DNA from: a virus
Lineage: Duplodnaviria > Caudoviricetes
IMG/VR virus record: IMGVR_UViG_3300044627_000701
Location: 1-63,077 of that record
Strand: one strand, 5' to 3'
DNA: 63,077 nt
Part shown: positions 1 through 63,077 of the stretch, one piece after another
Layout of the letters: every line of letters starts with the position of its first letter
How positions within the stretch are numbered: the first letter of the stretch is position 1
Made by a program: the position numbers and the translations under genes
Notes under the pieces: model-generated
What the model was told of the DNA's origin: nothing
Database searches by the model: none
The model's input: only the letters and a program-made list of their open reading frames with translations

Positions 1-127
1 GCAGGCGCATAAAGCGTCTCGATGTAGTTGGTCACCGTGGGGTTGGTGAGTGCTTGGTTTGTGATCGAACTAGCTACCGTAAGCGACGTCAGGTGCGTAA
101 CCGCATCCACCACGTTAGTGGCGTTGT
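1..127. repeat. 127-bp terminal direct repeat (left copy); circular-assembly overlap
   Basis: 1-127 is identical to 62951-63077, and a CDS reads in frame across the junction. Confidence 0.95.
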
Positions 128-491
128 TGTAGACCCACATGGTCTTGCCAGCCGGAACGGCGATACCGGTGCCGGAGGAGTTCTTGACCGTGATGGCGTC
201 CGCGCAGTCGTTCTGGATGATGTACGCCTTCTCGATGGCAGGCACGATAAGGTTACGGGCTCCGCCCGTTGTACCGGTGCAGCGCAAGCGCATGTTACGC
301 GCCGTCTGGGTAGCGTTGGTGTTGGTGAGCGTCAGCGTGACATCGCCGCTGGAGAAGGTGACATCCGCAGAGCCAGCAATAGCCTCCTCGATGGCGACAC
401 CAAGGTTGTCGTTCGTGACGTTACCCCACGTGGTGTTGTTCTCACCCGTGGCCATCAGCTGGATTTTGAGGTTGCTGTAAGTGCTCGGCAT
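1..491 (-). CDS. Tail fibre-type virion protein, 5' part; spans the contig junction (about 258 aa in total with 62665-62950)
   Basis: ATG at 491 gives MPSTYSNLKIQLMATGENNTTWG..., which is open to base 1 and in frame with ORF 62665..63063. Confidence 0.8.
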   Translation of the reverse strand, partial: MPSTYSNLKIQLMATGENNTTWGNVTNDNLGVAIEEAIAGSADVTFSSGDVTLTLTNTNATQTARNMRLRCTGTTGGARNLIVPAIEKAYIIQNDCADAITVKNSSGTGIAVPAGKTMWVYNNATNVVDAVTHLTSLTVASSITNQALTNPTVTNYIETLYAP

Positions 492-500
492 TTTCGTCCC

Positions 501-1328
501 TTACGTCGGTATCTCTACCCAAACTACCGTATTACCATCGTTCACCAATGTCCACGTACTGGACTGCGCGTCGTCCACAGGCTGCCAATTCGGCGTCTGG
601 TTGTCGTTGATGACCCCCCAGATATTTACGTTCGTTATGCTACCGATGGCTTGTACACCCGTTGGGTATACACCAGTTGCACCCCGTACGGCAACGGTAC
701 CGACTTCGCCGGTAGCAGAGACACCAGTTACGAAGACGCGCTTGAAGACACCTACGGTGACGCTACTCACCTGAGCATTGGCGCTTACGCCGGTAATGGT
801 AACAGCTGTAGCTGCATTTATGGTCGGTGAGCCTAGCTGCCCCGCAGCTGCGAGCCCTGTAAGCGTAACGACTGCGCCGCTAGCGATAGCAACAGTACCA
901 AGGAGCGCGTCAGCAGCTACGCCAGTGACAGGGACATTTATAGGTGCAGTAGCCTGCACCGTACCAAGAAGCGCGTTTGCCTCGACCCCGGTGACGTTTA
1001 CGCTGAAAGTGGCGCGGGCGTCAGCGATACCGACTTGACCAAATCCGGCTACGCCGTCCTCGATGATAACCGCGTCACCGCTGGTACCGGTGGTGCCTTG
1101 GAAGACCGAACCTACGAGCCCGGTTACGGTTATGTTGTTGTTGGTCTGAAGCGCTATGCTGCCAAGCGCAGACTGCCCCTCGACGCCGGTTACGTCGACA
1201 GAGATAAAAACGCCTGCGGCAGCCGTACCCAGCAGAGCTTCGGCTTGGACGCCAGTAAGCTGGACTTCTACGCTAGCAGTACCAAGGGCCGCGAACGGTG
1301 CTGTGGCGAAGGGGGTAAAACCAAACAT
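501..1328 (-). CDS. Repetitive virion/tail protein (V.VTGV.A...LGT repeats)
   Basis: 275-aa ORF with RBS AAAGGAGGT upstream and beta-rich internal repeats; lies in the tail module. Confidence 0.7.
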   Translation of the reverse strand: MFGFTPFATAPFAALGTASVEVQLTGVQAEALLGTAAAGVFISVDVTGVEGQSALGSIALQTNNNITVTGLVGSVFQGTTGTSGDAVIIEDGVAGFGQVGIADARATFSVNVTGVEANALLGTVQATAPINVPVTGVAADALLGTVAIASGAVVTLTGLAAAGQLGSPTINAATAVTITGVSANAQVSSVTVGVFKRVFVTGVSATGEVGTVAVRGATGVYPTGVQAIGSITNVNIWGVINDNQTPNWQPVDDAQSSTWTLVNDGNTVVWVEIPT

Positions 1329-1367
1329 ATAGCGTTACCTCCTTTCTAACTGCGACACAGGACTATA

Positions 1368-1418
1368 TCACGTAGTGGGTGGTGTGGGCCAGACCCGGCT
1401 GATGAGTTGCTCGATCAT
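1368..1418 (-). pseudogene. 16-aa mini-ORF MIEQLISRVWPTPPTT, probable deletion remnant
   Basis: RBS (TAAGGAAACCCC) and ATG immediately after the stop of the 1428..2570 gene. Confidence 0.4.
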
Positions 1419-1427
1419 GGGGTTTCC

Positions 1428-2570
1428 TTATGCTGCGCCGAAGGCTACGCCCCTGCCCTCTCCTGCCGGCAGCGTGGCTGGATTGGTGAACTTCGTGCCA
1501 AAACCGCTGCCACTCCAAGGATAGGCAGTGATGAAAGGCGTTGTGAAATACGCCACAGCGATGGCATCGCCTGCGGGGCTGAACGCTACACCGTAGCCAC
1601 CTCCAGTCGGCAGCGTCGCTGGATCAGCAAACTTCGTGCCAAAGCCTGAACCGCTCCAAGGGTAGGCGGTGATGAAGGGTGTTGTGTCGTGCGCCACGGC
1701 GATGGCATCGCCTGCGGGACTGAAGGCTACACCTCTACCGCCGTTCGGAGGCAGCGTAGCGGGATTGGCAAACTTAGCGCCAAAGCCAGACCCGCTCCAA
1801 GGGTAGGCAGTGACAAATGGTGAGGAAGCATGCGCTACGGCGATGGCATCGCCTGCTGGGCTGAAAGCTACGCCCCGACCGGTATTCGTAGGCAGTGTCG
1901 CGGGGTTGGCAAACTTTGTACCAAAGCCTGAACCGCTCCACGGGTATGCAGTGATACGAGGGGAGAAGCCGTGCGCTACTGCGATGGCGTTGCCTGCTGG
2001 GCTGAAAGCTACGCCTTCGCCATCGCCCGTGGGCAGCGTCGCTGGATCAGCAAACTTAGTCCCGAACCCGCTGCCGCTCCAAGGGTAGGCGGAGATACGG
2101 GGCGATGTGGTATGCGCTACAGCGATGGCATCGCCTGCTGGGCTGAACGCTACGCCTCTACCAGTGCTAGGGGGCAGCGTACCCGGGTTAGCAAACTTTG
2201 CGCCAAAGCCAGAGCCGCTCCACGGGTAGGCCGTGATGAAGGGTGTTATGCCGTGCGCTACAGCGATAGCATTGCCTGATGGGCTGAACGCCACGCCTAC
2301 ACCGTCGCCTGTAGGCAGAGTAGCTGGATTGGCAAACTTAGTGCCGAAGCCGCTGCCGCTCCACGGATAGGCCGAGATGAAAGGTGTCGTGCTGTGCGCC
2401 ACGGCGAGGTATTCAAGTCGCGCATTCCCCGCAATCGGCCACAGCCCCTGCTTCGTCCAGAAAGCCGCCTCGGCAAGCGTCCACACGCCCGGAGCCGCAC
2501 CGTTCTGGTATGGCCCAGCCGGCGTTACAGGGGTTTTGCGGATCAGGCCGCCGGGCCAACGGTTACTCAT
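1428..2570 (-). CDS. Tail-associated 7-bladed beta-propeller (WD40-like) protein, copy 3
   Basis: Seven 47-aa repeats (TAYPWSGSGFGTKFANPATLP..G.GVAFSP.G.AIAVAH) after an N-terminal GVWTL...GLWP segment. Confidence 0.8.
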   Translation of the reverse strand: MSNRWPGGLIRKTPVTPAGPYQNGAAPGVWTLAEAAFWTKQGLWPIAGNARLEYLAVAHSTTPFISAYPWSGSGFGTKFANPATLPTGDGVGVAFSPSGNAIAVAHGITPFITAYPWSGSGFGAKFANPGTLPPSTGRGVAFSPAGDAIAVAHTTSPRISAYPWSGSGFGTKFADPATLPTGDGEGVAFSPAGNAIAVAHGFSPRITAYPWSGSGFGTKFANPATLPTNTGRGVAFSPAGDAIAVAHASSPFVTAYPWSGSGFGAKFANPATLPPNGGRGVAFSPAGDAIAVAHDTTPFITAYPWSGSGFGTKFADPATLPTGGGYGVAFSPAGDAIAVAYFTTPFITAYPWSGSGFGTKFTNPATLPAGEGRGVAFGAA

Positions 2571-2576
2571 TAAAAA

Positions 2577-3017
2577 TTACCCCGCAGGTGGCCAGACGAT
2601 GTTAAACGGGTCGGTCTGTGTCTGCGGCAGGTCGCGCAGGGCTTGACGGTAAACGGCCCACTGAAGGTCGTCCGCTGGGGCATCAGCAAGTTGTGTCCAA
2701 TCACACGCGGCCAGCTTCGTATTACGCTCTGCGCGGACAGTAGCCCACTGTGCGTCTGTCTCTTCAGTCGTCAGGTCCACTAACTTCCAGCGCTCAAAAA
2801 ACATACCGTCCACGCTTTCCGGTAGGTCGCGTACCTGCTTCTTACCAACGGGAGCGATACTCGGCTCAGTCGGCTGCACCGGGAAGCAGTGATATTCAGC
2901 CGCGATGGCGTCGGTGATGTCTACGGGAAACTTCACGCCGGGGTTAGCCAGACGAAGATCAGTCAGGGTGTAGGGGTACACTGCCGAACCGCCGGGGGGA
3001 TTTAAATAGTAGAACAT
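2577..3017 (-). CDS. Tail fibre assembly chaperone-like protein
   Basis: C-terminal VRAERN.KL...DWTQL.D...W..YRQALRDLP......WP.. motif typical of this family. Confidence 0.75.
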   Translation of the reverse strand: MFYYLNPPGGSAVYPYTLTDLRLANPGVKFPVDITDAIAAEYHCFPVQPTEPSIAPVGKKQVRDLPESVDGMFFERWKLVDLTTEETDAQWATVRAERNTKLAACDWTQLADAPADDLQWAVYRQALRDLPQTQTDPFNIVWPPAG

Positions 3018-3274
3018 TAGTTAGTCTCCAGTTGCTTGGCCATCACGTCGCGCATGATGACTTCCTTCGCCTGCTCAATGATCGAGCTACCGAGTAGTTC
3101 GCGCAGGCGATTGGCGAACTCGGCCATAATCTCGCAGTCGGGGTGCTTCTCAGCAATCTCTTGCAGCGCCAACTGGTAGTTGTCGATGTTGATCTGGTGG
3201 TGCATAACCTCGCGCTGACGGTGCTCGTAGGCGTCAGTGAGGATCTTGGTGCGTTCTTCGTTGAGGTCGATCAT
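3017..3274 (-). CDS. Hypothetical protein (helical)
   Basis: 85-aa ORF with RBS AAGGAG; its stop overlaps the next gene's start. Confidence 0.65.
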   Translation of the reverse strand: MIDLNEERTKILTDAYEHRQREVMHHQINIDNYQLALQEIAEKHPDCEIMAEFANRLRELLGSSIIEQAKEVIMRDVMAKQLETN

Positions 3275-3286
3275 GTGTTGTGCTCC

Positions 3287-4360
3287 TTATGAAATCAGCC
3301 CGAAGGCAACGCCGTAGCCAATGGTGCCAGCCGGCAGCGTCGCCGGGTCGGCAAACTTTGTACCAAAGCCGGAGCCAGACCACGGATAGGCGGTGACGAA
3401 GGGTGAAGCGTTGTGCGCCACGACGATAGCATCACCAGTAGGGCTGAACGTTACGCCGTTTCCAGTGCCTGTAGGCAACGTAGCCGGATCGGCGAACTTC
3501 GTCCCAAAGCCGGAACCTGACCACGGGTAGGCGGTGATGAACGGTGAACTGCCGTGTGCAACGGCGATAGCGTTACCAGAGGGTGAAAACGCCACGCCGA
3601 AACCCTCACCTGTTGGTAGCGTTGCGGGGTTAGTAAACTTCGTGCCGAAGCTAGTGCCACTCCACGGATAAGCGCTGATGAAGGGTGAGATCTCATGTGC
3701 TACAGCAATAGCGTCGCCGGATGGGCTAAAAGCTACGCTAAAGCCATTGTCTGCAGGCAATGTAGCTGGGTTGTTACGCTTCGTTCCGAATGTGGTGCCG
3801 CTCCATGCATAAACGGTGACAAAGGGAGATGTGCTGTGTGCCAAAGCGATGTTATCACCAGTAGGGCTGAACGTTACGCCGTTTCCAGTGCCTGTAGGCA
3901 ACGTAGCGGGATTGGCACGTTTACTGCCAAAGCCTGAGTCGCTCCAAGGGTAAAGTGAGATAAATGGCGTGGTACTGTGTGCTATGACGATAGCGTTGCC
4001 AGTAGGACTAAATGCTACGCCACGACCATCTCCGGTAGGAACCGTACCCGGATTAGCAAACTTCGTGCCAAAGCCAGAACGGGTCCACGGATACGCCGTT
4101 ACATAAGGCGTGTTACCGTGTGCTATGGCGATTGCGTTGCCGGATGGGCTGAATGCTATACTACGACCAATCCCAGCCGGCAGCGTCGCCGGGTCGGCAA
4201 ACTTTGTACCAAAGCCGGAGCCAGACCACGGATAGGCGGTGACGAAGGGTGAAGCGTTGTGCGCTACAGCAACGAAATACTGCGGCGACAACTGCCACAG
4301 GCCCGCCGACACAGCCTGAAGCTGCTGCACGAGCGACCAGACCCCGCTGTAATTCGGCAT
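3287..4360 (-). CDS. Tail-associated 7-bladed beta-propeller protein, copy 2
   Basis: Seven 47-aa repeats; N-terminal SGVWSL...GLW segment. Confidence 0.8.
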   Translation of the reverse strand: MPNYSGVWSLVQQLQAVSAGLWQLSPQYFVAVAHNASPFVTAYPWSGSGFGTKFADPATLPAGIGRSIAFSPSGNAIAIAHGNTPYVTAYPWTRSGFGTKFANPGTVPTGDGRGVAFSPTGNAIVIAHSTTPFISLYPWSDSGFGSKRANPATLPTGTGNGVTFSPTGDNIALAHSTSPFVTVYAWSGTTFGTKRNNPATLPADNGFSVAFSPSGDAIAVAHEISPFISAYPWSGTSFGTKFTNPATLPTGEGFGVAFSPSGNAIAVAHGSSPFITAYPWSGSGFGTKFADPATLPTGTGNGVTFSPTGDAIVVAHNASPFVTAYPWSGSGFGTKFADPATLPAGTIGYGVAFGLIS

Positions 4361-4395
4361 CAGAGGTTCCCCGTGTGGAAGGAGCGCGTGGTCAT
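4360..4395 (-). CDS. 11-aa mini-ORF MTTRSFHTGNL, translationally coupled to the next gene
   Basis: RBS TAAGGAGA upstream; its TGA overlaps the ATG of 3287..4360 (TGATG). Confidence 0.4.
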   Translation of the reverse strand: MTTRSFHTGNL

Positions 4396-4405
4396 AGGGG
4401 TCTCC

Positions 4406-5722
4406 TTAGCCGGCACCGAAGGCGACGCCGTTGCCAAGGCCCGCAGGCAGCGTAGCAGGATTGGCGAATTTCGTTCCAAAGCCAGAGCCAGACCAAGGAT
4501 AGGCTGTTACACCGGGAGAGCCGTCTTGTGCTACAGCGATAGCATCCCCAGCATAACTGAACGCCACACGGATGCCAGTAGCCGTAGGCAGGGTAGCAGG
4601 ATCGGCGAACTTAGTACCAAAGCCTGAGCCAGACCAAGGATAGGCTGTTATATTTGGAGACCCCGAGTGCGCTACCGCGATGGCATCGCCAGCGGGGCTA
4701 AATGCTACGCCAAAGCCAAGGCCCGCAGGCAGCGTAGCAGGATTGGCGAATTTCGTTCCAAAGCCAGAGCCAGACCATGCATAGGCGGTGACGAAGGGCG
4801 ATATGTCGTGCGCTACAGCGATGGCATTACCAGACGGGCTAAACGCTACCGTATTACAATTACCAGTCGGCAGCGTAGCAGGATTGGTGAACTTCGTGCC
4901 GAAGCCAGAACCAGACCAAGGGTAGGCTGTGACGCGGGGCGATGTGTCGTGCGCTACAGCGATGGCATTACCAGACGGGCTAAAGGCTACGCCGTTACCA
5001 GTACCCGTAGGGGTCGTAGCAGGATTGGCGAATTTCGTGCCGAAGCCAGAGACAGACCATGGGTAGGCGGTGACGAAGGGCGTAACATAATGCGCCACGG
5101 CGATGGCGTCGCCAGACGGACTGAACGCTACGCCTCGGCACCCGTCCGTAGGCAGCGTGGCAGGATCGGCAAACTTCGTCCCGAAGCCAGAGACACTCCA
5201 AGGGTAAGCTGTGACGAATGGAGTAGATTCGTGTGCTACGGCAATGGCGTTGGCTGCGGGGGTGAACGCTACGTTGCGCCCGGCACTCGTAGGCAGCGTA
5301 GCAGGATTGGTGAACTTCGTGCCGAAGCCAGAACCAGACCAAGGGTAGGCTGTGACGAAGGGCGTGTTGGTGGACCCCACAGCAATATACTGCGGCAAAG
5401 CAGGCGTCGCGCTATTACTCGCCCCACTCGCAGGCGAAGGCCCGTAGCTGTTCAGCGCGGTGACGCGGAACGTGTAGGCGGTGCCGTTGGTCAGGCCGGA
5501 GACGGTAATCGGCGATGACGCGCCAGACGCGCCGACGTTCCCCGGAGTGCTCTGCACGGCGTAGCTGGTGATAGCCGATCCGCCGACGTTAGCCGGCGCA
5601 GTAAAGGCCACAGACGCGGACGCATTACCACCCGTCGCCGTGCCGATGGTTGGCGCGTTCGGAGCCTGCAGCGGGTTGAACCCGACGCCGAGAATGCCGC
5701 CCGGAAACTTGCTAAGGGGCAC
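4406..5722 (-). CDS. Fibronectin type III + 7-bladed beta-propeller tail protein, copy 1
   Basis: FN3 signature (P.AP...V.F.AP...GG..ITSY...VSGLTNGTAYTFRVTALN.YG) followed by seven 47-aa repeats. Confidence 0.8.
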   Translation of the reverse strand: MPLSKFPGGILGVGFNPLQAPNAPTIGTATGGNASASVAFTAPANVGGSAITSYAVQSTPGNVGASGASSPITVSGLTNGTAYTFRVTALNSYGPSPASGASNSATPALPQYIAVGSTNTPFVTAYPWSGSGFGTKFTNPATLPTSAGRNVAFTPAANAIAVAHESTPFVTAYPWSVSGFGTKFADPATLPTDGCRGVAFSPSGDAIAVAHYVTPFVTAYPWSVSGFGTKFANPATTPTGTGNGVAFSPSGNAIAVAHDTSPRVTAYPWSGSGFGTKFTNPATLPTGNCNTVAFSPSGNAIAVAHDISPFVTAYAWSGSGFGTKFANPATLPAGLGFGVAFSPAGDAIAVAHSGSPNITAYPWSGSGFGTKFADPATLPTATGIRVAFSYAGDAIAVAQDGSPGVTAYPWSGSGFGTKFANPATLPAGLGNGVAFGAG

Positions 5723-5734
5723 TAACGCCTCCTG

Positions 5735-6109
5735 TTACGAAATGTCTTCCCACGAGCAAGTTACAACAAGATCGTTCGCCGTGCCAGCGATAGCGCCGAT
5801 GCTCTCGTTTTCCTTGAGGTAGATCGACGTGGTCTTATCGACGACGATCAGCGTGGCGTCAGCCGGCACTGAGATCGTTGACGCAATCGCGAAAGCCGTG
5901 CCACCCAGTGCAGCCGCGCTGTACTTGTTGATCGTGATGTCAGCGGCGTTGGTGCCATCGACGTTCGATACAAGAATCGCGTTGATTTTCAGCACCTTAC
6001 CACTTGATGCAGCGTTGCTGACGATCTGCGTCGCGGAGGTCGAGGTCAGCGATACGCTGCTGTTGTCGCCGAGAATGGATGTGACGTTGACAATATTCGG
6101 GTTGGCCAT
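5735..6109 (-). CDS. Virion structural protein
   Basis: 124-aa beta-rich ORF in the tail module. Confidence 0.65.
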   Translation of the reverse strand: MANPNIVNVTSILGDNSSVSLTSTSATQIVSNAASSGKVLKINAILVSNVDGTNAADITINKYSAAALGGTAFAIASTISVPADATLIVVDKTTSIYLKENESIGAIAGTANDLVVTCSWEDIS

Positions 6110-6120
6110 GACCTAGTTCC

Positions 6121-6675
6121 TCACAAGCCGAAAATGAGGGAAAAGGCGATTGCCTGCCCCTTAGTTGCGCCGCTGGCAGCCGGAGCCGCGCTCGTCCACG
6201 TTGTGCCGTTGCTGGTTAGAACGTTACCATTGGTACCGGGAGCGACTACCTGCACCGCCGATGTGCCGTTACCGAGCAGGACGTTGTTAGCCGTCAGCGT
6301 TGCAGCGCCGGTGCCGCCGTTGGCGACGGGAAGGATAGCCGTCCCGGCCTTGATAACTGCTCCGTCTTGGTACACCGACTCCTCTGCCGGGTATGTGACG
6401 AAGACGTCCTTGGTCCCCGCCGCAAAGTCTACCAAAGACCCACCGTTGCTCGACGACAACACCGTATCGCGCGATAGGGTCGTGCCGGAGGACGTATAGG
6501 TGCCAATGCCGACCTCCCACTGGGAGCCGCCAGCGATGGTGTAATAGGTCGTGTTTCCGTTGCCGACCGCAGTAAAAGACTGAAAGCCTGCCGGTGGAGA
6601 GTTGGCAAGCGTAATTGTACCCGTACCCGTAGAGGTCGTGGTGTCCTTTACGCGGTCAGCAAGGACGAGAGCCAT
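6121..6675 (-). CDS. Tail fibre-related protein
   Basis: 184 aa, Thr/Gly-rich, with a LPVANGGTGA motif common in tail fibres. Confidence 0.65.
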   Translation of the reverse strand: MALVLADRVKDTTTSTGTGTITLANSPPAGFQSFTAVGNGNTTYYTIAGGSQWEVGIGTYTSSGTTLSRDTVLSSSNGGSLVDFAAGTKDVFVTYPAEESVYQDGAVIKAGTAILPVANGGTGAATLTANNVLLGNGTSAVQVVAPGTNGNVLTSNGTTWTSAAPAASGATKGQAIAFSLIFGL

Positions 6676-6827
6676 TACTTAATACCGTTACGCACAAAAG
6701 CAGCCAGAAGGGCGGTGAACACCAGCTGTGAGGTATCAGCCAGCGAAGCGTCACCGGTCAGGAACTCAGCTACCGCTACGACGATAGCCACACCAGCGGT
6801 GATGTAGGTCTTATAACCAGCGAGCAT
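6675..6827 (-). CDS. Small 2-TM holin-like protein (50 aa; absent from the ORF track)
   Basis: MLAGYKTYITAGVAIVVAVAEFLTG...; RBS AAGGAG; directly downstream of the endolysin. Confidence 0.6.
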   Translation of the reverse strand: MLAGYKTYITAGVAIVVAVAEFLTGDASLADTSQLVFTALLAAFVRNGIK

Positions 6828-6838
6828 GTCTTTTCTCC

Positions 6839-7450
6839 TTAGAGCCAGTTAGCGAACTTCTTCGTCTTCACCATGCGGTCGTCGAGACCATGCGTGCCGC
6901 CGTTGATGCGCTTCGTCAGGGCAAGGATAGCGGCGTCGTTGATACCCTTATCACAGATCGACCATAGCTTATTTTTATCGAAAAACCAAAGCGCGCTTTC
7001 GAAGCACAGCTCACCCGCCACGAGGTTCGGGTTCTCCATCACGTCTGGGCGGTCGATGTAATCCGAGAACGCCTTATAGTTCAGCTTGCCCGTGAGTTGC
7101 AGCGCGCCGCGCCCACGGTACTTCCAGCCATCTCCCGACCACTCATCATCGTTACCCATGCGGCTGGCATAGACGCGGTTGGCGATCTTCTGTGGCTGGC
7201 GCTCGTACATCTTGGCCATAGCGTCGGTCGGGAAATACTTGCCGAAGATACCACGTAGGCCCTTCGCGCCGTAGTTCAGGTTCTCGCTGAACGCGGTGAA
7301 GTTGCCGCTCTCGTGTGCCGTCTGAGCAAAGAAGTGCGCAGCGCGGTTAGGCGACAGCTTGTAGTAAGCGGCGGCGGCCTTGAGCGTGCCGGGACCGAAC
7401 GCACCGTCAGCGGTGACGCCAATCTTTTTCTGAAGGTCTACGAGGCTCAT
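6839..7450 (-). CDS. Endolysin, glycoside hydrolase family 19
   Basis: AHFFAQTAHES, ENLNY, YRGRGALQLTGKLNY and TKRINGG motifs. Confidence 0.9.
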   Translation of the reverse strand: MSLVDLQKKIGVTADGAFGPGTLKAAAAYYKLSPNRAAHFFAQTAHESGNFTAFSENLNYGAKGLRGIFGKYFPTDAMAKMYERQPQKIANRVYASRMGNDDEWSGDGWKYRGRGALQLTGKLNYKAFSDYIDRPDVMENPNLVAGELCFESALWFFDKNKLWSICDKGINDAAILALTKRINGGTHGLDDRMVKTKKFANWL

Positions 7451-7614
7451 TCGTCCTTCTTCTTATTCCAGAGTTCGAAGAGCGTCTTGATCTTCTCCTC
7501 CGCCACGCCAAGGCGCACGTCCATCTTGGCAAGGATGATCGTCAACGAGATGAACGCCAGCACGACCGGCCAGAGCTGACCAATCAGTTCAACTGTGGAG
7601 AGATTGCCGGTCAT
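7447..7614 (-). CDS. Small 1-TM lysis-cassette protein (55 aa; absent from the ORF track)
   Basis: MTGNLSTVELIGQLWPVVLAFISLTIILAK...; start and stop overlap both neighbouring genes. Confidence 0.6.
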   Translation of the reverse strand: MTGNLSTVELIGQLWPVVLAFISLTIILAKMDVRLGVAEEKIKTLFELWNKKKDE

Positions 7615-8096
7615 TACGCCCCCGGATTACGCCAATCCGGGAAGTCGTCCTCATCCACCACGCCGTCGCCATTGGCATCGTAGCGCAGATCGTTGCGGTA
7701 CTTCTCCCACGGGGCCATGTCATCGTCATCGTCATCGTCTTCGACAACTGGGTCAGCAGGGCGGACCAACGGTACAGGATTAAACTCACCGACTTCTGGG
7801 TCCGGGTCAGGCTCGACCGGGGCGGGTTCCGCCGACTTGTCACGCGCATTGGCGTTGAGGCTCAGGCCACCCAGCAGGCCGACGAACGCACCGACGATGG
7901 TGTTGAACGCAGGGCCGATGATCTCAAAGACCTTATTGCTGTCCACGATGTGGTTCGGCGCGAACATGCCGGCGACCATAGCGATAACGACGACGAGGAT
8001 GACCGCCGCAAGCGTCACGACCGCCAAGCGGATCGTGAACTCAATAGTGTCCTCGATGCCGTCGCGGCTGCTCTCGAAGCGGTCCCAGAAGCTCAC
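7614..8096 (-). CDS. 2-TM membrane protein with an acidic, EF-hand-like C-terminus
   Basis: Likely GTG start at 8096 (MSFWDRF); two hydrophobic segments; C-terminal DANGDGVVDEDD loop. Confidence 0.6.
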   Translation of the reverse strand: MSFWDRFESSRDGIEDTIEFTIRLAVVTLAAVILVVVIAMVAGMFAPNHIVDSNKVFEIIGPAFNTIVGAFVGLLGGLSLNANARDKSAEPAPVEPDPDPEVGEFNPVPLVRPADPVVEDDDDDDDMAPWEKYRNDLRYDANGDGVVDEDDFPDWRNPGA

Positions 8097-8097
8097 C

Positions 8098-8571
8098 TTA
8101 AGCGATCCGGATAATGGCCGTCGTGTTGGTCGCCGTCGGGAAGATGATAGTAAAGTCACCGTCCGTCGAGGTCTTGTCCGAGCCGAAGTCCAGAACCGCC
8201 ACAGCTGCGTTAGTCAGCGTGGTGTTGGCGTTCGAGTTTGCCGAAGGCGTGTTGTTGTAGATAAGCGCACCGCGAGCCGTGATGGTCGCGTTGGCGAAGG
8301 TCAGGTCCGAGAAGTCGGTGAAGCCGACACCGGTCGAAGCCGTGTTGTTAGACGTCACGACGCCAAGGTTCACCAGCGTACCGCCGCCAGCCGTGTAGTT
8401 GGTGCCCGATACTTCGTTCGACGCGCTATACGCCGTGGTGTTGGCGTCGATGCTGGCCGACGAGGTGTACAGCGCCAGCTTGAAGGTGTCGCCACCGGTA
8501 GCGCGAAAGTCATGAACCGCAAGGAGGATTTCCGCCTTGAAGCTAGTGCACATTGCTTGAGTAATTGCCAT
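8098..8571 (-). CDS. Virion structural protein
   Basis: 157 aa (MAITQAMCTSFKAE...FKLALYT); position in the structural operon. Confidence 0.7.
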   Translation of the reverse strand: MAITQAMCTSFKAEILLAVHDFRATGGDTFKLALYTSSASIDANTTAYSASNEVSGTNYTAGGGTLVNLGVVTSNNTASTGVGFTDFSDLTFANATITARGALIYNNTPSANSNANTTLTNAAVAVLDFGSDKTSTDGDFTIIFPTATNTTAIIRIA

Positions 8572-8583
8572 CTTAAGGTATCC

Positions 8584-8871
8584 TTATGCGTCGAGGATCG
8601 GGATTAGCTCTGGATGACCCGCCTGTTTAAATTTGTTCACCAGAGTCACGTTATGCGACCGCACCGCTTCGTGCATATAATGCACAAGCACAGCACGGAT
8701 GCTGTCTTTGAAGGCTTCAGCCTGATCCCGGATAGCCGGATGCGTGTTGCTACCTACGTAGATGATCTTGTCCAGCGCGCGTTCGGCAATCTCTTCGGGG
8801 GTGAAGCCACGCCCCTCCGTCGTCATAACCATGACGCTGCCGATATCACCGCCTGCGAGTGCGCTAAACAT
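8584..8871 (-). CDS. Hypothetical phage protein
   Basis: 95-aa ORF tightly packed in the operon. Confidence 0.65.
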   Translation of the reverse strand: MFSALAGGDIGSVMVMTTEGRGFTPEEIAERALDKIIYVGSNTHPAIRDQAEAFKDSIRAVLVHYMHEAVRSHNVTLVNKFKQAGHPELIPILDA

Positions 8872-8872
8872 A

Positions 8873-9553
8873 TTACCTCACCGGGTAGCGGACTTGGCCG
8901 CTGCGATACATGTCTTCACGGTTTTTACCTTCGCTCAGCTGCTTCAGCAGAGCAAGCGCTTCGTCGTAACGCTTCTGGTACCCAGCTAGCACGTCGGCCT
9001 CACCCTTCATGAAGGTATACGCCTCCAGCAGAGCGCCATAGAGCAGCACGCTTTCGAAGTTGTCTCCGAGCCACGAGGTACCCGCAGTCGTGATGGACGG
9101 CGGGTAGTAGAAATAGTGCAGCTCTACAGCGTAGTTAGCGTCGGGCGTGGGGCCAAGGATGTACGAGTTCTCGTCAAAGTAGGCGTAGTGGGTCGGCAGC
9201 CCCTGCGTGTTGGGGTTGGGGTAGGCTCCCCGGATGTAGTTCACATCCTTGTTCAGCAGGTACTCATAGTTCCCGTCCCCGTCGATGACGGCCATGGAGA
9301 AGTTGGCCAGCCAATCCGAGGGCACTGTGAGGTACTTGTTACCCAGTGTGCAGTTGCCGGTGACGTTCTTGCGCAGGTCCAGCAGCTGAACCGCGTTGAA
9401 GATACGTTCTTCGGCGTTGACAATGAACGTGTCGATCTGTTCGGTGGACGTCAGGGTAACCGTTCCCGAGCCCGTGGAGTCGGTCCACGAGGTGTTGGGG
9501 AAGTCGTTTTCAACGTATCCCTTGATCGTCTCGAACAGCTGAGCGTAGTTCAT
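8873..9553 (-). CDS. Putative head-tail adaptor protein
   Basis: 226 aa with MNY.QL...I..Y, GPTPD..Y.VELHY and LLYGALLEA motifs; position. Confidence 0.6.
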   Translation of the reverse strand: MNYAQLFETIKGYVENDFPNTSWTDSTGSGTVTLTSTEQIDTFIVNAEERIFNAVQLLDLRKNVTGNCTLGNKYLTVPSDWLANFSMAVIDGDGNYEYLLNKDVNYIRGAYPNPNTQGLPTHYAYFDENSYILGPTPDANYAVELHYFYYPPSITTAGTSWLGDNFESVLLYGALLEAYTFMKGEADVLAGYQKRYDEALALLKQLSEGKNREDMYRSGQVRYPVR

Positions 9554-9696
9554 CAGCCCATCTTCTTGCTGTGCCCGGTACCCTTGGTGGCCGCGCCTGT
9601 GCCGCGCGTCTTCTGGGTCTGAGTGTTGGCGATGTTGTTCGGATAGCCGCTATTGTTTGCGCCGATAGCGACCTTCTTCGGAGTGCCGTTAGACAT
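9553..9696 (-). CDS. Small basic protein (47 aa; absent from the ORF track)
   Basis: MSNGTPKK...TRGTGAATKGTGHSKKMG; TGA overlaps the next ATG. Confidence 0.55.
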   Translation of the reverse strand: MSNGTPKKVAIGANNSGYPNNIANTQTQKTRGTGAATKGTGHSKKMG

Positions 9697-9701
9697 GTTT
9701 T

Positions 9702-9890
9702 TTACCCCCGCGAGGACTTTTTCTGGTTGGCGATCTTAGCAAGATTCCGACCAAGGGTCTTCATCTGCATGTTGGTCTTGCCGCCCTTGGCGAGCTTGGT
9801 CTTCGGCATACCTTTGTGCATGGCGGCCTCGTGCTTATGCACGGCCTTCTTAACCATCGCCTTGTCCTGCTTGATGTCGTCCTTGGCCAT
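9702..9890 (-). CDS. Small Lys/Met-rich basic protein
   Basis: 62-aa ORF containing LAKGG. Confidence 0.65.
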   Translation of the reverse strand: MAKDDIKQDKAMVKKAVHKHEAAMHKGMPKTKLAKGGKTNMQMKTLGRNLAKIANQKKSSRG

Positions 9891-9891
9891 C

Positions 9892-10332
9892 TTAGTTCTC
9901 CGTCGTTACCGTCACAGTGCCTACCTGACCCTGCATCAATAGCGCATTTTGCAGGCCAGATAAACCCAAGGGGTTATTAAGTCCGACCGGGGCCCAGCCC
10001 CATTCGATGACGCGACTACCGCCCGATGGCGTGCCAGATGCCAGCACGTTGTCGTTAGGCACTTCGCCCTGCGTTTCTTCCCGCAAGCCTGTGAGACCGG
10101 CTTGGTAATATGTCGTATCCGGGCGTGGATTGCGCAGCGCTTGCGGGTCATCCACGGGGTACATGCCCAGTTGCAACTGAGGCTGATCCGGCTCCCAGCA
10201 CGTGGGGCACACCAAGATGTTGACGTTCTTCGTCTTGATAACGAGCTGCTTGAGCTCTTTGAGCTTGTAGCGAAACCCACAGCGGTCGCACTGTGAGATT
10301 GCCCTTTTGCCGGAGGCAAAGCGATTAGGCAC
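9892..10332 (-). CDS. Protein with a CxxC...CxxC zinc ribbon
   Basis: CDRC and CPTC motifs. Confidence 0.7.
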   Translation of the reverse strand: MPNRFASGKRAISQCDRCGFRYKLKELKQLVIKTKNVNILVCPTCWEPDQPQLQLGMYPVDDPQALRNPRPDTTYYQAGLTGLREETQGEVPNDNVLASGTPSGGSRVIEWGWAPVGLNNPLGLSGLQNALLMQGQVGTVTVTTEN

Positions 10333-10816
10333 TTATATCCTCCTTCACTGCCGAAGCCGTCTTCATCGACGCCCGGATGTCTCTGAGTTTTTGCCCTATC
10401 TCCATACGACGGTTATGAACCTCGTCAGGTAGGGGGTTATAGGGACCCGCATATTTCCTACCGTCTGCCGACGTAAGTGGGTACTGGAGCGCTAACTCTA
10501 CTTGCTCCTTCTTCACTACCACATAAGGGGCTATGGCTTCAAGGAACGCTATCGCATCTTTACTGCGTACGCGCCACACGTAGCATACAGAGTTGTTCAT
10601 GTGGTGCCGCCGACTCTTGGTTATCGGCGTTATATTACCGCCAAAATGCTCCTTGAACAGATTCAGGCACGGTGTAGACGTCTGAGTAACGGACGCGGTT
10701 AGCAAGTTACGTACTCTACGCCGAGTGTTTTTGTTCTTGGATATCTCAACAAAAACAGAGCCTTCGCCGTCGAAAAACCCCGCAGCCCATGCCAAGAACA
10801 ATGGGCCATGGGGCAT
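10325..10816 (-). mobile_element. Free-standing single-motif LAGLIDADG homing endonuclease
   Basis: LAWAAGFFDGEGSV motif, plus FGG and Y.W.V...DA..FL..I.PY...KK.Q pattern. Confidence 0.85.
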
Positions 10817-10819
10817 AAC

Positions 10820-11566
10820 CTATCGGAAATACTGGCGTGGGGCGATACGTAGCGGGGCCTTCTCGCGGTCCTCGTCCGATGCTTCCAGCCACAGCTCGTC
10901 ATACATTGCCTTGAGGCCCATAGACCGCTCCAGCGCACCGGGCAGTTTCAGCGACAGGTGATACGCCAGACCGGCCACAAGGCACGGGATGAAGCGGAAG
11001 GGGATGTCCTGCGTCACGAGGCCGTTGGTGCCAGCATCTTGGATGCGCCGCAGCCGCCAGTAGACGAACGTGTAGTAGTTGCTCTGCTCCGGAGCCGGCC
11101 AGACATTGATCTGCGGATGGTCCACGCCTGTGGTGGTGTTTGTCCCTGCTGGGCGTCCACCCGGCGGATAGGTCGCGCCTGACTGGCGGTTGATCCACAC
11201 CTGAATAGGCCGACCCTGCGCGTTCTTGTTCGGGATGGTGGAGTAAGTATCCACAGAGATGCGGTTGATGTTGATGTCGGTCTGACCCTGCTGCCCCGAC
11301 TGCGTACGGATGACGTGCTCGATGAGGTCAATGGTATCCACAGGCAGCTCATAGGTGATCTGCCCCTGCACCATGGGGATGGAGCCCTGCTCAACTGTCC
11401 ACAGGTTTATACCCTTGTTCGCCCACTCGATGGTCAGGATATTCAGGCTGCGCCGCGCCGTGCGGAAGTCGTAACCGGTGCGCATCTCCACGCCACAACG
11501 CTCGAACGCCTCTTCGAAGAGCTCGTTAAGGTTGAGGTTAAACGTGGATGTGCCGCTAGTGGTCAT
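10820..11566 (-). CDS. Putative head-tail connector / tail tubular protein
   Basis: 248 aa in the structural operon; function inferred from context. Confidence 0.6.
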   Translation of the reverse strand: MTTSGTSTFNLNLNELFEEAFERCGVEMRTGYDFRTARRSLNILTIEWANKGINLWTVEQGSIPMVQGQITYELPVDTIDLIEHVIRTQSGQQGQTDININRISVDTYSTIPNKNAQGRPIQVWINRQSGATYPPGGRPAGTNTTTGVDHPQINVWPAPEQSNYYTFVYWRLRRIQDAGTNGLVTQDIPFRFIPCLVAGLAYHLSLKLPGALERSMGLKAMYDELWLEASDEDREKAPLRIAPRQYFR

Positions 11567-11838
11567 TTCTGTCTCCGCGCTGCCTGTACGCGCTTAGGCG
11601 CACCGGGAGGCTGCCCCAACCGCTTCTTCTGAGCGATACGCGTCTTCTTCTCCGTAGGAGTCATCTCCGACGACGTCTTGGGGGTCTTATCAGAAATACG
11701 CTTACTAGGTCTACAGTAAGGTGTGCCGCGCTTCTCACCCGGCTGACGCCCGCAGGCTTTACCCGTACGGACGTCCTTCCAGTCTTCTTGGAACCAGCGC
11801 TTAAGCGAAGCGCCTTTCTCGGTCTTACGAACTGCCAC
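11563..11838 (-). CDS. Basic hypothetical protein
   Basis: Likely GTG start at 11838 (MAVRKTEKGASLKRWF). Confidence 0.6.
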   Translation of the reverse strand: MAVRKTEKGASLKRWFQEDWKDVRTGKACGRQPGEKRGTPYCRPSKRISDKTPKTSSEMTPTEKKTRIAQKKRLGQPPGAPKRVQAARRQK

Positions 11839-12103
11839 CTTTGTTACCCCAGTTCTTGGCACCGACCTTGCGGCACTTAGAGATAGCACCCGAGGCATAG
11901 GCGGAAGGAAAGACTTTGTAGCGCGCCTTAACCTTGGAGTAGCACGCGTCCTTGGTGCTGCCGCCTTCGGCCATGCGCTTTGCCTTCACCTTGCCGCCCT
12001 TGGCGTACATGGTGACCTCGTCGGGGTTGTCCTTCCGACGAATAGTCTTCGCCTTTGGCATCTTAGATGCCGCTATGGCACCCATACCCCGACTCGGTCG
12101 CAT
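11825..12103 (-). CDS. Basic protein with AxGG motifs
   Basis: Likely start at 12103 (MRPSRGMG); contains YAKGG, MAEGG and a C-terminal FPSAYASG segment. Confidence 0.6.
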   Translation of the reverse strand: MRPSRGMGAIAASKMPKAKTIRRKDNPDEVTMYAKGGKVKAKRMAEGGSTKDACYSKVKARYKVFPSAYASGAISKCRKVGAKNWGNKGGSS

Positions 12104-12104
12104 G

Positions 12105-12422
12105 TCAGCAGCTCTTCCCGCCCATGGCCATCTTCGGCATCTTGGTGTCGGTCTTGCCCTTCTTGACAACGCCGTCAGCGCGCTTCGACACGTTACCGCC
12201 AGCGGCCTTACATGCACCGCCAGAGGCCATCTTCGGCATCGCACGGCCCATCGTGTCAGCTGACTTCTTGGTCATCGCACGACCGGTCTTATCGGCCATC
12301 TTCTTGTCCTTCATAGCGAACTCCTTGCCGACCTTGGAAGGAACGCCCACCTTCTTGGCGAACTTGGGGTTAGCAGCGACTGCTGCCATGAAGCTCTTCT
12401 GCTTGGGGGTCTTGCTAGGCAT
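12105..12422 (-). CDS. Basic Lys/Met-rich protein with AxGG motifs
   Basis: Likely start at 12422 (MPSKTPKQ) with RBS AAGGA. Confidence 0.6.
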   Translation of the reverse strand: MPSKTPKQKSFMAAVAANPKFAKKVGVPSKVGKEFAMKDKKMADKTGRAMTKKSADTMGRAMPKMASGGACKAAGGNVSKRADGVVKKGKTDTKMPKMAMGGKSC

Positions 12423-12423
12423 G

Positions 12424-12588
12424 TCAGTCCTTTCCGAGAAACTTTTGCACCGTATCTGTCTCATAGATACGAATGCTAGTCCAGATGATGGTGAAGATGG
12501 CGGCAACAGCCGGAAGCATATCCATTAAAGTTCCAACAACGGTGAACACCGAAGCCGCATCGAGCGCAGTTTTTGCGTCGTCGGTCAT
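12424..12588 (-). CDS. Small membrane protein (54 aa; absent from the ORF track)
   Basis: MTDDAKTALDAASVFTVVGTLMDMLPAVAAIFTIIW...; fills the gap between its neighbours exactly. Confidence 0.6.
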   Translation of the reverse strand: MTDDAKTALDAASVFTVVGTLMDMLPAVAAIFTIIWTSIRIYETDTVQKFLGKD

Positions 12589-12589
12589 A

Positions 12590-12844
12590 TCAGCACTTCC
12601 ACGCCCGGAGGGACTTGTTGATGCGGCTGTTCGGGTCGTTGGCGGTCTTGGAGCTCGTCAGCTTCTTCTTCATCCCGGACATCCGGGCGCAGAAGGACTT
12701 CTTACGGGCACCACCTTCAGGCTGCGGGGCCTTGAGCCCCGGCTTCCCCGGATTGGCTTTGTTGTAGGACGCACGCCCTTTGGCGTTCAAGCCACCCTTG
12801 GGGTTCTTGCCTTCCTTGCGCGTCCAAGCCGGGGACTTAGCCAT
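12590..12844 (-). CDS. Basic phage protein (DUF6321-like, from recall)
   Basis: KGGLNAKGRASY...RKKSFCARM...DPNSRINKSLRAWKC. Confidence 0.65.
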   Translation of the reverse strand: MAKSPAWTRKEGKNPKGGLNAKGRASYNKANPGKPGLKAPQPEGGARKKSFCARMSGMKKKLTSSKTANDPNSRINKSLRAWKC

Positions 12845-13329
12845 CAGACCATCTTCCCCTTGGTCTTACCGCGCACCGCGCAGCCGTCACCACGCGAGCT
12901 AACGGAGCCGCCCTTGGCGTACTTCTTGACAGCCTTCAGGTCCTTGGCGTCCTCGCCAGACATGCGGTTGCCCGACTTCACGGACTCGCCGGGGGACGGC
13001 ATCGTACGCTTCTTGGGGGGCATGAGCTTCTTGGTTTCCTTACCAACCTGCTCAGAGACACGGTTGCCGCTCTTCAGCGACTCTTCGATGGACGGCATAC
13101 CGCCACTGGCCATCTTCTTGACCGTGCCGCCGCGCTTCATGCCACCAGCCGGCTTCATGCCGCTTTTGGCGGCAGCAGCCTTCTTTTCTGCTTCAGCTTC
13201 TTCCGCAGCACGGAGGCGACGAACTTCCTCTGGGTCTTTAATACCAAAAAGATGCGCGGCGGGTGAGTCGTAGATGGTCCCCCCAGCGAGAGGACCGAGC
13301 AACACTTTGAGAGGATCAAGTTTAGCCAT
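12844..13329 (-). CDS. Basic protein with AxGG motifs and a C-terminal RGDG..GKTKG tail
   Basis: 161-aa ORF with coupled start and stop. Confidence 0.65.
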   Translation of the reverse strand: MAKLDPLKVLLGPLAGGTIYDSPAAHLFGIKDPEEVRRLRAAEEAEAEKKAAAAKSGMKPAGGMKRGGTVKKMASGGMPSIEESLKSGNRVSEQVGKETKKLMPPKKRTMPSPGESVKSGNRMSGEDAKDLKAVKKYAKGGSVSSRGDGCAVRGKTKGKMV

Positions 13330-13742
13330 CAGACGAACCTTCCTTTAGTCTTACCCTTGGTGGCGCAGCCGTCTGCGCGCTTAGAGGCCGTAGAACCGCC
13401 CTTGGCCATCTTTTTGACCTTGCCGCCCTTCTTGAATGGGATAGCTGCACCAGCGCCAATAGCGCCACGGCGGCCAACGCCAAGGGACACACGCTCGCCG
13501 CCTTCCCCACGGATGGTAGGGCCAAGATAACCAGCAGTGCGGGCAATCGGCATAGGAGCACGAGCCGGAGCCGAGCCCATTGCAGGACCAGCCATACCAC
13601 CGCCGCCACCCGGCATCGACGGGCCCATACCACCGCTGGACGAGCCACGATTCAGAGAAGCAAGGTTGAAGTTCTGAGGGCGCATACCCTCGACGACGAG
13701 TTCTTCGTCTACCCCACCACCATCAGCGTAACGCTTCTTCAT
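13329..13742 (-). CDS. Gly/Met-rich protein with AxGG motifs and a C-terminal RADG..GKTKG tail
   Basis: 137-aa ORF with coupled start and stop. Confidence 0.65.
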   Translation of the reverse strand: MKKRYADGGGVDEELVVEGMRPQNFNLASLNRGSSSGGMGPSMPGGGGGMAGPAMGSAPARAPMPIARTAGYLGPTIRGEGGERVSLGVGRRGAIGAGAAIPFKKGGKVKKMAKGGSTASKRADGCATKGKTKGRFV

Positions 13743-14473
13743 GCTACATCCTTCTGTGGAACAACCATCGGGTAGAGGACGTCGTCCCCATAGTTACCGG
13801 TGTACTCCTGCACACCCATGTGGCCGAGGCTGATGGTCGGATCGACCCACACTTCATAACCCAGCTCGCGGGCACGGTCGCAGAACAGGAAGTCCTCGCC
13901 CATGTAACCCTCGTCGGTGAGCTTGAAGTCGAACAGGGCCGGGACCGTCTTGCCGCAGCGTTTGTCGTAGTACTTCCACTCTGGGTGCGCGGCGATCATG
14001 TCCTCGATGACCTTGCGCTGAATCAGCATGAACGCTGTCGCTACGCGCGTAGCCCGAACAAGGCCCATACCGTTCATCGTCAGCTCGCCATTCTCATCAT
14101 AGTCGAGGTCTGCGATGTAGGTTTTCTGTACGTCCCGGACGCGGGGGACACCCGCCACGATGCCCTTCTTGGGGTCTTGAGCCCACGCCATCAGGCGCAG
14201 GATGTCTTCAGGCTCGAAGTTGATGTCCGAGTCGATAAACATAAGGTAGTCAGCGTCCGACTCCAGCAGGTCCTGCACCAGCAGGTTGCGCGCCCGAGAG
14301 ACCACCGAGCAGCCACAGACGCTGCCGATGTTGATGTCAATACCGTGCTTAGGAGCCAGCTGCGCGAAGCGAGCAAGCGAGACCGCAAGCTTCAGCGACA
14401 CCTTGAAGTCGTAGGCGGGGAGGCCAATGAAGACCCCTTTTCCCGCCATATCGAAGCCTTTGACTGCTTGCAT
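13739..14473 (-). CDS. GT-A fold glycosyltransferase-like protein (late module)
   Basis: S.VSRARN, LMFIDSDI (DxD), TAFMLI, GEDFLFC and LGHMG motifs. Confidence 0.75.
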   Translation of the reverse strand: MQAVKGFDMAGKGVFIGLPAYDFKVSLKLAVSLARFAQLAPKHGIDINIGSVCGCSVVSRARNLLVQDLLESDADYLMFIDSDINFEPEDILRLMAWAQDPKKGIVAGVPRVRDVQKTYIADLDYDENGELTMNGMGLVRATRVATAFMLIQRKVIEDMIAAHPEWKYYDKRCGKTVPALFDFKLTDEGYMGEDFLFCDRARELGYEVWVDPTISLGHMGVQEYTGNYGDDVLYPMVVPQKDVA

Positions 14474-14476
14474 GGG

Positions 14477-14953
14477 TCACCCGTAGAAAACTGTAGTGGT
14501 TAGGTTAGCATCCAACCCTACATAAATCCCATTTTCAGCTAGAATGCCTTCGCCGGGAACAAGGATAGAGTATGCCACAGCATTATAGCTATCAGCTTCC
14601 AACAATACAGTTAAGTAGGCCGTTACGTTACCCGTACCCGATGCCGCCGTAGTAACCGTGAAGGTGGTGGCATTAGCAGTAAGGACGGTGTACGCGCCGT
14701 CCACAGCGGTACCGCTGGTGAAATCTAGGAATACCCTATCACCGGCAACGAGATTATTTGCTACCGTAACTGTTAGTGTGGTTGAGGTAATGCTGTACGT
14801 ACCCGCTTGCGGATCGTTGTCCATAAAAAGGACGTGCCTTGCTGCCGCAGTCGCGTTTGCAGAAATAATAGCCCCCTTCAAGCGGGTGCGGGAACCGTAC
14901 GCAACACCTGAAGTAGACCGGTGTTTGGATTTGACATCGTATTGCATACCCAT
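14477..14953 (-). CDS. Virion structural protein
   Basis: 158-aa beta-rich ORF downstream of the capsid gene. Confidence 0.6.
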   Translation of the reverse strand: MGMQYDVKSKHRSTSGVAYGSRTRLKGAIISANATAAARHVLFMDNDPQAGTYSITSTTLTVTVANNLVAGDRVFLDFTSGTAVDGAYTVLTANATTFTVTTAASGTGNVTAYLTVLLEADSYNAVAYSILVPGEGILAENGIYVGLDANLTTTVFYG

Positions 14954-14977
14954 AGGGGTGGCCCTCCTATTGAGCTA

Positions 14978-15379
14978 TTACGACGCGGTGGTTACGGCGA
15001 TCCAAGTGGTGCCGCCATCCGAAACGAACAAGCGGGTCGAAGCCGAGCTACCATCGCTGCGCAGGTAGATTGAACCCTTGGCAGCAGCCACGGTCGGGGC
15101 ACCCGAGCCGATGTAGACGCCCATGCCAGCAGCCGTGTTGGTTGCGATGAACGCAGAAGCGCCGCCAGCGACAAGCGCGACGTTGCTGTCAGCCGTGACG
15201 TTGCCAGTTGCCGATACCGAAGCTGCCGTGACAGCGCCAGTTGCCGCCAGAGAAGTAACCGACATAGCGGGGCCAAGGGTGGAGGTGACGGTAACCGCAC
15301 CAGTCGAAGCGTTGATCGAGATGGTCTGGAAGCCGTTCTCAGAACGTACCGGACCGTTGAACGTGGTATTCGCCATCAT
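14978..15379 (-). CDS. Virion structural / decoration-like protein
   Basis: MANTTFNGPVRSENGF start; RBS GGAG. Confidence 0.65.
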   Translation of the reverse strand: MMANTTFNGPVRSENGFQTISINASTGAVTVTSTLGPAMSVTSLAATGAVTAASVSATGNVTADSNVALVAGGASAFIATNTAAGMGVYIGSGAPTVAAAKGSIYLRSDGSSASTRLFVSDGGTTWIAVTTAS

Positions 15380-15389
15380 TTATCTCCGT

Positions 15390-15457
15390 GTAGTAGCACA
15401 TACCCATACCGTCGCTACTACGTCTGCTAGGACAGTCGGCACGGGTTAAATACCTAG
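15390..15457 (-). ncRNA. Structured RNA element downstream of the capsid gene (Mu-gpT-DE-like; two hairpins with kissing loops)
   Basis: Minus strand: stem CTAGG/CCTAG with loop ACCCGTGCCG and stem GTAGTAGC/GCTACTAC with loop CGGTATGGGT; the loops are complementary (2 G-U pairs). Confidence 0.65.
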
Positions 15458-15485
15458 TGGCGTACTTGTAGCACGACACAGAGAC

Positions 15486-15520
15486 AAAGAAAAGACCCCC
15501 CGACTTTCGCCGGGGGGTCT
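15486..15520 (-). terminator. Rho-independent terminator after the major capsid gene
   Basis: GACCCCCCG / CGGGGGGTC stem followed by TTTTCTTT on the minus strand. Confidence 0.8.
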
Positions 15521-15549
15521 CGAAGTCCTAAACTTCCCTAGGACTTAGC

Positions 15550-16461
15550 TTAGGCTGCGCCTTCGCTGCCGTACATGCCGAGCGGGTCGCTCCAGCCGAA
15601 GCTGTAACGCTCGCGGCTCTTGTAGCGAACGTTGCCGGTGTCGAAGTCACCATCCATGTTCTGCGCCATCGGCGTACGAACAAAGTGCTTCAGGCCGTTC
15701 GGCACATCGGTCGTCAGGAACCATGCGTCCGGGTCGGTCAGGAAGTGGTTGACCGTGTACCCTTCAGGAATAGCACCGTTCGACTTGATGGCGTTGATGT
15801 CGTTGTCGGAGGTCGACACGCGGAGTTCGGTCTCCAGCAGTCGAGTCGCAACGAACATCAGGCTAGGCGGAACAACCAGCTTCTTCGGCTTAGCCGCGAT
15901 CAGCAGGCCACGCTCGTCGGTCCACGCAGCAATCTGGATGACCGCAGCCTCAAGCGAGGTTTCGTTGAGGTCAGCCGGGGTGCTGGGGATGTTCGAGTTG
16001 GTGCCGCCACCGACCAACGGGTGCGAAGCCGAGAACAGAGCCACGCCATCGCCACCGGGATAATCGGCGTCGAAGCCGTTATTCAGGACAGCCGCAGCCT
16101 TGGTCTGCTTGGTGTACGCCATGGCACGAGCAAGTGCCTTGGTGTAGCGGGCCGACAGCGAGTCGTACAGGTTGTCTTCGATGGCTTCTTCCGTGATGGA
16201 AAACCCGAGAGCAATCGTCTCGTGGTTGTAGCGAGCCGTCCAAGCTTCCTGTGCGTTGTCATAAGCGATGGCCGAACCTTCGTTCTTCACCGGCGCAGCC
16301 GAGAAGCCCGAGAGCTTGGTTTCTTCTTCGAACGAACGCTCAGAGCTTTCCGTTTCGAAGATTTGCTTATGCTCTTCGCCGTAGCGTGCGTATTCGAGGC
16401 CGAACAGGGCGTTCAGACCCGGCAGAAGCTCCTTGAGAAGCTGTGCGCGTGAAATTGCCAT
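15550..16461 (-). CDS. Major capsid protein (Mu gpT-like family)
   Basis: 303 aa starting MAISRAQLLKELLPGLNALFG; follows scaffold and decoration genes; strong terminator downstream. Confidence 0.85.
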   Translation of the reverse strand: MAISRAQLLKELLPGLNALFGLEYARYGEEHKQIFETESSERSFEEETKLSGFSAAPVKNEGSAIAYDNAQEAWTARYNHETIALGFSITEEAIEDNLYDSLSARYTKALARAMAYTKQTKAAAVLNNGFDADYPGGDGVALFSASHPLVGGGTNSNIPSTPADLNETSLEAAVIQIAAWTDERGLLIAAKPKKLVVPPSLMFVATRLLETELRVSTSDNDINAIKSNGAIPEGYTVNHFLTDPDAWFLTTDVPNGLKHFVRTPMAQNMDGDFDTGNVRYKSRERYSFGWSDPLGMYGSEGAA

Positions 16462-16473
16462 TGTTCAGTCTCC

Positions 16474-17073
16474 TTACACGCCGGTTGGGTTGAGGTACTG
16501 GTGCATACCCTGATTCCACTTGACGATAACCTCGGAATACGAACCGGGGTTACCCGCCAGAGCGGTATCGGGGATGACGTCCACCACGCGCACGGGCCAC
16601 GTCGAGGTGGTTGCGGTGGTCGAGCTAACAGCCACGCGGCTGTTACCAGTGTTCGTCAGGCCCGAGTTCTGCACCAGAACAGCGTTGTTACCGACCGAAG
16701 TACGGTTCACAAAGCTCATGGTGGTGCCGCTCGAAACCACGGCGACCTTGAACAGCGCATCGGGATCGTCCAGCACGTAGGCCGTGATGCCGCTGATGTT
16801 CGTGGTACCGGGGTAGTACTGACGGAAGGTCAGACCAAACGTCGGATCGACGTAGGTGCAACCAAGGAACACACCTACCGGGGTAGCGGCGCTCGTACCG
16901 GTGTCCTTGTCGAGATTGCCGTCGCTGTTCAACTTGACGACGTCACCATAGAAGATGGCCGTGGACGAGTTGACAGCAATCGGAATCTGACGGGTGGACC
17001 CGGCAAACACCTGACCGCCGATAAGATTAATCGGGAGAAGCCCGTATGGGGCTTCAACAGCGGGATAAGCCAT
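16474..17073 (-). CDS. Capsid-associated (decoration/cement-like) protein
   Basis: 199 aa immediately upstream of the major capsid gene. Confidence 0.6.
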   Translation of the reverse strand: MAYPAVEAPYGLLPINLIGGQVFAGSTRQIPIAVNSSTAIFYGDVVKLNSDGNLDKDTGTSAATPVGVFLGCTYVDPTFGLTFRQYYPGTTNISGITAYVLDDPDALFKVAVVSSGTTMSFVNRTSVGNNAVLVQNSGLTNTGNSRVAVSSTTATTSTWPVRVVDVIPDTALAGNPGSYSEVIVKWNQGMHQYLNPTGV

Positions 17074-17085
17074 AATTAGCTCCTG

Positions 17086-17574
17086 TTATCTGCCTTTGCC
17101 AAATGATGTCGATGACTTCTTCTCACGGAAGAGAGGCATACGAGCATCGCTCTCGCGCATAAAGTTGTTGTCCACTGACTCCATCTGAGACTGATTTTTA
17201 CCAGAGAAGTAAGACTTACGCTGGTTCATCAGTTCCATCGGGGCTTTGCAAAGCAGCAACCCTGCGACTTCGACGTTGTCCTTGAAGCGGCTGTCCGGAT
17301 CGACCATCAGGCTAAACTTGGGTTGCTCGCTAATGCTAACAGGTTCCCAACCTTCGCGCAGCTTAGCCGAAATATTCCGGGGGTCCTTCTCACCGTTCGT
17401 GGAGACACGAATCCAGCGATAGGCGTAACCCGGCTGCTTGTCTGGCTCGGGCAGCGTTGATGCTGGGGCCCAAACTTCGACACGCTTTGTTTCTTCACGC
17501 GTCTGGCGAGGCGCACGCGCTTCACCAAGAGTTTCCATGACGTCGTCAAGGGAACGAGTATCACGAGTAGCCAT
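17086..17574 (-). CDS. Head-module protein of unknown function
   Basis: YRWIR and KLREGWEPV motifs; sits between the scaffold and capsid genes. Confidence 0.65.
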   Translation of the reverse strand: MATRDTRSLDDVMETLGEARAPRQTREETKRVEVWAPASTLPEPDKQPGYAYRWIRVSTNGEKDPRNISAKLREGWEPVSISEQPKFSLMVDPDSRFKDNVEVAGLLLCKAPMELMNQRKSYFSGKNQSQMESVDNNFMRESDARMPLFREKKSSTSFGKGR

Positions 17575-17575
17575 A

Positions 17576-18505
17576 TTAGTTCTCCGTCTTCATAAGTTCA
17601 CGAGCGTACTGCTCGGGAGTAAGACCCAACCTCTTGGCGATGGCCAGCTGGGACTGTTTCAGCACAATCTTTTTGGGGGACCGGCTGCGTGAAGCAGGAG
17701 CTACGACATTCGCGCTCTTGTTTTCGCGCGAAGAGGTTTTCGGAGCCTCTTCATCCCCGAAGTAATCGGGGAATCGACGGCGCATCGTTTTGTCGACGGC
17801 TGTCCAATATTCGTCGGAACCCACATACTGCGGGCCACGTTCATTAACGAGCTTCTGGTGAAGCCCGAGAGCCGATGCAGTCATCTCCGGATCGGTCCCG
17901 TACCACGTATTACGCTCTTGCCACGTAACCGTTTTCTGGTCGAGCCGGGGCTGTTGCACCTGCTGCGGTACAATGTCTACCTCAGTTTCCGGCTGCTGTA
18001 AAGTAGGTCGATACTGTTCGACCTGCTGAAGCCGCAAAGTAGCCCGCGAGAGCTTTTCTTGAGCGTCGACAACCTTGTCAGCGTCACCAGACTCGTACGC
18101 ATCGCGGTAAGCCCGACGGGCGGCGTCGATTTCATACTCGGCGGTCTGCTTATAGCTGCCGACAAGCGACTGTTCGCCTTCCGACAACGTCCTTTTCAGG
18201 CGACGGTTCTCTTCCAACAGGCGATGGGCGGCGTTAACGGCCTCCTGCTGCTCGCGCTGGACGCGCTCCTTCTCCCGGCGCTCGTCGTGCCAGACCTTTT
18301 TCATCTGCTTGAGGCGGGTTTTGACCTTGTCGGAGTATTCTTCGAGCTCGTCGTTCTCCAGCTCCTCGACAATCTCCTTTGGCATGGGCTCACGGCCCCT
18401 GTCAGCCTCCGGAGTATCGTCTACGACCTCCAACTGGGTATTTTCGGCGTCTTCAGCTTCGACTTCCCACTGGAAGTCGTCATCAGCGGGCTTGGTAGCC
18501 ATCAC
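17576..18505 (-). CDS. Putative scaffolding protein
   Basis: Acidic coiled-coil protein with a C-terminal IAKRLGLTPEQYA motif; head-module position. Confidence 0.7.
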   Translation of the reverse strand: MMATKPADDDFQWEVEAEDAENTQLEVVDDTPEADRGREPMPKEIVEELENDELEEYSDKVKTRLKQMKKVWHDERREKERVQREQQEAVNAAHRLLEENRRLKRTLSEGEQSLVGSYKQTAEYEIDAARRAYRDAYESGDADKVVDAQEKLSRATLRLQQVEQYRPTLQQPETEVDIVPQQVQQPRLDQKTVTWQERNTWYGTDPEMTASALGLHQKLVNERGPQYVGSDEYWTAVDKTMRRRFPDYFGDEEAPKTSSRENKSANVVAPASRSRSPKKIVLKQSQLAIAKRLGLTPEQYARELMKTEN

Positions 18506-18535
18506 TTCTCTCCTTTGTACGGGAAAACGCCCCCG

Positions 18536-18964
18536 TTAGGCGCGCGAGATGCCTCGCGGGTCGTCCACAACAGCTTCAACGCTGTCGTCATTGATGATGC
18601 GGAACTCTCGGTTGTGGATTTTCACCCGCGTACCCGAGTTCGGGCGCACCAAAACGAAGTCACCTTCCTTGCACCACGCCCCAGAAGGGAACCGCTTGGC
18701 GTCCTTGTAGGCGTCCGGGCCGATTTTCAGCACGAACAGCACGGTGGTCAGAAGTTCTTCGTAGTGGCGGGTGACATCTGCCTTGATGATACCCCCAGAG
18801 GTCTTCTCTTCGATGTCCGGAACAGCACACAGGATGCGATATCCCATCGGTTCTGGCAGCTGCTTGGGTTTGTCTTCGGCTGGCTGGTTGGCCGCCTCGA
18901 CATTGGTCATCTTTCGCAGGGTAGGTAGGTCGTCGAACAGAGTTTTGTCCTCTGTATCAGTCAT
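18536..18964 (-). CDS. groES: GroES/Cpn10-like co-chaperonin
   Basis: PMGYRIL, EEKTSGGII (mobile loop), VLKIGP, KEGDFV and RIINDDSVEAVV motifs. Confidence 0.85.
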   Translation of the reverse strand: MTDTEDKTLFDDLPTLRKMTNVEAANQPAEDKPKQLPEPMGYRILCAVPDIEEKTSGGIIKADVTRHYEELLTTVLFVLKIGPDAYKDAKRFPSGAWCKEGDFVLVRPNSGTRVKIHNREFRIINDDSVEAVVDDPRGISRA

Positions 18965-19151
18965 CGTCAGTCTCCATTTTGTGGGCAGTTTCAGCGATGA
19001 AGCTGTTAGCCATCATCAACCCACGGATTACGCCAGCGGCGTATTTGTATTCCCCGTGGTCTTTGGCGTGCCCACGCGCCAAATCGTCAGAGAGGATTTT
19101 GATCTCCTCGTTGTTCTTGTTCGCCAGATGGCGGAAGATGTCGCTCGTCAT
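18957..19151 (-). CDS. Small hypothetical protein
   Basis: 64 aa overlapping the portal stop; EYKY..G.IRGL motif. Confidence 0.65.
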   Translation of the reverse strand: MTSDIFRHLANKNNEEIKILSDDLARGHAKDHGEYKYAAGVIRGLMMANSFIAETAHKMETDDD

Positions 19152-21619
19152 TCAGCCTCCTCGCCGGGTTTGGCCGGCGTTTGCTCACTCATCATACTCT
19201 CGCGGGCGACTTGGACGCCCACACGCAGCCCTTCCAGCTGCTCGTCCGATGCCAACCGTGCTTTGTCTGTAGCGACCTTGGCACCGACGTTGAGACCAGC
19301 AATCTCCTTCTGTGCTGCAATGCGCTCGCGCTCGATGTCGAGCTTGTCTGCCTTCTCGGCGGCAGTGACAGCAAACTGCTGTTCTTTGAGCTTAAGCTCG
19401 CCCTGCTTAATCTGAAGCTCCTGCATCTGCATCTGGACGATGGGGTCCTGTGCCTGCTGCTGGGCCTGCTGTTGTGCAGCTTCCCCTTGGTTCTTCCGGA
19501 GCAGCTGTTGTGCAGCGGCGGCGGCCAGACGAGACACCTCCAGCTCGGTCTTCTCGTCCATCTCAGCATTGGGCGGCGGCAGCGGTACACCAGCCTGCAA
19601 CTCGACCTGACGACGATACTCAAACGCCAGATGCTCCTGCATGTGAGCCGTCATAGCCCCCATGATGGTCTGTGCGTTGGGGCTCTGCCCCACCATCTGC
19701 TGGATTTTCGGGTCTTGGATAGCCGCCATGTGGACGGCGAGGTGCGCTTCGTGGTCTTGGTACATAAACGCCTTCACCGGCTTCATGTTCAAGATGTCCA
19801 TGTTCTCGGACACTGGGTCACGCGGCTTCATCTCGTCGCTGTCTTGCAGTGGGACCAGCTTCTGAGCGTTCTTGATACCCAGCACTTCGAGCATCTGCCG
19901 GTGCAGATAGGGCATGTCGTAGATGCCCGGAGCCGACTGCGCCAACTGGATAACCGCCTGATACTGGACGATTTTCTGTGCCATGGTGGCGGCGTTGGGG
20001 TCCGACACAGGGATGACATACACCTTGTCATAGTCGGCCTGCTTGGCGCGCTTGGGGCCAACCTCTGGCTTATAGTTGTAGTCGTCCGAGGTGTAGTCAC
20101 GGATGATGGCCTTGAGGAGCTTGAACTCCTGCTTCATCGCGTAGTGGATGCGCGCCTGCACCGCCGACATGGTCTTCAAGGTGCGCTCAAGGATAGCCAG
20201 CGTCGTGCCGACCGGAGCCTGACCAGACATGTCGCTGATCTTCATATCAGCAGCGCCAGCGAAGCGGCGACCTTCTTCTACGATGGTACCCAGAAGGCTG
20301 TAGAGGACTTGGCTTGGCTCCTTGTACGGCAGCGGCATAATATTGTCGCGCATCGTACCACTGGCGACGTCGACGTCGCGCCATTCAGCCGGAGCGATGG
20401 GGGTGTCATCACCCTTAACCCGCAGACCTTTGGTCTTGAAGCCACCGGGCAGGTTGCTCAGCGTGCCTGCATCAACCAGCTGACGGATAAGACTCGTACC
20501 CGACTTGGCGAAGGCACCCACGAGGTGGATGAGACCGAAGGCATAGAAGCCAAACCCCGGCACGTATGAGTAGTGTACGAAGTGGTTGCGCTTCTGCTTC
20601 ATCTCGTCGTCTGGGTTCCAGTTGCGACGGATAGCAAGAATGGTCTGTGTGGCCTTCTCGATGGTGACCACGTAGGGGACAGCGATCTGGGCTTCGGACT
20701 CGTCCTCGGCATACTCGTCGTCCGGAAGCACAAGGTCGACGTGCATCTCCAGCAGTTTGTAGCGGTCGTCACTAGACGCGCGGAAGCCCATTTTCTCCGC
20801 GATGGCCTTCTCGACCTCATCGAAGCTGTCGACAGGGTCATCCATCTCGACTTCGCGGTAGAAGCCTTTTACCTGCAACTTCTTGAGTTCATTAGGCGTT
20901 TTACGCATCACGTGAGTGACGCGCTCTGCCGTCTCAAGGTTGGACGCGCCGTAAGGCACCACCACATCTTCGGCGGGGATATACATAGCCGTCTGGCGGC
21001 CAAGGCTCGGGTCGAAATAGACCTTCTTGAAGGCGTTGCCCGACAGGCCCAGACCCCACAGCATCCGCTCGTGCTCGGGCCGATACTCCGTCATGACGTC
21101 GGTGAGCTCGTAGTTCATATCCGCCTGCACACGCTGGGCGGCGTCACGCGTCTCGGGGGTCTCTTCACCGATGATCTGCGTCCGCACCGGGCCTTGGGCC
21201 GGGAACGTCTCCATCATGGTCTCGGCTTGGAACTTGACCAGAGCTTCAGACAGGAGCGGGTGGTACACACCGCAGGCACCGGGCCACGGCTCGGTGCGGT
21301 CCTCGACCTTCATACCCAACAGCTCAAGACCGTCTACATACGTCTGTATCCAGTCCTTGCGGCTGCTGATGTCCTCGTCAAACTCACCCAGCAGGTCACC
21401 TGCCAGCTCAGTCAGCTGACCCTCGTCCATGTCCTCGGCAAGGTTGTCGTCAAACCCCGGAGGCGCGTCGTCCTCTTCTCCCTCGTCGTCCTCGTCGAGC
21501 TCGATTTCAATCTCGATCTCAGGATCGTTCGGCTCCGCGTACTGCTCGTCGATGTCCAGCGTCGGCTGCATAGCAGTCAAGCCAGTAGGGGCGGGGTTAA
21601 GGGACTTGTCGATTGCCAT
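19148..21619 (-). CDS. Portal protein (P22-like, long Q-rich C-terminus)
   Basis: 823 aa downstream of the terminase; FKKVY motif and Q-rich helical tail. Confidence 0.8.
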   Translation of the reverse strand: MAIDKSLNPAPTGLTAMQPTLDIDEQYAEPNDPEIEIEIELDEDDEGEEDDAPPGFDDNLAEDMDEGQLTELAGDLLGEFDEDISSRKDWIQTYVDGLELLGMKVEDRTEPWPGACGVYHPLLSEALVKFQAETMMETFPAQGPVRTQIIGEETPETRDAAQRVQADMNYELTDVMTEYRPEHERMLWGLGLSGNAFKKVYFDPSLGRQTAMYIPAEDVVVPYGASNLETAERVTHVMRKTPNELKKLQVKGFYREVEMDDPVDSFDEVEKAIAEKMGFRASSDDRYKLLEMHVDLVLPDDEYAEDESEAQIAVPYVVTIEKATQTILAIRRNWNPDDEMKQKRNHFVHYSYVPGFGFYAFGLIHLVGAFAKSGTSLIRQLVDAGTLSNLPGGFKTKGLRVKGDDTPIAPAEWRDVDVASGTMRDNIMPLPYKEPSQVLYSLLGTIVEEGRRFAGAADMKISDMSGQAPVGTTLAILERTLKTMSAVQARIHYAMKQEFKLLKAIIRDYTSDDYNYKPEVGPKRAKQADYDKVYVIPVSDPNAATMAQKIVQYQAVIQLAQSAPGIYDMPYLHRQMLEVLGIKNAQKLVPLQDSDEMKPRDPVSENMDILNMKPVKAFMYQDHEAHLAVHMAAIQDPKIQQMVGQSPNAQTIMGAMTAHMQEHLAFEYRRQVELQAGVPLPPPNAEMDEKTELEVSRLAAAAAQQLLRKNQGEAAQQQAQQQAQDPIVQMQMQELQIKQGELKLKEQQFAVTAAEKADKLDIERERIAAQKEIAGLNVGAKVATDKARLASDEQLEGLRVGVQVARESMMSEQTPAKPGEEAE

Positions 21620-21621
21620 GG

Positions 21622-21894
21622 TTATGCCTTTTTACGGGTAGCACGCGCTACGGTAGCGGCTACGCCAATGACGGGTGCGACCCCCGTCGCTACGCTTGCC
21701 ACGGTAGTGGTAATTTCAGCCACGTCCTTGAGGACGCCCAGCAGACCTCCGCTCTTGATGGAGTTAGCCGCCGCAACGGCGTCAGCAAACGGCACACCTG
21801 CTTCACGGGCCTCGTTGAAGGCAATTTTCTGCTTGTCTTTCCACTTCGACCACTGGGTCTTGCCAATGGGAAACAGCGCCTTGACCTCGGTCAT
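21622..21894 (-). CDS. Hypothetical protein
   Basis: 90-aa ORF between TerL and portal, coupled to the TerL stop. Confidence 0.6.
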   Translation of the reverse strand: MTEVKALFPIGKTQWSKWKDKQKIAFNEAREAGVPFADAVAAANSIKSGGLLGVLKDVAEITTTVASVATGVAPVIGVAATVARATRKKA

Positions 21895-23417
21895 CAGTAA
21901 TACCCCTGTCTGCGTGAGCTTTTAAAATACAGCGGTTCGTCGTCTGCGTCTAGCGTAGTAGATATATAGCCCCCGCGCCGGAACCTGTGCATCGCCATGG
22001 AGACGGTGTCGACAAAGTCATCGTGGCTGCCGGCAGGAAACTCAGCCACCTCGTCAATAACCTCCTCCGCCCAGCGTGTTGCCGGAGCCCAGACGCGCCC
22101 AGAGGCAAATATGTCCGCCACAGCGTTCAGACGGCTGATCTTGTCGTTCCCACGGGTGGGGGTGAACTCCTGCACGGGTATCCCCATGGAGCGAAGCTCA
22201 TAGATAAGCGGAGCGCCCGACGCCTTCTTTTCGACGATGACGCTGTCCGGGTCCCACTCTTTATACTCGTCGATGGCCCACTGCTTGAGCGTGGGGAACT
22301 CCACGCGGTCCCTCGCCGCGTTCAACATGATAATGTTGGCCTGCTCTATGCCGTTGTCGTCCGGGTGGTAGAATACACCCCACGTGGTCTGCGCCGAGTA
22401 GTCCGCTCGCTGCGTCTTCTCAAAGGCCGTGTCCCAGCATTGCAGGATAAAGTCGCACTGGGGCGGGGTCTCACGCTCCCACGTCTGCCACCACTCGCGC
22501 TTGACGATAGCAGCGCTCTCCGAGATGGGGTTCTGCTGGTACTGCGCCATCCACTTGCTGTTAGGGACGTCGCGCTTGACCTTCAGGAGTTCATCAACCG
22601 ACCAAAACTCGGGCCACAGCGGGTTGTTGCTAGGCAAAATTGCTGGAAATTCAACGACTTCCCACTCACCAACAGACTCGTTCTGGGTTGCGTCTTTCAA
22701 TATCTGCCCGGTCAGGTCGCGCTTCGACCACCGGGTCATGACGATGACGATAGCACCGCCCGGTTGCAGACGCTGACGGGGACCGGAAGTATACCACTCG
22801 TAGGTCTTGTCGTAAATATCCGGGTTCACTTCCGCCAACGCAGCTTCCTGTTCTGAGTGCGGGTCGTCGATGATGAGCAGGTCGGCACCCTTACCGGTCA
22901 CCGCGCCGCCGATACCAATGGCGAAGTAGTCACCCATCTTGCTGGTGTTCCACCGACCTGCGGCCTTTGAGTCCGCCGAGAGGACAAGGTCAGGAAAAAT
23001 CTCGTGGTACGTCTCGGTGTCGACGAGGTTGCGCACCTTACGACCAAAGCCCACCGCCAGCTCAGCTGTGTGCGAGCACTGGATGACCTTCTTATGGGGG
23101 AACTTACCAAGGAACCATGCGGGCAGGAGGTAGGACGCAAACTCGGACTTGGTATGCCGGGGTGGCATATTAATAATGAGCCGCTTCAGCTCCCCGCGCG
23201 CCACGCGCTCGAACGCATCTGCCATCTTGGCGTGGTGACGACCCGCAATAAACGTCGGCCAGACCTCGTTGACGAACGACAGGAACTTTTCTCGGCATAG
23301 CTTGCGCTTCTTCAGGTCGGACAGCTTCTCAAGCTCAGCCAGCAACCGCTCCTGCTCGTGCAACGGCAGCAGGGGGAGAATCTTTGGTAGATCAGCCAAG
23401 CTGATGCTGGACGTCAT
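21894..23417 (-). CDS. terL: Terminase large subunit
   Basis: Walker A-like MPPRHTKS, Walker B LIIDD and nuclease WDTA...HDDFVD motifs. Confidence 0.92.
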   Translation of the reverse strand: MTSSISLADLPKILPLLPLHEQERLLAELEKLSDLKKRKLCREKFLSFVNEVWPTFIAGRHHAKMADAFERVARGELKRLIINMPPRHTKSEFASYLLPAWFLGKFPHKKVIQCSHTAELAVGFGRKVRNLVDTETYHEIFPDLVLSADSKAAGRWNTSKMGDYFAIGIGGAVTGKGADLLIIDDPHSEQEAALAEVNPDIYDKTYEWYTSGPRQRLQPGGAIVIVMTRWSKRDLTGQILKDATQNESVGEWEVVEFPAILPSNNPLWPEFWSVDELLKVKRDVPNSKWMAQYQQNPISESAAIVKREWWQTWERETPPQCDFILQCWDTAFEKTQRADYSAQTTWGVFYHPDDNGIEQANIIMLNAARDRVEFPTLKQWAIDEYKEWDPDSVIVEKKASGAPLIYELRSMGIPVQEFTPTRGNDKISRLNAVADIFASGRVWAPATRWAEEVIDEVAEFPAGSHDDFVDTVSMAMHRFRRGGYISTTLDADDEPLYFKSSRRQGYY

Positions 23418-24016
23418 TCAGCGTCCTCTTCAGGGGTCTCGTCTTCGTCTTGGGGGCCCTCGTAGAAGCCAAACTCGTCGTCCAGAGTTGCTCCCACAGG
23501 GGTAACGTCTATGACCTCGGCGTCCAGCAGGCGCTTGACCCGCTCCTTGATGGCGGTTTCGAGCGCCTCGGGGCTGTTATAGTTGATGTTGATCTCGCTT
23601 CGCTGGGTGAACAGACTCACGTCGCTGTGCTTGCCAAGCAGCTCAATGGCCTTAAGCTCGAACTTGGTCTCGCCACAGTTGGCTATTTCTAACAGCTTAT
23701 TAGTAAGCGCCGAGCGGACTTGTCCGACGTCGAGAGCCAAGTTCTGGCCGTACTGCTGAAGAAACGCCTTAGCACCCAATGCTGTTGCATAACTTGTTAG
23801 AGGAGCCACATGCTGGCCCTTCACCGCCCCTTCAAGCAACGCCTTCTCCCGCTCGTACGTCGCCGGGTCCACTTCCAGTGGGACACCCATCTCTTCCAAG
23901 AAGTCAGCCGTATTGGACGCCGCCATCAGCTCATCCATGAAGCTGGGGTTCTCAACATCTTCGGGGCTGTAGGGTAGCGGGACAGAGTCCGTCGGGTTCA
24001 GCTTAACTTTGGACAT
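23414..24016 (-). CDS. Putative terminase small subunit
   Basis: 200 aa directly upstream of TerL; LKAIELLGKH motif. Confidence 0.7.
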   Translation of the reverse strand: MSKVKLNPTDSVPLPYSPEDVENPSFMDELMAASNTADFLEEMGVPLEVDPATYEREKALLEGAVKGQHVAPLTSYATALGAKAFLQQYGQNLALDVGQVRSALTNKLLEIANCGETKFELKAIELLGKHSDVSLFTQRSEININYNSPEALETAIKERVKRLLDAEVIDVTPVGATLDDEFGFYEGPQDEDETPEEDAE

Positions 24017-24137
24017 AGGCGCAGCGTCCGGTTTGAGGGAAGCAGACCTTATCTATAGGGGCGTAGGGGATACATGTAAAGTGTGGTCCGGCCCTCCAGC
24101 AACGGGCGAAGCTGCTGATTATCCGGGTTACCCCGCT

Positions 24138-24396
24138 AGGGGGAGGAGGCGGGCAGATAGCAGGAGGTGTGGGTCCCATCAAGGGGGGTCTTCCTAATAG
24201 AAGGGGGGTGGGGGTAAGTGTTTGAAAAATATATAGGGGGTGGGGGGTCTTGATTTGGTTTTGTAAGGGGGGTGTTTCTGGGGGAACGTGATTGGTTGTG
24301 CAAAATAGTATGTATATATAAGCGCTAGGATTTGCTGTGGTTAGGGGGGTGGCCCCCCGGTAGGGGCAACGCAACGCCTTTTCGCACCCCCCGCCC
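24138..24396. other. Non-coding G-tract-rich segment at the strand switch
   Basis: About 10 runs of G4-G6 on the plus strand, interspersed with AT-rich stretches. Confidence 0.7.
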
Positions 24397-24446
24397 TTGT
24401 TGCGGATTTCCGCCCGCTATCCCTTTGATGTTACAGGGGAAATCAC

Positions 24447-24460
24447 TGTACACGTGTACA
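24447..24460. promoter_or_regulatory. Palindrome GTACACGTGTAC, copy 1
   Basis: TGTACACGTGTACA upstream of the first early gene. Confidence 0.7.
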
Positions 24461-24564
24461 CTGATTGCCTTGCCCCTACCTTGACAGTCTCAAGGTACTC
24501 AGGCAGAGGGAGAGGGCAGGGGGCATTCCGCCCGCCCGCAACTGCCATAGAAAGGCAACACACC

Positions 24565-25380
24565 ATGATTAACGTTACTGAGATCAAAACCGCTTCCCTC
24601 ACCTCTGAGGAGGCCGCCGCCTCGCTGGCGGTTGCGGCTCAAGCCGCCATTCAGGGCGATGACCAAACAAAGGCAGGCAAGGCGAAGGGTGCGGCGGCTG
24701 AGGCTGTCATGATTGCCGGCTTTAGTGATGACAGCGTTGCATCGCGGGAATGGTCCTTCGACGTCACCACCGGCAAGGGTGACGTTCACGAGCACGTGGT
24801 GACAATCGGTTATACCGAATTCGGTACCGAAACCGCCGCATGGGTGCTCAATGGCCAAGGTCAAGTTAGCCGGGTGGCGCAAGGGGCATACAAGCGTGGC
24901 ATGTTCCGCGCCATGTTCGCCCTGCCTGATGCTGTGCCGGCTGTGTGGACGATGACAGGCCGTGCCGTTGCACTGGCAAACGCTATTCGCAACGAAGGCA
25001 TGACAGCCCGCATTGAGGCGGGTGCGCTTAAGCTAGAGGGTGGCAACAGTGACAGGGCCAAGGCAATGCGGGAGGCGACCTCGCTTTCCGCCCTTCGCAC
25101 GGCGGCCAAGGGTGCTGCCGGTTCCAATCGTGACGCACCCCAGAACGACAAGAGCAAGGGGGAAGCTGGCCCCCGCGCCGCCACCCGCGAGGGAGTGTTG
25201 CGGGCGGCCTTCGCCGCATTGAGCGAGGTCGATGCGGGTGACGGTGCCGCGCTCAATGGTGCAGAGGTTGCCTTGCTCAAGGGGCTGGCCAAGGTGGCCG
25301 CCAGCATCGCCAAGGCAGAGGCTGAGGCCGAAAAGGCCGAAAAGGCTGAGGCCGCCCGCAAGGCAGCTCGCAACACCTAA
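24565..25380 (+). CDS. First early gene, Ala-rich hypothetical protein (271 aa)
   Basis: ATG at 24565 with RBS GAAAGG; has its own terminator. Confidence 0.7.
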   Translation: MINVTEIKTASLTSEEAAASLAVAAQAAIQGDDQTKAGKAKGAAAEAVMIAGFSDDSVASREWSFDVTTGKGDVHEHVVTIGYTEFGTETAAWVLNGQGQVSRVAQGAYKRGMFRAMFALPDAVPAVWTMTGRAVALANAIRNEGMTARIEAGALKLEGGNSDRAKAMREATSLSALRTAAKGAAGSNRDAPQNDKSKGEAGPRAATREGVLRAAFAALSEVDAGDGAALNGAEVALLKGLAKVAASIAKAEAEAEKAEKAEAARKAARNT

Positions 25381-25422
25381 CACCCTAGGGGGAGGCCGCA
25401 ACGCCTCCCCCGCTTCCCCCTC

Positions 25423-25456
25423 GCCCGCTAGGCCATGCGCCTAGCGGGCTTTTTTT
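25423..25456 (+). terminator. Rho-independent terminator (preceded by a second GC hairpin at 25388-25411)
   Basis: GCCCGCTAGGC-catgc-GCCTAGCGGGC followed by T7. Confidence 0.9.
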
Positions 25457-25653
25457 GTGCCTGCCATCAGCGCCACGGCGGCCAAAGATGATAGTGGGCT
25501 GAGCGGTAGGACTAGCCTGCATCTGGATGGCGCATTGCTAGTGTAAGAAAACCATAGGGCTGAACGGTGGTGTAAGAAAATGATAGTGGGCTGAGCGGTA
25601 GGACTGAATCTGTATTGTAAGAAAATGATAGTGGGCTGAGCAGTAGGACTTAG

Positions 25654-25667
25654 CGTACACGTGTACG
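25654..25667. promoter_or_regulatory. Palindrome GTACACGTGTAC, copy 2
   Basis: CGTACACGTGTACG. Confidence 0.7.
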
Positions 25668-26022
25668 ATAATCTAATGTAAGAAAAAACATACCGTAAGA
25701 AACGTATTGTGAGGTTCTTACGCCGAAAAAGTTATGCAACCACAACGGGTTAAGTGGTATCGTAAGATTGAGAGGCCAATTTTCTAGTTTTTAAAAGATA
25801 CCCGGATTCGCGGGCTTCTCCGCTGATACCACATCCTCTCAATAGGTTTTTTCCTATTTTTCCCCCCCTATATAATAAATCTTAAAATCTCCTCTCAATC
25901 TTACAATACAGAGCTAACACCTTGGTTTTATAAGCCGATTCGCGTAAGAAAGTGCGTAAGACGGCACTTTTGGGTTTCTCTCAATCTTACACTGCATTGT
26001 AAGATTATTTTCTTACAATAGC

Positions 26023-26051
26023 TTGACTTTGTTCCCCTTACGTGCTACACG
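26023..26051 (+). promoter_or_regulatory. Sigma70-type promoter
   Basis: TTGACT-17 bp-TACACG with an extended TG; overlapped by the inverted repeat CTTACGTG-cta-CACGTAAG. Confidence 0.65.
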
Positions 26052-26100
26052 TAAGAGGTCAGGGCAACTCCGCCCTGCGCGACGAGCAACGTCGAAAATC

Positions 26101-26118
26101 ACCGTACACGTGTACGGT
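26101..26118. promoter_or_regulatory. Palindrome GTACACGTGTAC, copy 3 (18 bp)
   Basis: ACCGTACACGTGTACGGT between the promoter and the RBS. Confidence 0.75.
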
Positions 26119-26140
26119 ATGGTAGAAAGGAAATCTTACA

Positions 26141-26389
26141 ATGACCAACTGGAAGTCCTTACAGGACAGCAACCCTGAGCCTAGCTTGCTAGACGCTATC
26201 GCCCATGCGGAGAAGAAACAATTAGAGGACAGGCGCAGCCTGCATAACTTCATCAATGCGTGGGCCAAGGCAAACGGGGTGCCTGTGGTGGACGTGCCTA
26301 TGTCCGACCTGCCTATGCTGTTCGAGATGCCTAGCCTGAAGGACGCCGCGACATACATCGCCACTTTCGGACAGGGAGAGGACAAGTGA
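26141..26389 (+). CDS. Early hypothetical protein
   Basis: 82 aa; RBS GAAAGGA. Confidence 0.7.
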   Translation: MTNWKSLQDSNPEPSLLDAIAHAEKKQLEDRRSLHNFINAWAKANGVPVVDVPMSDLPMLFEMPSLKDAATYIATFGQGEDK

Positions 26390-26529
26390 GCCGGAAATAC
26401 TGGGTCAACTGCCGTGGCGAGATGTTCTACCCCATCTATGCGCCCAACAAGCGCGAGGCGCTGCGGTTCTTCAAGAAACACTTTGGCTGGGACCGCCTGC
26501 CTGTCGGCACCGAGTGCGGTCTGGTCTGA
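26386..26529 (+). CDS. Early hypothetical protein (47 aa; absent from the ORF track)
   Basis: GTGA overlap with the previous stop; RBS GGAGAGG; MSRKYWVNCRG... Confidence 0.55.
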   Translation: MSRKYWVNCRGEMFYPIYAPNKREALRFFKKHFGWDRLPVGTECGLV

Positions 26530-26566
26530 CGTGGCTATGCGCCATCCAGATGCAGCCTACGTTTAC

Positions 26567-26580
26567 CGTACACGTGTACG
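26567..26580. promoter_or_regulatory. Palindrome GTACACGTGTAC, copy 4
   Basis: CGTACACGTGTACG upstream of ORF 26603. Confidence 0.7.
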
Positions 26581-26602
26581 CTAACTGAGAAGGGACAAGA
26601 CA

Positions 26603-26785
26603 ATGGGTAAAGTCATCAAGCCTGTGAACCTGACGCAACGTGTGTGGGACCGCATGTCAAGGCGCGAGAAGGAGTTCATCGTCGAGCACGAGCGTATGCA
26701 CGAGAAGTTCCGCCAACGTGCGGGCTGCGGGCATATGAGCGCAGAAGAGCTGTTTCAAGCTATTATGGAGCAAACCAATGCCTGA
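26603..26785 (+). CDS. Early hypothetical protein
   Basis: 60 aa; RBS GAAGGGA. Confidence 0.6.
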   Translation: MGKVIKPVNLTQRVWDRMSRREKEFIVEHERMHEKFRQRAGCGHMSAEELFQAIMEQTNA

Positions 26786-26972
26786 GTGCATATCCTGCGG
26801 AGAGACATACTCCGAGCGCCGCGCCCTGCTGGGCTACAACACCTGCCTGTCGTGTGGCGACTTCGCTGCGCGCGCAGTGAAATGGTGCAGCGCACCACTA
26901 AACAAGAGCAACTACGTTGTTATCACCAACAAGGCAGAGCTGACGATGCTCAACCCGAAGAGGACAAGCTGA
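26778..26972 (+). CDS. Small C4 zinc-finger protein (DksA/TraR-like finger)
   Basis: CISCG...ERRALLG...CLSC. Confidence 0.65.
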   Translation: MPECISCGETYSERRALLGYNTCLSCGDFAARAVKWCSAPLNKSNYVVITNKAELTMLNPKRTS

Positions 26973-27340
26973 TGGGCTACCGTAGCGATGTGACGTTCGC
27001 CTTCTATGCGAACCCCAACAAATTAGAGATGTTCCCAGCTATCAAGCTATGGGTAGAGGAGAACTGGCCGAGGGAGGCAGACCCCTTCATCGAAAGCCGT
27101 GAGGGCATCATCACCGTCAAGTATGATGACGTGAAGTGGTATGATGACTTCGACTACGTGAAGGACGTATGGGCTGCCATCGAGCGGTTCGAGGCAGCGT
27201 TCAATACCGAGGATTTCGAAACGCATTGCGCCTGCTGGGAGTATGCCCGTGTGGGCGAAGAGAGAACCGATCTCGACTCTGGTGGTTCCGCCTACCACCA
27301 CTACCGTGTAGGTATCAGTGTCAGCATCACCGTCGACTGA
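26972..27340 (+). CDS. Acidic early hypothetical protein (MGYRSDV...)
   Basis: ATG overlaps the previous stop (TGATG); RBS GAGGA. Confidence 0.7.
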   Translation: MGYRSDVTFAFYANPNKLEMFPAIKLWVEENWPREADPFIESREGIITVKYDDVKWYDDFDYVKDVWAAIERFEAAFNTEDFETHCACWEYARVGEERTDLDSGGSAYHHYRVGISVSITVD

Positions 27341-27343
27341 ACC

Positions 27344-27372
27344 TTGACATTGTCCACCTACTCTGCTACAAG
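27344..27372 (+). promoter_or_regulatory. Sigma70-type promoter
   Basis: TTGACA-17 bp-TACAAG with an extended TG. Confidence 0.7.
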
Positions 27373-27421
27373 AAGAGGGTGAGGCGGGAACCAACCCGCC
27401 CCGGCCAACTAAGCAACCAAA

Positions 27422-27441
27422 TACCGTACACGTGTACGGTA
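27422..27441. promoter_or_regulatory. Palindrome GTACACGTGTAC, copy 5 (20 bp)
   Basis: TACCGTACACGTGTACGGTA between the promoter and the AAA gene RBS. Confidence 0.75.
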
Positions 27442-27463
27442 AACACGAAAGAGCAAACACAAC

Positions 27464-28540
27464 ATGACTTCAATCAACTTTGGTTCGCGTGTCTCTCTCA
27501 AGGAGGCAGCGCAGCTGATCGCTGCGGTCGGCACAACAAACAACGTCATGCTGCGTGGCCCCAAGGGCATCGGCAAGTCGAGCATCCTACCCATGATGCG
27601 TGAGTATCTGGGTGACGAATACGAATACGCCTACTTCGACATGACGTCGAAGGCCGAGGGTGACGTGGCTATCCCGTTCCCTGACAAGGAGGCGGGCGTT
27701 ATGCAGTTCTTCACGAACGAGGCGCTCAAGCTGCACACCGGCAAGCCCGTGGTTATCATGTTGGACGAGCTGGCCAAGGCACCGCGCAGTATCCAGAACA
27801 TGGTGCTGCCCATGTTGGAGAACCCAAGGCGCGTTGCAGATAAGCGCCTGCCTGATGGCACTATGGTCATTATCACTAACAACCTATCGGAAGAGGGGCT
27901 GGGCGATACGTTCATGGCGCACACCCTGAACCGCATGACTGTGCTGGAGGTGCGTCAACCTTCTGTCGAGGAGTGGCTGGTGTGGGGTGCTGGCAGCGGC
28001 ATCCATCCTGTTGTGCTGGCGTGGGTGAACCAGACACCCACTGCACTGGCATCGTTCCGCGATGACGACTTCGACGCAAGCAACCCCTACGTCGATAACC
28101 CCAAGCGTGTGCAGGTAGGCCAAGTCGTGACTCCGCGTTCGCTGGAGAAGGCATCGCACATCGTGTGGCAGCGTGAGAAGTTCAGCGAGAACACCCTGCT
28201 GGCTGCGCTTATCGGCACCATCGGTGAGCCTGCGGCGCGGGACATGCAGCACTACATCGCCTTCCAAGACGAGCTGCCTAGCCGTGAGCTTATCCTCAAG
28301 GCACCTGATACCGCACCTATCCCTACGTCCGTAGGTGCAATCATCACCCTGCTCTTCAACCTTGAGCGCGCAGTGGAGGCCGACACCATGTCGGCCATCA
28401 TGAAGTATGTGTCTCGCATGGAGGCCGAGCATCAGGCTGTGTTCTGCACCAGCCTCGCACGTAGCAAGACCAAGCAGACCATCGCCTTCCGCAATGGCGA
28501 CTTCACCAAGTGGGCGGCTGAGAACGCAGATATTTTGTAA
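27464..28540 (+). CDS. MoxR/dynein-like AAA+ ATPase
   Basis: Walker A GPKGIGKS, Walker B IMLDE, LNR and TPRSLE motifs. Confidence 0.85.
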   Translation: MTSINFGSRVSLKEAAQLIAAVGTTNNVMLRGPKGIGKSSILPMMREYLGDEYEYAYFDMTSKAEGDVAIPFPDKEAGVMQFFTNEALKLHTGKPVVIMLDELAKAPRSIQNMVLPMLENPRRVADKRLPDGTMVIITNNLSEEGLGDTFMAHTLNRMTVLEVRQPSVEEWLVWGAGSGIHPVVLAWVNQTPTALASFRDDDFDASNPYVDNPKRVQVGQVVTPRSLEKASHIVWQREKFSENTLLAALIGTIGEPAARDMQHYIAFQDELPSRELILKAPDTAPIPTSVGAIITLLFNLERAVEADTMSAIMKYVSRMEAEHQAVFCTSLARSKTKQTIAFRNGDFTKWAAENADIL

Positions 28541-28593
28541 TCCGTCAAGCCCTAGCGCCGCGCGCTTAGGGATAACACACTAGGAGCAAACCA

Positions 28594-29454
28594 ATGAGCA
28601 TCGCATCATCCTCCATGCTTGTGGAGTTGAACATCAGCGTCTGGACCGGCAACAAGGTGGACAAGACGGTGACCCGACAAGTGACCGACGACAACAGCGC
28701 CACCACGGACGCAGGTCAGTTCCGTAAGAACCTCACGGCAGGCTCGTCTCTCCGCAAGGAGCTGGCCGACTATGCTGCGGCTTGTCGCCTACGACACAAC
28801 CAGTTGACGATGGCATGGTCTGACCGTGGCCCGCGCCTGCTGCCCACCTCCCTGTTCTTCGACTACAAGTCAGAGATGAACGGTCGGCAGACCTACTTCA
28901 CGGACAAGGCCGAGGCGTTCTTTCGTGACTACCCACGCCTGCTGGCCGACGCACCCAAGCATCTGGGTGCGCTGTATAATCCAGAGGACTACCCGTCCGT
29001 CGAGGAAGTGCGTAGCAAGTTCGGCTACCGTCTGGTGTTTACCCCGGTGCCTGAGTCGGGTGACTTTCGCTTAGACCTACCACAGCAGGAGATGGCGGAG
29101 ATGCGTCGCCAATACGATGACGCCTTCGATGTCCGGCTGGCCGAGGCCATGCGTGAGCCATGGGACAGGCTGCACACCACGATCAGTGCGATGACCGACA
29201 AGCTGGTCAAGGTCGAGGCTGCGCCGGATGGGACGGTGACCCGCTGGCACGATACGTTCATCGGCAACGCCGCCGAGCTGTGCAAGATGCTGACCCACTT
29301 GAACCTGACCAAGGACCCCAAGCTGGAGCAGGCGCGGCGCGACCTTGAGAAGGCCATCGCTGGTGTGGACATCGACGATGTGAAGGAAGACGCAGGTGTT
29401 CGCACCGACCTGAAGGACAAGCTGAATACCATGCTCAAGCAATATGAGTGGTGA
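28594..29454 (+). CDS. Helical protein between the AAA and vWA genes (DUF3150-like, from recall)
   Basis: 286 aa; LG.LYN.EDYP motif; gene context. Confidence 0.6.
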   Translation: MSIASSSMLVELNISVWTGNKVDKTVTRQVTDDNSATTDAGQFRKNLTAGSSLRKELADYAAACRLRHNQLTMAWSDRGPRLLPTSLFFDYKSEMNGRQTYFTDKAEAFFRDYPRLLADAPKHLGALYNPEDYPSVEEVRSKFGYRLVFTPVPESGDFRLDLPQQEMAEMRRQYDDAFDVRLAEAMREPWDRLHTTISAMTDKLVKVEAAPDGTVTRWHDTFIGNAAELCKMLTHLNLTKDPKLEQARRDLEKAIAGVDIDDVKEDAGVRTDLKDKLNTMLKQYEW

Positions 29455-29475
29455 TAACAACGTAGGAGCAAGACC

Positions 29476-30705
29476 ATGCAACCAGAACGCAAACTGAAGA
29501 AGGCCAAGATCGACGTGATGCGGTCGCAGCTACCGGGCCTGCGCCTGTGGGCTGGACTCATGTCGGTGGGCAAGACGAGCCTGTGCGACAATACCTCATC
29601 GGCATATACCAATGGGCGCGATGAGGTGTACGGCACTGCCTTCGTCGAGAAGCTGTCCGTAGCGGAGCTGTCCTTCGTGTGTCTGCATGAGGCTGTCCAC
29701 AAGGGGCTTCGGCACCTGACTACATGGCGCAAGCTGTTTGAGGCTGACCCCCAGCTTGCCAACATCGCTTGTGACTACGTGGTTAACCGCATCATCGTGA
29801 AGGCCGACCCCGGCGAGAGCGTGTGCAAGTTCCCGCGCAACCCAGATGGCACCCGCATGGGGCTGTATGACGAGCGGTTCGACGGCATGAGCGCCAAGCA
29901 AATCTTCGACATACTGAAGAAGGAGCAGGAGCAGGAACCCGACGGCCAAGGTGAGGGCAAGCCCGGTGAGCAAGGCGCAGGCCAACCGAGCTTTGACGAG
30001 CATGGCTGGGATGATGCCAAGGAGATGGACAAGGCAGACCGTGACGCGCTGGACAAGGAGATTGACCATGCCCTGCGCCGTGGTGAGGCCGAGGCCAAGC
30101 GGTGTGGCGCTGGCAAGGGTGATATGCCTGCCGAGGTAGGTGAGTTGCTGCGTCCTGCCGTCGACTGGCGCGCTGCATTGCGGGAGTTCTTCAACAGCCA
30201 CTGTGCTGCCAAGGACGAGGCGTCATGGCGCAGGCTCAACCGTCGCTTCGTGGGTATGGATGTGTATCTGCCTTCGATGCACGGCGAGTCGCTTGGCCAT
30301 GCTGTCGTAGGTGCAGACTTGTCCGGCTCGATGTGGTCAGGCGACCCGTCACCCATCAGCCGCATCTTCACCGAGGTGGTTGAGATTGCCAACACTACCA
30401 AGCCCGACAAGCTGGACGTGCTGTATTGGGATACGCAAGTAGCCGGCCACGATAGCTTTACCCAAGGTGACTACGATAGCCTGCTGTCCAAGGTGCGACC
30501 CAAGGGCGGTGGTGGTACGAGCGCCGAGTGCGTCCCCGTCTACATGGCCGAGCATAAGATCAAGCCTGACTGCATCATCATGGTGACGGACGGCCACGTC
30601 TTCGGCGGCTGGGGCAGCAACTACTCCGCCCCTGTGCTGTGGGTAATCATCGACAACCCTACGGTCGAAGCCCCTACGGGCAAGACCTTGCACGTAACCC
30701 TGTGA
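29476..30705 (+). CDS. Metallopeptidase (HExxH) + vWA domain protein (DUF2201-like)
   Basis: AYTNG, HEAVH, NIACDY.VN, MIDAS DLSGS, GGGGT and TDG motifs. Confidence 0.85.
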   Translation: MQPERKLKKAKIDVMRSQLPGLRLWAGLMSVGKTSLCDNTSSAYTNGRDEVYGTAFVEKLSVAELSFVCLHEAVHKGLRHLTTWRKLFEADPQLANIACDYVVNRIIVKADPGESVCKFPRNPDGTRMGLYDERFDGMSAKQIFDILKKEQEQEPDGQGEGKPGEQGAGQPSFDEHGWDDAKEMDKADRDALDKEIDHALRRGEAEAKRCGAGKGDMPAEVGELLRPAVDWRAALREFFNSHCAAKDEASWRRLNRRFVGMDVYLPSMHGESLGHAVVGADLSGSMWSGDPSPISRIFTEVVEIANTTKPDKLDVLYWDTQVAGHDSFTQGDYDSLLSKVRPKGGGGTSAECVPVYMAEHKIKPDCIIMVTDGHVFGGWGSNYSAPVLWVIIDNPTVEAPTGKTLHVTL

Positions 30706-30714
30706 GGAGAGAAC

Positions 30715-30918
30715 ATGACTGACGAACCCAAGGTGTTCACGCTGCTGCGTGAGTACGACGAGAGCAAGTCCAAGCTGCGCGCTCTTGAGGAGGAGCTTAA
30801 CCGAGAGTGCGCGGCCTATGGCCGAGACGTGCTTGGCCTGTGGGGCTTCAGCCCCAGCCACCTGCGCCAGCGCCTGTATGCGCTGGGCCTAACGAAGAAG
30901 GAGCAGACCAATGGGTAA
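30715..30918 (+). CDS. Hypothetical protein
   Basis: 67 aa; RBS GAGGAG. Confidence 0.65.
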   Translation: MTDEPKVFTLLREYDESKSKLRALEEELNRECAAYGRDVLGLWGFSPSHLRQRLYALGLTKKEQTNG

Positions 30919-31105
30919 GAAAGGTTACACCTACTTCAGCACCCTTGATTGGGCGGGGCTGAAGCGCTGGGTGAAGTACGGCACCGACACCGATACCGAC
31001 TGGCGAGACCTCGCTATGGTGCTGGTGGAGCGCGCCGACGAGGAGCGCGAGGACGCTTACGATACTGGACGTGGTGAGGGTTACCACCACTGGGATAGCA
31101 ACTGA
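30911..31105 (+). CDS. Hypothetical protein
   Basis: 64 aa; RBS GAAGGAGCAGAC. Confidence 0.65.
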   Translation: MGKKGYTYFSTLDWAGLKRWVKYGTDTDTDWRDLAMVLVERADEEREDAYDTGRGEGYHHWDSN

Positions 31106-31116
31106 GGAGCAAGCAC

Positions 31117-31968
31117 ATGTTTATCGACGACATCAAGAACGAGTACTTCTACCCGATGGGTGGCACCAGCGTGGTGCTGGAGTTCAACAAAAACTGGGTA
31201 AGCTATGGCAAGGAGGGCACCGCCGTTGTGCATCCTACCATGGCCCGGTTCATCGACGCCCTGCGGGTGAAGCGCCCGACGTGGCGGTTCAAGAGTACCG
31301 AGCGCGTCTACGATAACGAGAGACAAGAGCTGCGTAACTTCGACGTGTATGATGGCGACGAGCAGCTTGGCCGTGTGTGGACCGAGCGCCACTGGCGCAC
31401 GGGTGAGGACCGCTACTGCCTGAACAACCACCGTGTGGAAGCAAGCAGGCAGCGTGGTAGCGGCAGCTTCAGCACCAAGGTGGCCGTTGCCACTAAGAAG
31501 GTACTGGACTCGTTCGGCGTCAAGTCACTCGACGAGCTGGCCGTGGATGCAGCCAAGAAAATCACTGGTGTTCTTAACAATGTGTACAGCAACACTAGCT
31601 TCACATACTCATCCTCCAAGCAGAAGGCGATGAAAGCCCTAGCTACATACATCGAGGACAATTGGGATACACTCAAGTCGTACACCACTGGCTGCGATCA
31701 TATCGACCTGCGAGAACTGCGTGAGCAGCACGAGGCAGTTTCCAAGGCGTATCACTCACTGACGAACGACGGGGCCGCCACCTTGTTCATGCACGGTGAT
31801 CGGATGGTGATGCAACGCCATGACAAACCGTCTAGTGTTGTTACCTTCGATCAGCTGACTGAGAAGCAGCGCGCCAACTTGGGTATGCTGAAGCTCATGG
31901 AAGACAAGGCGTTCGTCGCTGGTGTTGGTATGCGCGTAGATAGCGAGACGTTTTTCTTGCTCGACTAA
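31117..31968 (+). CDS. Hypothetical protein
   Basis: 283 aa; RBS GAGGAGCAAGC. Confidence 0.75.
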   Translation: MFIDDIKNEYFYPMGGTSVVLEFNKNWVSYGKEGTAVVHPTMARFIDALRVKRPTWRFKSTERVYDNERQELRNFDVYDGDEQLGRVWTERHWRTGEDRYCLNNHRVEASRQRGSGSFSTKVAVATKKVLDSFGVKSLDELAVDAAKKITGVLNNVYSNTSFTYSSSKQKAMKALATYIEDNWDTLKSYTTGCDHIDLRELREQHEAVSKAYHSLTNDGAATLFMHGDRMVMQRHDKPSSVVTFDQLTEKQRANLGMLKLMEDKAFVAGVGMRVDSETFFLLD

Positions 31969-31969
31969 C

Positions 31970-31997
31970 TTGACACTGTCTCTGGGTTTGGTATCGT
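31970..31997 (+). promoter_or_regulatory. Sigma70-type promoter
   Basis: TTGACA-16 bp-TATCGT with TG. Confidence 0.55.
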
Positions 31998-32018
31998 CAT
32001 CTCCCCAAGGAGCAAACG

Positions 32019-32312
32019 ATGGCACTTACCCCTGAAGGCAAGGTCAAAGCCAAGGTAGTCAAAATCCTCCGTGAGGAGGGTGTCTATTACTTCTTCCCTG
32101 CTACACACGGATATGGACGGAGCGGTGTTCCCGACATCATCTGCTGCGTAGCGGGGAGGTTTCTGGCTATCGAGTGCAAGGCAGGCACCAACAAGCCGAC
32201 AGCTCTTCAGGTGCATGAGATTGAGCAGATACGTAGCGCAGGCGGCGTAGCCGTAGTCGTGAACGAGGCTAACTGGGACAGCACCCGCGAGATAATCAGG
32301 AGTTTACGATGA
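32019..32312 (+). CDS. VRR-NUC / Holliday-junction resolvase-like nuclease
   Basis: PE, GVPDII, IECK and TALQ motifs. Confidence 0.85.
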   Translation: MALTPEGKVKAKVVKILREEGVYYFFPATHGYGRSGVPDIICCVAGRFLAIECKAGTNKPTALQVHEIEQIRSAGGVAVVVNEANWDSTREIIRSLR

Positions 32313-32434
32313 TAGTAAGGGGCTTGGTTGCGGGTGTCGTGCTGGCTGCGCTGATTATGGCCGGCTGGTTCGTGACGCTGCAAGCCATCGAACGGGAGGT
32401 CGAGAACCGATATGCAACCAGCACGATACCCTAG
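32309..32434 (+). CDS. Small TM protein (41 aa; absent from the ORF track)
   Basis: ATGA overlap; RBS AGGAG; hydrophobic helix. Confidence 0.5.
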   Translation: MIVRGLVAGVVLAALIMAGWFVTLQAIEREVENRYATSTIP

Positions 32435-32687
32435 CGAAAACGAACCCTACTTCTACGTATACTTCACTAAGCAAGAAGGCCGGTGGACCATCGTCGCCGT
32501 GCATCCGGAGGGGGAACAAAGGCCAGCCGTGTACACATCGCGCAGCATAATTGCAGCCGTGGACGAGCTAGGCGCATTTCAGAAGGTGAATACATGGCTA
32601 CAAAAATCAAACGCCGCGCTAGCGGAGCAAGATGTGTCGTTATCCACAACCGTAGGTTCTACTGGCGCTACCCTAACGGGGCAATGA
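32412..32687 (+). CDS. Hypothetical protein
   Basis: 91 aa; GGAGG upstream. Confidence 0.5.
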   Translation: MQPARYPSENEPYFYVYFTKQEGRWTIVAVHPEGEQRPAVYTSRSIIAAVDELGAFQKVNTWLQKSNAALAEQDVSLSTTVGSTGATLTGQ

Positions 32688-32762
32688 GACCAGTGGTGCT
32701 GTCCGAGCGCGCCAAGGCGCACCTGTGGCAGGCCAAAGCAACAGTAGCGAGGGAGCAGGCCG

Positions 32763-32864
32763 ATGCATGACCCGATACTTTTCTGGACGGTGGTCGCACT
32801 TATTGTAGTGCCTAGCTACATACTGATTAAGCGGGCTATCGACCGCGATGGGGATAAGCCATGA
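32763..32864 (+). CDS. Small TM protein (33 aa; absent from the ORF track)
   Basis: MHDPILFWTVVALIVV...; RBS GGGAG; stop overlaps the polymerase ATG. Confidence 0.45.
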   Translation: MHDPILFWTVVALIVVPSYILIKRAIDRDGDKP

Positions 32865-34675
32865 CCATCCTGACCGTAGACTTCGAGACCTACTACAGCC
32901 AGCAGTTCAGCCTGTCGAAGATCACAACGGAGGAGTATGTCCGTGACTCGCGGTTTGAGGCTATCGGCGTATCCGTAAAGGTGGACGACGAGCCGGCGCA
33001 GTGGTTCTCCGGCACTGCCAAGCAGACCAAGGCTTGGCTGGATAGGTTTGACTGGGCCAACAGCATCGCCATCGCGCACAACGCGATGTTCGACATGGCC
33101 ATCATGAACTGGCGGTTCGACATCCGACCCAAGCGCATAGTGGATACCCTGTCCATGCTGCGGGCTATCGACGGACCTGATGCGGGTAACAGCCTAGCCA
33201 AAGCTGCCGAGCGGTACGGGCTGGGCGTCAAGGGCACCGAGGTCGTCAATGCGCTGGGCAAGCGCCGGCTGGACTTCACGCCGGAGGAGTTAGCGGCCTA
33301 CGGGGATTACTGTATCAACGACACCGAGATGACGTACAAGCTGGCGATGAAGTTGCTGGAGGGGTTCCCCAAGGAGGAGCTTCAGCTAATCGACCTGACT
33401 ATGCGCATGTTTACCGAGCCGGTTCTGTATCTCGAAAAGGCCGATTTGGAGTTACACTTATCCGAGGTGAAGGCGCATAAGGAAGCGCTCATGGCCAAGA
33501 TGAACTACGACAAGGCCGAGCTGATGAGTAACCCCAAGCTGGCCGAGCTTCTGGAGTTCCATGGCGTTGTTCCCCCTAGGAAGATCAGCCCGACGACGGG
33601 CAAGGAGACCTTTGCCTTTGCCAAGAACGACGAGGCGTTCAAGGAACTGCTGGAGCATGAGAACGAGCAGGTGCAGGCCATTGTGGCTGCGCGGCTAGGG
33701 GTAAAGTCTACACTGGAGGAGACCCGGACCGAGCGGTTCATCGGTATCTCAGAGCGTGGTCTGCTGCCTGTTCCCCTGCGCTATTACGCAGCCCACACCG
33801 GGCGGTTCGGTGGCGACGATAAGGTCAACCTCCAGAACCTGCCGCGCAAGTCGCCGCTGAAGAAGGCCATCAAGGCACCTCCCGGCTACGTGGTTATCGA
33901 CTGCGACTCCAGCCAGATCGAAGCGCGCACCTTGGCGTGGCTGGCTGGGCAGTGGGACTTGGTTGAGGCGTTCGACAAGGGTGAGGATGTCTACAAGATC
34001 ATGGCGTCATCCATCTACGGTGTGCCTATCGAAGAGGTCACCGACTCGCAGCGGTTTGTGGGTAAGACTACCATCCTAGGTGCAGGCTACGGCATGGGCC
34101 CGGCTAAGTTCCAAGCGCAGTTGAAGACCTTCGGTGTCACCATGGAGCTGGACGAGTGCAAGCGCATCATCGCGGTGTACCGGGAGACTTACCCCTACAT
34201 CCCCAAACTGTGGCGGGACACGGGTGACGCGCTGGAGTCCTTGGTAGTCAATAACCTTACGTCGATTGGTGAGGGCATGAAGCTGGCTGTTGCTGGGGGT
34301 ATCGTACTCCCCAACCTGTTGCGCCTCCGCTACCCCAACCTGCGGCTTATCCTGAACGACAAGGGCAAGCAGGAGATGGTGTACGACACCAAGAAGGGCC
34401 GAGCGGTTATCCCTACGCGGATATACGGCGGCAAGTGCGTCGAGAATATCTGCCAAGCCTTGGCCCGCATCATCATCGCTAACCAGATGCTGATGATCGC
34501 CCGGAGGTACAAGGTAGCCATGACCGTCCACGATAGCGTGGTGGTGGTAGCACCGCAGGAGGAAGCTAACGAGGCGCGTGCGTTCGTTGAGCAGTGTATG
34601 CGTATCCGCCCGAAGTGGGCAGCGGCGTTGCCGTTAAACTGTGAGAGCAAGATGGGAGCAAGCTATGGCGGGTGA
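32861..34675 (+). CDS. DNA polymerase family A with 3'-5' exonuclease
   Basis: ExoI DFET, AHNAMFD, YCIND, HTGR, motif A DSSQIEAR, motif B RFVGKTTILGAGYG and motif C VHDS. Confidence 0.93.
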   Translation: MTILTVDFETYYSQQFSLSKITTEEYVRDSRFEAIGVSVKVDDEPAQWFSGTAKQTKAWLDRFDWANSIAIAHNAMFDMAIMNWRFDIRPKRIVDTLSMLRAIDGPDAGNSLAKAAERYGLGVKGTEVVNALGKRRLDFTPEELAAYGDYCINDTEMTYKLAMKLLEGFPKEELQLIDLTMRMFTEPVLYLEKADLELHLSEVKAHKEALMAKMNYDKAELMSNPKLAELLEFHGVVPPRKISPTTGKETFAFAKNDEAFKELLEHENEQVQAIVAARLGVKSTLEETRTERFIGISERGLLPVPLRYYAAHTGRFGGDDKVNLQNLPRKSPLKKAIKAPPGYVVIDCDSSQIEARTLAWLAGQWDLVEAFDKGEDVYKIMASSIYGVPIEEVTDSQRFVGKTTILGAGYGMGPAKFQAQLKTFGVTMELDECKRIIAVYRETYPYIPKLWRDTGDALESLVVNNLTSIGEGMKLAVAGGIVLPNLLRLRYPNLRLILNDKGKQEMVYDTKKGRAVIPTRIYGGKCVENICQALARIIIANQMLMIARRYKVAMTVHDSVVVVAPQEEANEARAFVEQCMRIRPKWAAALPLNCESKMGASYGG

Positions 34676-35123
34676 GATTGAAGACTTGGAAAACACGCTG
34701 GGGTACGACCCCCTACCTGCGCGGCCCGGACGCCCGAATAAGCGCGGACGCCGGAAGAAGCTTGTGTGTAAGCAAGGCCACCCATTTGTAGAGGGTAACA
34801 TTAGCTATAGGGCGAACGGTACGCGGTTTTGCACGACCTGCCAGAAGGCTTCTAGGCGGGCGTGGCTTCTTAAAAACCCGGACTACAACGCGAAGCACTA
34901 CGCAGCGAAAAACGGGCGCGTTATTAGTGATGAGATTAAACTCAGGTTCCGCTGGGACGGCCAAGATGGGCGAGTCGTAGGTATGGACGTACTCAAGCTG
35001 AAGGAGACAGACTGGGTTATCGCAGCCGACTTCCTGAAAGACGTAATCCGTTTAACCCAGAATTGCTACGATGACGTCCTGAAGGCGAAGCATGTCGACA
35101 AAGGAGCAGATCATGGCGGGTAG
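34665..35123 (+). CDS. Protein with an HNH-associated C-H-C-C zinc finger
   Basis: CKQGHPF..GN......R.CTTC motif; likely ATG at 34665 with RBS GGGAG. Confidence 0.55.
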   Translation: MAGEIEDLENTLGYDPLPARPGRPNKRGRRKKLVCKQGHPFVEGNISYRANGTRFCTTCQKASRRAWLLKNPDYNAKHYAAKNGRVISDEIKLRFRWDGQDGRVVGMDVLKLKETDWVIAADFLKDVIRLTQNCYDDVLKAKHVDKGADHGG

Positions 35124-35535
35124 GCCGAAATACGAAAGCGCGGCTGATCGTGGCAACCAACACTACGTCCTGAGTAAGCTGGGGCGGGCGTTCGGGTTGG
35201 AGGCAGAGGTGCCCACCGAGGAGTATGCGTTCTATGATGGCATGTTCTCGTTTAGTGACCGCAAGTGTGTGGTCGAGGTGAAAACCAGAAAAAACGAGCG
35301 CAGCCGATACCCTACCTACATGCTTAGCAAAAATAAGTACGACGCACTGTGTGACGTAACCAGTCACAGCATGGATGCGCTTCTGGCTGTGCAGTGGACC
35401 GACCAGCTTGGCGTTATTCAACTGCCCACTGAACACACCGTAAGCACAGGTGGGCGCTACGACCGGGGCGACCCGATGGACGTTGAGCAGGTAGTTCTAA
35501 TCCCCACCATTAACTTCAAACGCGTACCAGAATAG
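35113..35535 (+). CDS. PD-(D/E)xK nuclease-fold protein
   Basis: YD...VVEVKTR motif; RBS AAGGAG. Confidence 0.7.
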   Translation: MAGRPKYESAADRGNQHYVLSKLGRAFGLEAEVPTEEYAFYDGMFSFSDRKCVVEVKTRKNERSRYPTYMLSKNKYDALCDVTSHSMDALLAVQWTDQLGVIQLPTEHTVSTGGRYDRGDPMDVEQVVLIPTINFKRVPE

Positions 35536-35545
35536 GAGCAAGCAA

Positions 35546-36151
35546 ATGACCGAATACACATTCACGCAAGACTGGTTCAGCCACAACATCCCTGTGTGGG
35601 AGCAGCTGGTTACGTTGTTACCGGGTACGCCGGGGCAGCGTAACTTCCTTGAAATCGGTTCGTTCGAGGGCCGCAGCGCCGTCTGGATGGCCGAGAACAT
35701 GATGACCGAGGGTGATAACCTTCGTTGTATCGACACATGGGAAGGCAGCGAGGAGCACAGCGCTGAGACCGTGCAGGGTATTGAAGATCGGTTCCGGCAT
35801 AATCTGGTTGTCGCGGCAAAGAAGTTCCCGCGCCGCCGTATCTTCCAGCACAAGTCCGCATCCGTGCAGGAGCTTGCTCACTGGTTGGTGGAAGCTCCCG
35901 AAGACCACCCGACTTTTGACTTCATCTACATCGACGGCAGCCATACTGCCAAGGATGTGCTGACCGACGCTTGCATGGCGTGGCCGCTGCTGAAGCAGGG
36001 TGGCTTGATGGTGTTTGACGACTACCTGTGGGGTGATAGCCGCGACATTCTCCATCGCCCTAAGATGGCTACGGACTTCTTTGTGAACACCTTTGCGGAA
36101 TCACTCGACATCGTTCACATCGGCCACCAGTTTGCGGTGCGTAAGAAGTGA
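35546..36151 (+). CDS. Class I SAM-dependent methyltransferase (Methyltransf_24-like)
   Basis: LEIGSFEGRS, IDTW, FDFIYIDGSH and GG..VFDDY motifs. Confidence 0.85.
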   Translation: MTEYTFTQDWFSHNIPVWEQLVTLLPGTPGQRNFLEIGSFEGRSAVWMAENMMTEGDNLRCIDTWEGSEEHSAETVQGIEDRFRHNLVVAAKKFPRRRIFQHKSASVQELAHWLVEAPEDHPTFDFIYIDGSHTAKDVLTDACMAWPLLKQGGLMVFDDYLWGDSRDILHRPKMATDFFVNTFAESLDIVHIGHQFAVRKK

Positions 36152-36333
36152 CGGGTAACATTGTCAGTCGCCCCCGCAAGCCTGCTGGCTGGTGGACGCC
36201 TGAAAAGCGTCAGGTGGCTTGGGATATGTACGTAGAGGGTAAGCCCTTTGAGGAGATCGCTGAGCACTTTGGCGTGACCCTCGCCGCCGCTGCGCGGCAG
36301 GTGTACCAGCACAAGAAGGAGCAAACGAAGTGA
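36148..36333 (+). CDS. Small helix-turn-helix protein
   Basis: WT.E...FEEIAEHFGVTLAAA motif. Confidence 0.65.
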   Translation: MTGNIVSRPRKPAGWWTPEKRQVAWDMYVEGKPFEEIAEHFGVTLAAAARQVYQHKKEQTK

Positions 36334-37112
36334 GTGACGAATACAAGGTGACGCCGGTCGAGACCAAGCGCCCGAGCCTGATGATCGCTACTCCCATGTA
36401 CGGCGGCATGTGCACGGGTGCGTATGTGCAAGGTCTGCTGTTCACGGTCGCCAAGATGCGTGAGCTGGGGGTGCATGTGGCGTGGTGCCAGATCACCAAC
36501 GAGAGCCTTATCACCCGCGCCCGTAACGAACTGGCGCGTGTCTTCCTTGAGAGCGGCCACGACTACCTGATGTTCATCGACGCTGACATTGGCTTCGACG
36601 CTAACGCTGTGGCTATGCTGCTAGCGGGAGACAGGGACATCGCGTGCGGCATCTACCCCAAGAAGGAAGTGAACTGGGATAGCGTCAAGAAGGCGGCGCG
36701 TGAGGGTAAGAACGACCTGCACGACCACGCTGGTGCGTTCGTCTTCAACATGGTTGGCAGCGGGGATGTCGAGACCGATCCAGAGGGCTTCATCGAGGTC
36801 CGCCATGGCGGTACCGGCTTCATGCTTATCAAGCGCGGTGTGTTTGAACACCTTGCGCCGCATGTACCTACCTATCGGGTGTCGTCGTTCTTTGACCCGG
36901 AGAAGGGGGAGTATGCCAAGCCTTTGACCCATGAATTTTTCGCAACGAGTATCGACGACAGTGGGGCGTTGCTGTCCGAAGATTATCACTTTTGCGAACT
37001 GTGGCGGAAACACGGGGGTAAAATCCATGCCCACCCCTTCATCCGTCTTACCCACACCGGCACGTATACATACGACGGTGACATACTGAAAAGCGGCGGG
37101 AACCTAAAGTAA
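36330..37112 (+). CDS. GT-A fold glycosyltransferase-like protein (replication module)
   Basis: IATPMYGG, ESLITRARN, LMFIDADI, GTGFMLIKR and SEDYHFC motifs. Confidence 0.75.
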   Translation: MSDEYKVTPVETKRPSLMIATPMYGGMCTGAYVQGLLFTVAKMRELGVHVAWCQITNESLITRARNELARVFLESGHDYLMFIDADIGFDANAVAMLLAGDRDIACGIYPKKEVNWDSVKKAAREGKNDLHDHAGAFVFNMVGSGDVETDPEGFIEVRHGGTGFMLIKRGVFEHLAPHVPTYRVSSFFDPEKGEYAKPLTHEFFATSIDDSGALLSEDYHFCELWRKHGGKIHAHPFIRLTHTGTYTYDGDILKSGGNLK

Positions 37113-37122
37113 GGAGCAGACC

Positions 37123-37848
37123 ATGACTAAACGAGCTACACAAGACTACGACTACGACCAGATCAGAGCTTTTTTGGAAGCCCACCCCGGAGACGAGCTT
37201 AAGGTGGTTGGTTATAAGCTGGGCATACCCACCAAGGCAGTCTGGCGTGTTTTCCAGTTGGATGCGCGCAAGGAAGACCCAGACTACGCTCCGCGTACCA
37301 AGACGAGCCTGATACTGAAGTATATGCAGGCGCACCCCCGGTGTGGTAACCTCCGCATTGCCGAAGTCATAGGCGCTAGTCGGGCGCTTGTGAACGACAC
37401 GCGCAGGCTGTGGAAAGACCTAATCGAAGACCCGATCACTGCTCCGCACTACGCGCCGGTCAAGCCGGCCAAGCGGTGTATTGAGTCTGCTCCCATGTAC
37501 CGGGTATTACAGTCGGAGCTGGAGTCTAACCCCATCTACCGGGCCCAGCAGCCGAAGTCCGAGCCCGTCGCCTGCGAGGGCAACACCATCGAGCAAGTGC
37601 TGGTCGAGCGTGGCAAGGACTACGGCGACTATGCTAGCAAGGCGCAGTTCATTCAGGGTGTGAAGTATCTTATGCGGAGCAGCCCCAGCTGGGAAGCCAT
37701 GGATGCTGATATGCGTGAGAGTATGGAGATGATCGCCCACAAGATGGGGCGTGTCGTGTACGGCGACCCGACGCACAAGGATAACTTCCTTGATATCGCT
37801 GGTTACGCCAAGCTGGTCGCAGACCGGCTTCAAGACAACGCAAACTGA
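37123..37848 (+). CDS. Protein with HTH-like N-terminus and DUF6378-like C-terminal domain
   Basis: ERGKDYGD...HKMGR...GD...DNFLDIAGYA motif. Confidence 0.65.
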   Translation: MTKRATQDYDYDQIRAFLEAHPGDELKVVGYKLGIPTKAVWRVFQLDARKEDPDYAPRTKTSLILKYMQAHPRCGNLRIAEVIGASRALVNDTRRLWKDLIEDPITAPHYAPVKPAKRCIESAPMYRVLQSELESNPIYRAQQPKSEPVACEGNTIEQVLVERGKDYGDYASKAQFIQGVKYLMRSSPSWEAMDADMRESMEMIAHKMGRVVYGDPTHKDNFLDIAGYAKLVADRLQDNAN

Positions 37849-37858
37849 GGAGGAAGCT

Positions 37859-38161
37859 ATGTCATGGTACAACCCATGGGGCGAAGCCCGCGAACTACGA
37901 GTGAAGCTGGCCGAGGCTGAGCAGACTTATGTTAGGCTGACTAAGCAGATCAAAGAGCTTGAGACCGTCAATAAAGAGCTTAAGTTCATCAGTAAAGAAA
38001 ACGAGCGTGAGCTTGACCTGCTTGAGTTCGATTTGGGAGAACTTAAAGAGGCATATGCAAAGCTTCATGAACGGACCGTTGGCTTAGAGAAAGCATTGGC
38101 TGAAGCCAGTAAGAATGATATACGTGACGGCAACGGTCGTTTTAGGAAAGCTAAGAAGTAA
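37859..38161 (+). CDS. Coiled-coil hypothetical protein
   Basis: ATG at 37859 with RBS GAGGAGG; C-terminal RD.NGRF.K motif. Confidence 0.65.
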   Translation: MSWYNPWGEARELRVKLAEAEQTYVRLTKQIKELETVNKELKFISKENERELDLLEFDLGELKEAYAKLHERTVGLEKALAEASKNDIRDGNGRFRKAKK

Positions 38162-38826
38162 TGACAGCGTGGTCCTATAGCAGCATCAAAACCTTCGACC
38201 AATGTCCGAAGAAGTACTTCCACCTGAAGGTGGTCAAGGACGTCAAGGACGAGGCGGGGGAAGCTGCTGACTATGGGACCGCCGTCCACGAAGCGGCTGA
38301 GTTATTCATCACGCAGGGGGCACCCATCCCCGAGAAGTTCGCCTTCATGCGCCCCATCGTGGAACCACTGGCGAAGAAGCAAGGCACCAAGTACGCCGAA
38401 ATCAAGATTGGCGTGTCCAAGGCGCTGGAGCCGCGAGGCTTTTTTGACAAGGACGTCTGGTATCGGGGTATCGCTGACTTGCTCATCGTGAACGGTAGCA
38501 AGGCGTGGCTGGTGGACTACAAGACAGGCAAGAACGCCAAGTACGCGGACATCAAACAGCTGGACCTGCTGGCGGGAGCCATCTTCGTCCACTTCCCCAA
38601 GGTAGAGACCATCAACTCTGCTCTCCTGTACGTTGTCAGTCAGGAGATGCCGAGGAAGATTCACCACAGGCAGCACCTGCCCACCTACATGGGTGTGTTC
38701 GATGACCAGCTGGACCGGCTGGAGGCGGCTAAGGAGAACGGCGTGTGGAACGCTAACCCCAGCGGGCTGTGTGGTTGGTGCCCGGTCGAGACGTGCGAAC
38801 ACTGGCGACCACGGAGGCGTGGATGA
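38161..38826 (+). CDS. PD-(D/E)xK (Cas4/RecB-like) exonuclease
   Basis: WSYS...CP, GTAVH, GIADL, VDYKTGK, QL and C..C.....C motifs. Confidence 0.85.
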   Translation: MTAWSYSSIKTFDQCPKKYFHLKVVKDVKDEAGEAADYGTAVHEAAELFITQGAPIPEKFAFMRPIVEPLAKKQGTKYAEIKIGVSKALEPRGFFDKDVWYRGIADLLIVNGSKAWLVDYKTGKNAKYADIKQLDLLAGAIFVHFPKVETINSALLYVVSQEMPRKIHHRQHLPTYMGVFDDQLDRLEAAKENGVWNANPSGLCGWCPVETCEHWRPRRRG

Positions 38827-39026
38827 AACTGCTGAGCCTGAAGGCAAGCCTTGATGGCTACCACCAGAGTAGGGCTAACAAGCACGGCTACCTGTACTAC
38901 CTTACCCGAGTAATCGGGCCGAGCCAAGCGTGGCCGGATGTGGTAGAAGCCAAGTCGATTTCCACGGGGCGCACCGTCACACTGTCGGCCCCGTTCTTCG
39001 AGACGAAGGAGGTAGAGGGTGGCTAG
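38823..39026 (+). CDS. Hypothetical protein
   Basis: ATGA overlap; RBS GGAGG. Confidence 0.55.
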   Translation: MKLLSLKASLDGYHQSRANKHGYLYYLTRVIGPSQAWPDVVEAKSISTGRTVTLSAPFFETKEVEGG

Positions 39027-39303
39027 GGATTACAAGTCGGAGTACGAAAAGTACCAAGGCACCCCGGAGCAGAAGAAGAACCGGGCCAAGCGCAACGCTG
39101 CCCGAGCCAAGCTCATGAAGACCGGCAAGGTCAAGAAGGGCGATGGCATGGACGTGGCCCACGTCCGCGCGTTTGATAAGGGCGGCACCAACGGTGATGG
39201 TCTGCGGGCCGAGCCGAAGTCTAAGAACCGCTCGTTCAAGCGGGACAGCAAAGGCAACCTCGTGTCGGAGGTTAGCGCACGAGAGCGTAAGCGCTCGAAG
39301 TAA
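39019..39303 (+). CDS. HNH-like small basic protein
   Basis: RDYK.EY...KGDG.DV.H...KGG...NR motifs. Confidence 0.7.
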   Translation: MARDYKSEYEKYQGTPEQKKNRAKRNAARAKLMKTGKVKKGDGMDVAHVRAFDKGGTNGDGLRAEPKSKNRSFKRDSKGNLVSEVSARERKRSK

Positions 39304-39321
39304 CAAGCTAGGAGCAAACTA

Positions 39322-40863
39322 GTGCAGATTATCGAAGACAAGGCGCTGCTCGTCAGCGTTGACGACCCGTCTGTTATTACATCTGTAGTAACAAAGAGCG
39401 CTAACACCAGTGAGGGTGTGTTGGTGAACTGGGGGCACAAGGAAGCGGAAGCCTTGGTGAAGCTGGGGCTGGATGCCCCGTCGCCCATCCTGCGCGACTA
39501 TAAGTGGACCGGGCGCTACACCCCCTTCGACCACCAGAAGGTTACGTCTTCGTTCCTGTCGCTGCGCGAGCGGGCGTTCTGTTTCAACGAGCAAGGTACG
39601 GGTAAGACCGCCAGCGTCATCTGGGCTGCCGACTACCTGATGAAGAAGGGGCTTGTGAAGCGCGCCCTTGTGCTGTGCCCGCTGTCCATCATGAAGTCGG
39701 CATGGCAGCAAGACGTCTTTAAGTTTGCCATGCACCGGTCGTGTAGCGTGGCACACGGTAGCGCCAAGCAGCGTGAGAAGGTTATCCAAGCCGGGGCAGA
39801 CATTGTCGTCATCAACTTTGATGGCGTGGCGACCGCGCTAGATGCAATCATGGCTGGGGGGTTCGACCTCATCGTCGTGGACGAGGCGTCGGCCTACAAG
39901 AACGCCCAGACCAACCGCTGGAAAATCCTGAACAGGATCGTGAAAAATACTAGTCCCCGCATCTGGATGCTTACGGGTACGCCGGCAGCACAATCACCAC
40001 TGGATGCCTACGGTCTGGCGCGGCTCTTGGAGACACCCAAGTGCCCGAAATATTTTGGGCCTTTCCGCGACAGCGTGATGATGTCGGTCAGCAAGTTCAA
40101 GTGGGCACCTAAGCCCCACGCGAACAAGGTCGTGCATGAGATGCTTCAGCCGGCGATACGGTTCGAGAAGAAGGACTGCCTTGACCTGCCAGACGTTGTC
40201 CACGTCGAGCGGGAGGTGGAGATGACCCCCCAGCAGAAGAAGTACTACAACCAGCTCAAGAGCCAGCTGCTCATCGAGGCAGCGGGTGAAGAGGTCAGCG
40301 CCGTCAACGCCGCCGGACGGGTGAACAAGCTACTCCAGATCAGCGGAGGCGCGGTCTACACGGACGATGGGCAGGTGCTGGAGTTCGACGTCTCCAACCG
40401 TATCACGGCGGTGCTGGAGATTATCAACGAGACGTCCAACAAGGTGCTGGTCTTTGTACCCTTCACCCACACCATCGACATACTGGTAGCCAGACTGGAG
40501 AAGGAAGGCATCAGCTGCGCTCTCATTAGTGGTAAGGTGCCGGTCAATCGCCGCAGCGATATCGTTACCAAGTTCCAGAACGACCCCGACCCAAAGGTGC
40601 TGGTTATCCAGCCGCAGGCCGCCAGTCACGGCCTTACCCTTACGGCAGCAGACACAATCATCTGGTACGCGCCTGTAACATCGGTGGAGACCTACCTCCA
40701 AGCCAACGCCCGCATCAACCGTCCCGGCCAGAAGAACGCCATGACGATCATGCACATCCGGGGCAGCGAGGTGGAGTCCCGCCTGTACAAGATGCTTCAG
40801 GGTAACATCGAAAACCACGAACGGTTGATCGACCTGTACAGAAATATACTTGACACGGTCTAA
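39322..40863 (+). CDS. SNF2-like superfamily 2 helicase
   Basis: EQGTGKT, DEAS, LTGTP, HGLTLT and QANARINRPGQ motifs. Confidence 0.9.
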   Translation: MQIIEDKALLVSVDDPSVITSVVTKSANTSEGVLVNWGHKEAEALVKLGLDAPSPILRDYKWTGRYTPFDHQKVTSSFLSLRERAFCFNEQGTGKTASVIWAADYLMKKGLVKRALVLCPLSIMKSAWQQDVFKFAMHRSCSVAHGSAKQREKVIQAGADIVVINFDGVATALDAIMAGGFDLIVVDEASAYKNAQTNRWKILNRIVKNTSPRIWMLTGTPAAQSPLDAYGLARLLETPKCPKYFGPFRDSVMMSVSKFKWAPKPHANKVVHEMLQPAIRFEKKDCLDLPDVVHVEREVEMTPQQKKYYNQLKSQLLIEAAGEEVSAVNAAGRVNKLLQISGGAVYTDDGQVLEFDVSNRITAVLEIINETSNKVLVFVPFTHTIDILVARLEKEGISCALISGKVPVNRRSDIVTKFQNDPDPKVLVIQPQAASHGLTLTAADTIIWYAPVTSVETYLQANARINRPGQKNAMTIMHIRGSEVESRLYKMLQGNIENHERLIDLYRNILDTV

Positions 40864-40878
40864 GACCGCTGCTACACA
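40850..40878 (+). promoter_or_regulatory. Sigma70-type promoter with a palindrome in the spacer
   Basis: TTGACA-17 bp-TACACA with TG; the spacer contains CGGTCT-A-AGACCG. Confidence 0.7.
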
Positions 40879-40907
40879 AACAACCCCGGCAACCGAAGGA
40901 GCAAACC

Positions 40908-41318
40908 ATGTCGGACTCAGTAAGTATCGAAGAGATGGTGGAGGCGTACCGAAAGGTGCGTGATGCCATCGCCAAGCGTAAAGAAGATTTTGAGTTGAAG
41001 ATGGAGGAGATGGAGAAAAGCCTTGCGGTTATCTCCGCCGCTATCTTGGAGTTCTGTAACGCGCACAATCTGGATAGCGTTAAGACCCCGATGGGGACTG
41101 TGTCGCGTCGCGTTCAGACCCGCTACTGGACCAACGACTGGGAGTCCATGTACAACTTCGTAGTCGAGAATAACGTCCCGTTTATCCTCGAAAAGCGTAT
41201 CCATAACGGGAACATGCAGCAGGTGCTGGACGAGAACCCAGACCTGATGCCGGCGGGCCTTCAGCTCGACCGCAAGTTTGTAATCCAAGTCCGCAAACCC
41301 ACCAAAAAGGGCGAATAA
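40908..41318 (+). CDS. Replication-module protein of unknown function
   Basis: 136 aa; RBS GAAGGAGCAAAC. Confidence 0.75.
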   Translation: MSDSVSIEEMVEAYRKVRDAIAKRKEDFELKMEEMEKSLAVISAAILEFCNAHNLDSVKTPMGTVSRRVQTRYWTNDWESMYNFVVENNVPFILEKRIHNGNMQQVLDENPDLMPAGLQLDRKFVIQVRKPTKKGE

Positions 41319-41320
41319 CC

Positions 41321-42265
41321 ATGAGCAACCTGACTATTTTCCAAGACCCGTCCAACCTGCCCACCGTCCGCCGCCAGTCTAAGCTGCTGGACAAGATGGG
41401 TAGCAACGGCGGTAGCCTGCGCCGCATCGCGCTGAACACCAACGGCACCTTCAAGCGTATCGTGGGTGGTGAGCAGATTGGCAAGGCAGTCCCGCACCAG
41501 TTGGACGTCATCGTCGTTGACCTGCTGGCTGAGCCGTCGCGCCAGTTCTACGCCTCCAAGTATGACCCCAGCGCGCAGGCCACGCTGCCTGACTGCTGGT
41601 CGAACGATGGCAAGACCCCGGATGCCAAGGCCGCTGGTAAGCCTGCTTCCTCCTGCGCCGCCTGCCCTAAGAACGTCGAAGGCTCTGGCGAAAATGGTAA
41701 GGGCCGCGCCTGCCGCTTCCTGCGCCGCATCGCTGTGCTGGTGGTTGGTGACCCGTCTGGCGAAGTCTACCAGATGCAAATCCCGGCTGCTTCGCTCTTT
41801 GGTAAGGGCACCGACAACGTCCACCCGTTCGAGAGCTACAAGAAGTTCCTGATGGCCAACGGCGAAGCTGTGGATACTGTCGTCACCCGTGTGATGTACG
41901 ACCTCGACGCGGACACCATGAAGCTGAAGTTCACCCCCGTGCGTCTGCTGACCGAGGTGGAAGCTGGCTTTGTGGACGCTGCACAGGAAGACCCGGAGAC
42001 CAAGCGTTACGTGGGTCTGTCCGTGGCGGAAACCGGTGGTGCCACTAAGGCTATCGCTGCTCCTGCCGAACCGAAGACGGTTGAAGCCAAGGCTATCTCC
42101 GCTGCACCTGCGGGTAACCCCTTCGGTGACGAAGAGGAAGAGGAGGAAGCTCCGGTGAAGCGCGCTGCGCCTAAGCGTAACGTGGCCGACACTGCTACCG
42201 CCAAGCCCGAGCTGAAGCAGGCCATGGCTTCGTGGCTGGATGATGGTGAGGACGAGGGAGAATAA
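41321..42265 (+). CDS. Putative ssDNA-binding / annealing protein
   Basis: 314 aa with a Cys cluster (C..C.CP...C) and an acidic C-terminal tail; position. Confidence 0.55.
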   Translation: MSNLTIFQDPSNLPTVRRQSKLLDKMGSNGGSLRRIALNTNGTFKRIVGGEQIGKAVPHQLDVIVVDLLAEPSRQFYASKYDPSAQATLPDCWSNDGKTPDAKAAGKPASSCAACPKNVEGSGENGKGRACRFLRRIAVLVVGDPSGEVYQMQIPAASLFGKGTDNVHPFESYKKFLMANGEAVDTVVTRVMYDLDADTMKLKFTPVRLLTEVEAGFVDAAQEDPETKRYVGLSVAETGGATKAIAAPAEPKTVEAKAISAAPAGNPFGDEEEEEEAPVKRAAPKRNVADTATAKPELKQAMASWLDDGEDEGE

Positions 42266-42268
42266 GCC

Positions 42269-42496
42269 ATGCGCGGCTACAGTATCGAAGTAGCCGAGGC
42301 TATCTGGAAAGGGGATAGGTCCCGTCTAGGAGTGCGCTTGGGCAAAGCTTGCATTGAGCGCCGTGTCCCGGTGACGAAAGTCGCCGGGGCCCTAGGGGTG
42401 ACTCGCCAAACGATCTATAACTGGTTCGTAGGCGCGTACGACCCTGCCGAGTCCCATCGGGAAGCGGTAGAGAAGTTTTTAGCCAGTCTCGACTAA
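42269..42496 (+). CDS. XRE/Cro-like HTH protein
   Basis: VTKVAGALGVTRQTIYNWFVG. Confidence 0.8.
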   Translation: MRGYSIEVAEAIWKGDRSRLGVRLGKACIERRVPVTKVAGALGVTRQTIYNWFVGAYDPAESHREAVEKFLASLD

Positions 42497-42552
42497 CACA
42501 CGCAAAGAGAGCAGAACTGGCGGGTTTTCCCCGCAGCGGTGAGTGACGCCCT

Positions 42553-45351
42553 ATGGACTTCGACCTTCTACAGCACGTCCAGCCCGCGTCTGGCCATATC
42601 GCCATTGTCGGTATCAAGGACGGGTATGTACGGCAGACGCTCGTACCGACCCGAGAAGAGGCGGACGCAGCAATCGAGACTTATTTACGGGGAGGTAGGG
42701 ATGTATATTTCGGTGTAGCAAAGTACGTAGAGCCAACCAGCAGGACTCAGGAAAACGTACAGGCTCTCAAGGCTTTCTGGCTGGACATCGACTGCGGTCC
42801 GAACAAGGACTACGACGACCAAGGGCAGGGGCTTCAAGCGTTACGGGACTTCTGCACGACCGTAGGTCTGCCCCGTCCTACCTTGGTGGACTCCGGTCAT
42901 GGCTGGCACGTCTACTGGGCGCTGAACCAAGAAGTTAGCCGTGCACAGTGGGAGCCAGTGGCTTCACGGCTGCGCGAGGTCTGCCGCACCCAAGGGTTGC
43001 GCGTGGATGAGAAGGTCTTTGAGGCGGCGCGCATCCTGCGCATACCGGGCACGTTCAACTTGAAGCGCGGCGGGCAGGCTCCTGTCACCGTGGCGCATGT
43101 CGGGGACCTTATCGACTTCGACGACTTTTGTGGGTTGCTTGGTGTAGCACCACCGGCAGCGCCCAAGTCTATCTTCGACCCGAACTTCAAGGCCCCGCCC
43201 CAGCAGCAGGCTATGCTGGACGGGGTAGGCTACAGCTTCAAGCGTATCATGAAGCGGACCGCCAGCGGTGATGGCTGCGCCCAGCTGGCTCACGCCTACA
43301 CCAATAGGGAGACGGTGGACTATAACGAGTGGTTCTACGCCCTGTCAGTGGCGGCGTTGTGCGAGGATGCCTCCACGGCGGTTCACCTGATGTCGGACGG
43401 TCACCCCGGCTACGACCCGGAAGAGGTGGACAGGAAGGTAGCCACCATCCGGAAGGCGACTAGCTGCACCCGGTACAAGGCCACAAGCCCGGACCGCTGC
43501 GAAGGGTGCAAGCACTTCGGCAAAATCTTCGGTCCGCGCGACCTAGGTAAAATCCCCAAAGTGGCCGCCAACAATATCAAGGTGGAGGAGATACTAGGGG
43601 AGGTCCGGACGTTCGAGATACCTGAGTACCCCACACCCTATTACCGGGGCGAAGGCGGCGGTGTCTGGGTACTGCCGCAAAAGAACGAAGCCGGAGAGCA
43701 ACCGGACCCAGTCTGTATCTACCCCTTTGACCTGTATGTGGTGAAGCGCATCACGGACCGCGTCGACGGGGGATACAAAGACCACGTGCTTATTCGCCTG
43801 CACCTACCCAACGACGGGATACGGGAGTTCACGCTCCCCATGATGAAGGTCTCGGTCTTTGATGAGTTCCGCAAGATAATGGCGGACGGGGGTGCTTACC
43901 TGCGGGGGAAGAAAGCCAACATACTACACGACTACATCATGTCATCGGCGGATATGCGCCTAAAGAAGGATAAGGCAGAAATCATGAGACAGCAATTTGG
44001 ATGGGTAGAGAACAACAGCCGGTTCGTCATTGGCGACCAAGAGATTACCGCGACGGGGCACGTCTACTCGCCGCCGTCAAAGGTCACGCAGAAGCTGGCC
44101 AAGTTCATTGGTCCGGTGGGTACGCTGGATAAGTGGAAAGAAGCAGCGGCGATGTTTAACGTGCCGGGTATGGAGCCTCATGCGTTCGCAGCGCTGAGTG
44201 CCTTCGGCGCTCCGCTTCTGAAGTTCCTTAACCAGACTGGTGCGGTCATCAACTTGTACAACCCACGCTCTGGTACGGGTAAGTCGACCGTGCTTAACTT
44301 GGTCAACAGCGTCTATGGGCACCCTAAGAACCTGCGGCTGGCGCAGAAGGACACGCTTAACGGGCGACTGCTCTGGGTGGGTATCCTTAACAACCTGCCT
44401 GCGACCATGGACGAGCTGACCAACATGTCGCCGGAGGAATACTCCGAGCTGCTCTACGGCCTGTCTAACGGTAAGGGCAAAGAGCGCATGGTGTCGGGCA
44501 CCAACGAGCTGCGCGAGAACAACACCACATGGCAGACCATCACCGTGTCCACGGCCAACGCATCGTTTGCGGAAAAGCTGTCCGTGTTGAAGCGCGCTCC
44601 AGAAGGTGAGTTGATGCGCCTCATCGAGTACCCCATCGGCCTCGTCGAGTCTGTCGGCACCGAGTACGGCAAGCAGATGTTCGACATGGTGTTGATGGAG
44701 AACTACGGCCACGCTGGTCCTATCTTCCTACGGCACATCATCTCCAAGCTGCCAGAGGTACTGGCGAAACTGGAGAGCACACAGGCCAAGATCGACCGGG
44801 AACTGAAGCTGCTCCCCCGTGAGCGCTTCTGGTCTGCCACCATCGCTGCCAACCTTGTCGGGGCTATCTACGCCAAAGAGTGTGGTCTGATTACGTGGGA
44901 CCTGAAACGCATCTATCTGTGGGTCTGCCAGCGGCTTGAGATTATGCGTGGAGAGACCGAAGCCCCACTGGATGACGTCGAGCAGGTTCTGGGCGACTAC
45001 TTGTATCGCAGCATACAGAACATCTTGGTCATCGACGACGGCGATGCGCGCAGCAAGGCCAAGCCGCTGCCGAAGCGCGAACCCAAGGGTGAGCTGCTGG
45101 TGCGTATCGAGCCAAACACCAAGATGATGTACGTCTCGGTCAAGCAGTTTAAGGAATATTGTGTGCGGTTCCAGATCAGCTACGCGGAGACGACGCGCAA
45201 GCTGAAGGAGAAGGGCCGCCTCCTGAAGAGCGACACCTACCGTCTGACCAAGGGCACCAATGTTACGGTGGACCCCGTTCACTGCCTGTACCTGAAGGTG
45301 GATGAGGATATGCTCGACTTGGAGGTATACACCAAGACCGATGAAGATTGA
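42553..45351 (+). CDS. Primase-helicase (RepB-like primase + DUF927-type helicase)
   Basis: WLDID, DSGHGWHVYW, RILRIPGTFN, Cys cluster, Walker A SGTGKST and MDE motifs. Confidence 0.85.
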   Translation: MDFDLLQHVQPASGHIAIVGIKDGYVRQTLVPTREEADAAIETYLRGGRDVYFGVAKYVEPTSRTQENVQALKAFWLDIDCGPNKDYDDQGQGLQALRDFCTTVGLPRPTLVDSGHGWHVYWALNQEVSRAQWEPVASRLREVCRTQGLRVDEKVFEAARILRIPGTFNLKRGGQAPVTVAHVGDLIDFDDFCGLLGVAPPAAPKSIFDPNFKAPPQQQAMLDGVGYSFKRIMKRTASGDGCAQLAHAYTNRETVDYNEWFYALSVAALCEDASTAVHLMSDGHPGYDPEEVDRKVATIRKATSCTRYKATSPDRCEGCKHFGKIFGPRDLGKIPKVAANNIKVEEILGEVRTFEIPEYPTPYYRGEGGGVWVLPQKNEAGEQPDPVCIYPFDLYVVKRITDRVDGGYKDHVLIRLHLPNDGIREFTLPMMKVSVFDEFRKIMADGGAYLRGKKANILHDYIMSSADMRLKKDKAEIMRQQFGWVENNSRFVIGDQEITATGHVYSPPSKVTQKLAKFIGPVGTLDKWKEAAAMFNVPGMEPHAFAALSAFGAPLLKFLNQTGAVINLYNPRSGTGKSTVLNLVNSVYGHPKNLRLAQKDTLNGRLLWVGILNNLPATMDELTNMSPEEYSELLYGLSNGKGKERMVSGTNELRENNTTWQTITVSTANASFAEKLSVLKRAPEGELMRLIEYPIGLVESVGTEYGKQMFDMVLMENYGHAGPIFLRHIISKLPEVLAKLESTQAKIDRELKLLPRERFWSATIAANLVGAIYAKECGLITWDLKRIYLWVCQRLEIMRGETEAPLDDVEQVLGDYLYRSIQNILVIDDGDARSKAKPLPKREPKGELLVRIEPNTKMMYVSVKQFKEYCVRFQISYAETTRKLKEKGRLLKSDTYRLTKGTNVTVDPVHCLYLKVDEDMLDLEVYTKTDED

Positions 45352-45535
45352 GGGTGTCTTCTACGACATAGACTGGGTGACCTTCCCGAAGGGGCACTCA
45401 GTCTTCATTCCCTGCTTGGATACCCAAGCCGGTAAGGAGGACGTCTACCAAGAGGCCCAACGTCTGGAGGTGGCCGTATTCGTTCGAGGAGAGACGCATA
45501 ACAGCATAAAGGGGTTGCGTCTCTGGAGGCTCTAA
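45341..45535 (+). CDS. Small hypothetical protein (64 aa), last gene of the early arm
   Basis: ATG at 45341 with RBS GGAGG; W..F.KG.SVFIPC...GLRLWR. Confidence 0.7.
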   Translation: MKIEGVFYDIDWVTFPKGHSVFIPCLDTQAGKEDVYQEAQRLEVAVFVRGETHNSIKGLRLWRL

Positions 45536-45548
45536 GATAATAGTGGAG

Positions 45549-45629
45549 CTGGAAGTTTGCTCCTTCCGTGTTGCACCCCCTCCCGCCGGCTGTAGGTCTC
45601 CCCCATGACCTCGCCGGCGGGATTTTTTT
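45549..45629 (+). ncRNA. Predicted anti-Shine-Dalgarno small RNA
   Basis: Hairpin GGAAG-TTTGCTC-CTTCC complementary to early-gene RBSs, followed by a terminator hairpin; candidate promoter TTGCGT(45515)-17-TAATAG(45538). Confidence 0.6.
45581..45629 (+). terminator. Rho-independent terminator ending the early arm
   Basis: TCCCGCCGGC...GCCGGCGGGA followed by T7; internal stem AGGTC/GACCT. Confidence 0.85.
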
Positions 45630-48600
45630 ATTGGTCCTTCAGCATCTCGTTGGCGCGCTGTTCCGCCAACGGCTGGCGCACGGGAATTTTCGGGTTGAAG
45701 CCCAGCCCGTAAGCGCGCTCCCCGGCTACCTTGCTCTTGCTCTGGAACGACTTGTCCTTGTCTTCCTCGGTGATAGTGTTCGAGGGGAAGTTCATGTTGT
45801 AGATGGTGATGTCCCGCTCGACGCGCTTCCAGTTTTTCAGGTTCTCGTCCGTGGGCTTCTTGTTGAACTCCAGCACCGCACGATACCGCTGGTCAAGCAG
45901 CTCAGTCGCCTGCTTGCCTACCTCTTCTTCGATTTCTCCAGCCTTGATGTCGAGCTGCATAGCCCGCGATGTGCCGGCCTCGGTGAAGCCCGCCGACTGT
46001 AAAGCCAACGTGTAAACGTCGTAGAAGCTAGGGTCCTTAAGGACGACGTCGCGGTTCTTACCTACGACCAGACCTTCTTCCTCCAGACGCGCGGCCTTGA
46101 ATATATTCTTCAGGGCGGCGGGCATTACCGCTTCAACGGCCTTATCAAGGTTACCCGCGTTGGCTTCTTTCCAAAACCGGAAAAAGGCAGCGGGGACCGC
46201 CGCCGAAGGGCCAAGTACCGTGCGGCCCAAGGTCTCAAGGAACATAACTTCCGGGTCATCAGACTTAGACGGCGTGGAGTGCCACAAGTCGTTCAACGAC
46301 ACCGAACTGGAGATATCCACCCCACCAAGGGCGGGCAGACCCATGTCAGCCATAGCCGCCAGCTTCGCTGCGGCTTCGGGGCTAAGGCCAAGTGCGTTTG
46401 CAAGCGTACCGCCCGGACCAAACGTCTCCGGAATCCACACCGACCGGATGAAGTAATCCATGTCCTTCTTGGACAGCTCTCGGCCCTTCTCGTCCGCAAA
46501 TTTCAGCATCTCCCGCTGGATGGTTTTCTCGGAGACGTAGCCGCCTTCGATCTCCTTCTCTTCTTCATCGTCATCGTCGCCAAAGGTTTCCTTGACGAAC
46601 TCGTAGATGCCGTATGCGCCCAAGGCCAGCATGTAGAACTGAGAAGCGCGCAGGCCGCCGAGGAGCGTTGTCATCGCGGCAACACCAAAGAACATCCGCG
46701 CAGCCGCCAGCTTGCCTCCCTTGTTCCTCTGGAGCGGTATCATACCCACAAAGCTACGGAGCAGTAGCGACGTCATCGACTGGCTATACGAGCGCATCTG
46801 GAGCGGCAGACGGCCCGCGCGCGACTTTGCGTAACGTGACTTGTTCCAGTTCGAGAAGTCAAACATGGCCTTGCTGGTCAGCTTCTCGGCCAGCTCACGT
46901 GCTTCCTTACCGGCATCCTTGGGTGTCTTGCCCTGCTTGATGGCGCGCTCGTAGGCCATGTCGAACGCCGACATAACCATGATTTCGCGTCCAATACGCT
47001 CAAAGGTATGGAAAGACGCGCCAAGGAGTTGGCCGGTGTTAGCCACGGCAAGCTGCGCTGCACTGGCGGTGTCGCCACGGCGCAGAGACTGCATGAAGCT
47101 GAACTTATCCGAAGGCTTATTACTACGCTCGTATATGTTCGCGCTTGCCGTAAAGGTGCTCTGTGTAACGTCGCGCTCTTCAAAGAAGCGCCACGCCTTC
47201 ATCAGTTCGCCGTACCGAGTAGGGTCGGTCTTACGTAGCTCTCGGATGTACGGGCTGTTCTCCAGTGTGAACTTCGGTGTCTGGAGTTTGAGGTTGCCGT
47301 CCTTATCCTTGAACGGGTTACCCATACGACTCCCGGTGAGGAAGGTACCCATGTAACGCGCCATCGTAGCCGTAGTGGCAGCCTCACCAAACTCAGCAGA
47401 AAGCGTAGGCAAACCAACGATGGGTAGCTGGAGCAAGTTTACCACCGCAGACTTCGGCGCAGAGAGCAGCAGGTAGAAGGTCGCCTTGGAGCCCAAGCTC
47501 AACCACCAGTCGATGGTTTTTTGTGGGTCCGGAGACAGAATCCCTTTCACGCGCAGCGCCATTTCCCGCGTGATGGTGTCCAACTTGGCCTTGCTTGGAC
47601 GCCCTTCGGTCTCCTTGAGCCCGGCTGTGATAAGGTTGTCGAACTTGTAGTTAAACGCCAGCCGCCCCAGCTGGTTAGCCGAAGCGATGGAGGTCGACGC
47701 ATAGGTGCGCAGCAGGTCGGTGCTGAAGCCGGTCTTGAAGCTACGGTGGATAAACCGCCGCCGCATGTCGGACTCCGGAAGAGCAGTCAGGTACAGCTGA
47801 AGGACACTCTCCTCCAGTACGTCCACGTCTGCCGCCTTACCGTCAGCGATAAGGTCCAAAATATTTTTCAGCGCCGCACTGGCGTCGTTCTTGGTGAGCT
47901 CCTTGCGCAAGGTGTCACGGCCAAAACCGGAGCTGACGTCACGGGTATCTTTGTCTTCGCGCAGCTGCGCCATGAAGGCTTCTTGGGCGGTGAGCGACTC
48001 GAACATATGGAACTCGCCGGTCTTACCCTTACCGACCGTTACCCAGTACTCCCCGAAGCGTTTCAGGGGGAAGTAGATGGTACGCTTCTTGGCTTCAGCG
48101 AACATCTTCTCCACCGCGCTCTTAAGCTTGATCCGATCCTCAGACTTGAGATCGGCGGCGTTAATACGCGCCATAAGCAGCCGGTAGTGCTCGTCGAAAG
48201 TTTTGCGGTACTCATCGCGCAGCATACGGAACATCTGCTTACCTGCGCCGCCGCCAAACTCGGGGCGCGACAGATCGTTCCAGCCGTAGACGGTTTCTTC
48301 GGTCTGCTCGTCAACACCGCCCGTGTACGCACGGCGGATTTCCCCCTGACGGGTGCTGATGTTGTTTTGTATCGCAGTCCGTTTCTTAGGGTCCGTTTCG
48401 CTGGCAAGTTCCGCTTTGAGTTCCGCCAGCTTGTTGTCGAGCTTGAAGTACTCGGTGGCGTTGGGTGCCAGCGACGGGTCTACATCGACCATGTTTGCGT
48501 AGATAACGACATCAGTCAGCGCCTTCCCGCCCAGCTCCGTACGGGACAGGAAGTCCGCCAGTTTCTCAGACGTTTGACTGGCGTTCAAGACCATACGGTT

Positions 48601-51600
48601 GACGTAGGGTATGTACTCATTACGCATGAGGTCGTCGATACGCTGCACGTTCTTCAGGCCAAGGGCGTTGGCGAGACGCACCACATCCTCAGTCATCTGC
48701 GGCCCAAGCAGTTTCTGGAGCGCCGAGGGGCCGCTAACGCTGTTGAACAGGCTGGTAAGGATGTTACCATCTTCGCTGGGGTTGCGCGCGATGAGCATGA
48801 GCTTGCCCATCAGGCTCGTCGTTTCCTCCGCACTACGGCTACGCAGAATACGCTTCTGCATACCGGTGATCTTCATCCGACGGATGCCAGCGGCTTCCTC
48901 CAGCCTCTTGGTCTGCGCCTTGGTCAGCTTGGCAGCTGCTACCTTGTTGACGGTGGCGTTGTTTACGGGTTGCGCGCTACCCTTAGCGCCTGTTCCGCGC
49001 TTGCTCCCGCCTCCAGTGCCGCCACGACGTTCATAAGCTGGACCGAGTAGGGATTCCCCGGTGCCTCCTTCTCCGCGAGGTCCGCGTACGTCCCCAGCTC
49101 CGCTATCGCCTGCTCCCTCGGGTGCTTGCTCCGGGCTGCCATCCGTAAAACGGTTTCCGCGATATTCAACGCTGATGTCTGGGTTTTTACCATTGAAAAG
49201 CTCCACGCCCAACTTGATGATATCTGCGTAATCCCTTGCGATGGCTTCCGCAAACGTTGCCTTGAATGTGTAGAAGTCGAAATTTGTGTCTGACTCCATG
49301 TTCAGCAAGATGTCCTGCATCTCGGCAGGGAAGTCAGCATTATGATTGCGCACCCTGTGGTGCGCAAGCTCGTGGACCATGGTACCAAAGATGCCGTAGC
49401 CCGCGCGCAGCCCATCCGCATACTTAGGGACTAGCGGGTTGATAAAGCTACCGGAGAACGGCAACCGGATTGAGACCCCGCGATACTCCGGGTCGAAGGA
49501 GACACCAATGGCTTCGTCGCGGAGACCCCTGTAACCCATGACACGAGCGACCTCGTTACGCAGGGTGAGGAAGGTTGCGCCGTTGTACAGCATAAACTCA
49601 TCAAAACGCACGCCCAACTGGCGGCGCATGTAGTCTGGGATCGACAGTTTTTCACCAGTAGCGTTAATGACTACGTCGGCGTTGTCGTGAACCATGACCG
49701 AGTTGGTGTCGATAAGGTCCGGATCAATTTTTAGCTCGCTAGCGCTAGGAATACCCGCCTTCAGTTCGTCCGGAGTCAGCTCAGGCATCGGCTGGCCGTT
49801 AACCAACAGCGCACCGTTCTCATCGACAGTGATCTGATCGCCTACGGTAACCCGTGTAAAGGACGTGTCCTGCACCGGGATACTTGGAGTCAGGTCAATT
49901 ACGGGGCCAAGGTTACCCCGTGCATCAAAATACTGAACGTTACCAAAGCTCGTGGCTTCACCCGCCCTGCTCTTGTAGGCGTAGATGGCGTCGATATACT
50001 TCTTGATCTTACCAAAGTCCCTCTTGGCGTCATCGGTAAAGTTCTGGCGATTAAAGTTGAACGGATATCCCGGCTCATCCGGTTTTACCGAAGGCACGAT
50101 ATCCACGTAGAACCGGTACGGAACCGGATCACTAAACATGTTGGACGGGTCTTTGTTGACATCAGTGGAGAACTGCCACAACCCGTTTGACAGGATGTGC
50201 ATGTTCCGACCGTACTGCTGCCCGGTCTGTTCGCGGGTGACATAGACCTTAGCCACACCCCACGGAAACTTTACCCCGACAAACTGGGTATAGTCTTGGG
50301 CTGGGAAATTGGCACCAACATCAACTGTTCTGGGACCGCGAACGGTACTTCCATCAAAAGTTACCTTGATATTTGCAAACAGCGGGCTGAGTCCTAGCGA
50401 AGCAATTTCATCTAGGTAGCGCGGGAGCTCTTTAATTTTGTAGTCACCGGACTCTTTAGGGATGGTTAGCTGGATAATAGTGCCGTGCCCGTCCGGAAAC
50501 GCCAACTGATCTACAGGTTCGAGCTCCCGGATTTCAATATTCGGGGCCTGATTAGGGTCGTCCAGCGCAGCAAAAAGCTGCTCACCCGTCACATCCATCT
50601 CAGCGATGCGTCCATCACGCGCCGTGGAGACACGGATGTTCTTGTTGGCATAGAGGAACAGCATCTTGGCGATACCGAAGCCGCCAGCGTTCTTGTCGCC
50701 TTCCTTGGCGGTACCAGCAATTTCAAGGAATTTGCCGCCCAGAAGCTCGGGCGTCATACCAATCCCGTTATCCTTGACCGTTAGGGTGCGGCCATCTTTC
50801 GAGATGGTGATACTAATCTCGCCCTGCGTAATCTGACCGCCGTTGATCGCTGTACGGGTGGCGTCGAACGAGTTCTGCAAGACTTCCTTGATGCAGACCT
50901 GACCCATATTGGTGGGGTCGCCGTAGAGCTGCGGACCCAACATCTTAGCCATGCGGGTGGCATTAATTCCCGGCTTGGCGCGGATCGTCTCATACTCAGG
51001 GGTGTACGGTGTAACCTGACCGACCATGTCCTCCTTTGGCATGGCGTCAACTTCCGCCTGCGCCATGTTAAGGACTTTTTCAGCTACGGTCTTACCCGGC
51101 TTGCGTTTGATAACCGCCTTGACCTGCTTGGCCTTCTTAGCCGGAGAAACAGGAGCGACCTTAGCAGGCGCGGCCTGTGCGGCAGCAACGCTATCCTGCG
51201 CCCACTGGATACCAGCTTTGTATGCGTCGAGAGCTTCCTGCCCTAACCCTTCGAGAATTTGCTGGTCAGGGATAGGCTCAACACCATTGGCAACGTCACG
51301 CGCGCCTTCAGTGAACATACCAAATCGGTCGGTATTGGGCTCGTACCCACGAGACTGGGCTTCGGGCACTGAGAAATATGTAAGGTGCTCCGCAATCTGC
51401 TGCGGGGTGTATTCCGGTTCGGGTGTAGGCGCAGCCACAGATGTAGGCTCAGGCGCAGCCACAGACGTAGGCTCAGGCGCAGCAGCGGTAGCGGTAGCGG
51501 TAGCGGTAGCGCGTTCGGGGATAGCAAAGCCCCGGTTCCGTAGCAGGGTATCAACCACTGCGGCGGCGTCTACATCTTGCCCCTTGGCCAGTTGATTAGC

Positions 51601-53883
51601 TACCTGATTGGTAGCCTGCTTCTTGACGGCGTCTAGGTCTGCGCTGCCAAACCCAGTTGGGATTTTGACACCTTTGATAGCGTCGTCAGCGAAGAGACTT
51701 ACAAGGGGGCGAACTGTATTTTTACGCTCAGCCAGCTTCATCTCACCCCGTGCCGGGGCTAGGATGTCTTCTTCGGCTTCAACGGTTTGGGTCGGGGTAG
51801 GTGTAGGTGTAGGCGCAGCCGCTTGCGAGGCAAGCGGGACCTTGTACTGAGCCACCTGCTCTTGGACGATGGTCTCGGGGTTGACTGCTTCCCCGCGCAG
51901 CACGGCGTTGAGGATGCGCGTATTGGAGGAGTTATACGCCTTCTTCGTGTCACCTTCGGGAAGCTTGGAGGTATCCAGCCCGGTAACCCGCGTGAAAATA
52001 TCGGCAACCACCGGCGCAATAACCCGCATCTTCTCGGTGGTCTTATCCTTGGGTAGCACGTATGCCGGCTCCAAGGCAGGGTAGCGTTCTCCAGTTACTC
52101 CCAGTTCAGCAGCAAGCTGCTGTGACCCAGTGAGGGTGGGTGCGGTCTCAATGGTGCGCTTCTGACCGTTGATGTCGATGGTTGTCTTCGATGGAACTTG
52201 TTCACCACGTGCCTTTACGCCACGGTCAAGCACAGAGACGATAGCATCGTATGGGGCAACTTCGGGGCTTTGCAGGACGATGCGCGCGGCCTGCTTTTTC
52301 TGCTCGGCGTTGAGCTTCTCGACCCCATAAACTTCAAAGTCCAAGGCGTTGTCGTCAAACGCCTTCTCGATGGTTGGTATAGTAGCTGTGACCTGCTTAC
52401 CGGTAATAGGCGTCAGTGTACCGTCTGCACCTGCTTCTGCTCCAGTAGGGCCACCAACAGGCTCTCCAACGCTAGCCACTCCGACGGGTTTAGCTTGTGG
52501 AACGGTTTGGGCAGCTTGTCCGGTGGGCGTGGGAGCGCCAGCAACTGGAACGCTTGGCCCAGCTGCTCCAGCGACAGCCACGTTAGGTCCACTTGCTCCT
52601 CCATCCAGTCCTGCTCCCGTTTCCGCCTGCGTTTGCGCCGCTTCGACATTTGCCTTCGCCTGCTCCAGAATAACGTCTGCGCGTGCAACCACTGCCGTGG
52701 TAGCTTCATCTTGGCTAATGTTCGGGTTCGCCGCCATGGTAGCAGCGACCTGCTGCGCAGCAAGCTTTCGGAACTCAGCTTGAACTTCCGGAGCGACCGG
52801 AGGTGCTTCTTGGCCGGGAGCGGCGGCTTGTGCCCTACCACTAAACGCGCCAGCAGGAGCACCAAAAGCTCCACCCAAGATAGCACCCTGTGCTGTGGCG
52901 GCACCGACACCCTTGAACGGGTCCGCAGTTACATCTGCTTGAGACACCGCAAGGTTTTGCGCAAGCTGCCCGCCGCCTTCTTCGATACCTTCTTGGGTAG
53001 CCTCACCCGCGAACGACTTTAGAGACCGCTTGATGATGCCATCAGTTACTGCATCGCCAAACACAGTTTTTTCAATGGCTCTCGGCAACAGACCTGCGGA
53101 AACTGCCGATAGCGCGGTAGCCGCCGCCGTAGCTTTCCTAGCCGCGCTCAGCGCGAGCTCTTGCCGCGCATCTTCCGGGGATGTCCCTGCTTCAAGCAGC
53201 GACTGGTAATCTGGAGACTGAGTAAGGATTTCCTCTGGGAGCGCTGTAACTCGGCTGTACGTGTCTTCGCCAACACTGGCTCCCTGCTCAGCAGCTGCTG
53301 CCCCAATACCACCTACGACAGCGGCTTTCCTACCCTTTGCTTTTGCAACTTCTTCCGCAGCTTTACGGCCTGCAAGTTTGCTTACGCCCTTACCAGCAAG
53401 CGCACCGACACCGAGGCCACCCACCATGCTGGGCAGCGAGGACAATGCACCCGACATGAGGAGGCGCGGGTCGGTCGCGTACTCCTTAATTGTCTGACCT
53501 GCTTCTCCCAAAAACCCTTCTTGCGCAGCAATACGTTCTTGCGCCAGTCGCTCGCGTTCGCGCAGCCCTTCGCTTTTGATGTCTTCACCAATATCAGTGA
53601 GACCCTGCGCAGCGCGCGAAGCCATCGTGTCGAAGTCGCCCGTGGTTAACCCGTACACGTTTGCGGGGAACTTAGCCAGCTGGCCAAGGCCGCTCACCAG
53701 AGCTCCGGGTACATCTCGGAATATGTTGGTGTCATCAACGGACGGAGTTTTCGCCGTAGGCGCTGCGGCAGCAGGAGTAGCCGATGGGTAGATACCACCC
53801 ATCACACGTACAACGGTTGCGTCGTCCGTGCCGTCCGGGAACGTAACCGACTTACCGTCGGGGCCATAAACTTCAAAAGGCAT
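45628..53883 (-). CDS. Giant internal virion (ejected) polyvalent protein with GHKL ATPase and HExxH metallopeptidase motifs
   Basis: 2751 aa; EVLQNSFDA, DNGIGM and GGFGI (GHKL) and HELAH motifs; last gene of the ejection-protein cluster. Confidence 0.75.
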   Translation of the reverse strand: MPFEVYGPDGKSVTFPDGTDDATVVRVMGGIYPSATPAAAAPTAKTPSVDDTNIFRDVPGALVSGLGQLAKFPANVYGLTTGDFDTMASRAAQGLTDIGEDIKSEGLRERERLAQERIAAQEGFLGEAGQTIKEYATDPRLLMSGALSSLPSMVGGLGVGALAGKGVSKLAGRKAAEEVAKAKGRKAAVVGGIGAAAAEQGASVGEDTYSRVTALPEEILTQSPDYQSLLEAGTSPEDARQELALSAARKATAAATALSAVSAGLLPRAIEKTVFGDAVTDGIIKRSLKSFAGEATQEGIEEGGGQLAQNLAVSQADVTADPFKGVGAATAQGAILGGAFGAPAGAFSGRAQAAAPGQEAPPVAPEVQAEFRKLAAQQVAATMAANPNISQDEATTAVVARADVILEQAKANVEAAQTQAETGAGLDGGASGPNVAVAGAAGPSVPVAGAPTPTGQAAQTVPQAKPVGVASVGEPVGGPTGAEAGADGTLTPITGKQVTATIPTIEKAFDDNALDFEVYGVEKLNAEQKKQAARIVLQSPEVAPYDAIVSVLDRGVKARGEQVPSKTTIDINGQKRTIETAPTLTGSQQLAAELGVTGERYPALEPAYVLPKDKTTEKMRVIAPVVADIFTRVTGLDTSKLPEGDTKKAYNSSNTRILNAVLRGEAVNPETIVQEQVAQYKVPLASQAAAPTPTPTPTQTVEAEEDILAPARGEMKLAERKNTVRPLVSLFADDAIKGVKIPTGFGSADLDAVKKQATNQVANQLAKGQDVDAAAVVDTLLRNRGFAIPERATATATATAAAPEPTSVAAPEPTSVAAPTPEPEYTPQQIAEHLTYFSVPEAQSRGYEPNTDRFGMFTEGARDVANGVEPIPDQQILEGLGQEALDAYKAGIQWAQDSVAAAQAAPAKVAPVSPAKKAKQVKAVIKRKPGKTVAEKVLNMAQAEVDAMPKEDMVGQVTPYTPEYETIRAKPGINATRMAKMLGPQLYGDPTNMGQVCIKEVLQNSFDATRTAINGGQITQGEISITISKDGRTLTVKDNGIGMTPELLGGKFLEIAGTAKEGDKNAGGFGIAKMLFLYANKNIRVSTARDGRIAEMDVTGEQLFAALDDPNQAPNIEIRELEPVDQLAFPDGHGTIIQLTIPKESGDYKIKELPRYLDEIASLGLSPLFANIKVTFDGSTVRGPRTVDVGANFPAQDYTQFVGVKFPWGVAKVYVTREQTGQQYGRNMHILSNGLWQFSTDVNKDPSNMFSDPVPYRFYVDIVPSVKPDEPGYPFNFNRQNFTDDAKRDFGKIKKYIDAIYAYKSRAGEATSFGNVQYFDARGNLGPVIDLTPSIPVQDTSFTRVTVGDQITVDENGALLVNGQPMPELTPDELKAGIPSASELKIDPDLIDTNSVMVHDNADVVINATGEKLSIPDYMRRQLGVRFDEFMLYNGATFLTLRNEVARVMGYRGLRDEAIGVSFDPEYRGVSIRLPFSGSFINPLVPKYADGLRAGYGIFGTMVHELAHHRVRNHNADFPAEMQDILLNMESDTNFDFYTFKATFAEAIARDYADIIKLGVELFNGKNPDISVEYRGNRFTDGSPEQAPEGAGDSGAGDVRGPRGEGGTGESLLGPAYERRGGTGGGSKRGTGAKGSAQPVNNATVNKVAAAKLTKAQTKRLEEAAGIRRMKITGMQKRILRSRSAEETTSLMGKLMLIARNPSEDGNILTSLFNSVSGPSALQKLLGPQMTEDVVRLANALGLKNVQRIDDLMRNEYIPYVNRMVLNASQTSEKLADFLSRTELGGKALTDVVIYANMVDVDPSLAPNATEYFKLDNKLAELKAELASETDPKKRTAIQNNISTRQGEIRRAYTGGVDEQTEETVYGWNDLSRPEFGGGAGKQMFRMLRDEYRKTFDEHYRLLMARINAADLKSEDRIKLKSAVEKMFAEAKKRTIYFPLKRFGEYWVTVGKGKTGEFHMFESLTAQEAFMAQLREDKDTRDVSSGFGRDTLRKELTKNDASAALKNILDLIADGKAADVDVLEESVLQLYLTALPESDMRRRFIHRSFKTGFSTDLLRTYASTSIASANQLGRLAFNYKFDNLITAGLKETEGRPSKAKLDTITREMALRVKGILSPDPQKTIDWWLSLGSKATFYLLLSAPKSAVVNLLQLPIVGLPTLSAEFGEAATTATMARYMGTFLTGSRMGNPFKDKDGNLKLQTPKFTLENSPYIRELRKTDPTRYGELMKAWRFFEERDVTQSTFTASANIYERSNKPSDKFSFMQSLRRGDTASAAQLAVANTGQLLGASFHTFERIGREIMVMSAFDMAYERAIKQGKTPKDAGKEARELAEKLTSKAMFDFSNWNKSRYAKSRAGRLPLQMRSYSQSMTSLLLRSFVGMIPLQRNKGGKLAAARMFFGVAAMTTLLGGLRASQFYMLALGAYGIYEFVKETFGDDDDEEEKEIEGGYVSEKTIQREMLKFADEKGRELSKKDMDYFIRSVWIPETFGPGGTLANALGLSPEAAAKLAAMADMGLPALGGVDISSSVSLNDLWHSTPSKSDDPEVMFLETLGRTVLGPSAAVPAAFFRFWKEANAGNLDKAVEAVMPAALKNIFKAARLEEEGLVVGKNRDVVLKDPSFYDVYTLALQSAGFTEAGTSRAMQLDIKAGEIEEEVGKQATELLDQRYRAVLEFNKKPTDENLKNWKRVERDITIYNMNFPSNTITEEDKDKSFQSKSKVAGERAYGLGFNPKIPVRQPLAEQRANEMLKDQ
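51427..51511. repeat. Intragenic tandem repeats (24-bp x2 plus AGCGGT x4) encoding an ATAT/APEPTSVA linker
   Basis: Direct inspection of the sequence. Confidence 0.8.
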
Positions 53884-55253
53884 TAGCCCCCCGGAACGAA
53901 GACGCGCTTGCCGTTTTGTACAACGATCTTACCACCGGGTACAGAGCCAACTTCAGCCCCCGGACTCGGTGGCGTACCTCCACTGACAAGGGCAACCTGC
54001 GAAGCTACAAACGCACGTTCGGCTTCGCTGATTGCGTCGGCTGCCAGCGCAGCCTCGGCCTTATTCCCAGAAGCTTGCGCTTTCCTAAACGCATTATGCG
54101 CCAAGCCGACCGGGTTATCCAGTGTCGAACGCAGCGCCGGCAGTGCAGCCACCGCCTTAGCCTTAACGTCCTTTACAAGATTAGCCTCTTGCTTGGTAAA
54201 GTAATCCAGTTGCGCGTTTTTGTTGATAACAGCCACATCTTTCTGGCCTTTATTAGCCAGCAGCTGGGCCGCTATCCGTACTTCATTATCCGCCTCGTTC
54301 ATTTCCTTCGTAAGCTTACGCTGCGCTTCGGTATCCATGAAGCCGCCGTATGCCTTCTGCAAATCGCCTGCGAGCCTGAACGCGTCGGTAGCCTGCTTGT
54401 TCGTCATGTCTTCCCGAGCAGCCAGCGTCTTGATTGCGTCTCGCTGTTCGGCGCGGCGTGCCTTGGCGCTTTCCTGAAGACCGGGGAGAGCTTTACCGAC
54501 ACCCGCACCAAATGCCTGTAGCAAGCTACCCGGAGTGCCCGCCATGGTGGCACCCAGCTGCGCAAGCGCAAAATATTTATCCTCGTCGCGGCGCTTTTTC
54601 TGGGCTTCGGGGCTCATCTCAGCTTCGTAGAAGGAAGTCAGCTTATCGCCATACTTACTCTGCTGTGGAGCGTACTTTTCGATAAGACCCATATTCCCTT
54701 CAAACGTAGGGGCAAACCCGTAGCGACCCCTCGATCCAACGGCTTCCAGTTCTTCGTCTTCGGGAGCTTCTTGCATGTAGCCCACCGGCCCTGCATCAGC
54801 AAAAGCCACGATGCCGCCGCCGGCATACTCGCCGTCCATGGGCTCATCGAACATGTTTTCCGGAACGGGGAGCGCAGCCAAGCCGCCATCAGCCATGCCC
54901 ATCGGAGGAGCACCGGGCGGCATACCACCCATCGGAGGAGCAGGCGGAGCGCCCATCGGCGGCCCACCGGGCGGCATACCACCCATCGGTGGAGCAGGAG
55001 GAGCACCCATCGGGGGGCCACCCATTGGCGGAGCAGGCGGAGCTGGGGGGGCAAATACCTGCTGCGCTACGGACGGCTGCTGAGCGCCTTCCTGCATCTG
55101 CGCGCTGCGCATACGGTCAATGAACATACCCGCAAGGGTACCGGCAGTGGGGTCGACGACGCCCATCTGCATCGCTTGCGCGATCTTCTGTTTGTTACCG
55201 CCATATTCCTTGGCGATATCTTCCGGGGCTTGGAGGGTAAACGGTTTGGGCAT
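53883..55253 (-). CDS. Putative internal virion / DNA ejection protein
   Basis: 456 aa; PPMG repeats, MADGG and YAGGG motifs, amphipathic helices. Confidence 0.6.
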   Translation of the reverse strand: MPKPFTLQAPEDIAKEYGGNKQKIAQAMQMGVVDPTAGTLAGMFIDRMRSAQMQEGAQQPSVAQQVFAPPAPPAPPMGGPPMGAPPAPPMGGMPPGGPPMGAPPAPPMGGMPPGAPPMGMADGGLAALPVPENMFDEPMDGEYAGGGIVAFADAGPVGYMQEAPEDEELEAVGSRGRYGFAPTFEGNMGLIEKYAPQQSKYGDKLTSFYEAEMSPEAQKKRRDEDKYFALAQLGATMAGTPGSLLQAFGAGVGKALPGLQESAKARRAEQRDAIKTLAAREDMTNKQATDAFRLAGDLQKAYGGFMDTEAQRKLTKEMNEADNEVRIAAQLLANKGQKDVAVINKNAQLDYFTKQEANLVKDVKAKAVAALPALRSTLDNPVGLAHNAFRKAQASGNKAEAALAADAISEAERAFVASQVALVSGGTPPSPGAEVGSVPGGKIVVQNGKRVFVPGG

Positions 55254-55263
55254 CTAATCCTCC

Positions 55264-56979
55264 TTACGGACCACCAAATGTTCTGGAAAGAGCCGCCGCA
55301 CCCAGACCCCCACCGAGAACCTGCTGCGCCATACCCGGCTGCGGACCGTAGGTAATATTTGTCGTGTTCAGACCCACAGGCAAGCCGCGCAGCAGGTTGC
55401 TCATGTAACCCAGCTGCTCGATGGGATAGTCGCGCTGGCGCAGGAAGTCAGCATAATACTGATCCAACCGCTGCTGCTCCATTGACCGTGTCTGGCCGGC
55501 TGCCGCCGCCTGTGCCTGAAGCCGCTGGAGGTCCGTCTGCTGCTGATACTGACCAAGGTTACCAAGGGTCTGGGCCATCTGACCCGCCTGACCGAACCCT
55601 GCAAGCCGGTTCTGTGCACCAAACTGACGTGACTGCTCGCCAAGGCGCTGTGCTTCAAGAGCCGACGACTGGTTAGCCCGCATGGCTTCGAGACCTGATC
55701 CCACGCCCAGCTGCTGAGTAGCCAGTGCCGCTTGGAGGTTTTGCTGACTGGTCCCTGCCTGCGCCTGCTGGTTAGCCAGTGCAGCACGAAGTGCTTGGTC
55801 GGCGTTCATCCCAGTCATCTGGTTCTGCGCCGCGAGATTCTGCACGTTGGCTTGGCTGGCAGCGTCGAGGTTAGCCAGTGCCGCCTGCAAGCCCGTTTGA
55901 GTACCAAGCTGCTGAACACCCAAAGCCGCTTGCAGGTTTGCCTGCCCGCGAGTGAGGTCAGCCTGCTGGTTAGCCAGCGCAGCACGCATCGCCTGTTCAG
56001 CGTTAAGCCCCTGCGTCTGAAGCTGCGCCGCCATATTCTGGACACGTGACTGCTGGTCAGCCGACAGGTTAGCCAGTGCCGCTTCGAGACCGGTCTTGGT
56101 GCCAAGCTCCTGAACACCTAGAGCCGCTTGCAGGTTAGCCTGCTGCGCCGCCATCTGTGCTGCACGGTCGCGCTCGAACTGACCCTGTGAACTCTCGTAT
56201 GCCGCCTGAAGACCACGGGCCTCGATGTCACCCATCTGCTGGCCAAGAGCGCGCTCACGTTCCGTGGCAGCCAAGAGCTGACGAGCACCACCATAGGTAC
56301 CCTGCCGAGCGGCTCCAAGGTCTTGGGCAAGCTGCGCCTTGCGCGCATCGTTAGCCGCTTCGCGCTTCTGAACATCCAGCACGTTGCGGATGTACGGCGA
56401 CATATACTCTGAGGCTTGCGCCTGACCGAAGCGCTCCGGCCCCGCCATCTGGAAACGCTCAAGATTTGCTTGGAACTGCGTCTGGGCAGCGTTCATCTGC
56501 GGCGCGTTATACTGCTGGGCTATAACGTCACGCGCGCGGTCCATCTCAAAGCGTTCCAGCTCCGGGTTGAACTGCGTCTGCGCCGCTTGCATCTGGGCAG
56601 CGTTATACTCCCCCGGCGCAATCATACCGGGTTCTTGCGCCCGATACTGCTGGAGAGTGGGCATCCCAATCTGCTGCGCGGAGAACTGCGTGGGGTTATA
56701 GTCAGCTGCGCGTAGCGACCCCTGCCCAGCAGCGGCGGCAAGACCTGAAGCATCAGCAAACTGCCTAGGGGCAGTCATGGCAAGGGTGTTGGCCTGAATC
56801 TGCTGCTCAGCCGGCGTCATCTCAGCGATGCGCTGGAACTGGTAGTTTTGGTACGGACTGTTTGCCCACGCCTGCGTACGCTGCATGACGTTTTCGAAGT
56901 ACGGACGAGCGTACTCCGGTATAGTGTTCGTCGTTGTGTTGACAGTCTGGTTGGTGGGCGGCGTTGACGACTTACCCAT
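55264..56979 (-). CDS. Putative DNA pilot / ejection protein with Q/A repeats
   Basis: 571 aa; repeated AALANQQA / NLQAALGVQ units; C-terminal Gly-rich hydrophobic helix. Confidence 0.6.
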   Translation of the reverse strand: MGKSSTPPTNQTVNTTTNTIPEYARPYFENVMQRTQAWANSPYQNYQFQRIAEMTPAEQQIQANTLAMTAPRQFADASGLAAAAGQGSLRAADYNPTQFSAQQIGMPTLQQYRAQEPGMIAPGEYNAAQMQAAQTQFNPELERFEMDRARDVIAQQYNAPQMNAAQTQFQANLERFQMAGPERFGQAQASEYMSPYIRNVLDVQKREAANDARKAQLAQDLGAARQGTYGGARQLLAATERERALGQQMGDIEARGLQAAYESSQGQFERDRAAQMAAQQANLQAALGVQELGTKTGLEAALANLSADQQSRVQNMAAQLQTQGLNAEQAMRAALANQQADLTRGQANLQAALGVQQLGTQTGLQAALANLDAASQANVQNLAAQNQMTGMNADQALRAALANQQAQAGTSQQNLQAALATQQLGVGSGLEAMRANQSSALEAQRLGEQSRQFGAQNRLAGFGQAGQMAQTLGNLGQYQQQTDLQRLQAQAAAAGQTRSMEQQRLDQYYADFLRQRDYPIEQLGYMSNLLRGLPVGLNTTNITYGPQPGMAQQVLGGGLGAAALSRTFGGP

Positions 56980-57406
56980 GGTTTACTCCTGCCGGTAGCT
57001 GGAACGTCTGCCACAAGGCTTCGTATCCATCGTCTTTAAATACACGGGCCCAACCAAGGCGGGCGGTGGCTTCCAGACCCTCACAGTCGTTGTCAGCGGC
57101 GAACCGCTGCAAGATATCCAGCATCGGGGCTTTCCACGTGCTGAACTCGTCTCCGGTGACGATAGGGCACCCAAGGAACCGCTTCCTTGGGTACTGGAGG
57201 ATGTGGGAAATAACCGCGCCATTGATGTCGCCGTCTTCAAACGCAATCCACAGCTGATGCGTACCGGCCAGCAGCTCGTCCAAGGTATCTTCAGGTTCGT
57301 AGCGCCCATAGGTGTACGCAAGCGCGTCAGCAACGTAGCCAACCACAGCCGGCCACACGTTTAGAACGTGTTCCGTCGGCACTAAGCTGACATGAACTTC
57401 ACTCAC
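56972..57406 (-). CDS. Acetyltransferase-fold-like virion assembly protein
   Basis: 144 aa; QLW and AR.GW.R motifs; position among the ejection genes. Confidence 0.5.
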   Translation of the reverse strand: MSEVHVSLVPTEHVLNVWPAVVGYVADALAYTYGRYEPEDTLDELLAGTHQLWIAFEDGDINGAVISHILQYPRKRFLGCPIVTGDEFSTWKAPMLDILQRFAADNDCEGLEATARLGWARVFKDDGYEALWQTFQLPAGVNHG

Positions 57407-59751
57407 GCTAGGGCTCCAAGACCTTTAGCGACCTTGGTGTCTTGTCCACGCTTGGCCTTCTTACGAGCTTTATGCGCCTTTTCCATCAAACCGTAAAGCT
57501 TCTGGGTGCCTCTGCTGTGGCTGCCATTGCCGAGGCGGCTTACTGCTTGCGGGGAGAAAATCACCTCGTCCCGCGCCACGCGGGCTTCTTGGCGACCACC
57601 GATACGAGCAGGCACAGAATCGCTAACGCCGTCACCACCGCCGCGCACAGGGCGGCCACCCATAGCAATAAGACGCTCAATACCAGCGTTGCTGCTACCA
57701 TTACCCATCTCTGAAACCGTGCGCGCATCGACGACAAAAGCCCCGTTATCCATGTTCACTTCGCCGCCCTTGGCGTTGTAGTTGACTTCGTTCTGCATGT
57801 AGTAGCCACCGCCGCCACCGCCGCCGCCGTTGCCATTAAGCAGCTGGTTGAAGAACTCCGGCGAACCAATATTAAACGGGTTTATCGCGCCGGGAGCCAT
57901 GGGCAGCGGGTTTACAAAACCAAAGTCTATTTCGCCAGCACCGCCGGCAGGAGCAGCGCCACCAGTAGTCGCATTAGCCGCAGCCCTTGCGCGAGCCGCA
58001 GCGCGGATGCGCTCCGAAGGAGAGCCGCCTTCATAACCAGACGATGCCGTGATTGCACCGGGGCTAGTACCGTAGCGCGACGAGAGCTGCCCAAGTGCCG
58101 AGAACAAGTCCGCACCCATGGTGCTGGGCTGCGCAGCTGCTGTCGTGAAGTTTGCCGCGTTGGAGAACGTCGGGGTGTACGCGTCCTTAAGAGCTTCCAG
58201 ACCCGCGCCACTCTGGGTTGCGCCGGGAGAAAGAACGCGGTCGCTCAGCGTAGCGCCCGTACCAGTACCAGCGGTGACACCGCCCATGGTCGGGTTGATG
58301 TTGCCGATTGGACCCACGGTAGTAGACGTAATGTCGCCACCGGGCGCAGTCGTGGTAACGCCGCCACCGCCGCCGGGAGGAGGACCGCCACCGCCACCGC
58401 CGCCGGGAGGAGGACCGCCACCGCCACCGCCGCCGGGAGGAGGACCGCCACCGCCACCGCCGCCAGTAGAAGGGGGAGGGGAAGGAGGAGCGCTGGCGTT
58501 GCGCTGCCGCTGCGCGATGTCTTGGATTTGCTGATACAAACCCCGAAACTCTTTGTCTTCAGCCGAACCCGCAAACTTAGTGGGATCAGCTTGGTACATA
58601 CCCATTAGCTCGCCGTACCGCCGTGCAACGGCGGCGTCAGCGTCTCGTTGGTCAACTCCACCACCTTCAGCATAGCGGCGTTGGCCAGTGCTAGTCAGGA
58701 CACCCAGCGGGTTCACTTCGTCAAAGAACTGGATTTCACCGCCGGGGCCAGATTCACGGGGGTCAAAACGCCGGGTCGGGAAGCCGTAAGGACCTTCGTA
58801 CTTAAACTCGTATTCCTCTGGCTTGCGCATCGGTGGCTGCGAAGCTTCACTAAGCCCGCTGAGAACGCCATAACCCGCGAGATAAGGAGCGGCCTTGGCC
58901 GCCGTGCCGCCCAAACCAGCGGAAGCCGCCCGACCGAAGTTTTGACCAAAGCCAGCGAGACCAGTTTTTGCTGCGGCTGCGCCGGTGCCAAAACCCGAAA
59001 CCCCAAGGCCACCGGCAGGTGCCAACGAAGTGCCCAAAGTGCCAAGGCCGGTAGACATCGCTGGAGCGCCCGCAGAGGCCAGATTAGCCGCCGCACCGGA
59101 AATGCCCGGAGTACCCGTTAGACCCGCGCCGATGTTTGCAGCAGTGCCAGTCGCGCCGGGAAGGGCAGTACTCGCAGCAGCCTTAGCCGCAGCAGCCTTA
59201 GCCGCAGCAGCTGCACCGCCAGCAGCCGTAGGAGCGATAGCCCCACCAAGAGACGCGCCACCAAACGCTTGGAGGCCAGCCATGAGGCCCTTGTTGATGT
59301 CGCCAGTAAGCAGGGTCTGGCCGCCGCCTACGATACCCGCAGCTGCAAGAGGACCGATACCGGGGATAAACGTAAGGCCCAAGCCCAACAGGGTCGGGAG
59401 AAGTTTCTTCAGGAAGTTGGCTTCCGGTAGGCCAGTATCAGGATTGATGGTGAGTGAGCCGCCCATGGCCATGGCAAGACTTTGGAGACCGCCGACCTCA
59501 TCGGGGGTCATGTGGACCAGCATAGAGTCGCCATTGCGACCGTAGCTCTGCATCTGCTGTGCAGTCTGCTGCGGTGCGCTCTGGAGCTCAGAAGCCATCG
59601 GGTTATTAAACACAGACAGCCCCGACTGCATAGGCATGGAAGACGTAGTGCCGGGGATCGGCGTACCGAGGCGCGGCGCAGCAGCCATGTTTGAACCGCC
59701 CGCCGGAGTGTACGGGGCAGTGGTCTGCGGGGGGACTGTGAGTTCTTGCAT
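57403..59751 (-). CDS. Putative internal virion protein (Gly/Ala-rich)
   Basis: GRNGDS.LVHM, TINPDTGLPEA and GDGVSDSVPA...EV.FS motifs. Confidence 0.65.
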   Translation of the reverse strand: MQELTVPPQTTAPYTPAGGSNMAAAPRLGTPIPGTTSSMPMQSGLSVFNNPMASELQSAPQQTAQQMQSYGRNGDSMLVHMTPDEVGGLQSLAMAMGGSLTINPDTGLPEANFLKKLLPTLLGLGLTFIPGIGPLAAAGIVGGGQTLLTGDINKGLMAGLQAFGGASLGGAIAPTAAGGAAAAAKAAAAKAAASTALPGATGTAANIGAGLTGTPGISGAAANLASAGAPAMSTGLGTLGTSLAPAGGLGVSGFGTGAAAAKTGLAGFGQNFGRAASAGLGGTAAKAAPYLAGYGVLSGLSEASQPPMRKPEEYEFKYEGPYGFPTRRFDPRESGPGGEIQFFDEVNPLGVLTSTGQRRYAEGGGVDQRDADAAVARRYGELMGMYQADPTKFAGSAEDKEFRGLYQQIQDIAQRQRNASAPPSPPPSTGGGGGGGPPPGGGGGGGPPPGGGGGGGPPPGGGGGVTTTAPGGDITSTTVGPIGNINPTMGGVTAGTGTGATLSDRVLSPGATQSGAGLEALKDAYTPTFSNAANFTTAAAQPSTMGADLFSALGQLSSRYGTSPGAITASSGYEGGSPSERIRAAARARAAANATTGGAAPAGGAGEIDFGFVNPLPMAPGAINPFNIGSPEFFNQLLNGNGGGGGGGGYYMQNEVNYNAKGGEVNMDNGAFVVDARTVSEMGNGSSNAGIERLIAMGGRPVRGGGDGVSDSVPARIGGRQEARVARDEVIFSPQAVSRLGNGSHSRGTQKLYGLMEKAHKARKKAKRGQDTKVAKGLGALA
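58361..58464. repeat. Perfect 30-bp tandem repeat x3.5 encoding PPPGGGGGGG
   Basis: CCGCCACCGCCGCCGGGAGGAGGACCGCCA at 58361, 58391 and 58421, with a partial copy at 58451. Confidence 0.9.
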
Positions 59752-59791
59752 ATCGACGCCCTTAGCCTGTCACTACGCTTATATCTCTAAC

Positions 59792-60094
59792 CTAAACGGA
59801 AGTCACGGTCTGCCATGCAGACCCGCTATAAACGCATAATTTGCCCAACGTCGTATCGAACACGACCCACCCAGCCGCTGGGGAGAGCGCGTTTTTCTCG
59901 GTCGTGGTGACCTGCCTAGTAGCAGCGATACCATTAAAGGTGTCCGCCGTATACTTCTGGGCGTAGTTGGGTGTGTTGCTATCCAGCTGTGAGAAGTAGA
60001 CTTCGATGACGCGAATCACCTGCCGCAGGTACTGCGGGTCGTACTGCGCCGGGGGGTTGGGTAGAGGTGCCGCTCTGAACCTATCGAGTGCCAT
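59792..60094 (-). CDS. Small tail protein
   Basis: Likely ATG at 60094 (MALDRFRAAP); G.VVFDTT.KL.VY.G.AW motif. Confidence 0.6.
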   Translation of the reverse strand: MALDRFRAAPLPNPPAQYDPQYLRQVIRVIEVYFSQLDSNTPNYAQKYTADTFNGIAATRQVTTTEKNALSPAAGWVVFDTTLGKLCVYSGSAWQTVTSV

Positions 60095-61988
60095 CGGGCC
60101 GTCCATCAAGGCGAGGAGCGCCAAGCTGCCACTGAACCCCAAGCTGGTCTGACGTGACTTTCAACGCCATCTGGCGGGCACGTGCCCGGACGAAGACTTG
60201 GTCAGTGTAGACACCTACGGAGGTGTTGATGACGCGCTGTGAGTCAGCAGGGTCTACCCGTACTGCGCTACCGGGGAAGTTGCGCGGGCGCAGTTGCAGA
60301 GTGACTTCGGGGGTCGTAGCCGTGGAGCCTTCGAACCCGATATCAGGCAGGATACGTCGGGTCAGCATGAAACGGTCGCCATCGTCGAGGTCGAAGTCAC
60401 TCGACTGGATGTAGCTGGTCATAGCCACAGTGTCGTCGTTCACACCGTTCTCGTGCTCGTAGAGGAAGCCCGTGCTGCCGCCCCCGGCTGTGTTGGCTGC
60501 CTGCGGATAGAACCTGACCGCCGTGTCGAGCCACGCCGTGCGCTCTAGAGTGCCGTAGTACCAGATGCGTTCGAGGTGGTTATAGACCACATAGGCGTTG
60601 TTGTAGTCGGAGTCGGCGGTTGGGTAAAACCACCACACCTCGTTCCACTGCTCGTTGGTACCGCAGATAACCTGCTCAGCTTGGTTGAGGTTGAAGTTGT
60701 TGAAGACGTGGTTGCGTAGCGAGCATGGCAGCGTCTCGACGCGACCGGTGTAGGCATAGAACTTGTCTTGCCCCATCCAGTAGGTGACGTTGGCCGCCGA
60801 CGCCATGGCGCGGGACGACATGATGGAGATGTTATCTGCGTACTCCTGAACACCGAAGACGTCCGTCGTGCCGAGGAACTGGAGCGTATAGAGGTGCGAG
60901 TCGGTCCATACGAGGATTTCCTGCCGGGTCGGCAGAGCGCGCACGATCCTAGAACCACGGGAGAGCCGCAGAAAACCGGCGGAGTTAGTAACTGCGGGGG
61001 TCCAGTCACCCGGTGTATCTTGGTCAGCCCAACGGATAAGCAGGGGGTCAAAGTCCGCTTCGCTCGTGCTGCCGAACGGCACAGCGCCAAAGGCCAGCAG
61101 GTGCTTATCCTGCTGCGACACCAACAGCTGCATAATCTTAACGGGGACCGACGCTGCCGTATATCCTTCCGCAGTAGCGTAAGCCGACAGACTAATAGCC
61201 CGAGTAGCCAGTGCGGTCTGCGGATCAACGGTCGCACCGCGCGCCCACCAGTAACCTTCACCGTTGCGGATGTTCATGACAAGGTCGTTGTCGAAGTTAT
61301 CGAACCACCAGTCGCGCTGCGCCTGCACAATCGGCTGGTCAGCACCCAGACCCCACGCATTACGCCCCCACGTGCCGACGCCCCAACCGTAGCCGAAAGT
61401 AGCAATAGCGTTGCCCGGTGTAATCTGCATCTGCACGACGATAGCCGTGCCGCCCCCACCAGTCACGGTAGACGTAGCCGCCGTAGCCACCTCAATGGTG
61501 AACGAGAAGTTGCTTAGGGAAGACACAATCCTATGGTCCGCATTCAGTTCGGAAGCTGGGATACCGCCGACTGCGCCGGATACGCCGGAGATTTGAACGT
61601 ACGCGCCCTCGACGGCGTTGGTAGCGGTTACCGTTGTGATCGTGACCGTGCGCGACCCGTTGGTCGTGTAGACGCAGTTGTCCGAGTTTGTGGTACTGAT
61701 CGTAGCCCGAACCGGCGTGATGTCGAAGAAATAGCCGGATACCTCGATATAGACCTTCTCGTTGGTGCCAAGAGCAAGCAGGTCGTCCGAGAACGTAGTG
61801 ACCCAGTTCCACATCTGCCGGCAGGTGCCGATGAACGTACGAGGGGTAGCCTTGACCCAGCCACCAAGCTTCTCCGGGTAGCCAGAACGGAACCGGATTT
61901 TGTCGCACTCGTACCAGCCGCCCTCGTTGGAGTAGTCGGTCTGGTCGCGGTTCACACCGGGCTTAAACTGGAGCTTGATGAAGGGCAT
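60081..61988 (-). CDS. Tail tube/nozzle (stabilisation) protein
   Basis: 635-aa beta-rich protein with a LIRWADQ motif; podovirus tail position. Confidence 0.65.
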   Translation of the reverse strand: MPFIKLQFKPGVNRDQTDYSNEGGWYECDKIRFRSGYPEKLGGWVKATPRTFIGTCRQMWNWVTTFSDDLLALGTNEKVYIEVSGYFFDITPVRATISTTNSDNCVYTTNGSRTVTITTVTATNAVEGAYVQISGVSGAVGGIPASELNADHRIVSSLSNFSFTIEVATAATSTVTGGGGTAIVVQMQITPGNAIATFGYGWGVGTWGRNAWGLGADQPIVQAQRDWWFDNFDNDLVMNIRNGEGYWWARGATVDPQTALATRAISLSAYATAEGYTAASVPVKIMQLLVSQQDKHLLAFGAVPFGSTSEADFDPLLIRWADQDTPGDWTPAVTNSAGFLRLSRGSRIVRALPTRQEILVWTDSHLYTLQFLGTTDVFGVQEYADNISIMSSRAMASAANVTYWMGQDKFYAYTGRVETLPCSLRNHVFNNFNLNQAEQVICGTNEQWNEVWWFYPTADSDYNNAYVVYNHLERIWYYGTLERTAWLDTAVRFYPQAANTAGGGSTGFLYEHENGVNDDTVAMTSYIQSSDFDLDDGDRFMLTRRILPDIGFEGSTATTPEVTLQLRPRNFPGSAVRVDPADSQRVINTSVGVYTDQVFVRARARQMALKVTSDQLGVQWQLGAPRLDGRPDGTR

Positions 61989-61993
61989 ATGGT

Positions 61994-62665
61994 TTACCCT
62001 ATGTAAGTGATCGTGAGTGAGCCACCCGAGGGGATGACGAAAGAGTAGGACACACCGGGGGTGACGGCTACACCGGTAAAGGTTGTTGTCACAGGAGCAA
62101 CAGCGGTGCGAAGTGGCACACTGCCCCCAAGCGTACCGCCGGGGAAAGTTTTACCTACTGCGGTAGTAGCAGGCCCGTTGGAACCAAACGAGTAGGTATC
62201 TACTTCTAATACCCACGCGGCAGAGGCAGTGGGATATGTAATATTACCGCTGGTTAAAGCACCTCCAGTTGCGTACACGTTGTTATAAGTACCGTTAATC
62301 CATATATTTTCTGAGGTAAGGTTGTTCGACCATGTGTCTCCAAGACCCACAGTTACAAGTAGTTTAGGCAACAAAACTAACCGAACACCGCTACCCCCAG
62401 CAACAGTGGCGGCGGCTCCTGTCATGGTAGAGTATAGGTAGCTCCACTGCGCAAATGGAGGCTCAGGAAAAGTAGAAGCTGCCGAACCTACTGACGAAAA
62501 CGTTACACCAGCCCTAACAGGAGTATCGGGAGTAGCTGCCCCACCAAAACCACTCATGGTGCGCAGTACGCTTACACCCGCAGGTGCCACCCACGTCGTA
62601 TTAGACGTGAACGTCTCGGTAATTAGCTTGCCCCCACTGGCGCTTTTAGACGCGGCAGAGAACAT
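61994..62665 (-). CDS. Tail fibre-associated protein
   Basis: TFTSN.TWVAPAGV and VTPG.SY motifs flank a low-GC central part. Confidence 0.6.
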   Translation of the reverse strand: MFSAASKSASGGKLITETFTSNTTWVAPAGVSVLRTMSGFGGAATPDTPVRAGVTFSSVGSAASTFPEPPFAQWSYLYSTMTGAAATVAGGSGVRLVLLPKLLVTVGLGDTWSNNLTSENIWINGTYNNVYATGGALTSGNITYPTASAAWVLEVDTYSFGSNGPATTAVGKTFPGGTLGGSVPLRTAVAPVTTTFTGVAVTPGVSYSFVIPSGGSLTITYIG

Positions 62666-62950
62666 CAGAAGTTCTGCCCGAAGGTAGACCCGTAGGTGTT
62701 GGTTCCGTCTTGGAAGAAGGAGAAGATGTCAATCTTACCGTTGACGCTTGTAGCAATCGGGGCGACTCCAGCGTTCCACTTCAACGTGGAGCCGCCGGCC
62801 CATGTCAGGGTGTGAGCGCCGCCGTACTGCACTATGATGACGAACGACTTACCTGCGACCGAGGCAGGCAGCGTGATGGTGGTGTTGGCGTTGGTTGTGA
62901 ACCGCTGCACCGTGCCGTCAGATAGCGCAACCGTGAAGGAGGAACCAGCT
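62665..62950 (-). CDS. 3' part of the junction-spanning tail fibre-type protein
   Basis: In-frame continuation of the ORF starting at 491. Confidence 0.8.
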
Positions 62951-63077
62951 GCAGGCGCATAAAGCGTCTCGATGTAGTTGGTCACCGTGGGGTTGGTGAG
63001 TGCTTGGTTTGTGATCGAACTAGCTACCGTAAGCGACGTCAGGTGCGTAACCGCATCCACCACGTTAGTGGCGTTGT
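62951..63077. repeat. 127-bp terminal direct repeat (right copy)
   Basis: Identical to 1-127. Confidence 0.95.

Follow-up and report, generated by a model that had tools for sequence, protein, structure and literature searches.

The window analyzed here is the whole 63,077-nt stretch of DNA from an uncultured lake phage (Caudoviricetes), with an early/replication arm on the plus strand and late genes on the minus strand. Fifteen ribosome-binding sites (RBS) at 26.7 to 40.9 kb, each 1 to 5 nt 5' of a plus-strand start codon, carry an extended Shine-Dalgarno (SD) sequence of the type AGGAGCA(A/G)(A/G)C, and they are exactly the stretches with 8 to 12 contiguous Watson-Crick or G-U pairs to a hairpin element at 45551 to 45567 in a putative small RNA (sRNA) gene. 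The first, GGAGCAAAC (26767 to 26775; nine contiguous pairs), lies 2 nt before ATG 26778 of a 64-amino-acid (aa) open reading frame (ORF), whose stop is overlapped as TGATG by the ORF at 26972. It is followed by GAGCAAAC (27451 to 27458; eight pairs), which lacks the first G of GGAG and stands 5 nt from ATG 27464 of an AAA ATPase gene, by AGGAGCAAAC (28582 to 28591; 10 pairs) before ATG 28594 of a 286-aa product with no assigned function, and by AGGAGCAAG (29464 to 29472; nine pairs, one of them G-U) before ATG 29476 of a DUF2201 metallopeptidase/VWA-like gene. Next come GAAGGAGCAGAC (30897 to 30908; 12 pairs, one G-U) before ATG 30911 (64 aa), GAGGAGCAAGC (31104 to 31114; 11 pairs, two G-U) before ATG 31117 (283 aa), and AAGGAGCAAAC (32007 to 32017; 11 pairs) before ATG 32019 of a 97-aa Hjc-like resolvase. 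The DNA polymerase gene has no SD of its own; its start at 32861 is overlapped as ATGA by a 33-aa ORF beginning at ATG 32763, which is preceded by GAGGGAGCAGGC (32749 to 32760; 12 pairs, three G-U). Within the 3' end of the polymerase gene, GGGAGCAAGCT (34654 to 34664; 11 pairs) precedes ATG 34665 (152 aa), and GGAGCAAG(C/T) occupies the equivalent place in 24 of the 44 polymerase loci examined. The remaining sites are AAGGAGCAGAT (35101 to 35111; 11 pairs, two G-U) before ATG 35113 of a PDDEXK_14 nuclease, AGGAGCAAGC (35534 to 35543; 10 pairs) before ATG 35546 of a methyltransferase, GAAGGAGCAAAC (36315 to 36326; 12 Watson-Crick pairs) before GTG 36330 (260 aa), AAGGAGCAGAC (37111 to 37121; 11 pairs) before ATG 37123 (241 aa), AGGAGCAAACT (39310 to 39320; 11 pairs) before GTG 39322 of an SNF2 helicase, and a second copy of GAAGGAGCAAAC (40895 to 40906) before ATG 40908 of a 136-aa gene with weak Mu Gam-like similarity (gene A), the conserved target, whose RBS changes along with the sRNA loop.

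All 15 sites were thus found where an earlier note on this DNA had placed them, and its claim of concentration in the early/replication arm held up as well. Of the 32 plus-arm starts, 15 have the core GAGCARR in the 25 nt before them, whereas none of the 46 minus-strand (late) starts does (Fisher P = 1.3e-7; both start sets were curated in the present analysis). At least nine contiguous pairs with the sRNA element were found at 14/32 and 2/46 starts, respectively. SD strength against a generic 16S tail is equal in the two arms (P = 0.50), but sRNA pairing is not (P = 1.2e-5), which bears out the view that ordinary SD selection does not account for the motif. GGAGCARRC occurs 21 times in the window, a count reached by 0 of 100 dinucleotide shuffles (mean, 3.33; standard deviation, 1.75; maximum, 10), and the pattern read backwards has one forward and one reverse match. 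Fifteen of the 21 matches are on the plus strand, 13 of them at 26767 to 40906; in 12 of these 13 a start codon follows 1 to 3 nt downstream, and the other, at 29325, is intragenic. Late genes use other spacers, as had been reported: GGAGACT at 16461, GGAGAG at 18502, GGAGAAA at 6827, GGAGGCG at 5722, GGAGCTAA at 17073, and GGAGCAC at 3274. The last had been named the closest late case; its spacer is as described, but AGGAGTAAAC (56981 to 56990, minus strand), before ATG 56979 of a 571-aa late-arm gene, is also close and had gone unlisted. No other late RBS reaches its 10 pairs with the sRNA element (one of them G-U), and it is possibly an additional sRNA target.

The gene-like sRNA unit is located at about 45548 to 45629 and combines a sigma70-like promoter, a 17-nt hairpin, and an intrinsic terminator, all on the plus strand. 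The hairpin, GGAAGTTTGCTCCTTCC (45551 to 45567), has the stem GGAAG/CTTCC and the loop TTTGCTC; its nucleotides 5 to 17 are the exact complement of GGAAGGAGCAAAC, and position 45555 on the plus strand marks the sole noncoding exact complement of the motif in the window. Read on the opposite strand, the element contains the motif with no start codon after it. The putative promoter (45515 to 45541) consists of TTGCGT (45515 to 45520), a 15-nt spacer, and GATAAT (45536 to 45541), and it shares sequence with the final codons and the stop codon of a 64-aa gene (45341 to 45535); a stricter scan of the window did not pick up this 15-nt-spacer promoter and returned none. The terminator (45581 to 45629), a GC-rich stem followed by seven T's, would end both the sRNA and the plus arm. 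An 83-nt stretch covering the sRNA has a predicted folding energy of −38.5 kcal/mol (z = −5.3), and no Rfam family matches it. The one RNA run yielded no transcript of the sRNA, only contigs of a 90 to 99% relative that cover parts of the 40.4- to 45.1-kb region.

Relatives were sampled through primase and polymerase proteins, that is, independently of the element itself. The identical 17-mer was present in 8 of 10 primase-fetched loci, next to three unrelated terminators, and the other two loci stop short of the sRNA site. Among 29 polymerase-fetched records it occurred with no mismatch in 13, with one mismatch in 1, and with three mismatches in 1; of those at least 90% complete, 7/9 had a match. 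The 17-mer is constant while both flanks are unalignable and the terminator sequences differ. In relatives the promoter reads TTTACG, 17 to 18 nt, and TATAnn, and promoter-like hexamers stand at a fixed distance in 33/39 distinct TTT-loop, 22/23 TTA-loop, and 6/10 other loci. The hairpin stem is invariant and therefore yields no structural covariation, and loop base G9, which pairs with the C after GGAG, had no bona fide variant in the relatives. The layout of the window recurs in G008, with 15 same-strand motif hits at 0.3 to 20.1 kb and the sRNA at 20.7 kb, and there are 13 such hits in G013 and 10 in G005; down to about 66% polymerase identity, motif sites are kept on the sRNA strand, upstream of the sRNA. 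Use at a given gene is not stable, the motif standing directly before the polymerase in only 3 to 4 of 44 polymerase loci. In G010 the loop is one base shorter (GGAAGCTGCTCCTTCC), and its sites are mostly GGAGCAAG, with no matching change.

Gene A lies about 4.65 kb upstream of the sRNA element in every locus, and its RBS changes with the loop. Gene A was on the same strand in 54 of 91 loci with the element (two starts unresolved), and the counts below are of distinct contexts. GGAGC is followed by A in 21/21 contexts with loop TTT (AAA, 15; AAG, 2; AAC, 2; AGA, 1; AAT, 1), by T in 12/12 with loop TTA, and by GAA in 2/2 with loop TTC, so that the base after GGAGC tracks the third loop base through three Watson-Crick states. 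The TTC loci are nested with a TTA locus (clade support, 100/99), which places one loop/RBS change between close relatives. TAA follows GGAG+N in 17/32 cases when N is C versus 0/25, 1/11, and 1/9 for the other bases; being specific to C, it is therefore not a stop codon artifact. The outer loop bases do not covary: at gene A, GGAGCTAG or GGAGCAGG accompanies loop ATA, and GGAGCATG accompanies loop AAA. These sequence comparisons provide good support for gene A as an sRNA target. Covariation was seen for gene A only: in the TTA-loop clade the matching GGAGCTAA is found only there, and the neighboring gene B keeps GGAGCAAA. A multigene regulon would therefore be a feature of the TTT-loop lineage, where the evidence for it is complementarity.

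Predicted duplex energies of −14 kcal/mol or below were obtained for 16/32 plus-arm RBS versus 1/46 others. Net of hairpin opening, 13 of the 15 sites have a cofolding ddG of −12 to −23 kcal/mol (late-gene median, −6.3 kcal/mol), the weak cases being 26778 (−9.5) and 32019 (−6.7). As an RBS sequence shared by about 15 genes complements a conserved sRNA, one sRNA may control the whole set, and we consider it probable, with appreciable room for doubt, that AGGAGCA(A/G)(A/G)C serves as the response element for an sRNA of this phage and that pairing most likely blocks ribosome binding. The RNA-RNA recognition proposed in the earlier note thus gains support from the complementary unit, the invariant core, the covariation at gene A, and the arm-specific pairing. 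Its argument from G-U wobbles fared less well: single-base variants of CAAAC across relatives do comprise 72 transitions and 36 transversions, but the argument is confounded because G-U-compatible changes are exactly the transitions, so that mutation bias alone could explain the excess, and at spacer position 2 the supposedly tolerated G is almost never present.

Under this model, an RNA of about 80 nt would be transcribed from the 3' end of the early/replication arm, from a host-type promoter overlapping the conserved 64-aa gene. Its 5' part would form a 5-bp hairpin with the 7-nt loop UUUGCUC and its 3' end the intrinsic terminator, and the loop plus the 3' half of the stem (GUUUGCUCCUUCC) resembles the 16S anti-SD (CUCCUU) but has a private extension. 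At about 15 cistrons of the replication module, the SD and its spacer could form 8 to 12 contiguous pairs with the RNA, ending 1 to 5 nt short of the start codons, and if all 15 sites function as targets, the RNA would most likely outcompete the 30S subunit there and reduce the module's translation. Several cistrons that lack the motif are translationally coupled to one that bears it and would be lowered together with it, and late genes, which use GGAGA or GGAGG, would escape.

A rather unlikely alternative is that the motif is merely a good start context, an SD with an A/C-rich unstructured spacer that reached many early genes as intergenic linkers were duplicated or underwent gene conversion, with the sRNA regulating only gene A or nothing; the other sites would then match the sRNA as copies of a common template. 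The linkers do look stereotyped (a TAA or TAG stop lies 8 to 9 nt before AGGAG at 28594, 29476, 31117, and 39322), motif use turns over between relatives, and covariation is limited to gene A. Moreover, another stereotyped RBS, with the SD inside a GTTACC..GGTAAC hairpin, is used by the Rhizobium relative RHph_TM3_14A, and the 33.9 kb of it that was examined contains no sRNA element. However, the same ribosomes read the late genes, the likely capsid and scaffold genes among them, and no late gene carries the motif; SD strength is equal in both arms. A start context also sits poorly with the retention of sites on the sRNA strand upstream of the sRNA and with the constancy of the loop base facing the C after GGAG.

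It is improbable that the hairpin at 45551 to 45567 has another job (such as stabilizing a 3' end, marking a processing site, binding a protein at the DNA level, or regulating host mRNAs by means of a generic anti-SD-like CUCCUU) and that its match to the RBS is incidental. Every loop class retains GCUCCUUCC, which would base pair with any strong AAGGAG SD. The TTA-loop clade has a second, single-stranded UUUCUCCUC matching AGGAGAA, which outnumbers every other 7-mer 5' of candidate starts in L087 and L070, two low-GC relatives. Nevertheless, the fixed 1- to 5-nt distance from motif to start, the strand bias, and the missing start codon after the motif on the opposite strand argue for function at the RNA level, the specific extension GUUUG fits the spacer of the phage sites, and covariation with gene A is seen at loop position 3.

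We give still less credence to a protein site, cut by a RegB-like endoribonuclease (at GGAG, assisted by ribosomal protein S1) or bound by a RegA-like translational repressor, RegA itself being a protein that recognizes loosely conserved sites. As described for T4 (PMC3014915), RegB cuts within GGAG and inactivates early but not late mRNAs, its strong sites having the 11-nt consensus GG*AGRAYARAA with an A-rich 3' part, and RegA represses many early mRNAs at translation initiation regions. The logic is the same: a private SD extension that late genes avoid would mark early mRNAs for posttranscriptional shut-off. Many small ORFs without a family could also encode an unfamiliar reader. In the phage studied here, though, C rather than a purine follows GGAG, and neither a RegB nor a RegA family member was found among 30 plus-arm proteins scanned against Pfam (E ≤ 0.01) or in PHROGs scans of 10 proteins. 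A protein would also leave unexplained the exact complement in a conserved RNA unit and the compensatory changes. The reader here is most likely an RNA. Chance or base composition, which may well produce the intragenic matches (29325, 37485, 48999 to 49124, 52658, and 54937 to 55030), is very improbable as a general explanation and was rejected for the RBS-linked sites by the shuffles, their placement before start codons, and their recurrence in relatives.

Regulation by a phage sRNA that pairs with RBS has partial precedents. In c4 antisense RNA, compensatory differences between RNA and target set the specificity between related phages. The loops of c4, from phages P1 and P7, pair around an RBS and block translation (PMC12197685). 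Both are phage-encoded small RNAs with loop pairing at an RBS, but they have no sequence relation; c4 is processed from its target's own transcript and acts on one operon (icd/ant) in the immunity circuit of temperate phages, whereas the sRNA described here appears to have its own promoter, the SD extension is common to about 15 cistrons, and no lysogeny function was identified in this phage. Firmicutes sRNAs with C/U-rich loops (RsaE/RoxS and RNAIII) pair an anti-SD-like loop motif with the SDs of many mRNAs. Those are host sRNAs with short generic UCCC motifs, in contrast to a phage sRNA with a 12- to 13-nt complement whose targets seem to have taken on one shared extended sequence. SviR, from the Vibrio cholerae satellite PLE, is likewise a mobile-element sRNA, acting in trans to lower translation of several phage and satellite targets, but it is satellite encoded and directed against another genome, its seed regions differ between targets, and the abstract describes no shared SD code (10.1101/2022.04.08.487710). 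Judged from its sequence, then, the sRNA-motif pair would be a new form of antisense control of ribosome-binding sites.

The window, a complete IMG/VR record of 63,077 bp with a 127-bp terminal repeat, carries minus-strand (late) genes at 0.5-24.0 kb and 45.6-63.1 kb, the second block including a 2751-aa ORF, and a plus-strand arm from 24.4 to 45.5 kb. Protein family and homology searches assigned to this plus-strand arm an AAA ATPase, a DUF2201 metallopeptidase/VWA protein, an Hjc-like resolvase, a family A DNA polymerase, two PD-(D/E)XK nucleases, a methyltransferase, a SNF2 helicase, an HTH protein, a DUF927 primase-helicase, and a 136-aa product with weak similarity to Mu Gam encoded at 40908 (gene A). 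No tRNA was found in a scan of the whole window. Cultured phages are distant, with best polymerase identities of 38% (Rhizobium phages) and 35% (Pseudomonas KPP25 group), and the phage collection searched contained nothing closely related at the DNA level. Relatives of the polymerase number at least 597, and 19 DNA runs labelled lake water metagenome, some of which may be its source, contain most of the window. Near the start of the arm, a palindrome with a perfect core, (A)CCGTACACGTGTACGG(T), occurs in five copies (24443-24464, 25650-25671, 26099-26120, 26563-26584, and 27421-27442), three of which lie about 20 nt upstream of the starts at 26141, 26603, and 27464; the palindromes are probably operators or promoter-linked sites of immediate-early units. 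A 760-bp noncoding stretch at 25380-26140, a possible origin or promoter cluster, has three 35-nt direct repeats, (TGTAAGAAA)ATGATAGTGGGCTGAGCGGTAGGACT, and many GTAAGA and TCTTAC words in both orientations.

The extended ribosome binding site (RBS) motif of the plus-strand arm is strongly enriched: GGAGCARRC was observed 21 times against 3.3 expected, a count reached in none of 100 shuffles, and its reversed control pattern occurs once per strand. Of the 13 plus-strand matches in 26.7-40.9 kb, 12 sit 1 to 3 nt upstream of a start codon, and the sites at 27451, 29464, and 35101 are one-off variants of the motif, each ahead of a start. Two matches outside the arm derive from short repeats with GGAGCAGG (plus strand) at 54900-55040, within a minus-strand gene for a Gly/Pro-rich repeat.

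The earlier note had claimed that the motif is concentrated in the early arm, that late genes use other spacers, and that ordinary Shine-Dalgarno (SD) selection does not account for the extension, and our results bear this out. Among 32 plus-arm and 46 minus-strand starts, called with a self-trained codon-usage caller and curated prior to motif analysis, GAGCARR lies ahead of 15 early starts and none of the late ones (Fisher p = 1.3e-7). Late genes instead have GGAGA or GGAGG, the closest late cases being those at 3274 (GGAGCAC) and 56979 (AGGAGTAAAC). A generic 13-nt bacterial 16S rRNA tail, taken as a stand-in for that of the host, paired equally well in the two arms, with median duplex energies of -7.4 and -6.8 kcal/mol (p = 0.50), and CAAAC does not match GUGAU of the 16S tail, with which the bases 3' of GGAG would pair in an extended SD/anti-SD duplex. 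The extension is thus not an ordinary SD effect, and since the same ribosomes read the late genes, a host preference is also argued against.

In noncoding DNA, the full complement of the motif occurs only at 45555 (plus strand), as part of GGAAGTTTGCTCCTTCC at 45551-45567. This element can form a 5-bp stem with the loop TTTGCTC, and its nucleotides 5 to 17 are the exact complement of GGAAGGAGCAAAC. It starts 15 nt past the stop of a conserved 64-aa gene (45341..45535, absent from the output of the codon-usage caller) and is followed 13 nt 3' by a strong intrinsic terminator (fold z = -5.3), an arrangement that we read as a predicted small RNA (sRNA). The window's own promoter-like site, with a 15-nt spacer, fails a stricter promoter scan; in its subgroup, the -35-like box is TTGCGT, and the window's -10-like box is GATAAT. 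Rfam 15 gave no match at or above the gathering threshold across the whole window. The only RNA run with matches to the window (X20) yielded contigs, 90 to 99% alike, that cover patches of 40389-45067 and nothing over 45148-47000, and such contigs cannot reveal a small RNA. The stop of the 2751-aa minus-strand gene (45628-45630) falls within the T run of the plus-strand terminator (45581-45629); as the minus strand has the terminator stem with no U run after it, we speculate that late read-through could yield an RNA antisense to the sRNA.

The upstream 64-aa protein is basic. Its gene overlaps the end of the primase gene by 11 nt and supplies, with its last codons, the -35 box of the predicted sRNA promoter. 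Residues Y8, W12, G18, F22, P24, R41, L42, G58, R60, and W62 are invariant, and a confident structure model (pLDDT 92.2) has a strand-helix-two-strand core that matched nothing in the PDB at E <= 0.001 (best, 0.56). A role as an RNA chaperone is unsupported.

The 15 plus-strand sites listed in the earlier note between 26767 and 40906 coincide precisely with maximal Watson-Crick/G-U runs against the element. They form 8 to 12 contiguous pairs with it, ending 1 to 5 nt ahead of the start, inside the 30S footprint. At least 9 pairs were seen for 14 of 32 early starts and 2 of 46 late starts. With an element string shifted 1 base to the right of 45551-45567, duplexes of -14 kcal/mol or lower were predicted at 16 of 32 early sites versus 1 of 46 late sites. 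When the cost of opening the hairpin was paid, the cofolding ddG at 13 of the 15 sites fell between -12 and -23 kcal/mol, with weak values at 26778 (-9.5 kcal/mol) and 32019 (-6.7 kcal/mol) and a late median of -6.3 kcal/mol.

Conservation was assessed in samples gathered through the primase or polymerase protein, independently of the element. The element site lies within 8 of 10 primase-gathered loci, the other 2 stopping short of it, and all 8 have an identical 17-mer, with three unrelated terminators among them. In 29 polymerase-gathered records (identity down to 63%), the 17-mer was present with no mismatches in 13, one mismatch in 1, and three mismatches in 1; it was found in 7 of the 9 records at least 90% complete, and the unmatched records are mostly fragments. 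G010, one of the two unmatched complete records, carries the same sRNA unit with a loop one base shorter, for which a clean compensatory pattern was not found. The bases flanking the 17-mer are essentially unconserved, and an intrinsic terminator is present at every sRNA locus. RNAalifold on 34 sRNA sequences returned an invariant 5-bp stem with no covariation, the terminators being too divergent to align.

A pattern scan of IMG/VR recovered 87 bona fide loci, defined as the element followed by a terminator, in which the first three loop bases are TTT (55), TTA (23), ATA (4), AAA (2), TTC (2), or TCA (1); other loop triplets matched only within coding sequence of unrelated contigs. A further scan for NVA loops gave 36 stretches, among which only the known TCA locus and three AAA-loop loci are bona fide, and no new gene A pairings. 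Variants of loop base G9 were found in 8 stretches, none of them in sRNA context. In bacterial and archaeal genomes, the TTT and TTA 17-mers occur in 65 scattered stretches, approximately the number we estimate by chance; 6 of these pass a crude terminator filter, and only L287 (an 8.3-kb contig from an Actinomycetota MAG bin) has a true sRNA context, a weak hint at best and not enough to name a host.

Relatives share a -35-like TTTACG, which overlaps the Gly-Leu-Arg codons ending the 64-aa gene, followed after 17 to 18 nt by a -10-like TATAnn or GATAAT; this promoter-like pair was found at 33 of 39 distinct TTT-loop loci, 22 of 23 TTA-loop loci, and 6 of 10 others. The TTT clade has its -10 box ending 6 to 9 nt ahead of the hairpin, which would put the seed at the 5' end of the RNA. 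The TTA-, ATA-, AAA-, TTC-, and TCA-loop clades (e.g., L133:3840-3930) have a longer predicted sRNA, with an extra 5' hairpin whose sequence varies by lineage and then single-stranded UUUCUCCUC. This segment is complementary to AGGAGAA, which is the most frequent 7-mer ahead of candidate starts in two low-GC relatives, L087 and L070.

Evidence that the element and the motif are connected comes from gene A, which sits roughly 4.65 kb upstream of the element wherever a locus is long enough to show it and whose RBS was placed by the tblastn N terminus and a generic SD, blind to the loop. A TTT loop is accompanied by GGAGC-A in 21 of 21 distinct contexts (AAA in 15), a TTA loop by GGAGC-TAA in all 12 (one of which takes its last A from the ATG), and a TTC loop by GGAGC-GAA in 2 of 2. 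Loop position 3 and the base after GGAGC are thus found in three Watson-Crick states, U:A, A:U, and C:G, a compensatory change between RNA and target. Since TAA after GGAG plus one base is found specifically where that base is C, upstream stop codons are no explanation. The TTC loci nest with the TTA locus L213 (RBS GGAGCTAAC) in one clade (100/99 support) of a tree of the adjacent 64-aa protein, which is short and poorly resolved elsewhere, and this nesting puts the number of separate compensatory changes at two or more. Covariation with the gene A RBS was not seen for the two outer bases of the loop. ATA loops co-occur with CTAG or CAGG at gene A, with failure in one of two contexts, and the AAA loop co-occurs with CATG, with failure in the single context; in these lineages, the neighboring gene B has GGAGCTA.

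The earlier note had further proposed that substitutions in the motif preserve G-U wobbles. Among 611 distinct GGAG-plus-five sites ahead of ORFs with 40 or more codons in 82 TTT-clade sequences, the commonest spacer is CAAAC (100 sites), and its single-base variants comprise 72 transitions and 36 transversions. At spacer positions 3 and 4, there is a strong preference for A or G (52 G versus 12 C or T); position 5 is of mixed composition (T 17, A 11, and G 9), and position 2 hardly varies. This tally is compatible with pairing but does not prove it, because the G-U-compatible changes are the transitions; the compensatory transversion at gene A (loop U to A, RBS A to U) is stronger evidence.

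The target set appears to differ among lineages. In the TTA-loop clade, a matching site is found at gene A only, and gene B retains GGAGCAAA, whereas in the TTT-loop clade the site class is expanded, with 15 sites in the window and same-strand clusters upstream of the sRNA of 15 in G008, 13 in G013, 10 in G005, and 4 to 6 in G011 and G012. Polymerase relatives at 62 to 65% identity lack the motif. The set of motif-bearing genes shifts among lineages, and the motif directly precedes the polymerase in 3 to 4 of 44 loci. In the window, a 33-aa ORF with a motif RBS (32763-32864, plus strand) shares an ATGA overlap with the start of the DNA polymerase gene, which lacks an SD of its own; the layout upstream of the polymerase varies among relatives. 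Most motif-less genes of the plus arm (26972, 32309, 32861, 36148, 38161, 38823, 39019, 41321, and 42269) overlap or abut an upstream motif-bearing cistron, and control could therefore spread through translational coupling.

Other phages present other start contexts. In L052, from G017 (polymerase 64% identical), the commonest 7-mer before starts is AGAGGTAAC(T), occurring 6 to 7 times in 21.8 kb, and the complete G017 record had no sRNA element at up to three mismatches. Rhizobium phage RHph_TM3_14A showed neither the sRNA element nor the motif class in the 33.9-kb stretch examined (L236; MN988472, 15630-49528), in which many early genes have the SD in or beside a GTTACC...GGTAAC hairpin right before the ATG; a single gene, that for the ATPase, has GGAGCAAACCAATG.

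Several other explanations were weighed. The motif might merely be a favorable start context spread by duplication of linkers, which accounts for the stereotyped linkers and for site turnover but leaves unexplained the avoidance of the motif by late genes and the invariant G9. Alternatively, the hairpin might have another function, or its targets might be host genes. A RegB- or RegA-like protein might read the motif, yet the C after GGAG and the final C make it unlike the T4 RegB/S1 cleavage consensus, GG*AGRAYARAA (PMC3014915), and none of 30 plus-arm proteins matched the RegB or RegA Pfam families at E <= 0.01. Together with the compensatory change at loop position 3 and gene A, this favors RNA-RNA over protein recognition, as the earlier note had argued. 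Chance is excluded for the RBS-linked sites.

An sRNA that pairs over the SD and spacer within the 30S footprint blocks initiation. Given that the predicted duplexes are strong at early sites and cover the SD and spacer inside this footprint, we propose that the sRNA acts as a translational repressor of the replication module, perhaps serving as a temporal switch, dosage control, or immunity-like silencing. The sRNA would pair with the SD and spacer up to 1 to 5 nt from the start, initiation would be blocked, and repression at motif-bearing entry sites would spread to motif-less cistrons by coupling. A broader reading, which we offer tentatively and consider possible though somewhat doubtful, is that the sRNA is a private "second anti-SD," mimicking the 16S 3' tail with extended specificity, and that replication-module genes adopted the matching SD, so that one RNA could compete with ribosomes for a whole message class and either set the switch from early to late expression or keep the module silent in a carrier state. 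The loop and its target RBS have co-diversified (UUU/AAA, UUA/UAA, and UUC/GAA), which on this reading would define mutually blind specificity groups among co-occurring lake phages.

Post-transcriptional global shut-off of early genes is known through the T4 proteins RegB and RegA, and phage antisense RNAs are known for single operons. In logic, T4 RegB/S1 is closest, and the proposed sRNA would be the RNA equivalent of shut-off by RegB and RegA. Among known systems, the c4 RNA of P1 and P7 comes closest: as proposed here, a loop pairs with an RBS (PMC12197685), and specificity differences are matched; the mutually blind loop/RBS groups would be comparable to P1/P7 heteroimmunity. A phage sRNA reading a shared extended SD was not described in the texts returned by a nonexhaustive full-text literature search or in the parts consulted of a 2025 review (PMC12197685). 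Comparative evidence points to what would be new here, an RNA that reads an SD extension common to a whole gene module in a large uncultured freshwater phage clade. If true, this would represent a simple, portable, and programmable gating of gene sets at the RBS and a new sRNA family with its target code built in, and extended RBS signatures would let annotators predict regulons and timing classes in uncultured phages.

What the first reader, a model, noticed from the sequence alone, without database searches (positions are those of the whole stretch)
45515..45629. Candidate phage-encoded multi-target anti-Shine-Dalgarno small RNA
Seen: in the ~90-bp gap where the two arms converge, a candidate promoter (TTGCGT 45515, TAATAG 45538) precedes the hairpin GGAAG-UUUGCUC-CUUCC (45551-45567) and a terminator hairpin, which would give an ~80-nt RNA. 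Its segment AGUUUGCUCCUUC (45554-45566) is the reverse complement of GAAGGAGCAAACU. That sequence matches the RBS regions of early/replication genes perfectly over 12 nt at 36315 and 40895, 11 nt at 32007 and 39310, 10 nt at 28582 and 9 nt at 26767. The seed GAGCAAA pairs exactly with the single-stranded loop. Inference: one trans-acting antisense RNA could silence the early/replication programme at translation initiation, either as an early-to-late switch or as an RNA repressor for a dormant/carrier state. I am not aware of a described phage RNA with this many RBS targets.
Basis: partly seen in the sequence, partly recalled or inferred. Interest (0 to 1): 0.92.

Follow-up and report, generated by a model that had tools for sequence, protein, structure and literature searches.

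The report
Conserved phage small RNA against ribosome sites
A family of uncultured phages carries a short, strongly conserved RNA gene whose exposed loop is the mirror image of the ribosome-binding sites of the phage's own DNA-replication genes, so one small RNA probably switches that whole gene block off.

Summary
The 92-bp convergent gap (45536-45627) contains the hairpin GGAAG-UUUGCUC-CUUCC and an intrinsic terminator. Its reverse complement matches ribosome-binding sites (RBSs) at the six listed positions over 12, 12, 11, 11, 10 and 9 nt.

- The element recurs in many IMG/VR phage contigs (97 loci with the exact 17-mer; 73 of 76 sampled through the neighbouring 64-aa ORF carry its core), always after that ORF: a promoter-like -35 in the ORF's last codons, a -10 after its stop, the hairpin 6-7 nt later, a variable linker, then a terminator.
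- The core GCUCCU is present in 73 of 76 loci sampled without reference to it. Stem changes are compensatory.
- The RBS signature GGAGCAAAC occurs 58 times on the replication-arm strand against 1 on the opposite strand, always just before a start codon. Late genes lack it.
- Where the RNA differs, the RBS signature usually differs in a matching way, with one clear exception.

Transcription, the 5' end and repression are therefore inferred. No Rfam family matched, and no cultured phage carries the neighbouring 64-aa ORF that marks the module. I rate it a new variant of a known kind, the base-pairing sRNA. Confidence about 0.6, interest about 0.78.

The parts
45341..45535 (+). Conserved 64-aa ORF (MKIEGVFYDIDW...KGLRLWRL) that always precedes the RNA gene. 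Its last codons carry the -35-like hexamer.
   Evidence: Alignment A2: 36 sequences, 34-83% identity to the window. 382 relatives in IMG/VR. AF2 pLDDT 93.2. No significant PDB fold match, best E = 0.46. No Pfam or PHROG family.
45515..45520 (+). -35-like hexamer TTGCGT (family consensus TTTACG), encoded by the Leu-Arg codons of the ORF's GLR motif.
   Evidence: TTTACG is the chosen -35 hexamer in 80 of 103 distinct modules. In the 101 of 103 used for the anchored logo, the Leu codon is TTA or TTG in 101 of 101 (never CTN), the Arg codon CGN in 101 of 101, and the preceding Gly wobble is T in 84 of 101.
45538..45543 (+). -10-like hexamer TAATAG (family: TATAnn or TATGAn), placed just after the ORF's stop codon.
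   Evidence: Spacer of 16-18 nt. The -10 ends 14-15 nt before the GCTCCT core in 69 of 99 modules with a core, which is 6-7 nt before the hairpin. Weak in the window itself.
45550..45629 (+). Predicted small RNA of about 78-80 nt. The 5' end is inferred from promoter geometry and the 3' end from the terminator.
   Evidence: No Rfam match at the gathering threshold or at E <= 10. No transcript data.
45551..45567 (+). 5' hairpin GGAAG-UUUGCUC-CUUCC (-3.7 kcal/mol on its own).
   Evidence: Invariant in 9 of 9 close relatives while the flanks vary. Exact in 97 family loci. Stem 94.6% paired, 3 of 5 pairs with changes on both sides, 0 of 500 shuffles.
45555..45566 (+). Seed GUUUGCUCCUUC (loop plus first bases of the 3' arm), complementary to GAAGGAGCAAAC.
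   Evidence: Loop unpaired with probability 0.98-1.00. GCUCCU invariant in 52 of 52 aligned sequences.
45581..45629 (+). Intrinsic terminator: GC-rich stem-loop 45581-45621 and T7 at 45623-45629. The T-run overlaps the stop codon of the convergent giant gene.
   Evidence: The stem sequence differs between relatives with both arms changed. On the - strand no T-run follows the stem.
40895..40906 (+). Target RBS, 12-nt match, gene 40908-41318. An extra GCAAC upstream can pair with the RNA linker GUUGC.
   Evidence: -27.7 kcal/mol with the first 32 nt of the RNA. The orthologous RBS keeps the signature in most of 56 distinct phages.
36315..36326 (+). Target RBS, 12-nt match, gene 36330-37112 (PHROG 1574, unknown function).
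39310..39320 (+). Target RBS, 11-nt match, helicase gene 39322-40863.
32007..32017 (+). Target RBS, 11-nt match, gene 32019-32312 (endonuclease-like).
28582..28591 (+). Target RBS, 10-nt match, gene 28594-29454.
30897..30905 (+). Target RBS, 9-nt match, gene 30911-31105.
26767..26775 (+). Target RBS, 9-nt match, 2 nt before the ATG at 26778 of a 64-aa Cys4 zinc-ribbon-like ORF.
27451..37118 (+). Span holding five further 8-nt RBS matches (27451, 29464, 31105, 35534, 37111) upstream of genes 27464, 29476, 31117, 35546 and 37123.

Best explanation
The gap holds the gene of a trans-acting, base-pairing small RNA of about 78 nt, conserved across a large family of uncultured phages.

Proposed mechanism:
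- Host RNA polymerase starts at a promoter whose -35 lies in the last codons of the preceding 64-aa ORF and whose -10 follows its stop codon. The transcript therefore begins at or next to the hairpin and ends at the intrinsic terminator.
- The 7-nt loop plus the first bases of the 3' arm (GUUUGCUCCUU) is an exposed seed.
- The seed pairs with a gene-class-specific ribosome-binding signature, (G)AAGGAGCAAAC, which sits 1-3 nt before the start codons of about a dozen genes of the replication and nucleotide-metabolism arm. Structural and late genes do not carry it.
- Pairing covers the Shine-Dalgarno sequence and the spacer up to the start codon, so it should block 30S binding and lower translation of that gene set together.

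A likely use is to dampen or shut off the replication module as RNA copies accumulate with genome copies.

Shown here: the sequence anatomy, conservation, structure covariation, arm-specific complementarity and partial RNA-target co-variation. Inferred: transcription, the 5' end, the direction of the effect (repression) and its timing.
For: 1. Architecture. Of 126 places with the exact 17-mer in 132 fetched loci, 97 loci (78 distinct contexts) share one layout: ORF, -35, -10, hairpin, variable linker, GC-rich stem, T-run.

2. Unbiased sample through the neighbouring protein (382 relatives, best 80 kept). Of 76 loci with at least 100 nt downstream, 73 have the GCTCCT core, 74 a T-run and 32 the exact 17-mer.

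3. Promoter. TTTACG is the chosen -35 hexamer in 80 of 103 distinct modules (TTGCG-type in most of the rest), at one fixed position in 88 of 103, with synonymous sites frozen, a 16-18 nt spacer and a TATnnn -10 ending 6-7 nt before the hairpin.

4. Structure. The hairpin stem is 94.6% paired, 3 of 5 pairs change on both sides, and 0 of 500 shuffles reach this. Terminator stems differ with both arms changed.

5. Targets, family level. GGAGCAAAC occurs 58 times on the RNA's strand in 449 kb upstream, always 1-3 nt before ATG or GTG, against 1 on the other strand. In 358 kb downstream the counts are 3 and 2.

6. Targets, window level. Duplex energy of the 17-mer with + arm starts averages -12.5 kcal/mol against -9.0 for the - arms (p = 0.0017). 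A generic 16S-tail probe shows no difference (p = 0.71). None of 300 shuffled seeds does as well. Matches of 9 nt or more: 7 of 29 against 0 of 50.

7. Co-variation.
- UUGCUC loops go with GGAGCAAC(T) RBSs: 4 of 9 sites against 9 of 174 in the canonical class.
- UUAGCUC goes with GGAGCTAA.
- Extra CUCUCC tracts go with GGAGAG RBSs in G001.
- UUCUCCU goes with AGGAGAA in G018.
- CUCCUUGUUG goes with CAACAAGGAG in G019.
- A relative without GCUCCU but with CCCUUGGUUGG has the RBS signature AACCAAGGA(G) at 6 starts.
- Cognate against non-cognate: 12 of 13 positive residuals, 0 of 100,000 permutations. For the orthologue of gene 40908, cognate pairs average -26.5 against -24.5 kcal/mol, p about 5e-5, n = 56.
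Against: - No RNA evidence of any kind.
- The window's own hexamers match the sigma-70 consensus in only 3 of 6 positions each, and the scan finds no promoter. The last -10 position is not a conserved T in the family. The host is unknown.
- The RNA may therefore be only the 3' UTR of the operon, or be processed from it.
- Classes with AUGCUC or CUGCUC loops keep GGAGCAAG RBSs. Only 0 of 14 and 1 of 8 sites match the predicted base, so there is no Watson-Crick co-variation at that position and pairing there is limited to 8-10 bp.
- The permutation tests ignore phylogeny. Related phages inherit both the RNA and the RBSs, so the number of independent events is small.
- Within the invariant-17-mer class, linker-to-flank co-variation is weak: p = 0.016-0.02, and 0.088 after removing redundancy.
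- One relative (L173) lacks the hairpin but keeps the ORF and terminator.
- DNA polymerase and primase starts lack the signature, so not the whole arm is targeted.
Confidence: 0.6

Rival explanations
1. The same anti-RBS element, but without a promoter of its own. It is the 3' UTR of the replication operon. It acts either as part of the long mRNA or after processing into a 3'-UTR-derived small RNA that shares the mRNA's terminator.
For: The element lies directly after the last + strand ORF with no terminator between them. The window's hexamers are weak and the scan finds no promoter. The conserved -35 overlaps conserved codons, so part of its conservation is protein coding.
Against: Synonymous positions of the -35 codons are frozen: Leu is always TTR and the Gly wobble is T in 84 of 101. 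A TATnnn -10 in non-coding DNA keeps a fixed distance to the hairpin while its surroundings vary.
Confidence: 0.13
2. A real small RNA with another main job. It could bind host messages or the host translation apparatus through its generic anti-Shine-Dalgarno core for host shut-off, or it could serve as partner or sponge for a protein such as the co-conserved 64-aa ORF. In this reading the phage RBS matches are secondary.
For: The invariant core GCUCCU contains the universal anti-SD CUCC. Many family members carry a second pyrimidine-rich CUCC or CCUC tract in the linker. The 64-aa ORF and the RNA are always adjacent. The host genome is unknown, so host targets could not be examined.
Against: The bases flanking the SD complement match the phage's own class-specific signature and change with it between phages. 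A generic 16S-tail probe does not separate the two gene classes, whereas the RNA seed does. The ORF shows no significant similarity to RNA-binding folds.
Confidence: 0.12
3. A DNA-level element beside the primase-helicase gene, such as a replication origin, a single-strand initiation hairpin or a protein-binding site. The RBS resemblance is incidental.
For: The position is directly after the primase-helicase (DUF927) and the small ORF. The short inverted repeat is invariant, and compensatory stem changes would also fit a DNA hairpin.
Against: This does not explain why the loop and 3' arm are complementary to a signature that sits 1-3 nt before start codons on one strand only, at 58 against 1. 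It does not explain why variants go with matching RBS variants, nor why a T-run terminator always follows on the same strand.
Confidence: 0.05
4. An ordinary terminator-region hairpin whose complementarity to RBSs arises by chance from purine-rich SDs and a pyrimidine-rich stem.
For: Any CUCC-containing stem is complementary to any SD. The 13-mer search with up to 3 mismatches gives only 29 hits against 15.3 expected.
Against: The 17 nt are invariant next to a protein that has diverged to 34-47% identity. None of 300 shuffled seeds pairs as well. The 9-mer count is 58 against 1, and the Fisher tests point the same way.
Confidence: 0.03

Closest known systems
c4 antisense RNA of phages P1 and P7 (and the related P4 CI RNA)
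   Same: A phage-encoded small RNA of about 77 nt. Complementary bases presented in loops bind around a ribosome-binding site and block translation, and the sequence gives phage-specific specificity. For c4 I saw passages of the review PMC12197685. The P4 CI comparison is recalled.
   Different: As I recall it, c4 acts on two sites of one operon (icd-ant) to maintain immunity of a temperate phage and is processed from a longer transcript. Here about a dozen separate genes 4.6-19 kb away share the target signature, the phage shows no lysogeny genes on the arm examined, and no Rfam family, C4 included, matches.
T4 RegB endoribonuclease and RegA translational repressor
   Same: A phage factor recognises an extended, class-specific initiation-region signature. 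RegB sites share GGAG plus conserved bases 3' of it, and most middle and all late messages are resistant. It thereby inactivates a temporal class of phage messages, and RegA occludes initiation sites of about 30 messages. I saw passages of PMC3014915.
   Different: Those regulators are proteins. Here the recogniser would be an RNA that reads the signature by base pairing. The window's proteins that I scanned gave no hit labelled RegA or RegB, though I did not scan all ORFs.
DicF and other multi-target, RBS-occluding small RNAs of prophages and bacteria
   Same: A short RNA with an intrinsic terminator and a conserved single-stranded seed that pairs with the initiation regions of several messages (recalled; no paper read for DicF).
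   Different: Those RNAs mostly target host genes with unrelated RBS contexts. Here the targets are the phage's own genes, which share a common 'barcode' that appears to have evolved together with the seed.
Cis-encoded phage antisense RNAs (lambda OOP, P22 sar)
   Same: Small phage RNAs that act by pairing (recalled).
   Different: Those are transcribed from the strand opposite their single target. Here the RNA lies on the same strand as its targets and far from them, so it cannot be cis-antisense.
Plasmid copy-number antisense RNAs (R1 CopA, ColE1 RNA I)
   Same: A constitutively made stem-loop RNA whose loop starts pairing and whose level follows gene dosage, giving negative feedback on replication functions (recalled analogy).
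   Different: Those are cis-antisense with a single target. The dosage-feedback idea here is inference only.

Membership tests
Trans-encoded base-pairing small RNA that occludes ribosome-binding sites | A discrete transcript with its own promoter | tested here: inconclusive
   A promoter-like -35 and -10 are conserved at a fixed distance, with frozen synonymous sites; TTTACG is the -35 in 80 of 103 distinct modules. The window's version is weak.
Trans-encoded base-pairing small RNA that occludes ribosome-binding sites | An intrinsic terminator at the 3' end | tested here: met
   A GC-rich stem plus T7 in the window. A T-run follows in 74 of 76 unbiased loci. Terminator stems vary with both arms changed.
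Trans-encoded base-pairing small RNA that occludes ribosome-binding sites | A conserved, structurally exposed seed | tested here: met
   GCUCCU is invariant in 52 of 52 aligned sequences. The loop is unpaired with probability 0.98-1.00. The stem is supported by covariation.
Trans-encoded base-pairing small RNA that occludes ribosome-binding sites | Complementarity to translation-initiation regions beyond chance | tested here: met
   58 against 1; 0 of 300 shuffles; p = 0.0017 between arms; 7 of 29 against 0 of 50.
Trans-encoded base-pairing small RNA that occludes ribosome-binding sites | Seed and targets change together between relatives | tested here: inconclusive
   Positive in most classes. 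The AUGCUC and CUGCUC classes do not co-vary, and the tests are not corrected for phylogeny.
Trans-encoded base-pairing small RNA that occludes ribosome-binding sites | Repression of targets in vivo, rescued by compensatory mutations | not testable with these tools
   Needs reporters or phage genetics.
C4 antisense RNA family (P1/P7 c4, P4 CI) and any other Rfam family | Match to the family's covariance model | tested here: not met
   No Rfam 15 match in the whole window at gathering scores, and none in 45450-45700 at E <= 10.
Cis-encoded antisense RNA | Transcribed opposite its target so that the two overlap | tested here: not met
   The targets lie on the same strand, 4.6-19 kb upstream. The opposite strand of the gap carries no gene start.
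3'-UTR-derived small RNA | Lies in the 3' UTR of a coding gene and shares its terminator | tested here: met
   It lies directly after the 64-aa ORF with no intervening terminator. Whether the RNA is primary or processed is open.

The most novel reading that the evidence does not exclude
A widespread lineage of uncultured, apparently virulent phages marks its replication genes with a lineage-specific 'RBS barcode'. One dedicated small RNA reads that barcode to control the whole gene class at translation initiation. This would be an RNA counterpart of T4 RegA and RegB. RNA and barcode evolve together, so the pair could also set specificity between competing related phages, as c4 does for P1 and P7.
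Probability: 0.45. Interest if true: 0.88.

Novelty: new variant of a known kind. Interest (0 to 1): 0.78.

Why it matters
Temporal control in virulent phages is known mainly through transcription factors, phage RNA polymerases and a few RNA-binding proteins. A single small RNA that recognises a shared ribosome-binding signature on a dozen phage genes would be a compact, programmable way to switch off a whole gene class.

The family offers natural variants of seed and signature, so the idea can be tested directly with reporters. The consensus also gives a ready search pattern for RNA regulators in viral metagenomes, where almost no non-coding RNAs are annotated. The stereotyped junction (stop codon, short spacer, AGGAGCAAAC, start) could be useful as an orthogonal translation-control part.

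Tried and rejected
- Rfam: no family matched in the window or in the gap at E <= 10. No tRNA or tmRNA was found.
- Cultured relatives: blastn of 44800-46400 against GenBank phages gave nothing. The primase-helicase has only 26-27% identical hits. The 64-aa ORF has no credible hit in cultured phages. No experimental system or published RNA-seq could therefore be linked.
- Small peptide in the gap: a TTG-started 12-codon frame over the hairpin is broken by a 5-nt insertion in L003 and L004. Rejected.
- A gene on the - strand behind the RBS-like sequence: no start codon follows at RBS distance. Rejected.
- The 64-aa ORF as a known RNA-binding protein: confident model, but the best PDB match has E = 0.46. 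The protein atlas shows only viral hypothetical clusters. Left open.
- Mean duplex energy with 23-nt probes as a co-variation test: noisy because the probes differ in general stickiness, and one probe (G001) was mis-placed. Replaced by the longest-exact-match test on whole RNA bodies.
- Start-agnostic 'GGAG plus ATG' census for early against late genes: not significant (p = 0.18 and 0.06) because it counts many false starts.
- Linker-to-flank co-variation within the invariant-17-mer class: weak, and not significant after removing redundancy.
- My recollection that PAK_P3 sRNA2 targets many RBSs was wrong. The passages read (PMC4933390) describe a tRNA-loop-like 11-mer and single phage targets.
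- A U-turn (YUNR) loop motif fits only the canonical loop and not the variants, so I do not use it.
- Host assignment: the one genome-contig hit is a 60-kb contig in a MAG labelled Nanopelagicales. Binning of a phage contig is not reliable evidence of host.
- Literature: the searches found no phage RNA with many RBS targets in its own genome. I read passages only of PMC12197685, PMC4933390 and PMC3014915. They are unlikely to bear on this claim.
Full report
**What is there**

The window is a complete 63,077-bp viral genome with direct terminal repeats. It has a + strand arm from about 26.0 to 45.5 kb. That arm encodes an ATPase, HNH-like and other nucleases, DNA polymerase, an exonuclease, a helicase and a DUF927 primase-helicase. 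The - strand arms encode terminase, portal, virion proteins and a 2751-aa giant protein.

The arms converge at 45536-45627. The gap holds the hairpin GGAAG-UUUGCUC-CUUCC (45551-45567). It also holds a GC-rich stem-loop followed by T7, which works as a terminator on the + strand only.

**Is it more than chance in this genome?**

I used a simple gene list: longest non-overlapping ORFs on the coding strand of each arm.
- 7 of 29 + arm starts carry a perfect complement of 9 nt or more to the 17-mer, against 0 of 50 - arm starts (p = 5e-4).
- GGAGCA follows at 11 of 29 starts against 1 of 50. Among starts that bear GGAG the figures are 11 of 14 against 1 of 19.
- Duplex energies with the 17-mer average -12.5 kcal/mol for + arm starts and -9.0 for - arm starts (p = 0.0017).
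- A generic 16S-tail probe does not separate the two classes (p = 0.71). The difference is therefore not overall Shine-Dalgarno strength.
- None of 300 shuffled 17-mers pairs as well.

The base after GGAG is C in the + arm and mostly G or A in late genes. A C there departs from the usual rRNA complement (my recollection of the 16S tail) but fits the G of the RNA's GCUCC.

**Relatives**

No GenBank phage is close. IMG/VR holds many relatives.
- Eight close relatives (primase 85-98% identical) keep all 17 nt unchanged. Meanwhile the preceding codons vary at wobble sites, the spacer varies, the terminator stem is replaced by different self-complementary sequences, and the downstream gene differs.
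Of 126 matched places in the loci then held, 97 loci (78 distinct contexts) share one architecture. The other 29 are unrelated coding contexts.

**A sample that does not select on the RNA**

I aligned the 64-aa ORF that always precedes the element (A2) and searched with it. It has 382 relatives, of which the best 80 were kept.
- Of 76 loci with at least 100 nt downstream, 73 have the GCTCCT core in a hairpin, 74 a T-run, and 32 the exact 17-mer. One search lists the variants.
- The neighbouring protein is only 34-47% identical to the window's across most of this set. The invariance of the RNA core therefore reflects selection.

**Promoter**

- In 80 of 103 distinct modules the -35-like hexamer is TTTACG (TTGCG-type in most of the rest); it sits at one fixed position in 88 of 103 and is formed by the Gly-Leu-Arg codons of the ORF's C-terminal GLRxW motif.
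- In the 101 of 103 modules used for the anchored logo, Leu is TTA or TTG in 101 of 101 and never CTN. Arg is CGN in 101 of 101. The Gly wobble is T in 84 of 101. This points to constraint at the nucleotide level beyond the protein.
- After a 16-18 nt spacer, and right after the stop codon, comes TATnnn.
- That hexamer ends 14-15 nt before GCTCCT in 69 of 99 modules, which is 6-7 nt before the hairpin. Transcription would then start at or next to the first G of the hairpin.

There are weak points.
- The window's own hexamers (TTGCGT, TAATAG) match the consensus in only 3 of 6 positions each, and the consensus scan reports nothing.
- The last -10 base is not a conserved T.
- The host, and hence its promoter rules, are unknown.

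The alternative that the RNA is only the operon's 3' UTR, or is processed from it, remains open. It would not change the proposed pairing function.

**Structure**

- On alignment A3 (52 distinct sequences) the five stem pairs are 94.6% paired.
- Three pairs show changes on both sides: GGAAG/CUUCC to GCAAG/CUUGC, GACAG/CUGUC and GAGAG/CUCUC.
- 0 of 500 shuffles reach the observed values, and slid controls are much lower.
- The hairpin alone is weak (-3.7 kcal/mol) and its loop is fully exposed. That suits a seed that opens on pairing.
- The stem positions that vary are those that targets do not use. The bases before AAGGAG vary among targets.

**Targets across the family**

- In 449 kb upstream of the element, on its own strand, GGAGCAAAC occurs 58 times, each 1-3 nt before ATG or GTG. 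It occurs once on the other strand.
- In 358 kb downstream, where late genes lie on the other strand, it occurs 3 and 2 times. About 1.7 per 449 kb is expected by chance.
- The signature is therefore a family-wide property of the replication arm, not of late genes.
- The orthologue of gene 40908 keeps it in most of 56 distinct phages.
- In the window the RNA linker GUGUUGC can add a second short helix with the GCAAC or AACAC that precedes several signatures. This is partly the upstream stop codon plus CA, because gene junctions here are stereotyped.

**Co-variation: results for the model**

- Phages with a UUGCUC loop, one U shorter, have GGAGCAAC(U) sites. That is 4 of 9 sites against 9 of 174 in the canonical class. 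G005 has four such sites of 10-12 nt, and G007 and G008 have 3 of 3.
- UUUUGCUC phages have a GGAGCAAAA site at the 40908 orthologue.
- UUAGCUC phages have GGAGCUAA sites of 10 and 12 nt in G001 and G002.
- G001 carries extra CUCUCC tracts in the RNA, and most of its RBSs read GGAGAG.
- G018 has UUCUCCU with AGGAGAA RBSs. G019 has CUCCUUGUUG with CAACAAGGAG RBSs.
- A 60-kb relative lacks GCUCCU, but its RNA contains CCCUUGGUUGG. Six of its starts carry AACCAAGGA(G), and AAGGAGCA is found once in its contig in the pattern search.
- Across 13 RNA classes, the mean longest exact complement is higher for cognate pairs in 12 of 13 after double centring. 0 of 100,000 permutations reach the observed sum.

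**Co-variation: results against the model**

- Phages with AUGCUC or CUGCUC loops keep GGAGCAAG. Only 0 of 14 and 1 of 8 sites have the predicted base. Pairing there stops at (G)AAGGAGCA, which is 8-10 bp.
- The permutation tests treat classes as independent, although related phages inherit both partners. The real number of independent changes is perhaps five to eight.
- Within the invariant-17-mer class, the variable linker and the variable RBS flank co-vary only weakly: p = 0.016-0.02, and 0.088 without redundancy.

**Mechanism**

The most likely mechanism is occlusion of the Shine-Dalgarno sequence and spacer of about a dozen replication-arm messages by one small RNA. Pairing would start in the loop.
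- The sequence features are shown.
- Transcription, the repressive direction and the timing are inferred from how RBS-covering small RNAs generally act.
- Because the RNA gene is on the phage genome, its dose should rise with replication, which would give negative feedback. This is an analogy with plasmid copy-control RNAs and is speculation.
- I saw no integrase or repressor on the arm. I therefore favour a lytic-cycle switch or damper over a dormancy repressor.
- DNA polymerase and primase starts lack the signature.

**Comparison with what is known**

- No Rfam family matches.
- The nearest RNA precedent is the c4 RNA of P1 and P7, which blocks an RBS through loop-presented complementary bases (passages of PMC12197685). 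It serves immunity on one operon.
- The nearest functional precedent is T4 RegB and RegA. These are proteins that recognise extended initiation-region signatures of early messages and spare late ones (passages of PMC3014915).
- Four literature searches addressed the question and found no phage RNA reported to target many RBSs of its own genome; a fifth asked about RNA-motif surveys of viral metagenomes and returned no papers. The PAK_P3 small RNAs are different (passages of PMC4933390).
- I therefore class this as a new variant of a known kind: a base-pairing small RNA whose regulon is defined by a co-evolving RBS barcode in virulent-type phages.

**Limits**

- The host is unknown.
- The gene lists are crude ORF calls.
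- The co-variation statistics are not corrected for phylogeny.
- Only 80 of 382 relatives were retrievable.

Noticed in passing
window 25450-26140: The divergent control region between the arms is packed with GTAAGA(AA)/TTCTTAC motifs in both orientations. It also has three direct repeats of about 45 nt (ATGATAGTGGGCTGAGCGGTAGGACT...). This looks like an operator or promoter array. The sigma-70 scan finds no promoter there.
   Followed up: no
window 1626-5169 (+ strand; genes on the - strand at 1428-2570, 3287-4360, 4406-5722): A motif AGCAAACTT(C) recurs with a period of about 141 nt. It is the antisense of repeat-containing late genes. It shares 8-10 nt with the complement of the RNA, but on the non-coding strand, so it is not a target.
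   Followed up: partly
window 45628-53883 (-): A giant 2751-aa ORF with an HATPase_c domain, a DarB-like antirestriction stretch, N-terminal similarity to the N-terminus of N4-type virion RNA polymerases, and weak metallopeptidase-like hits. It may be an injected multi-domain protein.
   Followed up: no
window 45630 onward; A1 columns after the terminator: There is a mosaic breakpoint directly after the terminator. The convergent - strand gene differs between phages whose primase is 85-98% identical.
   Followed up: no
window 26778-26972 (+): A 64-aa Cys4 zinc-ribbon-like ORF lies behind the 26767 RBS signature. It overlaps, in another frame, the start of the 184-aa ORF that my crude gene list chose.
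   Followed up: partly
window 45341-45535 (+): A 64-aa protein family with 382 IMG/VR relatives and a confident small alpha/beta model (pLDDT 93). It has no known fold or family and is always next to the RNA gene. One relative (L246) extends the ORF by 13 codons across the promoter region.
   Followed up: partly
L246 (G021:C10, 60,068 bp): A phage-sized contig of this family is binned in a MAG labelled Candidatus Nanopelagicales. This may be a host hint or a mis-binning; I measured 51% G+C for the contig and did not compare it with the rest of the MAG.
   Followed up: no
L173 (IMG/VR fragment, 5,068 bp): This relative keeps the small ORF, the GGUUGGUGUUGG linker and the terminator, but lacks the anti-RBS hairpin altogether.
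   Followed up: no
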